Origin: an uncultured archaeon
GTDB taxonomy: Archaea > Asgardarchaeota > Thorarchaeia > Thorarchaeales > Thorarchaeaceae
Direction of reading: 5' to 3'
NCBI GenBank assembly: GCA_964564335.1
Contig: CAZMBV010000003.1
Span: 1,953 to 38,861 of the forward strand
DNA: 36,909 nucleotides
A program made the position numbers and the translations under genes. The notes under the pieces were generated by a model, which was not told the DNA's origin, did not search any database, and was given only the letters and a program-made list of their open reading frames with translations. How positions within the stretch are numbered: position 1 is the first letter of the stretch; every line of letters begins with the position of its first letter. This document shows positions 1 to 36,909 of this stretch, one piece after another.

Positions 1-756
1 AGTTTGATAACTGTGAATGTTGTTTCAGCAGGACCAGGTCCTTCAATCGGAACACCATCAACTCAGCCTGAGGTTCCAATAGCAAATGAGGAACTCACCG
101 TCATTGTTCCAGTTACATCTTCAGAAACGATAACATACGTAAGACTCCAATACAGTATCAACGATGGAACAGAATGGCTGAATGTTACAATGTCTGAAGA
201 AGGTGGTAATTATATTGGTATCATTCCCGGATTTGCGAATAATCAGGTTGTACAATGGCGAATTGTGGCAGCTGATGCATCAGGTGTGGAAACCGTAGGT
301 CCAATATTATCTTACACCGTTGGACAGATACCTGTGGAGCCATTTGATATTCCTCAATTCCATTATGGATGGTTATTAGGAGCGCCAGCTTTAGTCTTAG
401 CATATCTTGGTTCAGCCCTCGAGTATTATGATGAAGAACGGTTTACCAAAGTTCATGGTATTATGCTGACTGTTGCATACATTTTAACAAGCATTAATGT
501 CATTTCACTAGTAATGGAACCATCAGGTGTTTGGGCAGCGATGAATCCTGCGTATTTGTTCAATTTGAGCAACATGTTATTATTCATGCACTCCTGGCAC
601 ATCTGGCTTGGAATAATTAGTATGATTCTAGGTACTCTCGCAGTTATTACACATCTCGGTGGTTGGAAAACATGCAATCTAGGATTACCTGCAGTAGTAC
701 TATGGACCATACTTGGGATAATGGGCATCTATCTGGGAGAAACTTTCATTCTATGA
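1..756 (+). CDS. C-terminal part (5'-truncated by window) of a secreted beta-rich/Ig-like protein ending in a ~4-TM His-containing membrane domain (cytochrome b561/DUF420-like)
   Basis: Frame is open to base 1. Ig-like strands (VRLQYSIND..., YIGIIPG, VQWRIVAAD) are followed by hydrophobic helices with KVHGIML, MHSWHIWLG and ITHLGG. TGA stop at 754-756. Confidence 0.7.
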   Translation, partial: SLITVNVVSAGPGPSIGTPSTQPEVPIANEELTVIVPVTSSETITYVRLQYSINDGTEWLNVTMSEEGGNYIGIIPGFANNQVVQWRIVAADASGVETVGPILSYTVGQIPVEPFDIPQFHYGWLLGAPALVLAYLGSALEYYDEERFTKVHGIMLTVAYILTSINVISLVMEPSGVWAAMNPAYLFNLSNMLLFMHSWHIWLGIISMILGTLAVITHLGGWKTCNLGLPAVVLWTILGIMGIYLGETFIL

Positions 757-766
757 GGTGATTGAG

Positions 767-2251
767 ATGTCAAATGAAGAAATAGAAAATGAAGTCGAAT
801 CAATTCCTGAAACTCCTCCTGAAACAGCAACTCCTGAGAAAGAATCAGTAATTGACTTGCTAAAAGGAGTAGTAGGAGAAGGACGAGTTGGAGACTCAGA
901 GCTTGAACGCGTCGTCTATAGCGGAGACCCTTCATCATTACCTCAATATCACTATAGATGGAAGATAAAGTATCTTGCTGACTATGTTGTGAGAGTTGAA
1001 AATGAAAAGGAGATTCAGGACATTCTGAAAATCGCTCGTGAATACAATATTCCTGTTATTCCACGAGGCGGCGCTTCAAGTTGTATGAGTTCTTCTAGTC
1101 CGAGTCGTGGAGGAATATCTCTCGATATGAAACCTATGAACAAGATACTAGAGATCAACAAGGAAGGAATGTTCGTTCGAGTTGAACCAGGAGTAACTTT
1201 TGAAAATCTTGCAAACGCATTAGCAAAACAGAATCTTACCCTGGGTATTTATCCATCAAGTGCAAAATCTGCAGTAATCGGAGGGTGGATTGGATGTGGA
1301 GGTAGAGGTGGAATAGGTACTCCGTTCTATGGAAGCCTCAAAGATCATATCATGGCATTATCTGTTATCGGAGGAGATGGTTCATTAGAAGTCCTGGAAG
1401 GCGAGGATATCAATCTCTTTCTCAATTCATATGGTATACTGGGTGTTGTTTTTGAGGTTAAATTAAAGATTCACGAGATTGTTCATGAGTACAAATCATT
1501 TAGCTACGGATTTAGAACAATCGAAGGACTCTGTAATGCATTGACAGAAATCACAACACTTGAAGCAAGACCAGTTTATCTAAAAATTGCAGATGACGAG
1601 TTGCAGAAATACAGCAATCCACTTGAGATTGGTAAATATGTTCTATCAGTGACCTATATCGATGTACCCTCAGTCCCGCTTGAAGACTTGAAGTCAATTA
1701 CTGGTAAACACGATGGAGTGTACATCAACGAAGAATTTTCAGAGAAGGAATGGGATCTGAGGTATGATGCGGAATTCAATCCAAAAGAACATACGGAAAC
1801 TCTAATGTTCCAAGAATTCTGGATGCCTATTGAAAAGGTGCATGAAATGCTTTCAGCATTTGAGAAATATCGCAGATCACACAAGATTCCTGCTTTATGG
1901 TTTGGGATGCTTGGCACTCAAAATGAAATGAGACTCGAACTCATGGTAATGATAGATGCAGCACAATATCTCAAGTTCATTTCAAGCAAAGGAATCTTGC
2001 ACAAGATGATGAAGAAGGCGATCAAAATAGGAGGCGCACCATATACGATCGGACTTCAGAATTCAATCTACATGTCTCGCGCATATCCAAACCGGATGGC
2101 AGAAATGCAAAAAGCAAAGGAGAAATGGGACCCTAGTGGAATCATGAATCCGGATAGAGTTACGAGTTGTTTGACATCATATAGGAGAATAGATGTCCTA
2201 TTCTTGCTTGCCACCGCTTTTCGGCGGTTGTCAAAATATGTGGGAGAGTGA
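767..2251 (+). CDS. FAD-binding oxidoreductase, GlcD/VAO (FAD_binding_4 + FAD-oxidase C) family, paralog 1
   Basis: IPRGGASS, VEPGV, YPSSAKSAVIGGWI, SYGILGVV and C-terminal DPSGIMNP motifs. SD GAGGTGA at 755-761 favours ATG 767 over GTG 758. Confidence 0.88.
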   Translation: MSNEEIENEVESIPETPPETATPEKESVIDLLKGVVGEGRVGDSELERVVYSGDPSSLPQYHYRWKIKYLADYVVRVENEKEIQDILKIAREYNIPVIPRGGASSCMSSSSPSRGGISLDMKPMNKILEINKEGMFVRVEPGVTFENLANALAKQNLTLGIYPSSAKSAVIGGWIGCGGRGGIGTPFYGSLKDHIMALSVIGGDGSLEVLEGEDINLFLNSYGILGVVFEVKLKIHEIVHEYKSFSYGFRTIEGLCNALTEITTLEARPVYLKIADDELQKYSNPLEIGKYVLSVTYIDVPSVPLEDLKSITGKHDGVYINEEFSEKEWDLRYDAEFNPKEHTETLMFQEFWMPIEKVHEMLSAFEKYRRSHKIPALWFGMLGTQNEMRLELMVMIDAAQYLKFISSKGILHKMMKKAIKIGGAPYTIGLQNSIYMSRAYPNRMAEMQKAKEKWDPSGIMNPDRVTSCLTSYRRIDVLFLLATAFRRLSKYVGE

Positions 2252-2260
2252 GATTTTACA

Positions 2261-3385
2261 ATGAATATCGATAATCTTTCAGAAATTCTAAAAAATTGTG
2301 GTTCATGTAATTATTGCAGGGACACTTGTCCAATGTTTATAGAGTTAAAATCAGAGCTTGATAGCCCTGGAGGAAAACTCAGAGCATTAAGGGCATATGC
2401 CACTAAGATGCGGGACCCTCCAGCAGCTCTCCTAGAGAAACTCTATTGTGCAGACTGCCGAAGATGTGAAGCAATCTGTCCAGCTGGAGTTCCAGTTACA
2501 GACATCTGGCACGATGCAAAGGCGCAACTCCTAAAAACTGGAGGAGAGATGTCAGAGTCACTAACAAAGGTGCTTGAGTGGTTAGAAAAAGAAGGAACAC
2601 CATTCGTCGGATTTGAAGCCGATGAGCGAGGTGTATGGGCCGAAGATCTCGAGCTTCCAGAAGAATCAAACACAGCGATTTTCTCTGGTTGCATGGGGAG
2701 TTTCTGGTACCCCGACCAACCTGAGACAATAGTTGATATGTTACATAAATTGAATGTGAATGCAGGATATGTTCCCAGCGAAGTTTGTTGTGGTCTTTTC
2801 AATTATTGGGCTGGTGACGATAAGGGCTTTGAAAAGATTGTCCGTAAGAATTACGAGATGTTTAAGAAAGCAGGAGTTGACCATATTGTAACTGGTTGTG
2901 GAGGATGTTATGGCACACTAGCAGAACATTATCCTCGTATCATTCCAGATTTTGATATCAAGATTCTACATTCTGTGGAAGTCTTAGCCAATATGGTTCA
3001 AAATGGAGTTCTCACTTTTGAAGGTCTGGAAGGGACCTATACATATCATGATGGTTGCCACCTCGGAAGAGGTTTAGGAATCTACGAACCACCGAGAGAA
3101 ATCATTCGAGCAGTTCCTGATCTTGAGCTCGTTGAGTTGAAGAACAACAGAGAGAATTCGAATTGTTGTGGTGGCTTTCTTGCAGTCCTCGATCCAGATG
3201 TTGCTGCATCAGTAGGAAGGCGAAGAGTCGCTGAAGCAGAAGAATTGGGAGTTGATGGGATCATCACGTCCTGCATTTCGTGCTATAAGAATCTCAGTTA
3301 TAATGCAAGGGAAACAAAGCTGAAAGTGATACAGCTTGATGAATTAATACTAGATAAAGCTCGATCCTCTCTAGTTGAAGGATAG
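2261..3385 (+). CDS. (Fe-S)-binding oxidoreductase, GlcF/HdrD-like (2x[4Fe-4S] + 2 CCG domains), paralog 1
   Basis: CGSCNYCRDTCP and CADCRRCEAICP clusters. CCG domains GC..EVCCG..CGGC and YHDGCH..NCCGG..CISC. Confidence 0.9.
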   Translation: MNIDNLSEILKNCGSCNYCRDTCPMFIELKSELDSPGGKLRALRAYATKMRDPPAALLEKLYCADCRRCEAICPAGVPVTDIWHDAKAQLLKTGGEMSESLTKVLEWLEKEGTPFVGFEADERGVWAEDLELPEESNTAIFSGCMGSFWYPDQPETIVDMLHKLNVNAGYVPSEVCCGLFNYWAGDDKGFEKIVRKNYEMFKKAGVDHIVTGCGGCYGTLAEHYPRIIPDFDIKILHSVEVLANMVQNGVLTFEGLEGTYTYHDGCHLGRGLGIYEPPREIIRAVPDLELVELKNNRENSNCCGGFLAVLDPDVAASVGRRRVAEAEELGVDGIITSCISCYKNLSYNARETKLKVIQLDELILDKARSSLVEG

Positions 3386-3419
3386 GAAGAGTTACAAATA
3401 AAGAATGGAGATGTAATGT

Positions 3420-4748
3420 ATGAGTAAAGAAAAAGGCACACGCGTTGTGATTGTTGGTGGTGGAATTTCAGGATTTAGTTGTGCACTGGAATTAAAGGGT
3501 CTAAAGGCTCGTTGTACGATTCTAGAAAAGGAGAAGACAGTCGGAGGCCGTGCAAGATCCTACACCGAATCAGGATATGTCTTTGACCAAGGTCTACACT
3601 TTTTCGTTGGTGGCTTTAAATCACTAATTCCTATTCTCGAGAGAAGCGGTGTGAGAATGACCACAGTAGGTGAAGGTGCAGTCTGGTTGAAGGATGGGAA
3701 TAGACACATCATTCGTAGGTCTGCTGTGGAGCTTGCTAAGTTTGGACTGCTTCCTACAACTGATAGAGCTCGACTGGGATTACTAATTCAGGAGAACATA
3801 AAGAGATCAAAAGAGGAGTTCAAAGAACTTGACAAAATGACCTTTTCAGAATATGCTCAAGATAAGAAAATCCCAGAATCGATTCAAAACGACTTCTATG
3901 CTCCGCTTATTAAGACAGTCACGTTCATGGATCCTAGCGAGGTTTCCGCTGGACAATATCTATACTCTGAGAACCTGAGATTTGCATATGAAGATGGTTT
4001 CAGTGCGATGTATCCAGAAAGAGGCGGGTTAGGTAGTGTAGCATATACACTGATGCTGCAAGCACGTAACTTTGGAGTAGAACCACAAGTCAACTGCGCT
4101 GTCAAACAAGTCATAATCGAGGACGGAAAAGTTGTCGGAGTTGATTATGAACAAGATGGCGAGAGCAAACATCTTGACACTGATGCTGTTGTCTTAACTG
4201 TACCAATTGATCTTCTACCAAACTTTGTGAAAATGAGTGATCTACCTAAAGAGTTCACTCAGAAGGCAGCTAAGTTTCAATACGCTCCATCCACAGTGGC
4301 ATACTTTGGATTGAAGTCGCGAATATTAGATTTCAATGTAGGTGCTTTTGTACCTGAGAGAAAAATCAACATAGTTGCAGAAGCTAAGAGGGTTTCAGGT
4401 GTTTTAGCTCCAATAGGTGAATCACTCTTAACCGTGACAGGAATTGATAAAGAACTTCTCAAAATGAGTGATGAAGATGCTACTGAAGAAATCCTTAATG
4501 AGCTTGAGATACTGATTCCTGGTGTGAAGGAGAAAGTCACATGGAAGAAGAGTTGGAAGATCTGGAAATCAGTTCTTTCACAACCACCGGGAATAATGGA
4601 TGATCGTTTGACAACAAACCGGACTGGCGTTCAAGGGCTGTATGTTGCAGGTTCACATGCGAATTGTGGAATGTATTACGCTTCGATGGAAGCTGCATCT
4701 AGGTCAGGTATGGCTTGTGCTGGAGAGATGATTGCAGACCTTAAGTGA
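3420..4748 (+). CDS. FAD-dependent oxidoreductase, phytoene/zeta-carotene desaturase/HpnE-like (amine oxidase fold)
   Basis: Rossmann IVGGGISG, LEKEKTVGGRARS, DQGLHFFVG and C-terminal GLYVAGSH..SMEAASRSG. The last two resemble PDS/ZDS GLHxFFG and SMEGA. Confidence 0.75.
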   Translation: MSKEKGTRVVIVGGGISGFSCALELKGLKARCTILEKEKTVGGRARSYTESGYVFDQGLHFFVGGFKSLIPILERSGVRMTTVGEGAVWLKDGNRHIIRRSAVELAKFGLLPTTDRARLGLLIQENIKRSKEEFKELDKMTFSEYAQDKKIPESIQNDFYAPLIKTVTFMDPSEVSAGQYLYSENLRFAYEDGFSAMYPERGGLGSVAYTLMLQARNFGVEPQVNCAVKQVIIEDGKVVGVDYEQDGESKHLDTDAVVLTVPIDLLPNFVKMSDLPKEFTQKAAKFQYAPSTVAYFGLKSRILDFNVGAFVPERKINIVAEAKRVSGVLAPIGESLLTVTGIDKELLKMSDEDATEEILNELEILIPGVKEKVTWKKSWKIWKSVLSQPPGIMDDRLTTNRTGVQGLYVAGSHANCGMYYASMEAASRSGMACAGEMIADLK

Positions 4749-4854
4749 CTCAATCCGCATATTGAATATGCTAAGAGTGTAACAGCTCTTGGCATAACTA
4801 TATACTGGCACACAGTAATTTGGGAATAAGCAGTTTCATATGGTGTGCTTAGAG

Positions 4855-6048
4855 ATGACCAAACTGGACTTCCTTGAGAAATACAAACAAGAAGATGAAC
4901 CATATGTCTGCGCATCGTGTGGGAACTGTACTCTTGTCTGTCCAGTTTTTCATGAATTAAATTGGGAGTCTTATGGGCCACGAGGCAAACTACATCTGGT
5001 CAAATCAGTCATTGAAGGAACAAGCGAATTCGGACAAGATCTCGCTGACAAGATTTTTCTATGCAACTTATGCGAGCACTGTACGTTTGTTTGCACAACT
5101 GGTATTAGTCTTGATCGATTTTGGGAAGTAGTTCGGGCAGAAGTCCGAGAACGAGATTTGTTGCCAGCTCCAGCCAAATTTGTTCTGAAATCACTCAAAG
5201 AACGTGGGGATCCAATGTGGATGGGTTCGGCAGACAGACTTCTATGGATGGAAGGTGTGGAAGAACTTGTCAAAGGACGTATATTGAAAAAAGCCAAGGT
5301 TGCGTATTTTCTAGGTTGCAATGTTTCCTTGAAGTCCCAGCTGCATGATGTAGCTAAATCAATGGTCAAGATATTGGACTACGCAGGCATTGACTATACA
5401 TTACTCGGGGACAAAGAGGTATGTTGTGGTGCTCCTTTGGGGTGGGCGGGAAATCTTAAAGATATCAATGAAATGGCCGAGAAGAATCTGGAAATCATGG
5501 AGCAACTAGGAGTTGAAACAATAGTATTCAGCTGCCCTTCTTGTATACAGACTTGGTCAGAATACAGCGAACGTGTGAAAAAAGACCATAACATCGAACT
5601 ACTGACTGCATCACAATTTATCAATCGTTTAATCCGTGAGAAACGGCTTCACTTTGATGAGCAGCCTATGATAACAACAACATTTCATGATCCTTGCATC
5701 TCAGCCAGAGTATTGAAAGCAACTGAAGAACCTAGGGAAATCATCGATGAGATTCCTGGTGTTTATAATGTTGAGATGAATCCTTCGCGGCAAAATACAA
5801 GGTGTTGTGGATCTCATGGTTTACTCGATGTCGTAAATCCTGTTCTCTCAGCTAAAATTGCTGAGAGACGTCTGAGAGATGTGACTGTAACTCCTGCGAC
5901 TCGGGTCGTTACTGAGTGTCCCCGATGTATTCTAGCATTCGACCTTGCAAAATTCACTACGAACTATGATATACAGGTGCAGGACATCACACAACTTGTA
6001 GCTAGTTCCTTATCACCAAAAAAGGAGGAAGGTGACAGGAACCGATGA
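4855..6048 (+). CDS. (Fe-S)-binding oxidoreductase, GlcF/HdrD-like, paralog 2
   Basis: CASCGNCTLVCP, CNLCEHCTFVC, VCCG..CPSC, FHDPC..RCCG..CPRC. Start is 4855 or 4840. Overlaps the next gene (ATGA). Confidence 0.9.
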   Translation: MTKLDFLEKYKQEDEPYVCASCGNCTLVCPVFHELNWESYGPRGKLHLVKSVIEGTSEFGQDLADKIFLCNLCEHCTFVCTTGISLDRFWEVVRAEVRERDLLPAPAKFVLKSLKERGDPMWMGSADRLLWMEGVEELVKGRILKKAKVAYFLGCNVSLKSQLHDVAKSMVKILDYAGIDYTLLGDKEVCCGAPLGWAGNLKDINEMAEKNLEIMEQLGVETIVFSCPSCIQTWSEYSERVKKDHNIELLTASQFINRLIREKRLHFDEQPMITTTFHDPCISARVLKATEEPREIIDEIPGVYNVEMNPSRQNTRCCGSHGLLDVVNPVLSAKIAERRLRDVTVTPATRVVTECPRCILAFDLAKFTTNYDIQVQDITQLVASSLSPKKEEGDRNR

Positions 6049-7766
6049 GCTCAGAGGAACTACGAATTGGTGATATCGTTGGAGCTGATAATGTTTCAAC
6101 TACGCCAGAAACATGCATGATTTATTCAAAAGATGTGACGAGTTTACCGGACTTGGTGCATCAGATTGTTAGCCCCAGATTTGATGTTGTTACTCAACCT
6201 GTGGATGTTCCTTCACTTCAGAATCTGATTTTGTATGCAATAGAGAATAGAATTCCTGTAGTTCCTAGAGGAAATGGTACCTCTGGATGGGGTGGAGCAA
6301 TTCCGACAAGAGGAGGGTTCTGCATTGCGCTATCAGGTATGTCTGAAATTTTATACTTCAACGAGTTCGAGTCTGCTGTGACTGTTGAAACAGGTATTAC
6401 ATGGAGAAACCTTCTAACATTCTTAGAGCGTCTTGGTTTTACACTACCGGTCTATCCTTCAAGTGCGACCGCAGCGACTGTTGGGGGATTCGTAGCAAGT
6501 GGAGGTCTCGGAATAGGATCGACTCGCAATGGTGATATTCTGAAGCAAGTTCTTGGAATTGAAGCGGTTTTACCAAATGGAAAACTCGTAAGACTTGGGC
6601 AAGTATTACTTGACTCAAAGAGTGATATGCTCAGCGAAAGAGCGAAAGAAGGTAATGAATGGTTAAGCAAGCAGTTATCAGCAGCGGGACTTGGCACTCC
6701 CGAGCAAGAAACTAAGCTTTTCACTGGTACATATGGAACTCTTGGTATAATAACAAAGGTCACTCTCAAGATAATACCGAAACTCCAACTAGTTCCATTT
6801 ACGTGCTCATTTGACAGTATGGAAGATCTTGTGAGAACTGCAGATAGAATCCTATCTACTGTCAAACCATATTATATGAGATTTCTTACGAATGAGTACA
6901 CATCCAAATTAGGAAACTTGAAAGCGCGCGAAAATGAGAATGGAAAGTACATCCTTACCGGAGCTCTCCTTGACACCATTTACCAAAATGAAGATAATGT
7001 TGAGATAATTAAAACAACTACAGAGCAAGAAAATGGATTTGTTTTGGATGATAAGCGGGCTTTGTATTATTGGGATGAAAGACTCTATCCCCTGAGAATT
7101 AAACGACATGGGCCGAGTATTGTCCCTGCAGAGATGCTTGCGCCTCTAGATATGCTTCCAGAGATATTAGAGAAGACCAAGTACGAACTTCGAAATTCCA
7201 ACGTTGCTATTGAAGGAATGCTGAACAATGATAGTACTGCTTCCTTCATGGTCTGGATCTTAGATGATGAAAGGAAGAAATTCTCATTCACAGTTGGGTG
7301 GTATCGGTCATTTCAGATTGCTTCACTTGCGGAGCGTTTTGGCGGTCGTCCATACGCAGTGGGATTATGGAATGGAAGACATGCAAAGAAATACTATGGC
7401 AACGATTCATACAACAATCTCAAAGTCATGAAGAAAAAACTCGATCCAAATAATATCATGAATCCAGTCAAAGTCTTTGGTGGTAGAGTGACAATTGGTA
7501 GGGTATCGATGCTTTCTGGATTTCTTATTGGATTTGTAGGCGTTCTGGTAGTTGGGTGGGTGGGTCCAAGATTTCTTGGTCTTATCTCGTTAATTCAATT
7601 GCTTGAAACGAGTTTACTCCCTTCATTCTATTTTCCGCCCTTAGCACTTATTGCATTCGCAGCAGGATTAGGAGGGCTTTTAATTACTAGACTAATGACT
7701 TTGAATCAAGCGTTAGCCATGGGTATCCCTGTTCTAAAAATCCTCGGCAAGCTACTACGAAGATAG
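6045..7766 (+). CDS. FAD-binding oxidoreductase, GlcD/VAO family with C-terminal membrane anchor, paralog 2
   Basis: VPRGNGTSGWGG, YPSSATAATVGG, GTYGTLGIIT and DPNNIMNP, then ~95 extra residues with two hydrophobic segments. Confidence 0.88.
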   Translation: MSSEELRIGDIVGADNVSTTPETCMIYSKDVTSLPDLVHQIVSPRFDVVTQPVDVPSLQNLILYAIENRIPVVPRGNGTSGWGGAIPTRGGFCIALSGMSEILYFNEFESAVTVETGITWRNLLTFLERLGFTLPVYPSSATAATVGGFVASGGLGIGSTRNGDILKQVLGIEAVLPNGKLVRLGQVLLDSKSDMLSERAKEGNEWLSKQLSAAGLGTPEQETKLFTGTYGTLGIITKVTLKIIPKLQLVPFTCSFDSMEDLVRTADRILSTVKPYYMRFLTNEYTSKLGNLKARENENGKYILTGALLDTIYQNEDNVEIIKTTTEQENGFVLDDKRALYYWDERLYPLRIKRHGPSIVPAEMLAPLDMLPEILEKTKYELRNSNVAIEGMLNNDSTASFMVWILDDERKKFSFTVGWYRSFQIASLAERFGGRPYAVGLWNGRHAKKYYGNDSYNNLKVMKKKLDPNNIMNPVKVFGGRVTIGRVSMLSGFLIGFVGVLVVGWVGPRFLGLISLIQLLETSLLPSFYFPPLALIAFAAGLGGLLITRLMTLNQALAMGIPVLKILGKLLRR

Positions 7767-7989
7767 CAGCAACTCGTTTAATTTTTTCTTACAAAAGATT
7801 GAAGTAAGTCATATGCCTGACAATACTAATCGTTGATGTACATTTGGTTATACAGGTTTCAAAAAGAATCAATGAATGCCAGTTAACCAATATGCTCAAA
7901 TATGAGACATTAGTTTGAAAATGAAACTTGGCGAATGTATTCTCAATGGTCGAAGATACAGAACGAAACCAAAAATGAGTGTTGCTGTA

Positions 7990-8580
7990 ATGAAACGTAA
8001 TCAAACTATTAAAACCATCATCGCTATTGGCTTTTTATCATTACTTGTTGTGACTGCTGCAGGTTCAGTTGGAGCTTTTTCAAGTAAGACAAATGAATGT
8101 GGAACATCTGGTTGTCATGATACAGCTGGAGTCCTAACTCTATCTTCAAACTCGACTAGCTTCAGTGCAACAACAGGAAACCCATTTGTCTTGGTGATTC
8201 AGGCAGGAAATGGGGCAGAATGGATTAAAGTCGAGCCGGGATGGGAAGACAATGCTCAGTTTTCAATTTCTCAAAATGCGATTGAGGATGGATCAGTTAA
8301 CGATACTGATGCAGCCACAGGAGCCATTTCTGTAGAGATTACATTCATTCCATTATCAGCTGGTACTCAGACAATTCGCATCTGGACAGCAGCTCAAAGC
8401 GATTTAGCAACTTCACTCGATATCACAGTCACTGTGACCGGTGATTCAATTACGACGCCCACACCTCCACCCACTGTAGATTTGGTTGGGACATGGAGAA
8501 TGTTAATGATTATACTCCCAGTATCAGTAGGCGCAATTCTTCTGATTCTAGGAGTGGTTATAATAAAGAGGAAAGCATGA
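7990..8580 (+). CDS. Exported, C-terminally anchored protein with CX4CH motif (putative atypical monoheme c-type cytochrome)
   Basis: Signal peptide MKRNQTIKTIIAIGFLSLLVVTAAGSVGA. CGTSGCH at 8098-8118, then a beta-rich domain, a TTPTPPPT linker, a TM helix and a KRKA tail. Start is 7990 or 7975; the track's 7915 looks over-extended. Confidence 0.7.
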   Translation: MKRNQTIKTIIAIGFLSLLVVTAAGSVGAFSSKTNECGTSGCHDTAGVLTLSSNSTSFSATTGNPFVLVIQAGNGAEWIKVEPGWEDNAQFSISQNAIEDGSVNDTDAATGAISVEITFIPLSAGTQTIRIWTAAQSDLATSLDITVTVTGDSITTPTPPPTVDLVGTWRMLMIILPVSVGAILLILGVVIIKRKA

Positions 8581-8591
8581 AGGTGATATGA

Positions 8592-9095
8592 TTGGCACTA
8601 CATCCATTATTTATACACTTCCACACAGGAATTCTAGCAGTATCAGCTATTTTGGCTATGGTTAATCTACTCTTACGTTTCGGGTTTAAAGACAACATTC
8701 GTACTCCTGGAACACGACTTGCTCGGTTGTTTCATCAGATTGATGTCTTCATGTATGTCGGAATAATAATCGGTTTCATTGGATTAATCGCAGGTGCGAT
8801 CACAGGATTTATGGAGCCAGACTATTCTCTTGCCGCACTTGAAGCATCTGCAATCATGAGGTTCAAGATTCTATGGTCTGTTATTTTAATTGAGATATAC
8901 TTCTTCCTAATGATCGTTCGAACTAAACTGGGAGATCGTATATGGAAGGGAGCGGGTAGTTCGCTCACTTATGGGATTCTCATAATAATAGGCGGTGCGT
9001 TCATCGTTCTCATTGCTGCACTCGGAGGTCTTGCAGTGTATGGAGAGACGATTATGGAACCAATCTTCAATTGGATAGGTATACCCTGGCCATAA
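8592..9095 (+). CDS. DUF2231-like 4-TM membrane protein (possible heme b binding)
   Basis: N-terminal LHPLFIHFH resembles the DUF2231 HPxxVHF motif. AGAITGF and ALGGLAVYG segments. SD AGGTGA at 8581-8586, TTG start. Confidence 0.7.
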   Translation: MALHPLFIHFHTGILAVSAILAMVNLLLRFGFKDNIRTPGTRLARLFHQIDVFMYVGIIIGFIGLIAGAITGFMEPDYSLAALEASAIMRFKILWSVILIEIYFFLMIVRTKLGDRIWKGAGSSLTYGILIIIGGAFIVLIAALGGLAVYGETIMEPIFNWIGIPWP

Positions 9096-9110
9096 TAAGG
9101 AGACCCAGCA

Positions 9111-10289
9111 ATGACGAAACCCTACGAACCTCTCAAACAAGACGGACTCGAGATAGAACCAATAGTGTGTGCAAGGTGCGGCTTTTGTACATTCGTGTGC
9201 CCAGCTTATCTTGATACTCTCTGGGATTCACAATCACCGAGAGGGAAGATATTCCAACTAGCGGATCTCATTAAGAATAACAAGCCAATTCCAGCTGACT
9301 TTGCAGCTAGGATTTTCAATTGCACATTATGTGGAGCATGTCAAGAAATCTGTCAGACAAATATACCTCTATTGAGATTCTGGCAACGTGTAAGACAAGA
9401 GATTGGAAATCTTGAGGAATGGCCAGAAATCGTGAATTATATCGATACATCGATACAAGAGACTCAGAACATCATGGAGATGGACCAAGAGGACAGAAAC
9501 CTCTGGACAGATATGGTGGATGATCTTGTTGAGGACAGAATAGGAATCAAAGCTGAGGTGGCATATTTTGCAGGTTGTAATATTTCCTTCAAAGGAACAC
9601 TTGCACATATGGGCGAAAACACAATCAAAATAATGCATGCAGCCGGAGTGGATTTCACAATCCTCGGTGAAGAAGAATATTGTTGCGGGAATCCTTACTT
9701 CGTAGCAGGTGGTTTTGACAAGGGTATTGAATTAGCAAAACACAATCTCCAGAAGATGAAAGAACTTGGTGTGAAGACTGTAGTCTTCAACTGTCCAGGT
9801 TGCCATCGGTCTTTTTCGGAAGAATATCCTCACTTACTCGGTAAAGAAGCAACAGAGGGACTTGAGTTCCTTCCATTCTCAGAGTTTGTTTTGAGACTTC
9901 TCAACGAAGGAAAAATCAAATTCATTAAGAATTACCCACATGTGGTAGCTTGGCATGATCCTTGTGAATTGGGACGTCATCAAAACATCTACAATCCCGC
10001 TCGAGAGGTTTTGAATGCGATTCCTGGAATACAGGTTCGTGAGATGAAACACAATCGAAACAAAGCAAGGTGTTGTGGTGGTGGTGGACTGCTCAAAGGG
10101 ACTAATCCCATGATGTCTGTGCGAATTTCAGGTAGACGTGTTGAAGAAGCGACGAAGACAGGAGCCGAAATCATGTCCAGTGAATGTCCATCATGTACAA
10201 TGTCATTGAAGGATGGAATTGAACATATAGAATCGGACATGAAGTTCAAGGACTTGTCACAGATAGTAGTGGAGGCTCTTGGATTATAG
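9111..10289 (+). CDS. (Fe-S)-binding oxidoreductase, GlcF/HdrD-like, paralog 3
   Basis: CARCGFCTFVCP, CTLCGACQEIC, YCCG..CPGC, WHDPCE..RCCGG..CPSC. SD AGGAG upstream. Confidence 0.9.
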   Translation: MTKPYEPLKQDGLEIEPIVCARCGFCTFVCPAYLDTLWDSQSPRGKIFQLADLIKNNKPIPADFAARIFNCTLCGACQEICQTNIPLLRFWQRVRQEIGNLEEWPEIVNYIDTSIQETQNIMEMDQEDRNLWTDMVDDLVEDRIGIKAEVAYFAGCNISFKGTLAHMGENTIKIMHAAGVDFTILGEEEYCCGNPYFVAGGFDKGIELAKHNLQKMKELGVKTVVFNCPGCHRSFSEEYPHLLGKEATEGLEFLPFSEFVLRLLNEGKIKFIKNYPHVVAWHDPCELGRHQNIYNPAREVLNAIPGIQVREMKHNRNKARCCGGGGLLKGTNPMMSVRISGRRVEEATKTGAEIMSSECPSCTMSLKDGIEHIESDMKFKDLSQIVVEALGL

Positions 10290-10300
10290 GGAGTGAAGAT

Positions 10301-12022
10301 ATGTTACGAAATGAACATTTACAAAAACTTGCAGATATCGTTGGTGAAGATTTCTTCTCATCAGCAGAGTACATGAATCAACTCTACTCACACGACATTT
10401 CTGCACTTCCAGGAATTGTCAATGACCTAATCAATCCTCATGCAGAAGCAGTTGCACAACCAACTACTAGCGAAATAGTATCGAATTTACTCAAATATTG
10501 TAAAGAGAATAATATCCAGGTTATTCCTCGTGGACATGGAACTTCTGGATATGGCGGAGCGCTCCCTACAAAGGGTGGCTTAGTAGTCGATATGACCCGA
10601 ATGAATGAAATATACGACATCGACAAAGGCAGCATGACAATCCAAGTTGGTGCAGGAATTATTTGGGGAAGATTAATCGAATTTCTTGAAGACGAAGGAC
10701 TATCAGTTGCAGCCTATCCTTCTAGTGCACCTTCCTGTACAGTGGGTGGATGGGTGGCTGCAGGAGGCTGCGGTATTGGTAGTACCAAATATGGAGGCAT
10801 CAGAGAGCAAGTTGTAGAGATGGAAGTCGTCTTACCAGACGGCGAGATCATTAGTACGATTAAACCAATCGATGAAGTTTTCAAAGATGACAAGCCAGAA
10901 CCATTTTTCAAAGGAGACAAGAAATTCTATTGGGAATCCGAAGTTGGCTCAGAAAACAATGAAGAGTCCACTTCAATGTTTATTGATAGTAATGGAACAT
11001 TGGGAATAATCACTAAGGTCGTATTGAGCATAATTCCAATCCGTAAGATTAAACCTATGACTATTTCATTCCCAAACAAGGAACAGACCATGGGTGCTAT
11101 GCAAGCTATCCTCAGAATCACGAGACCTTTCTATCTCCATTTCATAACAGACGAGTTTTTTGGGATGCTAAAAGAGTTAGATAAGGCTCCTGATGTAGCA
11201 GGTGAATGGCTTGTTCTATGTGCTCTTGAAGGAACAGAAGAAGAAAACAATGAATTTGCAGAAAAAATCACCAAAGCAATAGCAATGTATCATGGGACAG
11301 TCGAGTCAGAAGAAATAGGTCATCATGAATGGGATGAAAGGTTCTATCCCATGAGAGTGAAAAGATTGGGTCCAAGTGTAGCGCCATCTGAGGTATATGT
11401 TCCCCTAGAGAGAATGGTGGACTTCATTGACCACTGTAACAAGCATTTCAAGGGAGAGAGAATGGCTATGGAAGGAGCTGTCAATCATCGAAATGAAGTT
11501 GCAGTGCTTACCTGGTTCTTGGATGATGAGCGTCGGAGAATTCCATTCATGTTTGGATGGTATCGGTCTCTTGATGTCATAAATATCGGTATCAAGAAAG
11601 GTGGAAGAGCATACTCTATTGGAATGTGGAATGTCGCACATTCACGCCAGTTCTATGGTAAAGAAGATTATACCAAGATGGCTAAACTAAAGAAAAGGAC
11701 TGATTCGAAGAGCTACCTTAATTCGCATAAAGTATTCCCAGGGCCATTATATTTGAGTACTCGAATTGGGCTGCTCATTATGTTGGCCGCTGCTATCGCA
11801 GTGCCAATTGCTATAATGGTTGCTTGGTGGATAGTGCCAAGTATACTTACAGCCTACGTTCCATGGGTTGTCGTAAATGATCCTGCAACTTTTCTATTGT
11901 GGGCGATAGTTGGGGTTGGCGTCGGATTTGCGGTACAAGAATTTGCAAATCTAATACCAATTTCTGTTGTCCTATCAATGGGTACACCTTTCCTCAGGTT
12001 GGGAAGGAAGATATTCCACTGA
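10301..12022 (+). CDS. FAD-binding oxidoreductase, GlcD/VAO family with C-terminal membrane anchor, paralog 3
   Basis: IPRGHGTSGYGG, YPSSAPSCTVGGW, SNGTLGIIT and WDERFYPMRVKRLGPS. C-terminal TM hairpin. Confidence 0.88.
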   Translation: MLRNEHLQKLADIVGEDFFSSAEYMNQLYSHDISALPGIVNDLINPHAEAVAQPTTSEIVSNLLKYCKENNIQVIPRGHGTSGYGGALPTKGGLVVDMTRMNEIYDIDKGSMTIQVGAGIIWGRLIEFLEDEGLSVAAYPSSAPSCTVGGWVAAGGCGIGSTKYGGIREQVVEMEVVLPDGEIISTIKPIDEVFKDDKPEPFFKGDKKFYWESEVGSENNEESTSMFIDSNGTLGIITKVVLSIIPIRKIKPMTISFPNKEQTMGAMQAILRITRPFYLHFITDEFFGMLKELDKAPDVAGEWLVLCALEGTEEENNEFAEKITKAIAMYHGTVESEEIGHHEWDERFYPMRVKRLGPSVAPSEVYVPLERMVDFIDHCNKHFKGERMAMEGAVNHRNEVAVLTWFLDDERRRIPFMFGWYRSLDVINIGIKKGGRAYSIGMWNVAHSRQFYGKEDYTKMAKLKKRTDSKSYLNSHKVFPGPLYLSTRIGLLIMLAAAIAVPIAIMVAWWIVPSILTAYVPWVVVNDPATFLLWAIVGVGVGFAVQEFANLIPISVVLSMGTPFLRLGRKIFH

Positions 12023-12104
12023 ATCAAATCTGTCGAGCTAAATAGATGTAGACAGACTAAAAAGACAGGCAGTAGTGAAACATAGAAAGAGGATTAGGAT
12101 TCAG

Positions 12105-12785
12105 ATGTCAGCCAAAGCCATCGAGATACGAGATCTCACTAGGAGATATGGGTACAGAGTTGCGCTAAGGAAAATATCTCTCGATTTCTCAGAGAAAGGG
12201 ATTCAGGGTCTCTTTGGTTCAAATGGCGCTGGCAAAACAACATTATTGCGAGTCATATCCACACTACTGCGTCCTCACGGAGGAACGATCATTGTTATGG
12301 GATTCAATCCACAAGAAGAGCCAGAAGAGGTGAAGAAGTTTCTGGGTCTAGTGGGAGATAAACCACTACTATATAATGAGCTAACAGGCATCGAGAATCT
12401 CAGATTTTATTCAAAGCTTTATGGATTGCGGTCTGACTTCTTTGAAAGCCAGGTTGAGGAGTTATCCCAACGTTTTGCCATTAAGACTTGGCTTGAAGAA
12501 CCTGTCAAGAATCTATCGACGGGACTTAAAAAAAGACTTGATATCGTTCGAAGTCTGATTCACAACCCAGAACTATTGCTTCTAGATGAACCATTCAGCG
12601 GCTTAGATAAAGATACAACTGAGGATTTTCAAGAATATCTCAATGAGTTTAGAAACATAAGAACAACAATTGTGACAACTCACAATCTAGCTTTTGGAGC
12701 TGAATTGTGTGATGAATTTGTCACTCTCAGAAAAGGAGTAGTCGTTAGTCAAGGTCCAATTTCTGAATTTGATCAGACACTCTGA
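12105..12785 (+). CDS. ccmA: Heme-exporter ABC ATPase CcmA
   Basis: Walker A GSNGAGKTT, signature LSTGLKKR, LLLDEPF. Directly upstream of ccmB and ccmC. Confidence 0.85.
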   Translation: MSAKAIEIRDLTRRYGYRVALRKISLDFSEKGIQGLFGSNGAGKTTLLRVISTLLRPHGGTIIVMGFNPQEEPEEVKKFLGLVGDKPLLYNELTGIENLRFYSKLYGLRSDFFESQVEELSQRFAIKTWLEEPVKNLSTGLKKRLDIVRSLIHNPELLLLDEPFSGLDKDTTEDFQEYLNEFRNIRTTIVTTHNLAFGAELCDEFVTLRKGVVVSQGPISEFDQTL

Positions 12786-12794
12786 GGTGATACG

Positions 12795-13502
12795 ATGACA
12801 TCCGGATTTAGTGCAGCATTTGCAATCGCAAAGAAGGACATTATCATTCAATTTCGTAAGAAGTTTGAAGCATTCGCAATGTTTCTCTTTGCTCTGATTG
12901 CAGTCATTGCATTTTCTTTTGCACTTGTTTCAGAAGGGTCGATACCAGCAGATGTTGGAAGTGCTATGTTGTGGGTCATCATTTTCTTCATGGGAATGTT
13001 TGGTTTCGCTCCCATTTTCCTTTCAGAATCTGAAACAGGAACCCTACGTGGTCTTGCAACCGCCCCAATTCCAGCATGGGCAGTGTATATTGGCAAAGTT
13101 ATCTATGGTTTTGTCCTGATGGGAATGGTTGTGATCTTTCTAGTTCCTATAATTTCTGTATTGTTTGGTTTCTCATTCCTGACTAACCTTCCACTAACTA
13201 TCGCTGTATTCATTATCGGAATATTAGATTTGGCTGCAGTAGGTTCAATGGCATCAGCCCTAACAATGCCTTCGGAAGCAAAAGCAACAGTATTTCCACT
13301 CGTGTATTTCCCTACAGCAACATCAGGATTAATCCTCCTCATCGAAATCACAAAGAGTATAGTTCTAGGTGACCTGTTTATAGGCATTGGAGTCATGGGA
13401 CCTGAACAAACAGTTATGTTACTATTTGAAATACTTCTTGCTCACCTGATAGCTATGTTGACACTCTCAGCATCTGTATTCCACTTTGCGCTTTCACCTT
13501 GA
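12795..13502 (+). CDS. ccmB: Heme exporter permease CcmB
   Basis: 6-TM protein with AIAKKD, LWVIIFF and ESETGTLRGL..P..VYIGK, typical of CcmB. SD GAGGTGA. Confidence 0.85.
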   Translation: MTSGFSAAFAIAKKDIIIQFRKKFEAFAMFLFALIAVIAFSFALVSEGSIPADVGSAMLWVIIFFMGMFGFAPIFLSESETGTLRGLATAPIPAWAVYIGKVIYGFVLMGMVVIFLVPIISVLFGFSFLTNLPLTIAVFIIGILDLAAVGSMASALTMPSEAKATVFPLVYFPTATSGLILLIEITKSIVLGDLFIGIGVMGPEQTVMLLFEILLAHLIAMLTLSASVFHFALSP

Positions 13503-13564
13503 ATGTTCAAAACTATCAAAACCTTCATATTGCAAGTAGCAGAGCAAGCATCAATTCGAGTTGA

Positions 13565-14239
13565 ATGGCCGTGAGTAAGAACCGACTGATATTTCTCGGA
13601 ATAACAGCAGCGATATCACTTCTCTATGTCTATATGACATGGATTTTCTCACCACCAGATGCTGTACTTGGAGAAAACGTTCGTATCTTCTTCCAGCATG
13701 TAGCCCCTGCTCTTGTAGCATACGGATTATTCGGGGGAACATTACTATGCGGAATAATGTATCTCTGGAAAGGAGATTTGAAATATGACATCCTCGGAGC
13801 GGTATCAATTAAACTTGGATTGTTGTTCACTACTATAACACTATTGAGTGGTATGATGTGGGCGGATGCAGCATGGCATTCACCTTGGAACTGGGACCCA
13901 CGCGAAACGACCACTCTCATTTTATGGGTAGCATATGCTTGTATCTTAGCATATCGATCCTCTGTTAGTGATCGAGAGGTAAGAGCCCAATTTGGTTCTA
14001 TCTTCGGGATCATTGCGTTCCCGATGGTAATATTGAGCTATCTTTCAATCCAAATTTGGGACACTCTTCATCCAAGAGTTATAACAGAATCAGGACTTAA
14101 TATGGAAGTAGAACACATGATGACCCTATTTGTTGCAATGATTGCAGTTACAATGATTGCACTGATTATGGTCGAACTAGCATATAGAGTCGATTTAGCA
14201 TATGAGAAGTTGATGAGAATAAGAATGTCAAGGAGCTAA
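13565..14239 (+). CDS. ccmC: Cytochrome c biogenesis protein CcmC
   Basis: WWD motif GMMWADAAWHSPWNWDPRETT, flanked by His ligands (IFFQHV, TLHP). Confidence 0.93.
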   Translation: MAVSKNRLIFLGITAAISLLYVYMTWIFSPPDAVLGENVRIFFQHVAPALVAYGLFGGTLLCGIMYLWKGDLKYDILGAVSIKLGLLFTTITLLSGMMWADAAWHSPWNWDPRETTTLILWVAYACILAYRSSVSDREVRAQFGSIFGIIAFPMVILSYLSIQIWDTLHPRVITESGLNMEVEHMMTLFVAMIAVTMIALIMVELAYRVDLAYEKLMRIRMSRS

Positions 14240-14243
14240 TATA

Positions 14244-14384
14244 ATGCAGCAGGTTGAACTATTCGTTGTAGCCATAATACTGTGGGGTGGAATGTTCGCA
14301 TTCCTATTTTACCTTCTAATGAGAATGGTCGGAATCGAAAAACAAATCAAGATTGTTGAATCGCAGATAGATGGAGAACAATAG
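14244..14384 (+). CDS. ccmD: CcmD-family small membrane protein (46 aa, not in ORF track)
   Basis: Manually translated MQQVELFVVAIILWGGMFAFLFYLLMRMVGIEKQIKIVESQIDGEQ*. Single TM plus charged helix. Fills the ccmC-ccmE gap almost exactly (4 and 2 nt spacers). AGGAG upstream. Confidence 0.8.
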   Translation: MQQVELFVVAIILWGGMFAFLFYLLMRMVGIEKQIKIVESQIDGEQ

Positions 14385-14386
14385 AG

Positions 14387-14773
14387 ATGAATAAGAAGAC
14401 TCGAATGGTTCTTGTTGTGGTCATCCTAGTATCTACTATTGGTTTTGTCGGTTTTAGCATGCTCAATCTCTTTGTGGATCCATACCTGAGTGTAGATGAT
14501 GTTGTTGAACATCCTGATTCGTATATTGGTAGAACAATACAGGTCAAAGGAGCACTTCAAGCAGGTTCTCTAACCATAAGTGCGGAGAATGTAACTCTAG
14601 TAATCGAAGGAGATAATTATACAATCACAGTGCTGCTACTAGGGGAAGTCCCAGACATGATTGATGGTCAAGATATTGTGGCAATTGGGACGCTGGAATC
14701 AGCCACTCTTATGAGAGCTACCGACATTTTGACATCGTGTCCAAGCAAATACGAAGCCACAACTACTCCATAA
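14387..14773 (+). CDS. ccmE: Heme chaperone CcmE, CxxxY variant (System I*)
   Basis: N-terminal TM, YLSVDDV, OB-fold and ILTSCPSKYE, where Cys replaces the His of HxxxY. Confidence 0.93.
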   Translation: MNKKTRMVLVVVILVSTIGFVGFSMLNLFVDPYLSVDDVVEHPDSYIGRTIQVKGALQAGSLTISAENVTLVIEGDNYTITVLLLGEVPDMIDGQDIVAIGTLESATLMRATDILTSCPSKYEATTTP

Positions 14774-15132
14774 AGAATTGATTCCCAATCATCACCAAAT
14801 CTTACCTTATGACCAAGAGGCTTTGTTTCAAGCATCCAATGAGTATGAACTTTCACGAGTATCAATGCTAACTATATTTCCGGTCGTTTTCAAGCTCGAT
14901 AAAACCTGTGACTTCTGTTGTTGTTCAGTATGTATTGATGCAGTTTGCCTTCTCTGTAGGTTCAATGATGTTTTTCATTTACAACATCTGATAAGGAATG
15001 TAAATAGATCGATGATTTTCTTTGCAGAATCTAACCTTATAGGGTCACATTTAAATTATGGTTAATAAAATATATGTAGCGTTTGAGCGTGTACAAGAAC
15101 GTCTGGTGGACCCATCCGCTAGAACGAAGGTT

Positions 15133-15468
15133 ATGAGTATGCTCATCGAAATGACATTCGCATTTATTCTAGTATTGGGAGCAACCTTCTTGCTATTTCT
15201 AATAGGTAATAGGTTGGCTCCATTGACAACCGATCGTGATGAAGGGCAGCACCAATATGCTTGTGGAGAAAGTCCTATCGGTTTCAAACAGAAGACGAGC
15301 ATATCGCTCTATAGATACCTCATCTATTTCCTCGTGATGGATTCCTCACTATTGATAATTGCCTTTGCAGTACTGGGAGTTGTATACGCAAATCTTCTTT
15401 CACTATTGATGTATCTATCAATTATTCTTGTATCATCACTGTTGTTTTTAGAAGGAGGCAACCAATAG
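15133..15468 (+). CDS. nuoA: NuoA-like membrane subunit
   Basis: 3 TM, loop YACGESP (cf. YECG), YLIYFLVMD. Start is probably 15133 or 15139 rather than 15058. Confidence 0.8.
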   Translation: MSMLIEMTFAFILVLGATFLLFLIGNRLAPLTTDRDEGQHQYACGESPIGFKQKTSISLYRYLIYFLVMDSSLLIIAFAVLGVVYANLLSLLMYLSIILVSSLLFLEGGNQ

Positions 15469-15469
15469 A

Positions 15470-15910
15470 ATGTGTGCCTCTCGACTTGTCAGATGGGCAG
15501 AGAAGCGATCTCCATGGCTACTTCATTTTAACTCAGGTGCATGTAATGGATGTGATATTGAAGTCGTGGCCCTTCTCACCCCAAGGTATGATGTAACGAG
15601 ATTTGGTATTCAACTTGAACCTTCTCCGAGACATGCAGATGTACTCTTAGTTACAGGAGTGGTAACACGTCAGTGTGCTGAGCGTTTGAAACGAATCTAC
15701 GAACAGATGCCCAAACCAGCTTTTGTTATTGCAATAGGCGCGTGCGGATGTTCTGGAGGCGTGTTTGCAGGTAACTACCCCCTATTGAGCGGAGTTGATA
15801 AAGTAATTCCTGTTGATATGTACATTCCCGGATGTCCTCCGAAGCCAGAAGCAATCATTGATGGAGTTGTCAAACTCCTAAAGACATTGGAGGCAAGTGA
15901 AGATGAATGA
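15470..15910 (+). CDS. Group 4 [NiFe]-hydrogenase small subunit (NuoB homologue)
   Basis: GACNGCDIE is a hydrogenase-type CxxC rather than the NuoB CC motif. Also SPRHAD, GACGCSGG, IPGCPPKPE. Confidence 0.92.
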   Translation: MCASRLVRWAEKRSPWLLHFNSGACNGCDIEVVALLTPRYDVTRFGIQLEPSPRHADVLLVTGVVTRQCAERLKRIYEQMPKPAFVIAIGACGCSGGVFAGNYPLLSGVDKVIPVDMYIPGCPPKPEAIIDGVVKLLKTLEASEDE

Positions 15911-17489
15911 TGTAAATAAGAATCTCTCTTCGATGATTCTCGAGCATTTTGGGAAAGACACAGTACAGATAGAATCTCTCAAACCGGGACTAATAGCAAT
16001 CCATGCAAGCTCAGAGAAGAACAGGGATATCATCAAGACATTCCTTGATGCTGATGACGAAGCAACTCTCTCAGCAATTAGTGGAGTCGATCTGGGAGAT
16101 TCGACTGAGGTACTTTATCATATTAGGACTCATGGAACCATTGTCACGCTGAGATGTATTGTCCCAAGAAATAAACCAACTATTGCGAGTATAACCGATT
16201 TGATTCCTGGTGCAAACTTCCATGAACGCGAAACCGCAGATTTCTTTGGAGTAACATTCAAAGGGCATCCATACCCCAAACGACTGCTCATCTCAGATGA
16301 CTGGCCAGAGGGAGTATACCCACTGAGAAAAGACGCTGAGATTCCATCTCCCGAAACCAAAGCAGAAGTTTTACCAGAAGAAGAGATGACTACCAGAGCA
16401 GAGGGAACTAGGACTGTAAAGATTGTCATTGGCCCGCAGCATCCCGCACTTCTTGAACCGGAGAGATTTCTTGTGGATGTCGATGGGGAGACTGTTACAA
16501 AGGTAACACCTCGCATAGGATACTGCCATAGAGGAGTCGAGAAAGCTACCGAAAGTCGGACCTATATGCAGGATGTCTATCTTGTGGAGAGAATTTGCGG
16601 TATCTGTAATAGCTGCCATAGCACGACGTTTTGTCAAGCTGTTGAGTCTATACTCGATGTGGAAGTACCCTCCAGGGGTAAGTTCCTACGTACAATTGTT
16701 CTCGAATTGAACAGGATTCAGAGCCATTTTCTTGTGCTTGGCCATGCTGGTCATGAGATTGGTTACGATGCGCTATTCCAGTATATGTGGCGGGATAGAG
16801 AAATTGCTATGGACCTTACAGAGATACTTACTGGTAACAGAGTGATCACATCATTTCTGGCTATTGGTGGTGTCCGTCGCGATCTTGAAGAAAAGACTAA
16901 GCCTCGGATTATGGAGGACCTCAAGAAGTTGAGAGAGCGAGCAGAATTCTATAAACATCTCTTTGAAGAAGACAGAACTGTTCGGATGAGAACGGAGGGT
17001 GTCGGTGTGATGGACAAAAAGGAAGCCCTCTCATTATGCGTTGTTGGTCCGGTTGCACGTGCATCAGGACTCAAAATTGACGTAAGAAAAGAAGCACCAT
17101 ATGCCGCATATGGCGAGGTCCCCTATGAACTAATTTCCCGCACTGAAGGAGATTCATGGGCTCGACTTCTGGTGCGTGCTGAGGAGGTTCTGAATAGTGT
17201 AGATATGATTGAATATGCTGTTAATAACCTTCCAGCAGGTGACTTCAAGATAAGAGTCCCCAGGAGGGTCGCAGAAGGCGAGTCAATTAGCAGAGTCGAA
17301 GCGCCTCGTGGAGAACTCTTTTACTATGTGAAGAGTAATGGGACACAGTCTCCAGAACGTGTAAAGATTCGGACTCCTACTGTGACAAATCTCTATTCGG
17401 TAATTAAACTAACAGAAGGTGGTAACATTGCTGATGTTCCTGCAGCATTGGTGAGTCTGGACCCATGTTTTTCATGTACTGATAGATAG
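15903..17489 (+). CDS. Group 4 [NiFe]-hydrogenase large subunit, fused NuoC+NuoD-like
   Basis: NuoC-like FHERETADFFGVTFKGHP..YPLRK and GPQHPALLEP. L1 ERICGIC, EAPRGE, and L2 DPCFSCTDR followed directly by a stop. Confidence 0.93.
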   Translation: MNDVNKNLSSMILEHFGKDTVQIESLKPGLIAIHASSEKNRDIIKTFLDADDEATLSAISGVDLGDSTEVLYHIRTHGTIVTLRCIVPRNKPTIASITDLIPGANFHERETADFFGVTFKGHPYPKRLLISDDWPEGVYPLRKDAEIPSPETKAEVLPEEEMTTRAEGTRTVKIVIGPQHPALLEPERFLVDVDGETVTKVTPRIGYCHRGVEKATESRTYMQDVYLVERICGICNSCHSTTFCQAVESILDVEVPSRGKFLRTIVLELNRIQSHFLVLGHAGHEIGYDALFQYMWRDREIAMDLTEILTGNRVITSFLAIGGVRRDLEEKTKPRIMEDLKKLRERAEFYKHLFEEDRTVRMRTEGVGVMDKKEALSLCVVGPVARASGLKIDVRKEAPYAAYGEVPYELISRTEGDSWARLLVRAEEVLNSVDMIEYAVNNLPAGDFKIRVPRRVAEGESISRVEAPRGELFYYVKSNGTQSPERVKIRTPTVTNLYSVIKLTEGGNIADVPAALVSLDPCFSCTDR

Positions 17490-17500
17490 GAGGAAGTTGA

Positions 17501-18505
17501 TTGGTTAGTATTGATCTAGTATTCTTCATTCGTTCACTCCTATTTCCAGGATTTCTGTTTATTCTACTTATGTCTCTTTTCTATGACTGGGTGACACGAA
17601 AAGTAGAGGCACGAATGCAGAACCGAGTTGGACCTAACACTGCAGGACCAGCTGGAATTTTTCAACCTCTGGCTGATATTGTAAAGCTTCTCGCAAAGGA
17701 GAGACTAGTGCCTCATGATGTCAGGTCGCTAGCCTTCACCCTTGCTCCTGTACTATCACTTGCCATCTTCATTTTCACGCTATTCTTTCTGCCAATCGAC
17801 GGTTCCACGACTCTGTCGGGTATAAGCTTTGAGGGCGACCTCATAGTCATCTTGTCGATAATCACTCTTGCAAACCTGTTCCTTTTTCTCGCTGGCTGGG
17901 CGTCAACGAATGCCTATAGCAAAATAGGTGCCTCACGAGTACTGGTCATGTTTCTTGGCTACGACATTCCTCTGGTCATAATCGCACTTACACCTGCATT
18001 TCTTGCAAATAGCCTGAGTGTTTCAACTATTGCAACTAGTCAATCTATTCCATTCCTCTTCTTGATTCCTTGGTCCTTTGTTTTGTTCTTGGTCACTTTG
18101 CAAGCAGAACTGGAAAAAGATCCTTTTGATATACCTGATGCAGAAACCGAAATAGTAGGTGGCTACGAAACAGAATATGGAGGAACGGGGCTTGCTTTTC
18201 TTAAGCTTGCAAAGGATGTCCAGCTTTTCCTCGGTTCAGCTCTGGTTGTCGAGCTCTTTCTTGGAGGTCCCTATGGCCCTGTGTATTTTGATATGCCAGC
18301 TCTGTGGTTCACCATCTGGTTCATCCTAAAGGTTCTCTTTGTTGTCATACTTGGAGAATTCATAGCAAATATCTTCGCACGCCTGCGCATTGACCAAGTC
18401 CTATCAATATCTTGGAAACAGGTCATGCCATTGTCTGTTGTTTCGCTCATGGCGACTCTAATTGTCGCATTCTGGGTGCTACCCATCATAGGAGTTGGAG
18501 GCTAG
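17501..18505 (+). CDS. nuoH: NuoH-like membrane anchor subunit
   Basis: RKVEARMQNRVGP, QPLADIVKLLAKE, PFDIPDAETEIVGGYETEY. SD AGGAGG, TTG start. Confidence 0.92.
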   Translation: MVSIDLVFFIRSLLFPGFLFILLMSLFYDWVTRKVEARMQNRVGPNTAGPAGIFQPLADIVKLLAKERLVPHDVRSLAFTLAPVLSLAIFIFTLFFLPIDGSTTLSGISFEGDLIVILSIITLANLFLFLAGWASTNAYSKIGASRVLVMFLGYDIPLVIIALTPAFLANSLSVSTIATSQSIPFLFLIPWSFVLFLVTLQAELEKDPFDIPDAETEIVGGYETEYGGTGLAFLKLAKDVQLFLGSALVVELFLGGPYGPVYFDMPALWFTIWFILKVLFVVILGEFIANIFARLRIDQVLSISWKQVMPLSVVSLMATLIVAFWVLPIIGVGG

Positions 18506-18510
18506 TAGAG

Positions 18511-18888
18511 ATGAGAAAGTCAAGACTGTCGTCTCTTTGGAAGGATGTGCTACTTCACTTGTTTCGAATCCCAGCAACTCAAAAGTATCCATATGTTCCA
18601 CCCGATGTCCCTGATGGATTCAGAGGACGACACCTCTTCTACATCGATCGTTGCATTAGCTGCAAGCTGTGTGAACGAGTCTGCCCAGCAAAAGCAATTG
18701 AGATGATCGACATCGAAGGCGAGTTGCGACCGTTGTTTATGCTTGACCGTTGTGTTTTCTGCTATCAGTGCGCCGAGAGCTGTCCCAAAGATGCCATTGA
18801 TTTCTCAAAGAATTTTGAGCTTGCTAGCGGTAACAAATCTCAGCTCGTTGTCAGACCAGATGAGGAATTTAAGGAGAGTGAAGAATAG
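18511..18888 (+). CDS. nuoI: NuoI-like 2x[4Fe-4S] subunit
   Basis: PATQKYP..FRGRH, CISCKLCERVCP, CVFCYQCAESCP. ATG 18511 follows the nuoH stop. Confidence 0.9.
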   Translation: MRKSRLSSLWKDVLLHLFRIPATQKYPYVPPDVPDGFRGRHLFYIDRCISCKLCERVCPAKAIEMIDIEGELRPLFMLDRCVFCYQCAESCPKDAIDFSKNFELASGNKSQLVVRPDEEFKESEE

Positions 18889-18889
18889 A

Positions 18890-19354
18890 TTGATTCTTGA
18901 GATACTTGCTATTGGGCTTGTTGTCACCGCACTTCTTGCGGTAAATGTTGATGATCCTATTTACTCAGTGATTTCGTTAGCTTGTGTATTCGTTATCACA
19001 TCTTTGCTATACTTAGTGAATGGAGCATACTATGCTGCCATTTTTCAGTTTGTTATTGGAATAGGAACTCTTGCAATCTTGTTTGTGACCGCTGAGACCC
19101 TTGATGAAACACGTTTTGAGAAGAAGCCATCTAAGTTTCCAATTGGTACTATAGTCGCAGCTCTCATTCTTGTAGTTCCAGTGATTTTTCTCACAATTCC
19201 AGTGATACGGATTATTCCTGAACCTGCAGGTAATCTGCCCTATGTGTTGTGGGATTTGAGGTCTATTGATGTGATTCTGCAGGGCATTATCATGTTGGTT
19301 ATTGCTATTGGTATGATTATTCTTCTGAAAAACGAAAGGGAGGCAGATCGCTGA
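18890..19354 (+). CDS. nuoJ: NuoJ-like membrane subunit
   Basis: 5 hydrophobic segments, YSVISL..AAIFQF. Lies between I and K. Likely TTG start at 18890; the track start at 18743 overlaps nuoI. Confidence 0.8.
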   Translation: MILEILAIGLVVTALLAVNVDDPIYSVISLACVFVITSLLYLVNGAYYAAIFQFVIGIGTLAILFVTAETLDETRFEKKPSKFPIGTIVAALILVVPVIFLTIPVIRIIPEPAGNLPYVLWDLRSIDVILQGIIMLVIAIGMIILLKNEREADR

Positions 19355-19692
19355 TGGACTATCTGATTCTATCAATGATACTCATGGCAATAGGTGTCTA
19401 TGGTCTCTTGACCAAATACAGGTTTCTAAAGATGGTAGTGTCAATTGAGATACTCGCCATTGCTGCAACAATGAACTTTGTTCTTCTTGTATCTGCAACA
19501 GGCATACGCCTGGGTGAGGCACTTCTCGTATTGGCGTTCTCGACAGACATCTGCGTGTCGTCAGTAGTAGTGGCTTTGCTTGTGATAGTATCGAGGAAGT
19601 ATGGGACTACTGATATTCGGGAACTAGCTAGAATGATCCGAGATCGAACAGAGACTCCTGAATCTGAACAAACAACATCGGAGGAAGAGTGA
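19354..19692 (+). CDS. nuoK: NuoK-like membrane subunit
   Basis: IGVYGLL..KMVVSIEIL..NFV, 3 TM, RKYGTTDI. Confidence 0.87.
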   Translation: MDYLILSMILMAIGVYGLLTKYRFLKMVVSIEILAIAATMNFVLLVSATGIRLGEALLVLAFSTDICVSSVVVALLVIVSRKYGTTDIRELARMIRDRTETPESEQTTSEEE

Positions 19693-21645
19693 TTGCTACC
19701 ACTTGCTCCTTGGTTAGTATGGATTATACCTCTTGCATCTAGTTTGTTAATTCCTGTCATGAATAGGATTAGTGACAAAGCACGGGATTACTTTGCAGTA
19801 GTTTCAATTTTTGTCACATTCCTATTTGCCGCCTCGATTATTCCTGATGTGTACTTTGGGCCAGCAGTAGGCACAGACCTAACTGCACCATGGCTTCCGA
19901 TAATTGGAGTAACCGCAGGTATTGTTGTTGATCCCCTCAGCATCCTTTTTGCTAATCTGATTTCCTTCCTAGGTCTCATCATTATTGTATATTCTCTAGG
20001 ATACATGAAAGATGAGGAGGGACTATCACGATACTACTTCTTCCTCACCTTCTTCCTTGGCTCGATGATTGGACTAGTAATGTCGGACAACTTTCTACAG
20101 ATGTTCATTTTCTGGGAGATGGTTGGACTCTGTTCATCCGCACTTGTGTCATTTTGGAGTAAGCGTGTTGAGGTTGTTCGGGCAGGTACTAAGGTCTTTT
20201 TGATGACCCGAATTGGAGATGTATCTTTCTTAGCTGCAATTGCTGTTCTATATGCGAATCTGGGCTCGTTTTCATTTTCATATACAATGGCTCATATTGG
20301 TGATTTGCCTCTCTCTACTATTACCACGGTTGCTTTTCTCATTCTTGGCGGAGCCCTAGTGAAATCTGCGCAATTCCCTCTCCATACTTGGCTTTACACT
20401 GCCATGGAGGCACCTACATCGGTTAGTGCACTTCTCCATGGCGCTACCATGGTCAAGGCGGGTGTGTATCTTCTGGCAAGAGTGTTCATCCTATTTGGTC
20501 CCCTCATCCCTCTAATTCCGATGTGGTTGGAGTCAATTGCATGGATAGGCGCTTTAACTGCGTTTATTGGTGCCACATTGGCATTTGGAACGCCGGATAT
20601 CAAGGGAGTTCCAGCTTACTCGACTGTGAGTCAAATCGGATTTATGATGGCGGCATTTGGAACGGCTTCCTCATCTGCTGCACTTGGATGGTTTGCGGGT
20701 CTGTTCCATCTTATGAGCCATGCATTCTTTCAGAGTCTTGGTTTTCTTGCAATTGGAGCTATCATTCATATGCTGGGAACCCGTGATATGAGAAAGATGG
20801 GAGGTATCAGAAAATTGATGCCTGTTACCTTTGCACTTTGTATCGTGGTACTTTTCGCTCGAACAGGTGTGCCACCATTCGCTAGCTTCTTCAGTAAGGG
20901 ACTTATTGTCAAGAGTCTCTTGATAACAGGAGATCTACTTCAACTCATAATTGTCTATGGCGCAATCGCCCTCACATTTGCTTACACTCTCAGGTTCACA
21001 ATACTGACATTTCTCAGGGGGCAGTCAGACTATGTCAAAAATGCGAACTTGCATGAAGCACCAAAAATTATGCTTATCGCATGTATCATCCTTGCCATCT
21101 TGTGTACAGTATGGGGATTTGTAGCAAATCTATTTGCATCATTCATGCACGTTGGTCAAGTTGTTCAATTCAGTGAAATCTTCAGCATTCCTACAGTGAT
21201 ATTCGTGTTTGTCCTATTCTTAGGAGGATTCCCTGTCTACCTCTACTATTACAAGATGGATGGCATTGAGAGTACATTCAAGACGAAGTTCATTCTCCCC
21301 CTCAGCACAGTAGCTGGAAATGGTTTCTATATCGATAAGTTCTATGACCGCTTTGTCGGTGGCGGCGTTGCTAAGATATCTAGAGGAGTCCGTACTGCTG
21401 AGTACTCATTCTTTGAGCGTATACCAACATATGTTTCTCATGGTGCCAATCGTTTCACAAGTAGAGTACATTCTGGTTTTGATATTGCTATCAGCAAGAT
21501 TCTGTACTTCACCCGTGATAGATGGCTCTCAAAGGATGATAGAAGTCCCCATGATGTTGATGGCTCTTTACCATCATACCTTGTGGTATTCCTTGTTGGA
21601 GTTCTGATTCTTGTTGTAATGATTCTGATGACTATATGGGTGTGA
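19693..21645 (+). CDS. nuoL: NuoL-like antiporter subunit
   Basis: FWEMVGLCS, RIGD, KSAQFPLHTWL..AMEAPTSVSALLHGATMVKAG and FFSK. Long C-terminal extension (GFYIDKFYD). Confidence 0.92.
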   Translation: MLPLAPWLVWIIPLASSLLIPVMNRISDKARDYFAVVSIFVTFLFAASIIPDVYFGPAVGTDLTAPWLPIIGVTAGIVVDPLSILFANLISFLGLIIIVYSLGYMKDEEGLSRYYFFLTFFLGSMIGLVMSDNFLQMFIFWEMVGLCSSALVSFWSKRVEVVRAGTKVFLMTRIGDVSFLAAIAVLYANLGSFSFSYTMAHIGDLPLSTITTVAFLILGGALVKSAQFPLHTWLYTAMEAPTSVSALLHGATMVKAGVYLLARVFILFGPLIPLIPMWLESIAWIGALTAFIGATLAFGTPDIKGVPAYSTVSQIGFMMAAFGTASSSAALGWFAGLFHLMSHAFFQSLGFLAIGAIIHMLGTRDMRKMGGIRKLMPVTFALCIVVLFARTGVPPFASFFSKGLIVKSLLITGDLLQLIIVYGAIALTFAYTLRFTILTFLRGQSDYVKNANLHEAPKIMLIACIILAILCTVWGFVANLFASFMHVGQVVQFSEIFSIPTVIFVFVLFLGGFPVYLYYYKMDGIESTFKTKFILPLSTVAGNGFYIDKFYDRFVGGGVAKISRGVRTAEYSFFERIPTYVSHGANRFTSRVHSGFDIAISKILYFTRDRWLSKDDRSPHDVDGSLPSYLVVFLVGVLILVVMILMTIWV

Positions 21646-21646
21646 T

Positions 21647-23134
21647 ATGATGACTATGGCTCTTCTTCTCATACTGGCTCTGTTCGCAGCTGCGATACCA
21701 ATTTCATATCTTGCTGAGAGAGCACGGACTGGTCTAGGCGCTCTGACGCTCTTCATTGTGGCGACAATAGGCATGTTTCTGCTTTCTACAACAATACCAG
21801 AAATACTCAACGCTGCGAACAATAACCGATATACTGAAACATATTACTGGGTTCCGGAGATAGATGCATCATTTTCACTCTTTGTTGATGGGATTAGCTT
21901 TTCGATTTCATTTATTGCCTTAATCCTGATTGCTCTAACTTCACTCTATTCCATTCCCTATATGAAAGACAGAGATGACATTAATCCATATTATTCCCTC
22001 TTAGCACTCCTATCTCTTGGACTCCTAGGCATTTTCATCACTAGCAATCTCTTGTTGTTTTACTTCTTCTGGGAACTGATTCTCATCCCCTCGTACTTCA
22101 TTATAGGTACGTGGGGGGGAGGGGATTCCTATGGTGTTGCATTCAAATTCTTTATCATCACACATGCAGGTGCGGTTCTTGTACTCCTTGGGATTGGCTC
22201 GGTCTTTGTCATCACTGGGAGCTTGGATATGTTTCAAGTAACAGCTGCACTTGCTACCATGCAGACCGGACCTATTGGTTGGATACTTATTGCGTTCACA
22301 ATTGGGTTCGCAGTGAAACTTGCAGTTATCCCAGCGCATATATGGCTCCCTGATGCGTATTCAGAGAGCCCTGCAACCATGTCTGCACTCCTTGGTGGAG
22401 TGATGACCACTGCTGGTGCCTATGGTATCTTGCGGATCTCACTTGGTGTTGTGCTTCCAGCTTTGTTATCCAATCCATTCGGAGTACAATTCCTGCATAC
22501 TCTAGCCCTCTTTGGAATCTTATCTGCTCTCTTTGGATCTCTTGTGGCTGTTCAAGAGAATGATGTGAACCGAATGCTGGCATACTCAAGTATTTCTCAC
22601 ATGGGGTATGTGGTTTTTGCTCTCTCACTCTTCCCGAATCCCCTAGCCATTATTGCAACTGTCCTCCATCTGCTCAATCACGGTGCAACTAAAGGACTCT
22701 TTTTCCTCACAACGGGTGACATTGTGAAGAAAGCTGGGACGAGAGATATGAATGAACTCAGTGGAGTGGCATCTTGCATGCCAGTCACTGGCACATGCTC
22801 AGCAATCTCTGCATTAAGCATTGGTGGAGTACCGCCGTTCGCATGTTTCATTAGCGAGTTCCTAATTTTCATGAGCGCTTTCCAAGTAGCTATTATAGAT
22901 AGTTTCTATCTAATTCCCACATTTCTCTTGCTAGCCGCGAATGTACTCTCCCTAGCTTATGCATTAAGATATGTTGGCAATGTACTGCTCGGGCCCCCTG
23001 ATACCAATCAGATGAACGAACGGTCAGCATTAGTACTTGGAGTAGTTGTGGCGTTAGCCGTTATAGTGGTTATTCTGGGTATATGGCCTTCAATATTTAC
23101 ACAACTCATCGCACTTGTCAATTTTCAAACATGA
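21647..23134 (+). CDS. nuoM: NuoM-like antiporter subunit
   Basis: FYFFWELILIPSY..WGG, AVKLAVIPAHIWLPDAY, LAYSSISHMG, FISEF. Confidence 0.9.
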   Translation: MMTMALLLILALFAAAIPISYLAERARTGLGALTLFIVATIGMFLLSTTIPEILNAANNNRYTETYYWVPEIDASFSLFVDGISFSISFIALILIALTSLYSIPYMKDRDDINPYYSLLALLSLGLLGIFITSNLLLFYFFWELILIPSYFIIGTWGGGDSYGVAFKFFIITHAGAVLVLLGIGSVFVITGSLDMFQVTAALATMQTGPIGWILIAFTIGFAVKLAVIPAHIWLPDAYSESPATMSALLGGVMTTAGAYGILRISLGVVLPALLSNPFGVQFLHTLALFGILSALFGSLVAVQENDVNRMLAYSSISHMGYVVFALSLFPNPLAIIATVLHLLNHGATKGLFFLTTGDIVKKAGTRDMNELSGVASCMPVTGTCSAISALSIGGVPPFACFISEFLIFMSAFQVAIIDSFYLIPTFLLLAANVLSLAYALRYVGNVLLGPPDTNQMNERSALVLGVVVALAVIVVILGIWPSIFTQLIALVNFQT

Positions 23135-23143
23135 GGAGATATT

Positions 23144-24640
23144 ATGATAGACATTCTAGATATTCTTGCAATACCCACCATCCTTATCCTAATGGGAGTT
23201 CTAACAATACCTGTGATCAAGATACTTCACACAAAACCTCGGTATTTCAGGGAGCTACTCATTGGATGGTTTCTGATCGGCTTCGCTCTCTGCATTATTG
23301 CAATCGCTAATCTCTCCTTCAAATACTTCAATCTCGAACCGATAGTCCCATTCTTCAATATCAATATTGCAGGAATTGAATTCTTGGTATTTTCAAGCAG
23401 TTTTCTGGTCGACGCCCTCTCTGTCTATATTGTTGTGATTTTCATAATAATTGGTGCGATCGCAGTCATATATGGTGTTCTAAGTGAGAAGGATAAGGGA
23501 CAAATCACGGAACGATACTATGCAGTGATGCTCATAGTGCTTGCAGGACTGATGGGAGCCGCACTTGCAGGAGATCTACTCACGCTCTTCATTTTTTGGG
23601 AGGTCTCAGCAGCTGGTTCTAGTTTTCTCATGCTTTATCGGAAGACCCCCAGATCGATTCATGCCACGCTCAAGTATTTGGTCATGATTGTCATAGGCTC
23701 CAGTTTCATCATGTACGGTCTCTCAATCGTCTTTAGTATTGCAGGCACTCTAAACTTCTGGGAGGTCAGGAATGTCCTGATAATTTTCAGTGATAAAACG
23801 CTCTTACTTGTAGCATTCGGATTCATAGCCGGAGGTTATGCAATCGAGGCTGCAATAGTCCCATTCCATCTATGGCTTCCGGACGCATACACGGAGGCGC
23901 CAGCATCATCGTCTGCCTTTCTTTCAGGATTGGTCGATCAGGGTAGCTACTACGTGCTGTTGAGAGTACTCATCTATATTCTGACTCCAACCGTGGTTGT
24001 CAACTGGACTACCACTATTGCAGTGTTCGCAGCTCTCAGTATGATTGTGGGGAATCTTCGAGCACTAACGGAAGTCAACATCAAACGTCTTGTAGCATAC
24101 ATCTGCGTTGCAGATGTGGGTTACAATCTTGTAGCCATAAGCAGTATGACACATGTTGGTGTGATGGCTAATCTCTTCTTCTTCTTCGTCGGGGGAATGG
24201 CTACTGCCCTTGCCTTTATGACTGTAGGATTGTTGAATAGTATGGGTATTGAAACATTAGATGACTTCAATGGGATAGGCAGATCCGTTCCATGGACTAG
24301 TCTAGGTCTCTCATTTAGTCTATTATCATTCACTGGGATTCCTCCATTTGCTGGTTTCTTTGCAAAATACCTTGTATTTACTTCCGCAATTGAAGGAGAT
24401 CTATCTTGGCTGGCAGTTATTGGCGTCACTGCAAGTGTCATCCAAGCAGCATATATATTCAGGCTCGTGAATCGAATGTATGGTCGTCCTTCATCACAAC
24501 AATTCAAAGTCAAAGAGTCAAGAGCTGCACTCATCCCCATTTTTATCCTCGGGTTAGCTCTGATAGTTCTTGGCTTCTTCCCAACGTTGGCTCTCAATCT
24601 GATACAACCGGTAGTCCAGGAGCTTCCAATGATACCATAA
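23144..24640 (+). CDS. nuoN: NuoN-like antiporter subunit
   Basis: FIFWEV, ATLKYL, VPFHLWLPDAYTEAP, GIPPFAGFFAKY. Last gene of the operon. Confidence 0.87.
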   Translation: MIDILDILAIPTILILMGVLTIPVIKILHTKPRYFRELLIGWFLIGFALCIIAIANLSFKYFNLEPIVPFFNINIAGIEFLVFSSSFLVDALSVYIVVIFIIIGAIAVIYGVLSEKDKGQITERYYAVMLIVLAGLMGAALAGDLLTLFIFWEVSAAGSSFLMLYRKTPRSIHATLKYLVMIVIGSSFIMYGLSIVFSIAGTLNFWEVRNVLIIFSDKTLLLVAFGFIAGGYAIEAAIVPFHLWLPDAYTEAPASSSAFLSGLVDQGSYYVLLRVLIYILTPTVVVNWTTTIAVFAALSMIVGNLRALTEVNIKRLVAYICVADVGYNLVAISSMTHVGVMANLFFFFVGGMATALAFMTVGLLNSMGIETLDDFNGIGRSVPWTSLGLSFSLLSFTGIPPFAGFFAKYLVFTSAIEGDLSWLAVIGVTASVIQAAYIFRLVNRMYGRPSSQQFKVKESRAALIPIFILGLALIVLGFFPTLALNLIQPVVQELPMIP

Positions 24641-24687
24641 GTGAAGAATGATGCATTTCTAGTCAAGGATATTTGACCATAGGAATT

Positions 24688-25344
24688 CTACTTCCATTCA
24701 TCGCCAAAACGAGCTTTTTGACCATTAGGTCTTGGCTCGTATGACCAAGGTACGGGGTTTTTCATAATTATTGAAGCCAATTGTGTAACACGTTTACCCA
24801 TTTGTTCGGCCATTGCCATTGCTTCAGTATCAGCACGGATATCACCAGGATTTAGGGCAAACCCGATTGGCCAATTAACACCACCTGGGATAATCATTTC
24901 CTTCACATAGATGAAAAATAGAATTGCTGAAAGTGATAGGTCCATGCCAGACCTTCTGCCCACCACAAAACCGCATGAAACCTTCCCTTCAAGATGAAGG
25001 AATCTACCGGTCCGGTCCATTAAATTCTTCAATAAAGTGGCTATCGTGCCATGATGACCTGGCGAACCAAATATGATGCCATCTGCTAATTTCATTCTTT
25101 CTGCAACGTGATTCAAATCGTCGTCTTGTACACACTTTCCAATCTGATAACATTCTCCGCAGTGTTTACATTCTCTAATATCAAGCTCAGCTAAACCGAC
25201 ATATTCAATCTGTGCTTCTTCATTTTGAGCAGATTCGAGAGCTGTTTCAATGAGTGTTGATGTATTACTGTTTATTCTGGGACTACCAGAAATTCCAAGA
25301 ATTCTTGTTCTCAAATCTATTACCTCGATGTCATTAGAATTCAC
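24688..25344 (-). CDS. Iron-sulfur flavoprotein (Isf)/flavodoxin-family FMN reductase
   Basis: GISGSPR..SNT, CKHCGECYQIGKC, ADGIIFGSP, LKNLMDR. Start codon uncertain. Confidence 0.88.
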   Translation of the reverse strand: MNSNDIEVIDLRTRILGISGSPRINSNTSTLIETALESAQNEEAQIEYVGLAELDIRECKHCGECYQIGKCVQDDDLNHVAERMKLADGIIFGSPGHHGTIATLLKNLMDRTGRFLHLEGKVSCGFVVGRRSGMDLSLSAILFFIYVKEMIIPGGVNWPIGFALNPGDIRADTEAMAMAEQMGKRVTQLASIIMKNPVPWSYEPRPNGQKARFGDEWK

Positions 25345-25639
25345 TTCAAAGGAGTATTTTTTTTATTTTCTAACCCGTATATTGTTATTGAGTTCGAAAA
25401 AATACTTCTGACCAGTATAAAAAGCTTTGAAAGTTTCATTTTGTCGCGTGATACTATTGAATTCATTAATTATTGAAAAATCAATGTTTTTTTTTAACTA
25501 GGGACCTTTTTTTAATCTCAAATAAAGTCTGGCTCGTGCGAGTCTGCAATTCATGTATCTTATAGCATTTGGGGATAAAGAATGATAGAGTAAATTCACT
25601 CGTCGATGCCATTATTAGATAGTCTGGTTAGACCAAAAA

Positions 25640-28252
25640 GTGTTGGGAGTAGATGTGACCAAACAAACACCAATGCAACGGCAATATCTTCAGTTGAAGA
25701 AACAATACCCCGATTGTATCCTGATGTTTAGACTTGGTGATTTCTATGAGATGTTCAATGAAGACGCAAAAGTAGCAAGTAAAGCTCTAGACATCGTGCT
25801 CACCGCCAGAGGAGAGGGAGTCAATAGATGGCCTCTTTGTGGAGTACCATATCATGCAGTAGAAGGTTATGTTGCCAAACTCCTCCAACAAGGATTCACT
25901 GTAGCAATTGCAGACCAGGTTGAAGATGCATCCCAAGCAAAGGGATTAGTTAAGCGCGATGTCGTTCGAGTGATAACACCTGGAACGATACTTGAGAGCT
26001 CCATGTTGGAAGACGCTCAGAATAATTATCTAGTTGCACTCATCGATGACGGTGGACAAGTGGGAATTGCAGCCGTTGACGTATCCACTGGAGAATTTCT
26101 TGCGACTCAGGTTGAAGGTACGATTGCTTCTGAGGTTGTTCTCAACGAGATTGGCAGACTCGCGCCTTCAGAAATACTCCTTTCAGATGAAACTTCGAAA
26201 TCAAAAGCTAGAGTAATACTAGAGGAAACTGGGATCCATATCACTCAGAGAAACAGCCTCGATTTTTCAACTAGGAACGCAGAAATCCTCATCAAAGAGC
26301 AGTTCAAAGTTGCTACTCTGGAAGGTTATGGAATTTCGGATAAACCTATTGCGCTAGGAGCAGCAGGTGCTATTATTGCATATCTCAGAGATGTGCATAA
26401 GACTGGTTCTGTGACTCTCTCGGGTCTGAGAACATATTCAATCGAATCTTACATGATTGTTGATAGTCAAACACAGAAGAATCTTGAATTAATCAAGAAC
26501 GCTCGTGATGGGAGTTCGCGAGGTACTCTCTTCAGCATACTCTCCAAGACAGTCACTCCTATGGGAAAGCGAAAACTCAAGCAATGGATACTCCAACCCC
26601 TCAGAAGTGTAAAAGAAATCGAAAAACGTCTTAATGCAGTAGAAGAACTTGCGAGAGATGCGATTGTAAGAAAGGACATCTCCAATAGTTTGAGAGACCT
26701 CGGAGACCTGGAAAGGATAACGAGTAGAATAGTGTTTGGTACGTCTGGAGCAAGAGACCTTCTTGCACTTAGAATCTCAATTGGAAAACTCCCCACCGTT
26801 AAAGCTAATTTGAAGTCATGTGAGAGTAAGATCATCTCAGATTCCGGGAAATCGATTGATCCTCTCTCTGACCTCTATAAGACATTGGAAAACGCAATTG
26901 TAGATAAACCCCCTGTTTCCGTGCGAGAAGGAGGGATGATTAGACCAGGTTTCAATGAAGACCTAGATTCTTTGAAAGAATCAATATCCAATGACAAGAG
27001 ATGGATTGCATCCCTTCAATCTAGTGAGAGAAGACGGACAGGTATTAAATCACTGAAAGTCGGATTCAACAAAGTTCATGGATATTACATCGAGGTCACG
27101 AAGAGTAACATACATCAAGTTCCAGATGAATACCAAAGAAAACAGACTCTCGCTAATGCTGAGAGGTATGTGACACCTGAACTCAAGGAGAAAGAATCCA
27201 CAGTTCTTGCTGGAGAAGAGAGGATAAACAAACTTGAATATGAAATCTACGAATCCCTAAGAAGCCAAGTTAGTAACTTTGCTGGAAATCTACGGCAAAA
27301 TGCTGAAGCGGTAGCAACTGTTGATGTACTTGCTGCATTATCTGATGTTGCAGTTACTCGGAGATATACTAGGCCAAGAATTACTGAAGATACACGAATC
27401 AAAATTGTTGAGGGAAGACATGCTTCACTGGAAGTCATGCTCGGACCTAACGAGTTTGTCCCCAATAGTATTGAGATTGGAGATGGTGGTTCAACTCTTA
27501 TCATTATCACTGGACCAAATATGGCTGGAAAGTCCACATGGATGCGCCAGTGCGCCATCATAGTCCTCCTTGCTCAAATGGGGTCTTTTGTTCCAGCGAA
27601 GAGTGCAGAAATAGGAATGGTTGATAGAATCTTCACACGGGTTGGAGCATTTGATGATTTGACTGCTAGACAGAGTACATTTATGGTTGAGATGATAGAA
27701 ACCGCTAATATTCTCAATAATGCAACTGACAAGAGTTTCGTTATTCTGGATGAAATAGGAAGGGGAACCTCGACGTTTGATGGGATGGCACTTGCCTGGG
27801 CAGTTGCTGAGCGGATTGTTCAGATGAAGACACGATCACTCTTCGCAACCCATTTCCATCAATTGACGGATATGGCATCTCAATATCATGGAGTAAAGAA
27901 TGTCCACACTCTAGCTAAAGAATCTGGGAGCTCCATCATCTTTCTGCACAAGGTTGTAGATGGTGGGACAGACAAAAGTTACGGAATTCATGTGGCAGCA
28001 CTTGCAGGAGTCCCTGATGAGGTTGTGAAACGTGCAAATCAAATCCTCCAGAAGATTGAGAAAGAGAACTCGGTCACAGTTGGAGAATCGTTGCATTACG
28101 AATCAACTGAGCAGGCAAGTCTTGAGGCACTTGTAGTAGAAGATCCACTTGTCGAAGAATTGCGAACCATAGATCTTGATAGAACGACTCCTGTCGATGC
28201 TTTGGTGAAGCTAAAGGAAATGCAAGATGACGCGAAGAAAAGAAAGAACTAA
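25640..28252 (+). CDS. mutS: DNA mismatch repair protein MutS (MutS1)
   Basis: TPMQRQY, FRLGDFYEMF, TGPNMAGKST, STFMVEM, DEIGRGTST, FATHFH, SYGIHVA. Confidence 0.97.
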   Translation: MLGVDVTKQTPMQRQYLQLKKQYPDCILMFRLGDFYEMFNEDAKVASKALDIVLTARGEGVNRWPLCGVPYHAVEGYVAKLLQQGFTVAIADQVEDASQAKGLVKRDVVRVITPGTILESSMLEDAQNNYLVALIDDGGQVGIAAVDVSTGEFLATQVEGTIASEVVLNEIGRLAPSEILLSDETSKSKARVILEETGIHITQRNSLDFSTRNAEILIKEQFKVATLEGYGISDKPIALGAAGAIIAYLRDVHKTGSVTLSGLRTYSIESYMIVDSQTQKNLELIKNARDGSSRGTLFSILSKTVTPMGKRKLKQWILQPLRSVKEIEKRLNAVEELARDAIVRKDISNSLRDLGDLERITSRIVFGTSGARDLLALRISIGKLPTVKANLKSCESKIISDSGKSIDPLSDLYKTLENAIVDKPPVSVREGGMIRPGFNEDLDSLKESISNDKRWIASLQSSERRRTGIKSLKVGFNKVHGYYIEVTKSNIHQVPDEYQRKQTLANAERYVTPELKEKESTVLAGEERINKLEYEIYESLRSQVSNFAGNLRQNAEAVATVDVLAALSDVAVTRRYTRPRITEDTRIKIVEGRHASLEVMLGPNEFVPNSIEIGDGGSTLIIITGPNMAGKSTWMRQCAIIVLLAQMGSFVPAKSAEIGMVDRIFTRVGAFDDLTARQSTFMVEMIETANILNNATDKSFVILDEIGRGTSTFDGMALAWAVAERIVQMKTRSLFATHFHQLTDMASQYHGVKNVHTLAKESGSSIIFLHKVVDGGTDKSYGIHVAALAGVPDEVVKRANQILQKIEKENSVTVGESLHYESTEQASLEALVVEDPLVEELRTIDLDRTTPVDALVKLKEMQDDAKKRKN

Positions 28253-28282
28253 GGTATAATTTCTTTCGCACTAGTCCATGAA

Positions 28283-28600
28283 ATGAGAATAATGAAACAG
28301 AAGAGATTTGATGAGCTAGTGCAGAACGGATACATCATTTTTATGAGTCTCTTCGTAATCACCATCTTTCTTGGTTTGATATTGGACAATGAGGGGGTCG
28401 TGTGGTTGAGCGTCATTTTTCTTCTTTACATTCCAGGCATGATCTGTGCCTACTGTATTCAAGGCGCCAATGATTCGTACAAAGGTTGGAAGAAGAAAAG
28501 AATGAAAGCAAAACGTCTAGCAGAGTGTACATCTTGTCAGTCACATCTTTTCCACTGGCATCTAGGATTCGCCAACCTATATCTCTCAGATTACTCTTGA
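28283..28600 (+). CDS. Small hypothetical 2-TM membrane protein (C-terminus possibly degenerate)
   Basis: Two hydrophobic helices and a basic stretch KGWKKKRMKAKR. No family recognised. Confidence 0.45.
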   Translation: MRIMKQKRFDELVQNGYIIFMSLFVITIFLGLILDNEGVVWLSVIFLLYIPGMICAYCIQGANDSYKGWKKKRMKAKRLAECTSCQSHLFHWHLGFANLYLSDYS

Positions 28601-28709
28601 ATGGCCAATCAGTTTCAATTACTATGTAAACAGTTACGTCAAGCTCGCCATAGACAAAGTATTCCTTTTTCTTTTTGTTATGAAATTAAATTCAAGTAAG
28701 ATTGAATTA

Positions 28710-28757
28710 TACGGTTTTTACCGTAGATTACGTTTCTAGGACCGCTCTTGCTTATAT
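28710..28757 (+). promoter_or_regulatory. Operator/promoter element copy 1: TACGG-N6-CCGTA palindrome + CTTATAT TATA-like box
   Basis: 36/48 identical (manual alignment) to 30063-30110. Upstream of SD GGAGGA (28787-28792) and TTG 28801. Confidence 0.65.
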
Positions 28758-28800
28758 GCCAGTTGTACTATGGTTGTTTCAGAAGTGGAGGAATCGTTCT

Positions 28801-29235
28801 TTGAAAGTAAGCTCGGAGATAAAATCTAACAAACCGCTGTACTATGGAGCTATTGTTCAGTTGTTATACGCATCAATTGAATTTGTTGATAGTCTTTGCA
28901 TTCCATTGATTGCTCTTGGACTCATGCCAAATTTGTATCTAGCATTCCCAATTGCTAATCAGGATATAGCAAATCTCCTTGCAAATGAGCCAATGTGGTT
29001 CATTCCAATATTCTGGTTTTTCACTGCCTTTCGGATTGCATCTGGAAGGTGGATCCTATTGAATAAGGCAAAAGGCTTCTGGATGGCGATGTTTATTTCT
29101 GTAATCACATTGGTAGCCTCATTTTTCCTACTACCATTTGCTGTGATTGATATAACTGGGACGGGAATTGTTGTTTTTCTATTAATTATGGGATATTTCA
29201 AAGACCAGCCACTGATTAAGGAAGAGAACTCGTAA
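28801..29235 (+). CDS. Hypothetical 4-TM membrane protein
   Basis: Hydrophobic ORF (..FRIASGRWILLNKAKGFW..). SD GGAGGA 8 nt before TTG 28801. The track start at 28702 runs through the promoter element. Confidence 0.7.
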   Translation: MKVSSEIKSNKPLYYGAIVQLLYASIEFVDSLCIPLIALGLMPNLYLAFPIANQDIANLLANEPMWFIPIFWFFTAFRIASGRWILLNKAKGFWMAMFISVITLVASFFLLPFAVIDITGTGIVVFLLIMGYFKDQPLIKEENS

Positions 29236-29238
29236 TAA

Positions 29239-30039
29239 TTACTTCCACACGTTGCGCATTTCTTTAGAAGAGAGTTCCTCACCCTGTGATTTCAGAAAAT
29301 CAAAGAGGTCATGTAACCAATCTACTGATGTTTGGTCGCTAAAAAGGAGAGCCTGCGTAAAGTCCACCTTCCCCTCAAGTACTGGTAGAAACAGCGCGCC
29401 AAAACTCTCGCTTGCCAATATCGCAATATTACAATCATCAATAATGTAGAGTCTGGTTCGATTCGGATCGAATCCTTTGAAGAATATCTCCTTATTTTCA
29501 ATTTTCATGAAATCGTCAAGAATCGATTTGGTAAATAGCACTTCAATATTAGTATCTTTCAGATCCATTTGATAGAACTCAAAGAAGCTGACCTCGAGCT
29601 GTATATCCAGCGCACCACCAGCTTTCGCTATTGTCAAACCACTATCGACAATTGTTCTCACCTTATTCATTAGAGAAAGAAGATCAAACACACCATCATA
29701 CTTCAAACTAAGAAAACGTTCCTTCAACGATTCATCATCAACAGAAAGAGAATGAGTTGTGAAGTAGGTGTAACCACAATCGTCACTAAGGACTTTGGCT
29801 AATTTGTACACGCGTTCTGTATTTACATTGCAGAGGTATATCCCATCTTTGCGTGAAATAAAACCAACATCGACAAGTTTCTTCAAATGGTCCTCCAAGG
29901 TTGATGGATAAATATCCAGTGCTTTTGCAATTTCAGAAAAACGGAGACCAGTATTATTTTGAAGAAGTGCATCAACAATTCGTAGTCTTGTTTCCGAGGC
30001 GAGTACTTTGAACTGATTTTCAAGTGCTGTGAATTCCAT
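29239..30039 (-). CDS. ArsR-like winged-HTH transcriptional regulator with C-terminal DUF1724-like domain
   Basis: FKVLASETRLRIV..LRFSEIAKAL..TLEDHLKKLVDVGFI, YFTTH and C-terminal GKVDF..DWLHDLFD, typical of archaeal HTH regulators. Confidence 0.85.
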   Translation of the reverse strand: MEFTALENQFKVLASETRLRIVDALLQNNTGLRFSEIAKALDIYPSTLEDHLKKLVDVGFISRKDGIYLCNVNTERVYKLAKVLSDDCGYTYFTTHSLSVDDESLKERFLSLKYDGVFDLLSLMNKVRTIVDSGLTIAKAGGALDIQLEVSFFEFYQMDLKDTNIEVLFTKSILDDFMKIENKEIFFKGFDPNRTRLYIIDDCNIAILASESFGALFLPVLEGKVDFTQALLFSDQTSVDWLHDLFDFLKSQGEELSSKEMRNVWK

Positions 30040-30060
30040 ATTACCACACGCTCAGAGGGC

Positions 30061-30110
30061 TGTACGGCTAAAACCGTACATTACGTTGTTGAGAACGCGC
30101 TTCCTTATAT
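30061..30110 (+). promoter_or_regulatory. Operator/promoter element copy 2: perfect TGTACGG-N6-CCGTACA inverted repeat + CTTATAT
   Basis: 7-bp inverted repeat at 30061-30080, 21 bp upstream of the HTH gene start. Homologous to 28710-28757. Confidence 0.7.
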
Positions 30111-30125
30111 TGCTCTTGATTCTAG

Positions 30126-30269
30126 TTCATACCCTCATTCTTGGTCACGCTCAGACACTTCAGCTGTTCACAATGCCCCAACTTCGGCTGTGTTTTGAAC
30201 TGTGTTGATGAAGAAATTAAGATGAAGTTCTTAGAGGAACTAGAGAGGAATAATATCTACACTGACTAA
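30126..30269 (+). pseudogene. Cys-rich gene fragment (FIPSFLVTLRHFSCSQCPNFGCVLNCVDEEIKMKFLEELERNNIYTD*)
   Basis: Manual translation; TTG at 30141 would give 42 aa. In-frame stop at 30123-30125. Reads like the C-terminus of a membrane protein with a CxxCxNFxCxLNxV motif. Confidence 0.45.
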
Positions 30270-30348
30270 TTCCTCCACAATCTTTCTCACATTCAAACGA
30301 CAGATGTCATTAGAGTAAGACACCCCCAGAACCTCAGGGGTGAATCTC

Positions 30349-30711
30349 TCAAACATGAAATTTGCTTTTCACACCTCTCATATTAAGATAGAGGACAATT
30401 ATCAAATTCAAGATGAGGGTTATCCATGGTATGGAGCCGCCAACCAGAATATTCCAGAAAATTATAATGAGATTGAATATTGCAAATATGATATCTGCAT
30501 ACCAAGCCCATCCTGCTAGGCTGAAGAGCCCCAATCCGAGAATGATATACAAAATCGCTATTATCAGAGCACCGTACTGAACGGATGAAAATATTTCACT
30601 TAAGAGAAGCCAACTGAAACTAGTCAATAGTGTTGAACCTACAAGAAGTAGGATTCCAGTTAGAAAATTCAGAACAGCAAGGACGATTATCCCAAGAGGT
30701 ACACGAGCCAT
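30349..30711 (-). CDS. Hypothetical 4-TM membrane protein
   Basis: MARVPLGIIVLAVL..GLGLFSLAGWAW..IIVLYLN..GVKSKF, a common small archaeal membrane family pattern. Confidence 0.8.
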   Translation of the reverse strand: MARVPLGIIVLAVLNFLTGILLLVGSTLLTSFSWLLLSEIFSSVQYGALIIAILYIILGLGLFSLAGWAWYADIIFAIFNLIIIFWNILVGGSIPWITLILNLIIVLYLNMRGVKSKFHV

Positions 30712-31006
30712 TTTTATCAAATCCTAAACAACTGATAATACTACTTTTGGTTTGTTTTATGCCTTCGTAAATGACCAAGTTTCTACGTATATATTTCAAA
30801 GAACGATTACGATGCGGCATCCGCAGTTTCTTTTTGTTCACATTTTAATATCTGAATATGATGTGTTTTGATAACTTCAAATCTTCTACAGCTCTACCAC
30901 ATCTAAAGCTGTATAAGAAAGGTCCAGCGGCGGTTTTGTGAATAATAAGCATGGTACTTTGAATATTGATTTGAAATAAGAGAAGAGTGAATGTGAATTG
31001 ACAGCA

Positions 31007-32017
31007 ATGGTAGAAACAATCGATATTGTCAAAGAATTCGATGGATTACGAGCTGTTGATAGAGTCAATCTATCAGTTGAAAAAGGAGAGATTTTTGGAC
31101 TGCTTGGACCCAATGGTGCGGGTAAGTCCACCACGATAAAGATGCTTGTCACACTACTGAAACCAACCAGCGGAAAAACCCTGGTTGCTGGTTATGATGC
31201 AGTGTCTCAGGCGGATGAGGTTCGAAAGAGAATTGGTTATGTTCCACAAGAGTCTGCACTCGATGCTAGATTAACTGCTACGGAGAACTTGGAACTGTTT
31301 GCAGAACTCTATGGCTTATCTAAAAGCGATATTAAGAGAAGGATACAGGAAGTACTAGAACTTGTGGAACTGGACAAGAGAAAAGATGATCTTGTTGCAC
31401 ACTATAGTGGTGGAATGAAAAGGCGATTGGAGATTGCGCGAGGTCTCCTGCCATCTCCAGAAGTCCTATTTTTGGATGAACCAACACTCGGGCTAGATCC
31501 ACAGACTCGCCGAGTTGTATGGGACTTCATTCATAGACTCCAAAAGGAATGGAAACTTACCATTCTCGCGACAACTCACTATTTAGAAGAGGCAGAGAAT
31601 GAGATGAGTAGAGTTGCGATTATTGACAAGGGCCGAATTATGACCATGGGTAAACCTTCAGACCTGAAGGCAGAATATGGTCAAGACTTGATTGAACTCT
31701 CTGTCGATTATCCGGACGGCATTTACACAGAAGAACATCTCAGAGAAAAACTCGAACAGATGCAAATGGCAAATGAAGTTTCTATCAGAGCTTTTGAGGT
31801 AAAACTGAGTGTAGCTGATGGGAAAAAAGCACTACCTTCTATAATTCACAAAATGGAAGACGCAGGGATTCGGATGAACACTATCTCAGTCAGAACTCCT
31901 TCTCTTGATGATGTATTCATAAAATACACAGGACGTGGAATACGCGAAGAAGAGGGTTCTGCAGAAACAAAGAAACAAGCTGCGAAACTGATTGGACGAA
32001 TGAGGAGTCGGATATAA
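31007..32017 (+). CDS. ABC-2 exporter ATP-binding subunit (DrrA-like)
   Basis: GPNGAGKST, YSGGMKRRLEIARGL, LFLDEPTLGLDPQTR, TTHYLEEA, PSLDDVF. Confidence 0.93.
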   Translation: MVETIDIVKEFDGLRAVDRVNLSVEKGEIFGLLGPNGAGKSTTIKMLVTLLKPTSGKTLVAGYDAVSQADEVRKRIGYVPQESALDARLTATENLELFAELYGLSKSDIKRRIQEVLELVELDKRKDDLVAHYSGGMKRRLEIARGLLPSPEVLFLDEPTLGLDPQTRRVVWDFIHRLQKEWKLTILATTHYLEEAENEMSRVAIIDKGRIMTMGKPSDLKAEYGQDLIELSVDYPDGIYTEEHLREKLEQMQMANEVSIRAFEVKLSVADGKKALPSIIHKMEDAGIRMNTISVRTPSLDDVFIKYTGRGIREEEGSAETKKQAAKLIGRMRSRI

Positions 32018-32018
32018 A

Positions 32019-33233
32019 ATGGTCTTACGAGCTTCACATGCTATCTGGAAACGCGAGATGCGTAAGTGGCGACGAAGTAAGGTCCAACTTGCAAGCTCAT
32101 TATTGCTACCAGTGCTTTTCCTAGTTGTTATTGGTAATGCATACTCCGGTTCTTTTAGTAGTGTACCAATTGCTGTGATAAACCTCGATACAGGGACTCC
32201 AGCTCATGTATTCAATGAAGCACTTAGTAATTCTACTTCACTATCAATTGTGTCTGCTAATATATCCGTGGAAGATGCTCAGAAAATGATTGATGATGGC
32301 CAGATTGCAGGTTTTATACTAATTCCTGCAAACTTCAGCATGAGTCTATTGCCTCTGCCTTGGGGAGTAATTCCAAGTGAAAGCACCAAGATAAACGTGA
32401 CAGTTGATAATACGAATCAGATGATTTCACAGGCACTTGCAGGTATTGCAGCTCAATCTCTAAACGTGACTGTACATGATTCTAGAGTGGCTGCATGGTT
32501 TACAAATATTACTTCCCTTCCTTATCGTACTGGCGGATCTTATATTAATAGCGTTGATAGATACTCGACTGGTTTCCAGTTTATTGACTTTCTTGCTCCG
32601 GGTATTTTAGCTATGACGATTCTCTTCACATCTCTATTTGCTGCTGGAATGCCAGTGATTCTAGATCGAGAGATAGGCTATTTCGATATGTTACTAACTA
32701 CCCCATCAAAACGGAGTGAGATTGTACTCGGATTTACAGCTGCTGGTGTGACTAAAGTTGTAGCACAGGCGACTTTTGTTCTTGTAATAGCCATCATCTT
32801 GGGAATTCATATGGCACTGAATCCACTATCAATAGTTTACATTTTTGTTTTGACTATTCTTCTCGCACTAGTCTTTGTCGGAATCTCAATAGCACTGAGC
32901 GTTAAAATAGAGTTAACAGCTTTCCAGTTCGTCAATGGCTTGATCAACTTCCCGGTCTTTTTCCTGTCAGGTGCATTTTATCCTGTGGAATCTCTGCCCA
33001 TATGGTTGAGAAACATTGTATACTTAAATCCCATGACATATGCCGTGGATGGATTGAGATCCGTGATGATAAAAGGAACCAGTCTGTTTCTTGTTCTCCC
33101 TGACGTTATTGTAATTGCGGTCTTTGCGTTGTTAACGCAAATACTTGGAAATCTAGCATTCTATCTGGCGCTTTCTGGTAGGAAAATCAAGCTATTTCGG
33201 AGGGACAAACCGAAGATCAATACTCTTGCGTAG
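32019..33233 (+). CDS. ABC-2 exporter permease (DrrB/YhhJ-like)
   Basis: N-terminal TM, large extracellular loop, FLAPGILAM, DREIG, FFLSGAFYP..LP.W..NPMTYAVDGLR. Confidence 0.92.
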   Translation: MVLRASHAIWKREMRKWRRSKVQLASSLLLPVLFLVVIGNAYSGSFSSVPIAVINLDTGTPAHVFNEALSNSTSLSIVSANISVEDAQKMIDDGQIAGFILIPANFSMSLLPLPWGVIPSESTKINVTVDNTNQMISQALAGIAAQSLNVTVHDSRVAAWFTNITSLPYRTGGSYINSVDRYSTGFQFIDFLAPGILAMTILFTSLFAAGMPVILDREIGYFDMLLTTPSKRSEIVLGFTAAGVTKVVAQATFVLVIAIILGIHMALNPLSIVYIFVLTILLALVFVGISIALSVKIELTAFQFVNGLINFPVFFLSGAFYPVESLPIWLRNIVYLNPMTYAVDGLRSVMIKGTSLFLVLPDVIVIAVFALLTQILGNLAFYLALSGRKIKLFRRDKPKINTLA

Positions 33234-33303
33234 GGACAGCGATAAGACGCCTGGGAGATAGCAGTACATTCCAAAGCACGTGGAATGATAGCCTTTAGTG
33301 AAA

Positions 33304-34446
33304 CTACTTCAGAACTTCATGTGCTTTCTTTAATTGGTCGATAATCTCAATCCCTTGAGGACATTTATCCAGACATTCCCCACATTCCTCACATGCTGTT
33401 GCATTCTTTCCCGGAGCCCATGGAGTCTTTCCAATCAACGAATAGGAATGTTTTGCGCCTTCTCTGAAACCATAGATTTGATATCGTTGAAGTGCCTCAA
33501 AAATATAGGGAATGTTTACTTCATTCGGACAGGGTTGACAATACTTGCATTGGGTGCAAATGTTATCACAGAGCTCTTTGAATCTCTTTGCAATATTTTC
33601 TACAGATTCCATCTCCCTTTCTGACAATTGGTTATAATCATCTCTAGATGTGAGGTTGAGATTGTCATCAAGCATTTCATCCGAACCCATTCCAGATAAT
33701 GCAACTGAAACGTTAGGATTGCTCAAAACATACTTGAAAGCTAAATCTACAAAGTTCTTTCTTCCTGGTGTCAGCCATTCCTTCATCTCGTCGGGAAGTT
33801 CTATCCCTGCCAGTCGGCCTCCCCCAACGGTCCCCATAATCGCTACTGCGAGACCCTTCTCACCAGCGTAATTAATCATCTCATGATTCACTTGGTCAAC
33901 TATATTGTATTGCACAAGCATCAGTTCAAAGTGTCCGGAGTCGATGATTTCTTTGAGAACCTCAGGGGTATCATGAAATGAAAAACCTAGGTTTTTGATC
34001 TTACCTTCATCCTTTGCCTTTATCGCTCGTTCAATGAGATTGAACTTCAAGACTTTCTCTTCGTAGGTTTTTTTGTTCAGAGCATGCAGAAGATAGACAT
34101 CCACAGAATCTTGGTCCAAGCGCTTGAGCTCTTCATCCAAATATCTATCGAAATCCTCAGATTTGGTAAACTCACTATGGCCAATAGGACACTTAGTGGC
34201 CAGGGTGACTTTTTCTCGATAGCCATCTTTCAGTGCTAATCCTACAACTACTTCACTCTCGCCTCTATGGTACGTCCAAGCAGTATCTACATACGTAATC
34301 CCATTATCTATTCCTTTTCGAATAAGAGTAATGGCTTCATCTCGCTTGATTTTTCCACTCTGTTCATCAGTAGGAAGTCGCATGCATCCGAAACCTAATG
34401 CTGAGGTCTTTCCAAGTTTTCCCAACCTTCTATACTGCATAACCAT
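33304..34446 (-). CDS. Aldo/keto reductase with C-terminal 4Fe-4S domain
   Basis: LGFGCMRLP, YVDTAWTYH, YLLHAL, GFSFHD. C-terminal CTQCKYCQPCP and CEECGECLDKCPQ. Confidence 0.93.
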   Translation of the reverse strand: MVMQYRRLGKLGKTSALGFGCMRLPTDEQSGKIKRDEAITLIRKGIDNGITYVDTAWTYHRGESEVVVGLALKDGYREKVTLATKCPIGHSEFTKSEDFDRYLDEELKRLDQDSVDVYLLHALNKKTYEEKVLKFNLIERAIKAKDEGKIKNLGFSFHDTPEVLKEIIDSGHFELMLVQYNIVDQVNHEMINYAGEKGLAVAIMGTVGGGRLAGIELPDEMKEWLTPGRKNFVDLAFKYVLSNPNVSVALSGMGSDEMLDDNLNLTSRDDYNQLSEREMESVENIAKRFKELCDNICTQCKYCQPCPNEVNIPYIFEALQRYQIYGFREGAKHSYSLIGKTPWAPGKNATACEECGECLDKCPQGIEIIDQLKKAHEVLK

Positions 34447-34671
34447 CTACTCAGTAATTCGTCTATTAGAAAGTTCTGTTAAATCCACTGATTTGATACA
34501 CAAGAGCGATATTGAAAAATTTGAGCCCTACTGGAATCCAATTATTTGAAAATGTACCAAGTTATAGATAGCTTGCCAAGATCTTGCATAACCTATTGCT
34601 AATTATATCTGATAACAGCCAGTAACAATATAACAAAACAGAGATTTTCTGGAACTCAGTGAATAATCCTA

Positions 34672-35826
34672 ATGCAACATAAAACGCAACTTTCTCGAAC
34701 GACGAAACTTATCATTGTAGTCGCGTTTGTTCTATATTCAGCATACAATCTTGTTTTAACAGCACTTCAGAATTACATACTATTCGTATCAAGTGACACA
34801 AGCGCCCTTGGAATCTCATTTGGTATCTTCACGGTTGCATCTGTTCTGTCAAGATTTCTATCAGGTTGGATTCTCGAAAAGATTGATGATGTCGTTGCTC
34901 TGGTTATAGGAAACATCATTCTAACAATTGCTTTGGGATTCTATCCTCTGACAATGAGTATAGCAGTTGTATATATTATCAGAGCAGTTCAAGGATTTGG
35001 TTGGGCTCTATCAACAGTGACAATTCTTACAATGATTGTGGACAATACAGAAAACTCTCAAGTAAGTAAAGCTCTGGGATATCTTAATGGTTTTGGCTCG
35101 CTTAGTCTTCTGCTGTTCCCAGTATTCGGTAGTTTTTTAGTAACAATAAAATCAGTAGAAACTTTCAGTTTGTGCTTTTTCTCAGCCTTCGGAATCAGTG
35201 TACTTAGTACAGGACTATCAATCTATGCATGGAAGTCAACACCGCCTATTGTTACTCATGATATGCCTTTGTCAGGATTGCCAGACAGAGATACTCTGAT
35301 TCCGACTCTTTCAGCTTTTCTTGTATTCATGGTTCTTGGCGTATTGTTAAGTTACTCACCAGAAATAGCAGCACTAAATGGAATTCAAAATCCAGGACTC
35401 TACTTCTCCATCTTTGCATTTGCACAAATAATAGGTTCAGCAATGGGAGGAATATTTACAGGAAGCTCTCAATATGGGAAGATAGCAACAATAGGTGCAC
35501 TTTTGGTAATGGTTGGTGTTACCGTGCTTGTATTATTCAATGGAATTTATGGGTACTTTGCATCAGCATTCATCATAGGTCTTGGTCTTGCATCTGCAAA
35601 TATTGCACTCAATTCATATGTTTCTTCAATCTCCACTGCATCAGAAGCTAAAGGGATGGCTATTTACTCTGCAGGTGTAGATTCTGCAATCGCAGTTGGC
35701 TCATTTAGCACTGCAATCCTTCTGGGAATAGGATGGGCAATTCCTACAATCCTTTCTATTTTTGTAAGTACAGCATTGATATCGTCAATATATTCATTCT
35801 TTGCAATACACCAAGTAAATTCATAA
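34672..35826 (+). CDS. MFS transporter
   Basis: ~12 hydrophobic segments, motif-A-like SRFLSGWILEKI, IRAVQGFG. Confidence 0.88.
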   Translation: MQHKTQLSRTTKLIIVVAFVLYSAYNLVLTALQNYILFVSSDTSALGISFGIFTVASVLSRFLSGWILEKIDDVVALVIGNIILTIALGFYPLTMSIAVVYIIRAVQGFGWALSTVTILTMIVDNTENSQVSKALGYLNGFGSLSLLLFPVFGSFLVTIKSVETFSLCFFSAFGISVLSTGLSIYAWKSTPPIVTHDMPLSGLPDRDTLIPTLSAFLVFMVLGVLLSYSPEIAALNGIQNPGLYFSIFAFAQIIGSAMGGIFTGSSQYGKIATIGALLVMVGVTVLVLFNGIYGYFASAFIIGLGLASANIALNSYVSSISTASEAKGMAIYSAGVDSAIAVGSFSTAILLGIGWAIPTILSIFVSTALISSIYSFFAIHQVNS

Positions 35827-35842
35827 TCCTGCATTTGTCAAA

Positions 35843-36109
35843 TTATTTCAATTGCGAAACAATCCCTATCAATTCTTCCTCGCTGAATAAAGATCGCAGC
35901 TTTACATTCTGAAGTATTCGATTCCAGTTACTCCAACCATGCTCCTTTGCTAGAATCAAGTATTTCAATGTGTAATTAGCATCTTCGATTGCGCCATACG
36001 CTCTAGCGGTCAGAATGTAAGACCAATCTAGGGCATCACCAAGGAGAACCCAACCATCCAAGAAATCTGATTGCTCATCAACTACTTTTCGGAGTTTTTC
36101 GTGTCCCAT
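35843..36109 (-). pseudogene. TPR-protein remnant (one partial TPR + TPR-terminal-like helix)
   Basis: RKVVDEQSDFLDGWVLLGDALD parallels RKVLEEQPDYWDGWLHLGDVLE in the neighbouring TPR gene (50/65 nt identity). C-terminal LAKEHGW..KLRSL. Confidence 0.45.
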
Positions 36110-36110
36110 G

Positions 36111-36329
36111 TTACTTGGAATCACTAATTCGTCTACCAGCAGTTAGAATTGCTACAGCAATTGCTGACAATCCTGCTATTATGGATACTACTGCATACCC
36201 AATTGAAGGATTTGCATACGAATATCCAAGAGAAGGAATAGCAAATAGCATTGCAACGACAATCAATATTATTGTACACCGTTCTCCAGAATCTGCAGAA
36301 CTAATATCAGGTATCTCTTCAGGGTCCAC
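36111..36329 (-). CDS. Small hypothetical 2-TM protein
   Basis: Acidic N-terminus, two hydrophobic helices and a basic tail. Likely GTG start at 36329 after GGTGG. Confidence 0.5.
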   Translation of the reverse strand: MDPEEIPDISSADSGERCTIILIVVAMLFAIPSLGYSYANPSIGYAVVSIIAGLSAIAVAILTAGRRISDSK

Positions 36330-36420
36330 TGTCCTAACCACCAAGCAGTTCAATAATTCAAGTGTTTTTATTCTTGTCGTAAAATTTCCTCAGCCTTAGA
36401 ATTAATTCTGTGAATACAAA

Positions 36421-36909
36421 TTATTTATCAGCTTTCTGACGTGCCTCTTGTGCTTCATCAGTGTGTCCGAGTTTCTCTAAGACATCACCAAGATGAAGCC
36501 AACCATCCCAATAATCAGGTTGCTCTTCTAACACTTTGCGAATTGCTGTTTCAGCTTCATCATATTGCTCTTGTTTGAAGTATGTTTGTGAAAGGTAGTA
36601 GTAGGTGTTAATGTCATCAGGGTAAAGACGTTGGGCTTCCAAGTATGCCTGTTCAGCATCGGCTAATTTTCCTAATTCATAATAGCAATATCCAAGATCT
36701 TGCCAAGTGGATGGATTGTCTGATACGATATCAATCGCTTTCTTGTATGCAGGAATTGCATCTTCGAACTTTTTCTGCTGACTTAGTACAGCGCCTAATT
36801 TGATCCAAGCCTGTTGGCTATCTGGACCTTTCTCAGTAGCGATTCTAAATGTTCTCTCAGCATTATCCCAAATCCTAAGATTGAGGTAAATCAATCCTAG
36901 GTCGCATAT
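36421..36909 (-). CDS. Tetratricopeptide repeat protein (5' end probably beyond window)
   Basis: About four 34-aa repeats (AWIKLG.., TWQDLG.., TYYYLS.., GWLHLG..). The frame is open to the window edge. Confidence 0.9.
   Translation of the reverse strand: MCDLGLIYLNLRIWDNAERTFRIATEKGPDSQQAWIKLGAVLSQQKKFEDAIPAYKKAIDIVSDNPSTWQDLGYCYYELGKLADAEQAYLEAQRLYPDDINTYYYLSQTYFKQEQYDEAETAIRKVLEEQPDYWDGWLHLGDVLEKLGHTDEAQEARQKADK

Follow-up and report, generated by a model that had tools for sequence, protein, structure and literature searches.

In the Hmc and Tmc complexes of sulfate reducers, and in HdrDE and DsrMK, a cytoplasmic CCG subunit is combined with a membrane heme-b subunit and an outside c-type cytochrome. 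Archaeal System I cytochrome c maturation was reportedly treated by Allen et al. in 2006. An archaeal variant of System I has been outlined by Kletzin et al. (2015, PMC4429474). Among complex-I-like membrane hydrogenases, Hfo, described from Bathyarchaeia (Loh, Herve and Brune 2021, PMC7886697), is an Fpo-like [NiFe] hydrogenase of subgroup 4g with 11 subunits, a type presumed to couple ferredoxin and H2 to ion translocation, and a complex-I-like group 4 [NiFe] hydrogenase has been reported from Freyarchaeia and Atabeyarchaeia (Valentin-Alvarado et al. 2024, PMC11291895).

We analyzed a window of 36,909 nucleotides from the genome of an uncultured Thorarchaeote. Positions 1-24640 were scanned as 25 ORFs, all on the + strand, of which 22 have Pfam families at E<=0.001. 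An earlier sequence-only reading had seen here about 25 same-strand redox, heme and ion-pumping genes, a content borne out by the Pfam and NCBIfam scan, and had tentatively joined them into one candidate undescribed electron-transport chain. The reading that we favor, with a probability of roughly 55%, is that the region would comprise an island of transmembrane redox modules with a separate Hfo hydrogenase cassette inserted beside it. Positions 1-14773 are a conserved accessory island, syntenic over five genera of one Thorarchaeota family, and contain the following genes:

1-756, + strand: g01, 3' part of a candidate c-b fusion cytochrome, with Ig-like ectodomains and a 4-TM domain
758-2251, + strand: GlcD-like FAD flavoprotein 1, soluble form (FAD_binding_4 1e-34, FAD-oxidase_C 1.6e-9)
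2261-3385, + strand: CCG / HdrD-like iron-sulfur protein 1 (CCG 1.2e-34 in two stretches, Fer4_8, Fer4_17)
3420-4748, + strand: amine-oxidase-fold flavoenzyme, phytoene-desaturase/HpnE-like (Amino_oxidase 4.5e-38)
4840-6048, + strand: CCG / HdrD-like iron-sulfur protein 2 (CCG 2e-30, Fer4_8)
6045-7766, + strand: GlcD-like FAD flavoprotein 2 (FAD_binding_4 4.6e-30), with a hydrophobic C-terminal tail of ~90 aa in the translation
7915-8580, + strand: g07, candidate monoheme c-type cytochrome with signal/anchor segment, CX4CH, Ig-like domain and C-terminal TM
8592-9095, + strand: g08, DUF2231-like 4-TM membrane protein with four invariant His, candidate di-heme b anchor
9111-10289, + strand: CCG / HdrD/TmcB-like iron-sulfur protein 3 (CCG 9.2e-34)
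10301-12022, + strand: GlcD-like FAD flavoprotein 3 (FAD_binding_4 1.1e-40), with a hydrophobic C-terminal tail
12075-12785, + strand: ccmA (ABC_tran 92 bits)
12795-13502, + strand: ccmB (CcmB 67.2 bits, cut-off 24.9)
13565-14239, + strand: ccmC (Cytochrom_C_asm 94.9 bits, cut-off 29.9)
14244-14384, + strand: 46-aa single-TM ORF at the ccmD position, conserved between ccmC and ccmE
14387-14773, + strand: ccmE, cysteine type, C-P-S-K-Y (CcmE 48.9 bits, cut-off 24.6)

The FAD/CCG assignment made from the sequence was correct: three proteins carry FAD_binding_4 and FAD-oxidase_C domains and three carry 2x[4Fe-4S] and 2xCCG. Flavoproteins 2 and 3 are 33% identical over their full length, and both domain sets of the GlcD-CCG pairing occur together in fused homologues (P0178, P0217 and P0225, 871-1024 aa). 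A GlcD-like FAD subunit with a 2x[4Fe-4S] + 2xCCG subunit, and the existence of fused homologues, are features shared with GlcDEF, Dld-II and YdiJ. The island differs from these enzymes in the membrane tails on two of the three flavoproteins and in the tandem arrangement of three to four paralogous sets together with cytochromes; compared with GlcDEF, equivalog scores are only 120-143 bits against 567.9 for glcD (133 bits for flavoprotein 1) and 75-92 against 333 for GlcF. CCG protein 3 covers almost the entire TmcB model (1.6e-34), at 119 bits against a cut-off of 735, and also matches HmcF (3.3e-20). Since the GlcD, GlcF, TmcB, HmcF and DsrK equivalog scores all fall far below their cut-offs, these models assign neither substrate nor partners. 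The amine-oxidase-fold flavoenzyme scores 116.9 bits against the HpnE cut-off of 283, and among solved chains plant phytoene desaturase 5mog_A is closest to it (2.7e-15). No other gene of the block is as well conserved (89-92% identity within the genus, 73-78% within the family).

The call of atypical heme proteins likewise proved sound, as ORF 7915-8580 (g07) encodes C-G-T-S-G-C-H after an N-terminal hydrophobic segment; translation may in fact begin at the ATG at 7990. Although g07 has no Pfam or NCBIfam family, 15 of 16 homologous ORFs have C(X2-4)CH at the same N-terminal site (9 CX4CH, 6 CX2CH), and two paralogues with CX3CH and CX4CH lie on contig C26 of the host genome. These CX3CH and CX4CH sites are putative heme attachment sites. 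The N-terminus of g01 is missing, truncated where the contig has a run of N immediately upstream of the window, and the N-terminal C(X2-4)CH is present in 4/4 full-length orthologues. His 121, 152, 197 and 200 of g01 (truncated-ORF numbering) are invariant across 15 sequences; its sole Pfam match is a weak one, to CBM_56 (23.3 bits, cut-off 27). In g08, H4, H9, H11 and H48 are invariant across 15 sequences, and the match to DUF2231 (18.5 bits) is under the cut-off of 26.4. The AF2 model of g08 (pLDDT 82.6) has four long helices, and a Foldseek search with it returned nothing at E<=0.001. Directly upstream of the window, the host genome (G000) encodes a multiheme cytochrome c (contig C3, 393-1832) with 6 CXXCH and 1 CX4CH, the sole ORF with at least three CXXCH in that genome, which matches Cytochrom_C552, C7 and C554 above their cut-offs.

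The predicted arrangement, with the CCG subunit inside, a heme-b membrane subunit and a c-type cytochrome outside, is like that of Hmc, Tmc, HdrDE and DsrMK. However, the membrane subunit is 4-TM and DUF2231-like, not of the NarI/HdrE type; the c-heme domain has a single heme site and Ig-like domains, and in some cases forms one protein with the membrane domain. There is also an extra GlcD-like flavoprotein, and all NCBIfam scores lie far under equivalog cut-offs. Electron flow might run inward, as proposed for Hmc and Tmc of sulfate reducers, from outside cytochromes to the CCG proteins, with reduction of a disulfide or a 2-oxo acid in the cytoplasm. The CCG proteins resemble TmcB, HmcF and DsrK, and also HdrB in their CCG domains, which in Hdr are disulfide-reducing sites. 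We regard this direction as distinctly unlikely: the paired GlcD-like flavoproteins are of a typically substrate-oxidising kind, and no candidate disulfide carrier was identified. It is also conceivable, if rather unlikely, that the FAD/CCG pairs act as ordinary 2-hydroxy-acid dehydrogenases at the membrane, of the D-lactate or glycolate type as in GlcDF or Dld-II, and reduce a lipid-soluble carrier, while the genes for cytochromes and Ccm would be mere co-residents of the island. Among solved structures, enzymes of lactate, D-lactate and glycolate are closest to them (for flavoprotein 3, LctD 7qh2_C and D-lactate dehydrogenase 8jdb_A), GGR and polyprenyl-synthase genes occur within or next to the island in relatives, a phytoene-desaturase-like gene lies within the island, and a complex-I-like cluster, of the quinone-reductase kind, is nearby. 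Yet every module, including the fourth one of relatives, retains a 4-TM protein of its own with four His that either carries a heme-c domain or lies beside one, which speaks against this reading.

The ccm genes agree with archaeal System I as outlined by Kletzin et al. (PMC4429474) in comprising CcmA, B, C, E and F and in the Cys that replaces the heme-binding His of CcmE. They differ from that outline in the conserved 46-aa CcmD-like ORF and in the position of CcmF, which is encoded away from ccmABCE, outside the window on contig C26, beside the multiheme cytochrome. In further agreement with the archaeal variant, CcmH was not found in the window or on C26. The 46-aa ORF lies in what had been taken for a 147-nt gap between ccmC and ccmE, so the total of 25 real genes stands; it gave no match in a Pfam search, and is present in 14/14 genus loci searched, in G002 and G005, and in 8/8 family loci. 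A 95-aa ORF at 14778-15065, with no Pfam or NCBIfam family match, is unlikely to be a gene.

The FAD/CCG genes adjoin ccmA in all 15 genus loci that reach past ccmA, and, beyond the genus, in six of eight loci from four further genera of its family; the other two contigs stop short of this point. In these four genera MutS is not adjacent and CcmF is now beside ccmE, indicating that the FAD/CCG-ccm linkage outlived rearrangement. CcmC is found in 18/28 genus genomes, and its phyletic counts resemble those of the third GlcD-like gene (17/27 vs 18/27 in g1, 5/7 vs 7/7 in g22, 13/17 vs 12/17 in g25, 0/5 vs 0/5 in g15), an agreement that is weak evidence, since linked genes are also lost together. 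Synteny of the island within one family is partly inherited. No GlcD-like gene was found near ccm in five ccm loci from other Asgard families, and the FAD/CCG-ccm link is thus family-specific. Synteny in relatives supports FAD/CCG dehydrogenases feeding extracytoplasmic hemes but not a link to H2. Of the proposed single chain the FAD/CCG, heme and Ccm parts, which stay adjacent in relatives, hold together, whereas the hydrogenase is unlinked from them, an outcome that the earlier reading had itself named as counting against its chain.

The remaining genes up to position 24640, and the gene that follows them, are:

15058-24640, + strand: Hfo-type 11-subunit [NiFe] hydrogenase cassette (Pfam and NCBIfam matches, L1/L2 motifs), consisting of the next ten genes
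15058/15133-15468, + strand: nuoA-like
15470-15910, + strand: nuoB-like
15897-17489, + strand: fused C-D large subunit (R-I-C-G-I-C-N-S-C-H and D-P-C-F-S-C-T-D-R)
17501-18505, + strand: nuoH-like
18412-18888, + strand: nuoI-like
18743-19354, + strand: nuoJ-like
19354-19692, + strand: nuoK-like
19693-21645, + strand: nuoL-like
21647-23134, + strand: nuoM-like
23144-24640, + strand: nuoN-like
24688-25344, - strand: FMN-reductase-family flavoprotein (FMN_red 2.6e-26), convergent with ccmE throughout the relatives

The [NiFe] hydrogenase had been recognized correctly, the fused C-D subunit having both ligand motifs. Judged from its sequence, the cassette is an Fpo-like, 11-subunit group 4g [NiFe] hydrogenase of the Hfo type, a kind already described; of the island we found no published description in the literature searched. 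As in the Hfo of Loh et al. (PMC7886697), there are the same eleven subunits in nuo/fpo order, without NuoEFG or FpoFO, and the L1/L2 motifs are kept; compared with the Bathyarchaeia Hfo of that account, the host is a Thorarchaeote and the C and D subunits are fused. Among the best 120 large-subunit homologues all have L1 and L2, and 116 end at L2. The closest solved chains are MBH 6cfw_L (5e-86) and HycE 7z0s_E. In our tree the large subunit, which shares 52-63% identity with Bathyarchaeia records, groups with Bathyarchaeia Hfo in a clade of 48 rows (SH-like support 100), with other sampled Asgard large subunits (L004-L012) outside that clade. Thorarchaeota-type large subunits form a 9-row sister clade outside the sampled Bathyarchaeia branch, so any transfer could run either way. 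Gene order of the cassette is the same in related loci, and HypD is encoded in the host genome. The hydrogenase presented by Valentin-Alvarado et al. (PMC11291895) is likewise a membrane hydrogenase of Asgard archaea, with antiporter subunits resembling NuoL/M/N and a full-length L-like subunit. As presented there, however, it has no more than eight Nuo-like genes, and Hdr, a group 3c hydrogenase and ATP synthase are co-encoded with it.

In 18 ccm loci from 17 other genomes of the genus, the FMN-reductase and/or MutS genes come after ccmE with no nuo gene between, and the FMN-reductase gene adjoins ccmE in 16/18 genus and 6/8 family loci. In the window the hydrogenase stands between ccmE and the FMN-reductase gene, with MutS also after it. 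A large subunit of at least 68% identity was found in only two of 24 other genus genomes searched. One of the cassettes elsewhere, the orthologous one in G018 (large subunit 69% identical), lies at a different site, beside orthologues of window positions 30998-34446. FAD/CCG, cytochrome and ccm genes were absent within 10 kb of the hydrogenase in all 80 related loci (no hits at E<=1e-10), of which 55 include the full set of ten genes and 66 extend upstream by 5 kb or more; by label these are 73 Bathyarchaeota-type, 2 Thermoproteota, 1 Promethearchaeota, 1 Thorarchaeota, 2 Acidobacteriota-type and 1 "uncultured archaeon".

These observations make it scarcely credible that all 25 genes form one electron-transport chain from substrate through extracytoplasmic hemes to H2 turnover at the hydrogenase. 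The genes are closely spaced on one strand, and the junctions are bridged by contigs from other public runs, on the ccmE side by X1 record 2 (14497-14874) and on the far side by X1 record 8 (20080-25711) and X6 record 26 (21728-24950), although these runs are perhaps from the assembly's own sampling campaign and the support is not fully independent. With the hydrogenase on the same strand 359 nt downstream of ccmE, read-through transcription is possible in this strain; the cassettes of G000 and G018 also share a general neighborhood of ~20 kb, which could hint at more than chance. Against such a chain, the site is without hydrogenase in 17/17 other genus genomes with ccm genes, most of which lack it entirely, four other genera have the island without Hfo, and island genes are absent from the 80 Hfo loci. 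The 359-nt spacer before nuoA contains an AT-rich, TATA-like stretch at ~15050-15077, noted as an observation only. The hydrogenase thus appears to be a self-contained cassette, placed between ccmE and the FMN-reductase gene in this lineage alone, and not part of the island's chain.

Island and hydrogenase would then be neighbors by accident, not one machine. The island, which would extend beyond the window to the multiheme cytochrome c directly upstream and to CcmF on C26, may encode three parallel Hmc/Tmc/HdrDE-like transmembrane redox modules, four in many relatives. In each, a cytoplasmic GlcD-like FAD dehydrogenase, presumably acting on a substrate of the 2-hydroxy-acid type, would contact an HdrD/TmcB-like CCG iron-sulfur protein, a 4-TM four-His protein that would hold two b hemes, and an extracytoplasmic c-type heme domain, which is fused in g01 and separate in g07. 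CcmABC, the CcmD-like protein, the Cys-type CcmE and nearby CcmF, as an archaeal System I variant, would mature the multiheme cytochrome as well as these c-type hemes. Electrons from substrates in the cytoplasm would, in the probable direction, reach the extracytoplasmic hemes and then an outside acceptor or partner.

The sequence-only reading described positions 1-24640 as about 25 plus-strand genes, nearly all for redox, heme and ion-pumping proteins, that may encode a single electron-transport chain including the hydrogenase. The gene run itself was borne out when 25 ORFs were scanned against Pfam and NCBIfam, and all real genes in the interval lie on the plus strand. The window corresponds to G000:C3:1953-38861, and its closest protein homologues (P0003 among them) have names that indicate Thorarchaeota. 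Three ORFs encode flavoproteins with FAD_binding_4 and FAD-oxidase_C domains, and a hydrophobic C-terminal tail is present in two of these. Another three encode proteins in which two [4Fe-4S] motifs accompany two CCG domains, and one encodes an amine-oxidase-fold flavoenzyme. CcmA, CcmB, CcmC and CcmE and a full NuoA-B-CD-H-I-J-K-L-M-N set were also identified. No Pfam or NCBIfam match was found for the ORFs at 7915-8580, 8592-9095 and 14778-15065, the last of which is probably not a gene. The single supercluster has fared less evenly: synteny in relatives links the FAD/CCG genes to the ccm genes and leaves the hydrogenase unlinked. The hydrogenase lies at another site or is absent in relatives, and it belongs to a known family. 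The features discussed are as follows.

Features of the window, its flank, the second contig (C26) and related loci
Window 1-14773, plus strand: island of FAD/CCG, heme and ccm genes
Window 1-756, plus strand: first gene of the island
Window 3420-4748, plus strand: phytoene-desaturase-like enzyme
Window 7915-8580, plus strand, with orthologues in L027, L031 and L114-L135: candidate c-type cytochrome with a CX2CH/CX4CH switch at one site
Window 8592-9095, plus strand: four-TM protein
Window 9111-10289, plus strand: third CCG protein
Window 10301-12022, plus strand: third flavoprotein
Window 14244-14384, plus strand: 46-aa single-TM ORF
Window 15058-24640, plus strand: hydrogenase cassette
Window 24688-25344, minus strand: FMN-reductase-family gene
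G000:C3:393-1832 (L015), minus strand: multiheme cytochrome c candidate of 480 aa, with six CXXCH motifs, one CX4CH and a C-terminal anchor
G000:C26 (L025) 11869-13872, with 10512-11738 and 15155-19874: GlcD-NuoB fusion cluster
L115, L116, L118, L119, L123, L126 and other loci: fourth module, a 136-aa four-TM four-His protein with a GlcD-like and a CCG protein

CcmC is encoded in 18 of the 28 genomes of the genus, and we compared the 18 ccm loci present in the 17 other ccm-bearing genomes. A GlcD-like or CCG gene lies directly beyond ccmA in all 15 loci that extend that far, and 11 of these conserve the gene order of window 1-12022. Many genus genomes have, between the third flavoprotein and ccmA, the fourth module, which is missing from the window. 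Synteny within the genus takes in MutS too, and is therefore little proof by itself. More telling are loci from four other genera of the family, with a CcmC identity of 58-68%. In these loci MutS has lost its adjacency, CcmF and a 697-aa protein now stand beside ccmE, and sometimes GGR and polyprenyl synthase genes intervene. In six of these eight loci ccmABCE adjoins FAD/CCG/cytochrome genes, and the remaining two contigs stop short. Five ccm loci of other Asgard families had no GlcD-like neighbours. CcmC and the third flavoprotein have near-identical distributions over genera, the latter occurring in 40 of 85 family genomes versus one genome elsewhere among 400. Judged by its neighbourhoods and distribution, the FAD/CCG-heme-Ccm part is a conserved island.

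The FMN-reductase-family gene, which has a Cys-rich stretch, and ccmE stand tail-to-tail in nearly every relative, other genera included; the former may be part of the island. At the opposite end, a run of Ns (G000:C3 ~1854-1952) truncates the N-terminus of the window's first gene.

The hydrogenase has a different history of placement. In all 18 genus ccm loci ccmE is followed by the FMN-reductase gene, by MutS or by both, genes that the window has past nuoN, and no nuo genes separate ccmE from them in any of the 18; the stop codons of ccmE and the FMN-reductase gene are ~6 nt apart in one relative (G017) versus 9.9 kb in the window. A hydrogenase orthologue (68-69% identity) was found in two of the 24 other same-genus genomes, the rest having paralogues of at most 43%. 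In one such relative, G018, the cassette is in reverse orientation and adjoins orthologues of what window 30998-34446 encodes, an ABC transporter and an aldo-keto reductase. Island genes are absent from the flanks of all 80 Hfo loci found elsewhere, 66 of which have at least 5 kb upstream. Both cassette junctions are spanned by contigs from other public sequencing runs, so the adjacency of ccmE and hydrogenase is probably genuine in the source strain; in these comparisons it is specific to that lineage. Same-strand adjacency in one genome was misleading here, producing a false functional link.

Contigs of run X1 cover the ccmE-nuoA spacer (14497-15131) at a depth of 8 versus ~18 on both sides, possibly because strains differ at this junction. 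RNA run X24 yielded three contigs of 151 nt with a depth of 2-2.5, located in ccmC (13582-13732) and within 17430-17778; these demonstrate neither transcription nor an operon. A search for insertion scars at the cassette junctions gave a single 10-nt match common to both, at chance level, and the regions upstream of nuoA in the source genome and G018 do not align. GC3 is 0.32-0.45 in cassette genes versus 0.29-0.39 in island genes, a gap too small to argue for transfer.

The eleven subunits of the cassette are encoded in the order A-B-C-D-H-I-J-K-L-M-N, that of Nuo and Fpo, with C and D fused. The fused subunit (15897-17489) keeps both [NiFe] ligand motifs, L1 (RxCGxCxxxH) and L2 (DPCxxCxxH/R), as do all 120 of its best database homologues, 116 of which end at L2. 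The quinone- or phenazine-reducing complex I and Fpo have a subunit D without the [NiFe] cysteines and a subunit B with a tandem-Cys N2 motif; unlike these respiratory complexes, the window D subunit keeps all four cysteines and the B subunit of the window has C-N-G-C. Scanning the window against Pfam and NCBIfam gave no match to NuoE, F, G or FpoF, that is, to an NADH or F420 input module. Among solved structures, the large subunit is closest to that of MBH and to HycE, with NuoD of complex I behind them. HypD is encoded in the source genome.

Hfo relatives were scanned at one genome per species, giving 80 loci, of which 73 are titled Bathyarchaeota or Bathyarchaeia; 55 contain all ten cassette genes in unchanged order. 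A FastTree phylogeny of the large subunit (57 rows, drawing on 42 of the 80 loci, local supports, midpoint root) placed the window sequence with Bathyarchaeia Hfo in a 48-row clade of support 100. Within it, a nine-row subclade is formed by the window subunit, seven metagenome proteins and one record titled Thorarchaeota; its sister is a 39-row clade made up mostly of Bathyarchaeia. The group 4 subunits of other Asgard archaea, like the source genome's own NuoD paralogue, fall outside. Loh, Herve and Brune describe Hfo of Bathyarchaeia as an 11-subunit [NiFe] hydrogenase of subgroup 4g with Fpo gene architecture, and state that no member of the subgroup has been biochemically characterised (PMC7886697); a related idea was put forward for other Asgard classes (PMC11291895). 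By its sequence the cassette is an Hfo complex, of an already known family, for which coupling of H2 turnover to ion translocation is predicted. Hfo, hitherto described in Bathyarchaeia, is also a movable cassette in a few Thorarchaeota.

The longest nuoH and nuoI frames overlap by 94 nt (18412-18505) and those of nuoI and nuoJ by 146 nt (18743-18888), as also in G018, and the starts are uncertain. In 27 of the 80 Hfo loci (L034-L113) the region upstream of nuoA includes an ABC ATPase close to this gene, often accompanied by an ABC-2 permease; an ABC pair flanks the cassette in G018, and one sits 6 kb downstream of it in the window.

Turning to the island's enzymes, the flavoproteins scored 120-143 bits against glcD (TIGR00387), short of the equivalog cut-off of 567.9, and the GlcF equivalog gave 75-92 bits versus 333. 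On such scores, membership of glycolate oxidase GlcD/GlcF or of D-lactate dehydrogenase holds at superfamily or domain level only. The closest solved structures of flavoproteins are those of enzymes for lactate, D-lactate and glycolate, and fused GlcD-like/CCG homologues exist. All three CCG proteins combine two [4Fe-4S] motifs with two CCG domains, as do HdrD, TmcB, HmcF and DsrK, at scores below the equivalog cut-offs (TmcB, 119 vs 735; DsrK, 54-64 vs 400); the third aligns with nearly the whole TmcB model, its score still far under the cut-off.

The ORF at 3420-4748 is less likely to be a protoporphyrinogen oxidase, which it matches in the FAD-binding N-terminus alone, than a relative of phytoene desaturase, with which it aligns over residues 136-442. 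Together with the nearby GGR and polyprenyl synthase, it hints at an isoprenoid substrate or carrier; these genes could not be placed in the model proposed here.

The archaeal-variant System I set for cytochrome c maturation is complete, with CcmA, CcmB, CcmC and CcmE in the window and CcmF on contig C26, whose content directly continues the island in G002 and G005. CcmB, CcmC and CcmE exceed Pfam cut-offs, and the 692-aa CcmF-like ORF scores 90.4 bits versus a cut-off of 29.9. The 46-aa ORF between ccmC and ccmE has no Pfam match, occupies the place expected for CcmD and is kept in all relatives examined; its presence makes the earlier count of about 25 genes right. Across several Asgard families CcmF is accompanied by a membrane-anchored protein of 697 aa (L025 2-2095; homologues in L128-L140) that belongs to no known family.

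Several ORFs are candidates for the hemes that such a system would attach. The protein encoded at 7915-8580 has a hydrophobic N-terminus, a CX4CH motif, an Ig-like region and a C-terminal anchor. Among 16 homologous ORFs, 15 have Cys-(2 to 4 residues)-Cys-His at the same position, nine with four residues between the cysteines and six with the canonical two, and two paralogues on C26 have spacings of three (CX3CH) and four (CX4CH). The interchange of CX2CH and CX4CH at one site is the strongest sign of heme binding and marks this protein as a candidate c-type cytochrome; the variable spacing suggests a spacing-tolerant heme lyase. In the neighboring four-TM protein four histidines are invariant, as likewise in the membrane domain of the first gene, all four full-length orthologues of which start with the same heme-c type motif. 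The first gene thus appears to be a fusion of the two types encoded separately at 7915-9095.

The four-TM protein scored 18.5 bits against DUF2231, below the Pfam gathering threshold of 26.4, and DUF2231-type clusters of the protein Atlas were returned at 0.85-0.88, below the 0.9 mark. A Foldseek search of its predicted model against the PDB gave nothing at E<=0.001; the best of the weak rows are heme-handling membrane domains, STEAP2 (E 0.12) and then CcsBA, CcmC, CcmF and NOX, and serve as leads only. Co-folding it with the third CCG protein (15-row alignments each) gave no answer, with a score of 0.00 that counts neither way.

Just upstream of the window lies the multiheme ORF, the sole ORF of the source genome with at least three CXXCH motifs. 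It matches cytochrome c552, c7 and c554 models above Pfam cut-offs and is kept in G002, G005 and G017 at 52-57% identity. In other Asgard families its remoter homologues adjoin ccm genes (L136, L139, L140). Our literature search found no paper about multiheme cytochromes in Thorarchaeota.

A second complex-I-like cluster lies on contig C26. In it, a GlcD-like flavoprotein and NuoB are fused in a 667-aa ORF, with a CCG gene alongside. Its NuoB part has a tandem-Cys motif, G-C-C-M; genes for NuoA, J, K, C, D, H and I then follow, and the D subunit is without [NiFe] cysteines. Among the matches listed, 46 clusters have all three domains of the fusion or nearly all, and those with a named source are from Thorarchaeota except for one row from Hodarchaeota. 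The cluster also occurs in genus genomes that are free of the island (e.g. G001, G012 and G014), and is therefore core and island-independent. This predicted fusion shows that GlcD-type flavoproteins join membrane energy-converting complexes in the Thorarchaeota group. The literature search found no paper on Thorarchaeota NuoB, and nothing relevant to NuoB-GlcD fusions in archaea was among the matches listed. A run of Ns at L025 ~14600-14700 breaks a small ORF of this contig.

The Hmc and Tmc complexes combine a CCG iron-sulfur protein in the cytoplasm, a heme protein in the membrane and an extracytoplasmic c-type cytochrome; HdrDE and DsrMK have a similar architecture minus the cytochrome c. 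Glycolate oxidase and CCG-type D-lactate dehydrogenases share with the island the pairing of a GlcD-like flavoprotein with a CCG protein. Because of both resemblances we read the island as dehydrogenase-to-cytochrome modules. Three or four would work in parallel, each passing electrons from a dehydrogenase to a cytochrome, with a single heme-maturation system and a single multiheme cytochrome serving them all. The modules' substrate, subunit contacts and direction of flow are inferred. The boldest form of this reading, to which we tentatively give a probability of about 0.3, is modular extracellular electron transfer in one Thorarchaeota family: cytochrome c-b fusions would be wired directly to cytoplasmic GlcD/HdrD-type dehydrogenases and a surface multiheme cytochrome, substrate electrons would pass to minerals or partner cells without H2, and for heme attachment CX2CH, CX3CH and CX4CH would all be tolerated at one site.

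No published description of the island was found among the papers listed by the literature searches, and its genes may be listed in the gene tables of Asgard genome papers. The FAD/CCG-heme-Ccm island is a new form of known kinds of system, and the hydrogenase is of a known family. Thorarchaeota are usually viewed as fermenters or acetogens with no respiratory chain, and Asgard archaea, Thorarchaeota among them, are relatives of eukaryotes. If our reading is true, the island would provide Thorarchaeota with a membrane-bound or extracellular electron-transfer route. Such a route would bear on syntrophy models of the origin of eukaryotes, and the island offers concrete proteins for testing.

What the first reader, a model, noticed from the sequence alone, without database searches (positions are those of the whole stretch)
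767..12022. Three GlcD-like flavoproteins all lack the 2-hydroxyacid dehydrogenase catalytic motifs and share a GGxxYxxG(L/M)xN motif instead
Seen: no HxxDGNxH or (G/A)EHGxG in any paralog. The equivalent regions read GGAPYTIGLQN, GGRPYAVGLWN and GGRAYSIGMWN. All three share YPSSA, and paralogs 2 and 3 share WDERxYPxRxKRxGPS..PxE. Known: D-lactate/glycolate/D-2-hydroxyglutarate dehydrogenases use those His/Glu residues for metal and substrate binding. Inference: automatic 'lactate/glycolate dehydrogenase' labels would be wrong. This is a subfamily with a different, unknown reaction; the same fold hosts alkyl-DHAP synthase and sterol Delta24-reductase.
Basis: partly seen in the sequence, partly recalled or inferred. 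Interest (0 to 1): 0.7.

Follow-up and report, generated by a model that had tools for sequence, protein, structure and literature searches.

The report
Metal-free GlcD-like flavoproteins with HdrD partners
Three flavoprotein genes that look like D-lactate/glycolate dehydrogenases have lost the metal-binding and catalytic residues of those enzymes and belong to a large, uncharacterised family that works with HdrD-like iron-sulfur partners, so the usual reading of such gene pairs as "lactate oxidation" is doubtful.

Summary
The three ORFs (758-2251, 6045-7766, 10301-12022) are FAD_binding_4/FAD-oxidase_C proteins. They lack HxxDGNxH and (G/A)EHGxG and carry GGxxYxxG(L/M)xN. Aligned to mouse LDHD, His398 and His405 are replaced by Ala and Val. 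A three-residue deletion removes Glu442. The catalytic His443 is Tyr. The carboxylate-binding Arg347 is kept.

This is not a local oddity. Of the 150 best family representatives, only 2 keep the canonical motifs, 103 have the Tyr and 134 the Arg.

Each gene sits beside an HdrD/GlpC-like CCG iron-sulfur gene, and 32 of 55 long relatives are FAD-CCG fusions. Two paralogs carry C-terminal membrane helices. The 10-gene cluster includes haem-c and DUF2231-like membrane proteins, lies next to Ccm and complex-I-like operons, and is syntenic in four other Thorarchaeia genomes. A fourth paralog is fused to NuoB.

A related, mostly bacterial clade of the family lies beside GcvH-like lipoyl carriers in 56 of 80 loci.

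Best reading: these are metal-free flavin subunits of membrane-bound FAD/Fe-S oxidoreductase modules. The substrate is unknown, and canonical D-lactate or glycolate oxidation is unlikely. I rate it a new variant of a known kind.

The parts
1..756 (+). ORF1: membrane protein with an Ig/CBM-like outer domain and a domain of 3-4 hydrophobic segments carrying His residues (possible haem b ligands). It is N-terminally shorter here than its orthologues.
   Evidence: One search gives the translation. One search gives hydrophobic segments at aa 150-250 and the alignment to a 407-aa orthologue whose N-terminus carries CSASGCH. In one search the orthologues are 398-417 aa.
758..2251 (+). FAD1: GlcD/AGPS-like flavoprotein, 497 aa, soluble, motif GGAPYTIGLQN.
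   Evidence: The best PDB sequence hit is AGPS 2uuu at 2e-25. It falls in a separate early clade in the tree. No TM segment was found.
2261..3385 (+). CCG1: Fe-S protein with 2x[4Fe-4S] motifs and 2 CCG domains (HdrD/GlpC/TfrB-like).
   Evidence: PF02754 at 1e-34 and Fer4_8. NCBIfam TfrB gives 161 bits, below the cut-off of 385.
3420..4748 (+). Amine-oxidase / phytoene-desaturase-like flavoprotein (HpnE-like, below cut-off).
   Evidence: PF01593 at 4.5e-38. HpnE gives 117 bits against a cut-off of 283. Its position is conserved in 4 relatives at 74-93% identity.
4840..6048 (+). CCG2: HdrD-like Fe-S protein. Its stop overlaps the FAD2 start by 4 bases.
6045..7766 (+). FAD2: flavoprotein, 573 aa, motif GGRPYAVGLWN, with C-terminal hydrophobic segments at aa 482-553.
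7915..8580 (+). Signal-anchored protein with one haem-c-type motif (CGTSGCH) and a C-terminal TM helix.
   Evidence: At the same aligned site the G005 orthologue has CDVCH. There is no Pfam match.
8592..9095 (+). DUF2231-like 4-TM protein with invariant His4, His9, His11 and His48. It is a candidate haem-b membrane anchor.
   Evidence: Weak PF09990 match, E 0.002. Four hydrophobic segments. Invariant His in 4 orthologues.
9111..10289 (+). CCG3: HdrD-like Fe-S protein.
   Evidence: It is 67-91% identical in 4 relatives.
10301..12022 (+). FAD3: flavoprotein, 573 aa, motif GGRAYSIGMWN, with C-terminal hydrophobic segments at aa 482-549.
   Evidence: The AF2 model of residues 1-486 has pLDDT 91.3. 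Foldseek gives LDHD TM 0.80-0.86 and AGPS TM 0.66-0.79. TM segments.
12075..14773 (+). CcmA, CcmB, CcmC, CcmE: cytochrome c maturation genes directly downstream.
   Evidence: CcmABC follow FAD3 in G120 and G108 as well.
15058..24640 (+). Complex-I/Fpo-like operon (NuoA, B, CD fusion, H, I, J, K, L, M, N). No NuoEFG is found in the window.

Best explanation
The three genes encode the flavin subunits of three paralogous, membrane-associated FAD/iron-sulfur oxidoreductase modules of a Thorarchaeon.

Each flavoprotein has the GlcD/AGPS fold and binds FAD. It lacks the His/His/Glu metal site and the catalytic His of D-lactate, glycolate and D-2-hydroxyglutarate dehydrogenases. It keeps the anion-binding Arg (Arg347) and has a conserved Tyr (Tyr438) where the catalytic His sits.

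Inferred mechanism: an anionic organic substrate is held by Arg347 and a family-specific basic stretch (R352, K354, R355). It exchanges a hydride with flavin N5, and Tyr438 acts as proton relay in place of metal plus His. The two electrons then leave, or arrive, one at a time through the adjacent HdrD-like protein (two [4Fe-4S] clusters plus CCG clusters). From there they pass to membrane haem proteins (DUF2231-like, haem-c protein), aided by the enzymes' own C-terminal helices. This connects the module to the neighbouring c-type-cytochrome and complex-I/Fpo-like machinery.

Shown: loss of the motifs, family membership, fold, gene pairing and fusion with CCG proteins, membrane segments, and conserved synteny.

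Inferred: the roles of Tyr and Arg, the electron path, and the direction of flow.

Unknown: the substrate. My estimate is that canonical D-lactate or glycolate is unlikely (about 1 in 4). The module could equally be a terminal reductase.
For: Motif loss and replacement. The roles of the LDHD residues come from passages of PMC10589216.

Family-wide pattern in the 150 best of 32,213 representative hits (1,335 at E<=1e-30). 2 of 150 keep GEHGIG plus HxxDGNxH. At the aligned columns, Tyr is found in 103 of 150, Arg347 in 134, Trp344 in 145, R/K352 in 119, K/R354 in 132 and R/K355 in 121. No NCBIfam model reaches its cut-off for the window proteins or for 10 relatives.

Fold: AF2 pLDDT 91.3. The top Foldseek hits are LDHD, RPA1076, LctD, AGPS and D2HGDH.

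Fe-S partner: a CCG gene is adjacent to each paralog, with a 4-base overlap or gaps of 9-11 bases. 32 of 55 long relatives are FAD+Fer4+CCG fusions. A CCG protein lies within 8 kb in 76 of 80 related loci.

Membrane and respiratory link. TM segments in FAD2 and FAD3. The haem-c motif is conserved as CX4CH or CXXCH. The DUF2231-like protein has invariant His residues. Ccm and Nuo-like operons lie downstream. A multihaem cytochrome gene lies just upstream of the window. A fourth paralog in the same genome is fused to NuoB at the head of a second complex-I-like operon. Relatives include one NrfD-FAD fusion and one FAD-NuoB fusion.

Synteny: the 10-gene order is conserved in G120, G108, G087 and G005.
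Against: No coordinates of the model were available to me. The positions of Tyr438, Arg347 and the basic stretch relative to the flavin are inferred only from sequence alignment to LDHD.

Tyr is not universal: 47 of 150 lack it, counting 7 gaps. Among these are a tandem-FAD clade with S/A/G/V/T and the NuoB-fused clade with His.

Retention of Arg347 is what a 2-hydroxyacid enzyme would also show.

The multihaem cytochrome is not next to the cluster in G005.

No expression data were found, and no complex prediction could be run.

The basic stretch could instead be a docking surface for the Fe-S partner or for a protein substrate.
Confidence: 0.6

Rival explanations
1. They are still D-lactate, glycolate or other D-2-hydroxyacid dehydrogenases. 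On this view they are a metal-independent version in which Tyr replaces His443 as base and Arg347 alone holds the carboxylate. This is the 'HdrD/GlcD lactate oxidation' unit assumed in reconstructions of Bathyarchaeia, Methanomethylicia and Korarchaeia.
For: Arg347 and Trp344 are conserved. The best full-length sequence and fold matches are LDHD, LctD and a D-lactate dehydrogenase. The same subunit logic (flavoprotein plus CCG Fe-S protein) is used by glycolate oxidase GlcDF and by glycerol-3-phosphate and lactate dehydrogenases, whose NCBIfam models are the ones the CCG genes hit. The literature makes this assumption (passages).
Against: In mouse LDHD the Ala mutants of His398, His405, Glu442, His443 and Arg347 all abolish activity. 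Four of these five positions are changed or deleted here. The genome holds a separate protein with GHIGNNHLH and AEHGIG, that is, an intact canonical site. GlcD model scores are 120-143 bits against a cut-off of 567.9.
Confidence: 0.2
2. The redox partner that matters is a protein-bound dithiol. The CCG subunit reduces or oxidises a disulfide, as HdrD and TfrB do. In relatives this is the lipoyl group of a GcvH/LbpA-like carrier. The flavin site handles a common reductant or oxidant, for example NAD(P)H as in MurB, or an oxo-acid. The Thor modules would then be thiol/disulfide-linked rather than quinone- or cytochrome-linked.
For: In the 80 best loci found with the pattern GGxPY[GS][VIF]G[LMI]W, 56 have a GcvH-like gene and 55 a lipoate-protein-ligase-like gene within 8 kb. 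These genes lie in an order that includes two radical-SAM genes and a GGR-like flavoprotein. This matches the lipS1-slpl(AB)-lipT-lipS2 cluster described in PMC10332631 (passages). One relative (P0256) fuses three GCV_H domains to FAD+Fer4+CCG. The best NCBIfam match of CCG1 is thiol:fumarate reductase TfrB; for CCG3, TfrB (161.2 bits) is just behind LdhH (162.6 bits). In methanogen-related archaea the FAD+Fer4 form lies beside glutamate-synthase domains, which suits a general electron-input role.
Against: No GcvH or ligase gene lies in the Thor cluster. The four GCV_H matches in the genome lie on other contigs. The GcvH-linked clade is separate from the FAD2/FAD3 and FAD1 clades in the tree. 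The GcvH-like domains fused in P0256 lack the Lys that the cluster-encoded ones keep in (Q/E)SGKW; this was judged by eye. The loci are phylogenetically clustered (many Syntrophomonadaceae and Sporomusa), so 56 of 80 overstates independence. Most Thor relatives have Lpd-like proteins (310-400 bits, below the cut-off of 408.8), so no gap needs filling.
Confidence: 0.12
3. AGPS-like, non-redox chemistry on a lipid. On this view they are ether-lipid or isoprenoid-modifying enzymes, helped by the membrane helices and the neighbouring phytoene-desaturase-like gene.
For: The best PDB sequence hit of FAD1 is AGPS (2uuu, 2e-25). AGPS needs no metal; this is recalled from the AGPS structure papers, and only the PDB titles were seen. 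The genome's AGPS-like protein is sister to the whole family in my tree. FAD2 and FAD3 are membrane-anchored. An HpnE-like gene lies in the cluster.
Against: The AGPS HHH loop (GGSLSHHHGVG in the 2uuu alignment) is deleted down to a single Tyr. A dedicated Fe-S electron-transfer partner, often fused, makes no sense for a net non-redox reaction. The genome has its own AGPS-like gene with GGTMSHQHGVG.
Confidence: 0.04
4. They are non-catalytic, GlcE-like scaffolding or flavin electron-relay subunits with no substrate of their own.
For: Catalytic residues are lost. GlcE is a precedent for a GlcD paralog that serves as a second subunit (its NCBIfam model is hit weakly, 28-54 bits). Tandem FAD-FAD relatives exist.
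Against: Strong conservation of cap-domain residues that line the LDHD substrate site: Trp344 in 145 of 150, Arg347 in 134 and Glu364 in 118. In most loci there is no second, canonical flavoprotein next to them.
Confidence: 0.04

Closest known systems
FAD- and metal-dependent D-2-hydroxyacid dehydrogenases (mouse LDHD 8jdc/8jde; LctD 7qh2; human D2HGDH 6lpn; GlcD)
   Same: Same two Pfam domains (PF01565 and PF02913). Full-length alignment (profile E 1.5e-77 to LDHD). Fold TM 0.80-0.86. Arg347 and the preceding Trp are conserved.
   Different: His398 becomes Ala and His405 becomes Val. Thr440-Gly441-Glu442 are deleted. His443 becomes Tyr. A further 3-residue gap follows Arg347. A basic R-x-K-R stretch replaces LALS. 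Scores are far below the GlcD cut-off.
Alkyl-dihydroxyacetonephosphate synthase (AGPS; 2uuu, 4bby)
   Same: Same fold (TM 0.66-0.79). No His/His/Glu metal triad in the aligned segment. Best sequence hit of FAD1. The genome's AGPS-like gene is the nearest outgroup in the tree.
   Different: The HHH loop is absent. The AGPS N-terminal extension is absent. There is a redox Fe-S partner. AGPS catalyses no net redox reaction (recalled).
HdrD/GlcD units of uncultured archaea (Bathyarchaeia, Methanomethylicia, Korarchaeia, Archaeoglobi), described as 'Fpo-associated' and lactate-driven
   Same: A GlcD-like gene is co-located with an HdrD-like CCG gene and lies near an Fpo/Nuo-like complex. Five of the 80 loci with the Tyr motif are from Bathyarchaeia, and four of them show a CCG gene.
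   Different: Those papers infer lactate oxidation and CoM-S-S-CoB reduction from homology alone. Here the lactate-dehydrogenase residues are absent, no methanogenesis genes lie in the window, and the modules carry membrane helices and haem proteins. I did not test whether the exact genes meant in those papers are of the Tyr type.
Flavoprotein plus CCG Fe-S dehydrogenases: GlcDEF, GlpABC, LutABC/LdhH, TfrAB, HdrDE
   Same: An Fe-S subunit with two ferredoxin-type clusters and two CCG domains that passes electrons between a flavin site and the membrane or a disulfide. The CCG genes here hit TfrB, LdhH, GlpC and GlcF models at 75-166 bits.
   Different: All hits are below the cut-offs. The flavoprotein is of another family than in GlpA, TfrA and LutB. 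There is no GlcE. The membrane partner is a DUF2231-like protein, not HdrE.

Membership tests
VAO/PCMH flavoprotein superfamily, GlcD/AGPS branch | FAD_binding_4 (PF01565) domain followed by FAD-oxidase_C (PF02913) | tested here: met
   All three paralogs: PF01565 at E 5e-30 to 1e-41 and PF02913 at E 1e-8 to 3e-8, all above the gathering scores. The fold was confirmed for FAD3.
Metal-dependent D-2-hydroxyacid dehydrogenases (LDHD/GlcD/D2HGDH) | His/His/Glu metal triad (mouse LDHD His398, His405, Glu442) | tested here: not met
   Ala393 and Val400 stand at the two His positions, and a 3-residue deletion covers Glu442 in FAD3. FAD1 and FAD2 likewise have no His there. Residue roles come from PMC10589216 passages.
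Metal-dependent D-2-hydroxyacid dehydrogenases (LDHD/GlcD/D2HGDH) | Catalytic His next to the Glu (LDHD His443, 'EHG') | tested here: not met
   Tyr stands at the aligned position in all three and in 103 of 150 relatives.
Metal-dependent D-2-hydroxyacid dehydrogenases (LDHD/GlcD/D2HGDH) | Carboxylate-binding Arg (LDHD Arg347) | tested here: met
   WDER, WDER and WDLR align with WAAR. Arg is present in 134 of 150 relatives.
Metal-dependent D-2-hydroxyacid dehydrogenases (LDHD/GlcD/D2HGDH) | Curated model score (NCBIfam TIGR00387 GlcD cut-off 567.9 bits) | tested here: not met
   133.1, 120.4 and 142.7 bits.
Metal-dependent D-2-hydroxyacid dehydrogenases (LDHD/GlcD/D2HGDH) | Oxidation of D-lactate, glycolate or D-2-hydroxyglutarate | not testable with these tools
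   This needs an enzyme assay.
Alkyl-DHAP synthase (AGPS) | HHH loop at the flavin (SHHHG in the 2uuu alignment) | tested here: not met
   The family consensus GGrp...yGiG aligns with GGSlshhHGVG, so two of the three His are deleted and the third is Tyr.
Alkyl-DHAP synthase (AGPS) | Catalytic Tyr578 and Arg419 (numbering recalled; the mutant names are seen in PDB titles) | tested here: inconclusive
   The Arg equivalent is present. I could not map the Tyr578 equivalent reliably without coordinates.
HdrD/GlcD unit (as used in archaeal metabolic reconstructions) | GlcD-like flavoprotein gene adjacent to an HdrD-like gene with two CCG domains | tested here: met
   Three adjacent pairs in the window. 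A CCG protein lies within 8 kb in 76 of 80 related loci.
HdrD/GlcD unit (as used in archaeal metabolic reconstructions) | Association with an Fpo/Nuo-like complex lacking the NADH module | tested here: met
   NuoA-N without EFG lies 3 kb downstream. A paralog on contig C26 is fused to NuoB. Physical association was not tested.
Glycolate oxidase GlcDEF | Second flavoprotein subunit GlcE beside GlcD and GlcF | tested here: not met
   There is no GlcE-like gene in the cluster. The GlcE model is hit only weakly by the three paralogs themselves, at 28-54 bits against a cut-off of 284.

The most novel reading that the evidence does not exclude
The Tyr-type GlcD-like/HdrD-like pair is a widespread, unrecognised redox module whose disulfide-handling CCG subunit serves lipoyl-carrier proteins (GcvH/LbpA-like) in many anaerobic bacteria and some archaea. 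This would supply the missing 'heterodisulfide' for the puzzling HdrD/GlcD units of non-methanogens. In Thorarchaeia the module has been rewired into membrane-anchored, cytochrome-linked and even NuoB-fused electron-input (or output) modules of a complex-I-like chain. The flavin site would perform a metal-free reaction that is not D-lactate oxidation.
Probability: 0.25. Interest if true: 0.85.

Novelty: new variant of a known kind. Interest (0 to 1): 0.62.

Why it matters
HdrD/GlcD gene pairs are used in many genome-based reconstructions of uncultured archaea as evidence for lactate-driven heterodisulfide reduction (passages read). One of those papers calls their conservation in non-methanogens 'puzzling'.

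If the flavoprotein of these pairs lacks the whole catalytic apparatus of D-lactate dehydrogenases, as shown here for the Thorarchaeal genes and for 148 of the 150 closest family representatives, then that inference has no basis. The donor or acceptor has to be found experimentally.

Three observations give concrete, testable leads:
- the conserved Tyr/Arg pair and basic stretch;
- the frequent linkage to lipoyl-carrier and lipoylation genes in cultivable bacteria (Sporomusa, Desulfitobacterium, Syntrophomonas relatives);
- the NuoB and NrfD fusions.

For Asgard biology, the cluster describes a conserved membrane electron-transfer island: flavoprotein, HdrD-like protein, haem b/c proteins, Ccm and a complex-I-like operon.

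Tried and rejected

2. Complex prediction for the CCG3 / DUF2231-like pair was not available.

3. Expression: no RNA holder was listed for window:4840-12022. Only salt-marsh DNA runs hold it.

4. A search for PDB entry 6V42/6V43 ('FAD/FMN-containing dehydrogenase', a good hit to the FAD domain of FAD1) in the paper library found nothing relevant. Its function stays unknown to me, and it aligns only over profile positions 10-305.

5. The search for related loci with the 92-sequence alignment A2 failed for lack of a conserved stretch. It was repeated with the 15-sequence A3.

6. The idea that the module replaces dihydrolipoamide dehydrogenase (E3) in Thorarchaeia was checked. 20 of 20 relatives and the own genome have matches to TIGR01350. 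Most score 310-400 bits over the full length, just below the cut-off of 408.8. One genome is above the cut-off. The own genome reaches only 127 bits and is 83% complete. This gives no support, so I dropped the idea for Thor.

7. The ESM Atlas look-up returned only generic FAD_binding_4/FAD-oxidase_C clusters.

8. I looked for model coordinates in the script box in order to measure distances to the flavin site. None are provided.

9. Literature searches found no description of a metal-free Tyr-type GlcD-like family, of its GcvH linkage, or of a FAD-NuoB fusion. The terms searched were:
- Thorarchaeota/FAD/HdrD/lactate dehydrogenase;
- Asgard/complex I/NuoB/multiheme/Thorarchae;
- LipS1/LipS2/LbpA/GlcD/HdrD;
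- GcvH/CCG/FAD-binding/lipoyl/Fe-S oxidoreductase/Syntrophomonas (0 papers);
- GlcD/HdrD/Bathyarchaeota/lactate.
Subscription journals are not covered. I opened no supplements, including the gene tables of the HdrD/GlcD papers.

Full report
**What is there.** The window comes from a Thorarchaeon: source names of near-identical proteins read 'Candidatus Thorarchaeota archaeon'. On the + strand, bases 1-12022 hold ten genes:
- ORF1, a membrane protein (1-756)
- FAD1 (758-2251, 497 aa)
- CCG1 (2261-3385)
- an amine-oxidase/phytoene-desaturase-like flavoprotein (3420-4748)
- CCG2 (4840-6048)
- FAD2 (6045-7766, 573 aa)
- a signal-anchored protein with one haem-c motif (7915-8580)
- a DUF2231-like 4-TM protein (8592-9095)
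- CCG3 (9111-10289)
- FAD3 (10301-12022, 573 aa)

Downstream follow CcmA/B/C/E and a complex-I/Fpo-like operon (NuoA, B, CD, H, I, J, K, L, M, N) with no NuoEFG. The FAD and CCG genes are tightly packed: CCG2 and FAD2 overlap by 4 bases, and the other two pairs have gaps of 9 and 11 bases.

**Checking the observation.** A regex scan found neither [GAS]EHG.G nor H..DG[NS].H in the three frames.

All three proteins carry PF01565 and PF02913 above the gathering scores. They reach only 120-143 bits on the GlcD equivalog model, whose cut-off is 567.9. FAD3 is 36% identical to FAD2 and 28% to FAD1.

The HMMER alignments to mouse LDHD can be numbered. The PDB set holds both the wild type and the H405A mutant, which fixes His405 in GHVGDGNFH. 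With this register:
- LDHD His398 and His405 face Ala393 and Val400 of FAD3.
- The family has a three-residue deletion exactly over Thr440-Gly441-Glu442.
- Tyr438 faces His443.
- Arg347 of LDHD (WAAR) faces Arg347 of FAD3 (WDER).

According to the LDHD structure paper (passages read), His398, His405 and Glu442 bind Mn2+. Arg347 binds the carboxylate. His443 is the proposed base. Each Ala mutant is inactive. So four of the five key positions are gone and one is kept. No His or Cys is invariant among the three paralogs, so a shared replacement metal site is not apparent.

**A family, not an accident.** A profile of the three paralogs was run against 1.84 billion representatives. It found 32,213 proteins at E<=1e-3 and 1,335 at E<=1e-30. 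I examined the best 150.
- Only 2 (both tandem canonical proteins, ranked about 130th) have GEHGIG and HxxDGNxH.
- Aligned to the profile, nearly all of the rest show the three-residue deletion (read from the listing, not counted).
- Tyr stands at the His443 column in 103 of 150 (7 gaps). The remainder have H, G, V, L, S, A and others.
- Arg347 is present in 134 and Trp344 in 145.
- The stretch after it is basic: R/K352 in 119, K/R354 in 132 and R/K355 in 121. LDHD has L-A-L-S there.
- In the flavin domain, Y-P-S/T-S (Tyr139 in 116, Pro140 in 147, Ser142 in 142) replaces the D-P-G of LDHD and LctD.
- No NCBIfam model reaches its cut-off for ten diverse relatives.

An AlphaFold2 model of FAD3 residues 1-486, built from a 92-sequence alignment, has pLDDT 91.3. 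Its best Foldseek matches are LDHD (TM 0.80-0.86), RPA1076, LctD, AGPS (TM 0.66-0.79) and D2HGDH. The fold is therefore that of the GlcD/AGPS branch, as expected. I had no access to coordinates, so active-site geometry is inferred only from alignment.

**Tree.** I cut 232 sequences to the matched domain. They were the representatives, five Thor orthologues, the flavoproteins of 78 related loci, and the genome's own paralogs. Nine were dropped for covering fewer than 400 profile positions: P0130, P0133, P0175, P0190, P0239, P0260, P0268, L028 and L045. I built a FastTree LG+gamma tree rooted on the three canonical sequences. The middle of the printed tree was cut from view. Main features:
- The genome's AGPS-like protein (contig C36, GGTMSHQHGVG) is sister to the whole deletion-bearing family (support 1.00).
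- FAD1 lies in an early clade with the motif Y..G(L/I)QN (1.00).
- FAD2 and FAD3 are sister groups (0.94), close to a clade of FAD-NuoB fusions.
- The relatives linked to GcvH form a separate, mostly bacterial clade.

The outgroup is small, so the rooting is provisional.

**The partner and the electron path.**
- Of the 55 representatives of 600 aa or more that I scanned (55 of 62, limited by the residue cap), 32 are FAD+Fer4_8+CCG fusions.
- Six more carry only the ferredoxin-type domain.
- Five are FAD-FAD tandems.
- One is fused to NrfD (P0127), one to NuoB (P0129, Thorarchaeota), one to a 2Fe-2S domain, and one to three GCV_H domains (P0256).
- In 80 related loci, a CCG protein lies within 8 kb in 76.

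This is Rosetta-stone and neighbourhood evidence that the flavoprotein hands electrons to, or receives them from, the HdrD-like protein.

In the window, FAD2 and FAD3 end in hydrophobic segments (aa 482-553), whereas FAD1 and the CCG proteins have none. The protein at 7915-8580 has CGTSGCH after its signal anchor. Its orthologue in another genus has CDVCH at the same aligned site, and the longer orthologue of ORF1 has CSASGCH. Together with the Ccm genes, this points to a mono-haem c domain. The DUF2231-like protein has four invariant His in four orthologues.

Just outside the window (contig C3:390-1766, minus strand) lies a 458-aa multihaem cytochrome c.

On contig C26 a fourth paralog (GGHPHSTGIWF) is fused to NuoB. 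It heads a second complex-I-like operon (NuoA, J, K, C, D, H, I). A divergently transcribed CCG gene, a polyprenyl synthase and a geranylgeranyl-reductase-like gene lie next to it, and a CcmF-like gene lies about 7.7 kb further upstream.

**Conservation.** FAD3 orthologues (58-85% identity, full length), each with FAD2 about 4.2 kb upstream, occur in 5 of 121 sampled genomes of the phylum, all in the window's own family. The complete order ORF1-FAD1-CCG1-HpnE-like-CCG2-FAD2-haem c-DUF2231-CCG3-FAD3 is kept in G120, G087 and G005. It is also kept in G108 up to its contig end. Weaker matches in open frames of 648-712 aa, the length of the NuoB fusion, occur in 12 of the 18 genomes of that family. 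The fusion itself was verified only for the own genome and for P0129.

**An unexpected context in relatives.** The pattern GGxPY[GS][VIF]G[LMI]W found 167 confirmed loci in species-representative genomes, of which the best 80 were kept. They come from Syntrophomonadaceae, Syntrophaceae, Sporomusa, Desulfosporosinus/Desulfitobacterium, Anaerolineae, Bathyarchaeia, ANME-1, Altiarchaeales and others.

Pfam annotation of 97 neighbouring ORFs in 11 loci showed the following. In Sporomusa ovata, a Syntrophomonadaceae genome and a Syntrophus genome, the FAD and CCG genes sit between two GcvH-like genes. Around them are up to three lipoate-protein-ligase-like genes, two radical-SAM genes, a GGR-like flavoprotein, a CMD/AhpD-like gene, DUF6506 and, in two of the three (not Syntrophus), an E2 acyltransferase. 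Ligase, radical-SAM and GGR-like genes also flank the pair in Hecatella and an Altiarchaeales genome. Of these, a ligase/radical-SAM fusion gene was seen beside the pair in an Anaerolineae genome.

With small HMMs built from these sequences, I counted genes within 8 kb across the 80 loci: GcvH-like in 56, ligase-like in 55, CMD in 36, DUF6506 in 33 and E2 in 36. Many loci are short, and many come from related genera, so these are neither complete nor independent counts.

The ligase/radical-SAM/GGR-like set matches the lipS1-slpl(AB)-lipT-lipS2 lipoate assembly cluster of PMC10332631 (passages read). That paper mentions Sporomusa, but in the passages I read it does not mention the FAD/CCG pair.

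In that clade the CCG subunit therefore most likely acts on a lipoyl carrier. Three caveats apply:
- The Thor cluster has no such genes.
- The clades are distinct.
- The GcvH-like domains fused in P0256 lack the Lys that the free ones keep (by eye).

Other contexts also exist. These include a [NiFe]-hydrogenase with NuoBCD in a Bathyarchaeon, and archaeal glutamate-synthase domains next to FAD+Fer4 fusions in two methanogen-related genomes.

**Relation to the literature.** Papers on uncultured archaea describe hdrD co-located with glcD and propose that the pair reduces heterodisulfide, with lactate as donor. One calls it 'Fpo-associated' and finds its conservation in non-methanogens puzzling, suggesting 'heterodisulfide cofactors other than CoM-S-S-CoB' (passages).

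The Thor cluster fits that unit in gene content and in its association with an Fpo/Nuo-like complex. The flavoprotein, however, lacks the lactate-dehydrogenase site. Five of the 80 Tyr-motif loci are from Bathyarchaeia. I did not check the specific genes of those papers. My five other literature searches found no description of this family's motif state, of its GcvH linkage, or of the NuoB fusion.

**Verdict.** These are not canonical D-lactate or glycolate dehydrogenases, and no curated family covers them. AGPS- or DHCR24-like chemistry is unlikely. A metal-free oxidation or reduction of an anionic substrate remains the simplest reaction, given the retained Arg.

The most likely function is as the flavin subunit of membrane-bound FAD/Fe-S modules tied to cytochromes and a complex-I-like chain. 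The substrate and the direction of electron flow are open.

Noticed in passing
own genome contig C26 (locus L017:9870-11873, +) and downstream to L017:17875: A fourth paralog of the family (667 aa, motif GGHPHSTGIWF) is fused to a NuoB domain. It heads a second complex-I-like operon (NuoA, J, K, C, D, H, I). A CCG gene, a polyprenyl synthase and a GGR-like gene are divergently encoded next to it. Frames of the same length with the same match occur in 12 of 18 genomes of the family.
   Followed up: partly
own genome contig C3:390-1766, minus strand (locus L018), just upstream of the window: A 458-aa membrane-anchored multihaem cytochrome c with many CxxCH motifs and one CX4CH motif, matching Cytochrom_C552/C7/C554. 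It is divergent from ORF1. It is not present at this place in genome G005, where a fumarase gene lies instead.
   Followed up: partly
window 7915-8580 and window 1-756: The haem-c motif is CX4CH (CGTSGCH) here but CXXCH (CDVCH) in the G005 orthologue. ORF1 is 250 aa here but 398-417 aa in four relatives. Their extra N-terminus (signal anchor plus CSASGCH in G005) is missing here, so ORF1 may be truncated or mis-started in this genome.
   Followed up: partly
own genome contig C46 (locus L117:8030-15053 and the contig end): A further, more divergent CCG plus FAD_binding_4 gene pair. Upstream lie two AhpC/TSA peroxiredoxins, a nitroreductase and a malic enzyme. An AAA gene and a GcvH-like fragment follow at the contig end. 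This is a possible lipoyl/peroxide-linked module in the Thorarchaeon itself.
   Followed up: no
own genome contigs C36 (492-aa frame) and C48 (555-aa frame): The genome also encodes an AGPS-like protein (GGTMSHQHGVG, HFSHMYQNG) and one GlcD-like protein with an intact canonical site (GHIGNNHLH, AEHGIG). Canonical, AGPS-like and Tyr-type forms therefore coexist.
   Followed up: partly
loci L053, L081, L051 (Sporomusa ovata, Syntrophomonadaceae, Syntrophus) and 50+ others: A conserved bacterial cluster comprising E1beta (seen in L081 only), an AcoX-like NAD-kinase-fold gene, E2, CMD/AhpD-like, a ligase, radical SAM, GcvH, FAD, CCG, DUF6506, a ligase, GcvH, a ligase, a GGR-like gene and radical SAM. 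No dihydrolipoamide dehydrogenase gene was seen within the annotated 5 kb flanks. The AcoX naming is recalled, not tested.
   Followed up: partly
protein P0256 (1391 aa, Anaerolineae): Three GCV_H domains are fused to FAD+Fer4+CCG. By eye, the three domains lack the lipoyl-lysine that the free GcvH-like neighbours keep in (Q/E)SGKW.
   Followed up: no
loci L094:5019-12266 and L099:7566-15349: In two methanogen-related archaeal genomes, a Tyr-type FAD+Fer4_8 fusion lies directly upstream of split glutamate-synthase domain genes (Glu_synthase; a GXGXG gene was annotated only in L094). It may be the electron-input subunit of an archaeal glutamate synthase.
   Followed up: no
window 15897-17489 and 25640-28252: NuoC and NuoD are fused in one 530-aa protein, which also gives a partial NiFeSe_Hases match. 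A full-length bacterial-type MutS (870 aa, all five MutS domains) lies downstream.
   Followed up: no

Follow-up and report, generated by a model that had tools for sequence, protein, structure and literature searches.

Gene content and organization of the operon

The window (the whole 36 909 nt stretch of DNA that was analysed) includes ten collinear genes on the forward strand, which Pfam and NCBIfam searches identified as nuoA-B-CD-H-I-J-K-L-M-N (Table 1). The C and D genes are fused, so that eleven core subunits are encoded by ten genes in the Nuo/Fpo order, and the complex I core gene set and order reported in the earlier note are borne out by these calls. Support for the nuoB-like gene came from two NCBIfam models (171.7 bits, cut-off 116; 161.1 bits, cut-off 142.7). 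The match of the nuoL-like protein to NCBIfam NuoL covers residues 7–592, corresponding to profile positions 6–586 of 615.

Table 1. Features of the operon and its junctions (positions are those of the window)
Feature	Position	Strand	Basis
nuoA-like membrane subunit (hfoA)	15058..15468	+	Pfam Oxidored_q4, 25.1 bits (cut-off 23.3)
nuoB-like hydrogenase small subunit	15470..15910	+	Both NCBIfam NuoB subfamily models above cut-off
Fused nuoC-nuoD [NiFe] large subunit	15903..17489	+	Pfam Complex1_30kDa, NiFeSe_Hases and Complex1_49kDa
nuoH-like membrane subunit	17501..18505	+	Pfam NADHdh, 285 bits; NCBIfam NuoH, 249 bits, and FpoH, 197 bits
nuoI-like 2x[4Fe-4S] ferredoxin-type subunit	18511..18888	+	Pfam Fer4 families; NCBIfam NuoI, 93.7 bits (below cut-off 113)
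nuoJ-like membrane subunit	18863..19354	+	Pfam Oxidored_q3, 37.3 bits (cut-off 33.2)
nuoK-like membrane subunit	19354..19692	+	Pfam Oxidored_q2, 50.7 bits
nuoL-like antiporter-like subunit, 650 aa	19693..21645	+	NCBIfam NuoL, 429.7 bits
nuoM-like antiporter-like subunit	21647..23134	+	NCBIfam NDH_I_M, 298.2 bits (above cut-off 263.8)
nuoN-like antiporter-like subunit	23144..24640	+	NCBIfam NDH_I_N, 236.7 bits (below cut-off 332.6)
Left junction, non-coding leader upstream of operon	14774..15057	.	DNA similarity to three congeners ends at about 14757, the end of ccmE
Right junction	24641..24687	.	Congener DNA similarity resumes at 24676–24694
FMN-reductase gene, convergent	24688..25344	-	Its stop bounds the right junction

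The hfoA frame opens at 15058, and position 15133, where the earlier note began the operon, is an internal ATG (Met26) of this frame; either may be the true start. The nuoCD-like protein is 528 aa long from the ATG at 15903, in a frame of 530 aa with a GTG at 15897. The nuoI start, as read from the translation, is the ATG at 18511 directly after the nuoH stop. The start of the nuoJ-like gene is uncertain, as its frame opens at 18743 and overlaps nuoI.

No NuoE/F/G or FpoF-like genes were found within the window, as the earlier note had stated, and the Complex1_51K (NuoF) profile had no match in the 83 %-complete genome. Genes for an Mrp-type or MbhABCF-type Na+ module are absent from the cluster as annotated in the window, there is no ferredoxin gene inside the operon, and the neighbouring genes are unrelated.

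Hydrogenase signatures of the large and small subunits

The D part of the fused protein includes an L1 motif, CGICNSCH, and an L2 motif, DPCFSCTDR, which fit the definitions C[GS][ILV]C[AGNS]xxH and [DE][PL]Cx[AGST]Cx[DE][RL], respectively, as given in Loh et al. 2021 (PMC7886697). Within the 530 aa frame, RICGIC is found at residues 232–237 (nt 16590–16607) and DPCFSC at residues 522–527 (nt 17460–17477), while HPALLEP is at nt 16440–16460 and the CNGC of the small subunit at nt 15542–15553. The four Ni-Fe cysteines and both further motifs are thus present as described in the earlier note, with coordinates that are exact to the base. The large subunit terminates at DPCFSCTDR, without a C-terminal extension.

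In an alignment with 51 relatives from several phyla, the four cysteines, the histidine of L1 and the glutamate of HPxxxEP are invariant (51/51), and 50 of the 51 proteins end in CTDR. The positions equivalent to the quinone-site histidine and tyrosine of Escherichia coli NuoCD (H224 and Y273) are occupied by leucine and glycine (Leu/Ile and Gly in the alignment). The small subunit has a single [4Fe-4S] site (C25, C28, C92 and C122). It reads A-C-N-G-C where E. coli NuoB has tandem CC, a CxxC as in E. coli HycG, and because A24-C25 align with C63-C64 of NuoB, the tandem cysteines of the N2 type are missing.

When the large subunit was used to search PDB sequences, MbhL (292 bits) and HycE (291 bits) scored highest, with NuoD chains at 232 bits or less; the NCBIfam NuoD model was narrowly missed (357 versus 360 bits). 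Four NiFe-ligating cysteines, a one-cluster small subunit, a NuoH/HycD-like membrane anchor and at least one antiporter-like subunit are therefore present together. The motifs, family models and conservation support the prediction, also made in the earlier note, that the operon encodes a [NiFe] hydrogenase of the group 4 type with the full complex I core set and without an NADH or F420 input module.

Residues of the membrane arm

Membrane-arm residues were compared with those of complex I (NuoK E72, NuoJ Y59 and others). The nuoL-like subunit conserves the TM5 Glu, TM7 Lys, TM8 His/Lys and TM12 Lys. The nuoM-like subunit retains the TM5 Glu, TM7 Lys and TM12 Glu, and its TM8 Lys is replaced by T, S or G. 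In the nuoN-like subunit, the TM5 Glu and TM12 Lys are kept, all 51 proteins have Glu instead of the TM7 Lys, and the TM8 Lys region reads D-Q. Among the smaller subunits, the equivalents of NuoK E36 and NuoA D79 are kept in 51 of 51 proteins, E72 of NuoK is replaced by V, Y59 of NuoJ by Gly, and NuoA E81 by S or A in the hfoA-type subunits; the acidic residues of the nuoH-like subunit that align with E. coli NuoH are mostly kept. Judged from the alignments, these changes relative to complex I may mean that ion pumping is different or weaker.

The C-terminal extension of the nuoL-like subunit looks like a lateral helix followed by the last transmembrane helix in an AlphaFold2 model, which has helices at residues 545–608 and 627–649, with pLDDT <50 there. 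Both AlphaFold2 models were poor (mean pLDDT 66 and 62), with values <50 at the lateral helix and the NiFe site.

Relationship to the Hfo family

Among 80 related loci, all ten genes are collinear and in the same order in 51. The majority of the related loci (72 of 80) are titled Bathyarchaeota, and a few are in bins titled Acidobacteriota or Chloroflexota, which are possibly errors. In a quick LG+G4 tree with few outgroups, the large subunit from the window fell in an 81-row clade (SH-aLRT 99) together with two loci (L049 and L059) on contigs WRGM and WRJX, which belong to the MAGs Nc150P4_bin1 and Nt197P4_bin22, both listed in Loh et al. 2021. The large subunit is 56–57 % identical to those of L049 and L059, where the gene order is the same and C and D are also fused. 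Other sampled Asgard group 4 genes (L105–L108) fell outside the Hfo clade in the same tree.

Section 8 of Loh et al. 2021 (PMC7886697) describes Hfo as an Fpo-like 11-subunit [NiFe] hydrogenase of HydDB subgroup 4g ('4g-6'), found in the Bathyarchaeia subgroup Bathy-6, and gives no biochemically characterised member of subgroup 4g as of 2021. Asgard archaea are not mentioned in that paper. The operon in the window shares with Hfo of Bathy-6 the subunit set and order, the L1 and L2 motifs, the lack of FpoFO/NuoEFG and of an Mrp-type Na+ module, and membership of one clade. It differs in being an accessory cassette in Thorarchaeota, present in two of 19 genomes of the genus.

We consider it likely, with a probability of about 0.7, that the region is an Hfo-type operon (HydDB 4g as used by Loh et al. 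2021) for a ferredoxin-linked, reversible, ion-translocating hydrogenase, carried as a 9.9 kb inserted cassette in Thorarchaeota. The architecture itself is already known, having been named Hfo in 2021 (PMC7886697); what is new here is the Thorarchaeota host and the mode of arrival, by insertion. The earlier note had suspected that the architecture might not be new, which Loh et al. 2021 confirms. It pointed to reports of similar Nuo-rich hydrogenases from Asgard MAGs, but this exact type was first described in Bathyarchaeia, as Hfo. Its remark that no biochemical characterisation was known holds for subgroup 4g as of 2021, going by section 8 of the same paper (PMC7886697). As to whether the large subunit nests in a well-characterised clade with the same operon, a point also raised in the earlier note, it nests in the named Hfo clade with the same operon, but that clade has been described rather than characterised.

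Comparison with other known systems

Complex I and Fpo (NuoA-N, as in the E. coli and Thermus thermophilus structures) have the same A-B-C-D-H-I-J-K-L-M-N order, three antiporter-like subunits and many of the same channel residues. However, the window operon has [NiFe] cysteines in place of the quinone-site His/Tyr, CxxC in place of tandem CC, no electron input module, and several changed Lys and Glu residues in the membrane arm. With the four cysteines kept and neither the quinone-site His/Tyr nor the N2 tandem cysteines present, the NuoD-like and NuoB-like proteins do not fit complex I or Fpo.

Mbh has one antiporter-like subunit, an Mrp-type module and another gene order, Ech (4e) consists of six subunits, one of them antiporter-like, and Hyc has HycB/F and FdhF as partners. 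Mbh of Pyrococcus furiosus (4d; 6cfw) and Hyc of E. coli (4a; 7z0s) have the closest solved large subunits by sequence, with the same [NiFe] motifs and CxxC. HycE has a C-terminal extension past CTDR, which the large subunit from the window lacks. Identity with Mbh (4d), Ech (4e) or Hyc/Hyf (4a) was ruled out by the three antiporter-like genes together with A, J and K, the lack of Mrp-type genes and the CTDR end.

Complex-I-like group 4 hydrogenases of Asgard archaea, as presented in Valentin-Alvarado et al. 2024 (PMC11291895) and the preprint of Appler et al. [quoted passage not shown] The Atabeya and Freya complexes, as described there, differ in that Hdr, ATP synthase and a group 3 hydrogenase are encoded in the same block, and in having up to eight Nuo-like genes, whereas the operon in the window has the strict Nuo order and unrelated neighbours.

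Maturation genes and other genome content

The earlier note had proposed looking for hyp genes in the genome. HypA, HypB, HypD and HypF were found above the cut-offs, and HypE was found as a partial gene cut by an assembly gap of 100 N, but a search of the 83 %-complete genome did not find HypC. The genome also has group 3c-like and 3b-like hydrogenases, for whose maturation the same Hyp genes could act. The genus also has a complex-I-like cluster in which NuoB is fused to a GlcD-like flavoenzyme.

Proposed reaction and its direction

In the proposed scheme, electrons from reduced ferredoxin would enter at the NuoI-like 2x[4Fe-4S] subunit and move on to the one [4Fe-4S] cluster in the NuoB-like small subunit, and protons would be reduced to H2 at a [NiFe] centre with four cysteine ligands from the fused NuoCD-like protein. 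This reaction would supply the energy for translocation of H+ or Na+ by the complex-I-type arm, made up of H, A, J and K and the three antiporter-like subunits L, M and N. Reversibility is expected, and membrane potential could then drive the reduction of ferredoxin by H2. The ferredoxin donor, the ion pumping and the direction are all proposed by analogy with Mbh, Ech and Fpo-like complexes. As the genome looks like that of an organotroph, we slightly favour H2 evolution as the predominant direction.

It is possible, and we hold this tentatively, that the same enzyme works mainly in reverse, taking up H2 and spending membrane potential on the reduction of ferredoxin, which would then feed CO2 fixation or acetogenesis. 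Energy-converting hydrogenases, including Ech, Eha and Ehb, are reversible as a class (textbook knowledge), and the other hydrogenases of the genome could set the H2 level. The reverse direction was proposed for Bathy-6 in sections 8 and 10 of Loh et al. (PMC7886697). However, the sequence itself gives no sign of direction, and the operon is missing from 17 of the 19 genomes of the genus, so that it is accessory there and does not belong to the core of the genus's carbon fixation.

That the enzyme is instead a complex I/Fpo-like oxidoreductase, which reduces quinone, methanophenazine or a sulfur compound and keeps its cysteines as a relic, is very unlikely. The Nuo-like gene order and membrane subunits would fit, as would the passing of the NuoB and NuoM models and the shortfall of only 3 bits for NuoD, and MBS (6u8y, among the PDB matches of the large subunit) is a relative of Mbh with a changed substrate. 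However, invariance of the four cysteines, the proton-path Glu and the L1 His over several phyla argues against a relic, as do Leu/Ile and Gly in place of the quinone-site residues and the missing N2-type CC. The genome's own non-hydrogenase NuoD, on contig C26, displays what a relic looks like, with the cysteines lost and HVSAHG kept.

Insertion into a Thorarchaeota genome

The contig belongs to a Thorarchaeota genus, since the flanking proteins are 65–89 % identical to proteins of congeners and syntenic with them. In three congeners (G002, G013 and G018) the order is ccmA-B-C-E/FMN reductase/mutS, and the matches to ccmE and the FMN-reductase gene end only 9–20 nt apart, whereas 9.9 kb separates the two in the window. 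A 95-codon TTG frame in the left leader had no Pfam or NCBIfam match (14778–15065). As ccmE and the FMN-reductase gene abut in the three congeners exactly at the site of the operon, the operon in its entirety is an inserted cassette of 9.9 kb, flanked by two convergent genes, and was not inherited with the genus. A lateral insertion in this genome is consequently uninformative on the history of the Asgard lineage itself. The reading in the earlier note of an evolutionary intermediate with complex I is a hypothesis.

An Hfo-type gene was found in only two of the 19 genomes of the genus, G000 and G018. The G018 copy is on another contig, and the ccmE site of G018 is empty. The two copies form one clade (SH-aLRT 100, 69 % identity), which would fit a single old presence in the genus, and an AU test did not reject a topology in which all Bathyarchaeia rows form one group (p 0.516), so that the tree does not single out a donor and allows the Asgard copies as sister to all Bathyarchaeia copies. 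Nevertheless, vertical descent with many losses, or movement within the genome, is improbable as a replacement for lateral acquisition. The operon would have to have been lost from 17 of the 19 genomes, leaving seamless ccmE/FMN-reductase junctions at all three inspected sites; it is at different loci in G000 and G018; and the best matches in 12 sampled genomes from other families of the phylum are 37–51 % identical and of other lengths.

A binning error, with the operon of a Bathyarchaeia genome placed in a Thorarchaeota bin, is suggested by the predominance of Bathyarchaeota titles among the related loci and by the few in possibly wrong bins, but is scarcely credible, as the same contig carries syntenic, congener-like genes on either side of the operon, contigs from two further DNA runs cover the bins flanking each junction, and record 21 of run X7 (23081–25444) bridges the right junction. 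Among the pieces listed from the further DNA runs, none bridges the left junction.

The lateral insertion seen here also invites a wider and rather doubtful reading, namely that Hfo is a self-contained, horizontally mobile 'plug-in' energy converter that crosses from one archaeal phylum to another (Bathyarchaeia, Asgard archaea) and lands seamlessly between convergent genes, with a membrane arm that is perhaps no copy of that of complex I. Because the N-like subunit has Glu/Asp at the TM7/TM8 Lys sites and the M-like subunit lacks the TM8 Lys, either the ion pumped or the chemistry of coupling could then differ from those of complex I and Mbh.

Occurrence in environmental data

At least half of the sampled words of the stretch were present in 14 runs, not counting the possible source. 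Each of the 14 carries the label salt marsh metagenome and the year 2019, and they may be from one campaign. Six small contigs from an RNA library fall on ccmC and the H, J, L and N genes; this is thin evidence, as RNA libraries can contain DNA.

Significance

Hfo-type enzymes are the hydrogenases closest in layout to respiratory complex I, and bear on its origin from proton-reducing ancestors and on energy conservation in Asgard archaea and Bathyarchaeia. The conserved departures of the M-like and N-like subunits from complex I could be targets for structural or mutational study. The Thorarchaeota instance leaves this picture unchanged. What it adds, together with these departures, is an operon that behaves as a mobile cassette, for which empty sites within the same Thorarchaeota genus offer a clean comparison, and which occurs alongside another complex-I-like cluster that was inherited vertically.

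Gene content of the operon

The operon consists of ten closely spaced genes. Pfam identified, gene by gene, NuoA, NuoB, NuoC and NuoD in a single protein (here the CD protein, or large subunit), NuoH, a 2x[4Fe-4S] protein of the NuoI type, NuoJ, NuoK and three Proton_antipo_M proteins, which are NuoL, NuoM and NuoN by NCBIfam. Two curated NCBIfam models were passed by the NuoB protein (171.7 against a cut-off of 116, and 161.1 against 142.7) and one by the NuoM protein (298.2 against 263.8), while the NuoD model was missed by 3 bits (357 against 360). The large subunit is of the [NiFe] type, and contains the motifs GPQHPALLEP, RICGICNSCHS and, at the C-terminus, DPCFSCTDR. The small subunit contains GACNGCDIE, GACGCSGG and PGCPP and is of the one-cluster hydrogenase type, with CxxC as in HycG, whereas NuoB has CC at the same place.

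No NuoE/F/G or FpoF-like gene is annotated in the rest of the window, and no NuoF was found in the genome (83 % complete, 300 contigs). The gene set, gene order and motifs described in the earlier note were confirmed, the positions of RICGIC and DPCFSC being exact, and its statement that a NuoEFG/FpoF module is absent was borne out. Its reading of the operon as encoding a complex-I-shaped, probably ferredoxin-linked hydrogenase is supported. The enzyme may, as the earlier note also proposed, be an evolutionary intermediate with complex I.

Coordinates of the features discussed (nucleotide positions in the window unless another stretch of the same genome is named)
Feature	Position	Strand	Remarks
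GlcD/HdrD cluster	758-12022		a GlcD-like FAD oxidase and an HdrD-like protein (Fer4_8 + CCG), paired three times in tandem; also an amine-oxidase-type flavoprotein
ccmA-ccmB-ccmC-ccmE	12075-14773		cytochrome c maturation, Asgard genome
Hydrogenase operon	15058-24640	+	ten genes
RICGIC	16590-16607		CD protein
DPCFSC	17460-17477		CD protein
M-like gene	21647-23134		
N-like gene	23144-24640		
Second Nuo-like cluster	L089:11869-19874		contig C26
IS605 OrfB / Cas12f-like TnpB gene	L088:2191-3201	-	contig C20, ~4 kb from hypD
100-N run in hypE	~5360-5460 of contig C70		hypA just upstream

Relatives of the operon

This architecture has been published, as the earlier note had allowed. Loh et al. (PMC7886697) coined the name Hfo for an enzyme without FpoFO/NuoEFG and without the Mbh Na+ module, and regard it as a closer link than Mbh between energy-converting hydrogenases and complex I. 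By their account, none of the 4g enzymes had been characterised, in agreement with the earlier note. The MAGs Nc150P4_bin1 (WRGM) and Nt197P4_bin22 (WRJX) are included in their table, and two of our loci lie on contigs of these MAGs (L049, WRGM; L059, WRJX). Both share the window's ten genes and gene order, and their CD proteins are 56-57 % identical to that of the window.

A tree of large subunits was built from 89 rows (86 locus frames, the window, E. coli NuoCD and HycE) and 528 columns using a quick LG+G4 model, the only labelled outgroups being the two E. coli proteins. The window falls in an 81-row clade (SH-aLRT 99) together with L049 and L059. Outside this clade are four other Asgard group 4 genes and one Anaerolineae gene, followed outward by HycE, and then by NuoCD together with the genome's own NuoD.

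Relatives of the large subunit were numerous (7856 of 8000 scored candidates at E <= 0.001). All 120 relatives listed share the three Pfam domains of the window protein and, the window's own protein aside, are 56-69 % identical to it. Among contigs representing one genome per species, 466 stretches encode a relative, and the best 80 of these were used as the locus set. By title, they comprise 72 Bathyarchaeota, 2 Thermoproteota, 1 Thorarchaeota, 1 Promethearchaeota, 1 uncultured archaeon and 3 bacterial bins. All ten genes were found in 51 of the 80 loci, and are collinear in every one of the 51. About eight of the remaining 29 (L009, L058, L063, L065, L070, L072, L076 and L078) are otherwise arranged, and L039 and L040, from Bathyarchaeia and with long flanks, include A to M without a close N-like gene and may represent a two-antiporter version of the operon. 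L077 and L087 fell below the identity threshold used, and most of the others among the 29 are truncated by the end of their contig.

The four cysteines and the HPxxxEP Glu do not vary among the 51 complete loci, and the whole L1 motif is conserved. The large subunit ends at CTDR with no extension in 50 of the 51, unlike E. coli HycE, which continues past this motif.

The otherwise arranged loci, L009 and L065 excepted, form a well-supported Bathyarchaeia sub-clade inside the Hfo clade. In them, CD is followed by I, by H on the opposite strand, and by K and antiporter-like genes; the latter are more distant (30-35 % identity), and the NiFe cysteines are kept.

Membrane arm

The membrane-arm subunits were aligned to those of E. 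coli, and the columns were compared across the 51 complete relatives. Sites D542, E36, E72, D79, E81 and Y59 are given in E. coli numbering. Changed positions in the window proteins include Glu235 and Asp265 of the N-like subunit and Thr255 of the M-like subunit.

Membrane-arm residues kept or changed relative to E. coli complex I
Subunit	Kept	Changed
L-like	TM5 Glu, TM7 Lys, TM8 His, TM12 Lys, residue aligned to lateral-helix D542	TM8 Lys where E. coli NuoL has Thr
M-like	TM5 Glu, TM7 Lys, TM12 Glu	TM8 Lys to Thr/Ser/Gly
N-like	TM5 Glu, TM12 Lys	Glu at TM7 Lys position (51/51); Asp-Gln at TM8 Lys position
NuoK	E36	E72 to Val
NuoA	D79	E81 to Ser/Ala
NuoJ		Y59 to Gly
NuoH	most acidic residues checked	

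AlphaFold2 models of the L-like protein (mean pLDDT 66) and the CD subunit (mean pLDDT 62) are usable for secondary structure only at the lateral helix and the NiFe site, respectively. In the former, a predicted 64-residue helix (545-608) is followed by a last helix (627-649), with pLDDT <50 in this region, and the modelled pair has the arrangement seen for the lateral helix in complex I. A Foldseek search against the PDB returned HycE first and fused NuoCD chains next (TM ~0.45), a result that is not discriminating.

The operon is an inserted cassette

The host is a Thorarchaeota genome. Of the 46 clusters closest to a second protein of this genome, those that have a name are Thorarchaeota, apart from one Hodarchaeota. 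Orthologues in congeners are 72-76 % identical to the window MutS and 70-89 % identical to the window CcmC, the latter being found in three of the five congeners searched. An Hfo-type gene occurs in only one of 18 congeners, G018 (69 % identity over residues 1-530). The CD protein of G018 groups with that of the window and is identical to that of L008, a locus titled Thorarchaeota. The other congeners have only a 380-aa NuoD-like gene (31-37 % identity), joined in two of them by a gene of another group 4 type (43 %).

In congeners G002, G013 and G018, the gene order is hdrD-glcD ... ccmA-ccmB-ccmC-ccmE, an FMN-reductase gene on the opposite strand, and mutS, with only 9-20 nt between the end of the ccmE match and the end of the FMN-reductase match. 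In the window, ccmE and the FMN-reductase gene are separated by 9.9 kb, which the operon occupies. DNA similarity to the congeners extends until ~14757 and resumes from 24676-24694. The G018 copy is on another contig beside other genes, and the ccmE site of G018 is empty. The operon is therefore an inserted cassette, found at different sites in its two carriers, and is a recent guest in the genome of the window. No direct or inverted repeats were found at the ends of the 9.9 kb block, and no integrase or transposase is annotated in the window.

The free large-subunit tree nests the Asgard (Thorarchaeota) copies among those of Bathyarchaeia. However, a tree in which all Bathyarchaeia rows were held together was not rejected by the AU test (p 0.516), and was better by 0.69 log-likelihood units. 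The claim of a Bathyarchaeia donor was dropped for this reason.

Neighbouring genes

When 15 flanking window proteins (GlcD/HdrD pairs, FMN reductase, MutS and others) were compared with the 80 related loci by tblastn, one weak match was obtained, and the window ccm proteins gave weak ccmA-like ABC matches only. The neighbours, showing no linkage in related loci, were therefore rejected as part of the hydrogenase system. The GlcD/HdrD cluster is syntenic in G002 and G013, and unlinked to the hydrogenase in other genomes. The CcmE of the window reads C-P-S-K-Y, presumably the Cys-type variant of archaea and Desulfovibrio that replaces the His-type motif.

Proposed reaction and maturation

The NuoI-type subunit has two clusters, and the membrane arm is of the complex-I type. 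If the enzyme works like Mbh, Ech and Fpo-like complexes, reduced ferredoxin would donate electrons to the NuoI-like subunit, from which they would pass through the small subunit to the [NiFe] site, where protons would be reduced, and the free energy released would drive the translocation of H+ or Na+. The enzyme could also run in reverse, the direction favoured by Loh et al. for acetogenic Bathy-6 (PMC7886697).

The earlier note proposed a check for hypABCDEF. HypA, HypB, HypD and HypF were found in the genome, together with a HypE interrupted by 100 N, which is an assembly gap or masked stretch; HypC was not found in the 83 %-complete genome. As Mvh/Vhu-like (group 3c type) and sulfhydrogenase-like (group 3b type) hydrogenases are also present, the Hyp genes are not specific evidence for the Hfo enzyme. 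The region of hypD also includes a TnpB gene (see the table of coordinates).

A second Nuo-like cluster

Contig C26 of the same genome carries a second Nuo-like cluster, which is of the complex I type and not a hydrogenase. The gene order is odd, namely B, a 199-aa unknown protein, A, J, K, C, D, H and I, followed by the contig end, and upstream lies a divergent gene for an HdrD-like CCG protein. The cysteine motifs are missing from the NuoD, which has HVSAHG, and the NuoB has a tandem CC. This NuoB domain is the C-terminus of a 667-aa protein that begins with a GlcD-like FAD-linked oxidase of ~480 residues (FAD_binding_4 + FAD-oxidase_C). Of 18 congeners, 15 have the full-length fusion and three a partial one, and no fusion spanning both domains was seen in 12 genomes of other families. 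Among 120 database matches listed, 46 clusters have its domain set; these are at least 72 % identical and, where named, are from Thorarchaeota and one Hodarchaeota. A literature search found no description of the GlcD-NuoB protein, which may be a 2-hydroxyacid dehydrogenase coupled directly to a complex-I-like pump.

Occurrence and transcription

Besides the possible source, the stretch was present (at least half of the sampled words) in 14 runs, all labelled salt marsh metagenome, 2019, which may represent one campaign. Contigs of two DNA runs cover the whole compared stretch. In one metatranscriptome library, six small contigs (151-269 nt, five of them at least 99 % alike) fall on ccmC and the H, J, L and N genes. 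These contigs are a weak hint of transcription, because such libraries can contain DNA. Much of the operon is not covered in this single RNA run, from which no conclusion is drawn. A sigma-70 and terminator scan, using models ill-suited to an archaeon, gave counts at shuffle level.

Relation to published descriptions

Valentin-Alvarado et al. 2024 (PMC11291895) described an Asgard complex that has a lateral helix as well as additional antiporter-like subunits and lies in one block with Hdr and ATP synthase, and groups 4j-4q were defined in a preprint by Appler et al. 2024. Two Asgard MAGs are credited with a group 4g hydrogenase in one preprint, in a passage that does not give their class. The passages found on Hfo, group 4g and Thorarchaeota NiFe group 4 include no description of this operon in Thorarchaeota. 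As a hydrogenase, the window operon repeats a published description. The enzyme architecture has already been described; the host and the origin of the operon are the new part.
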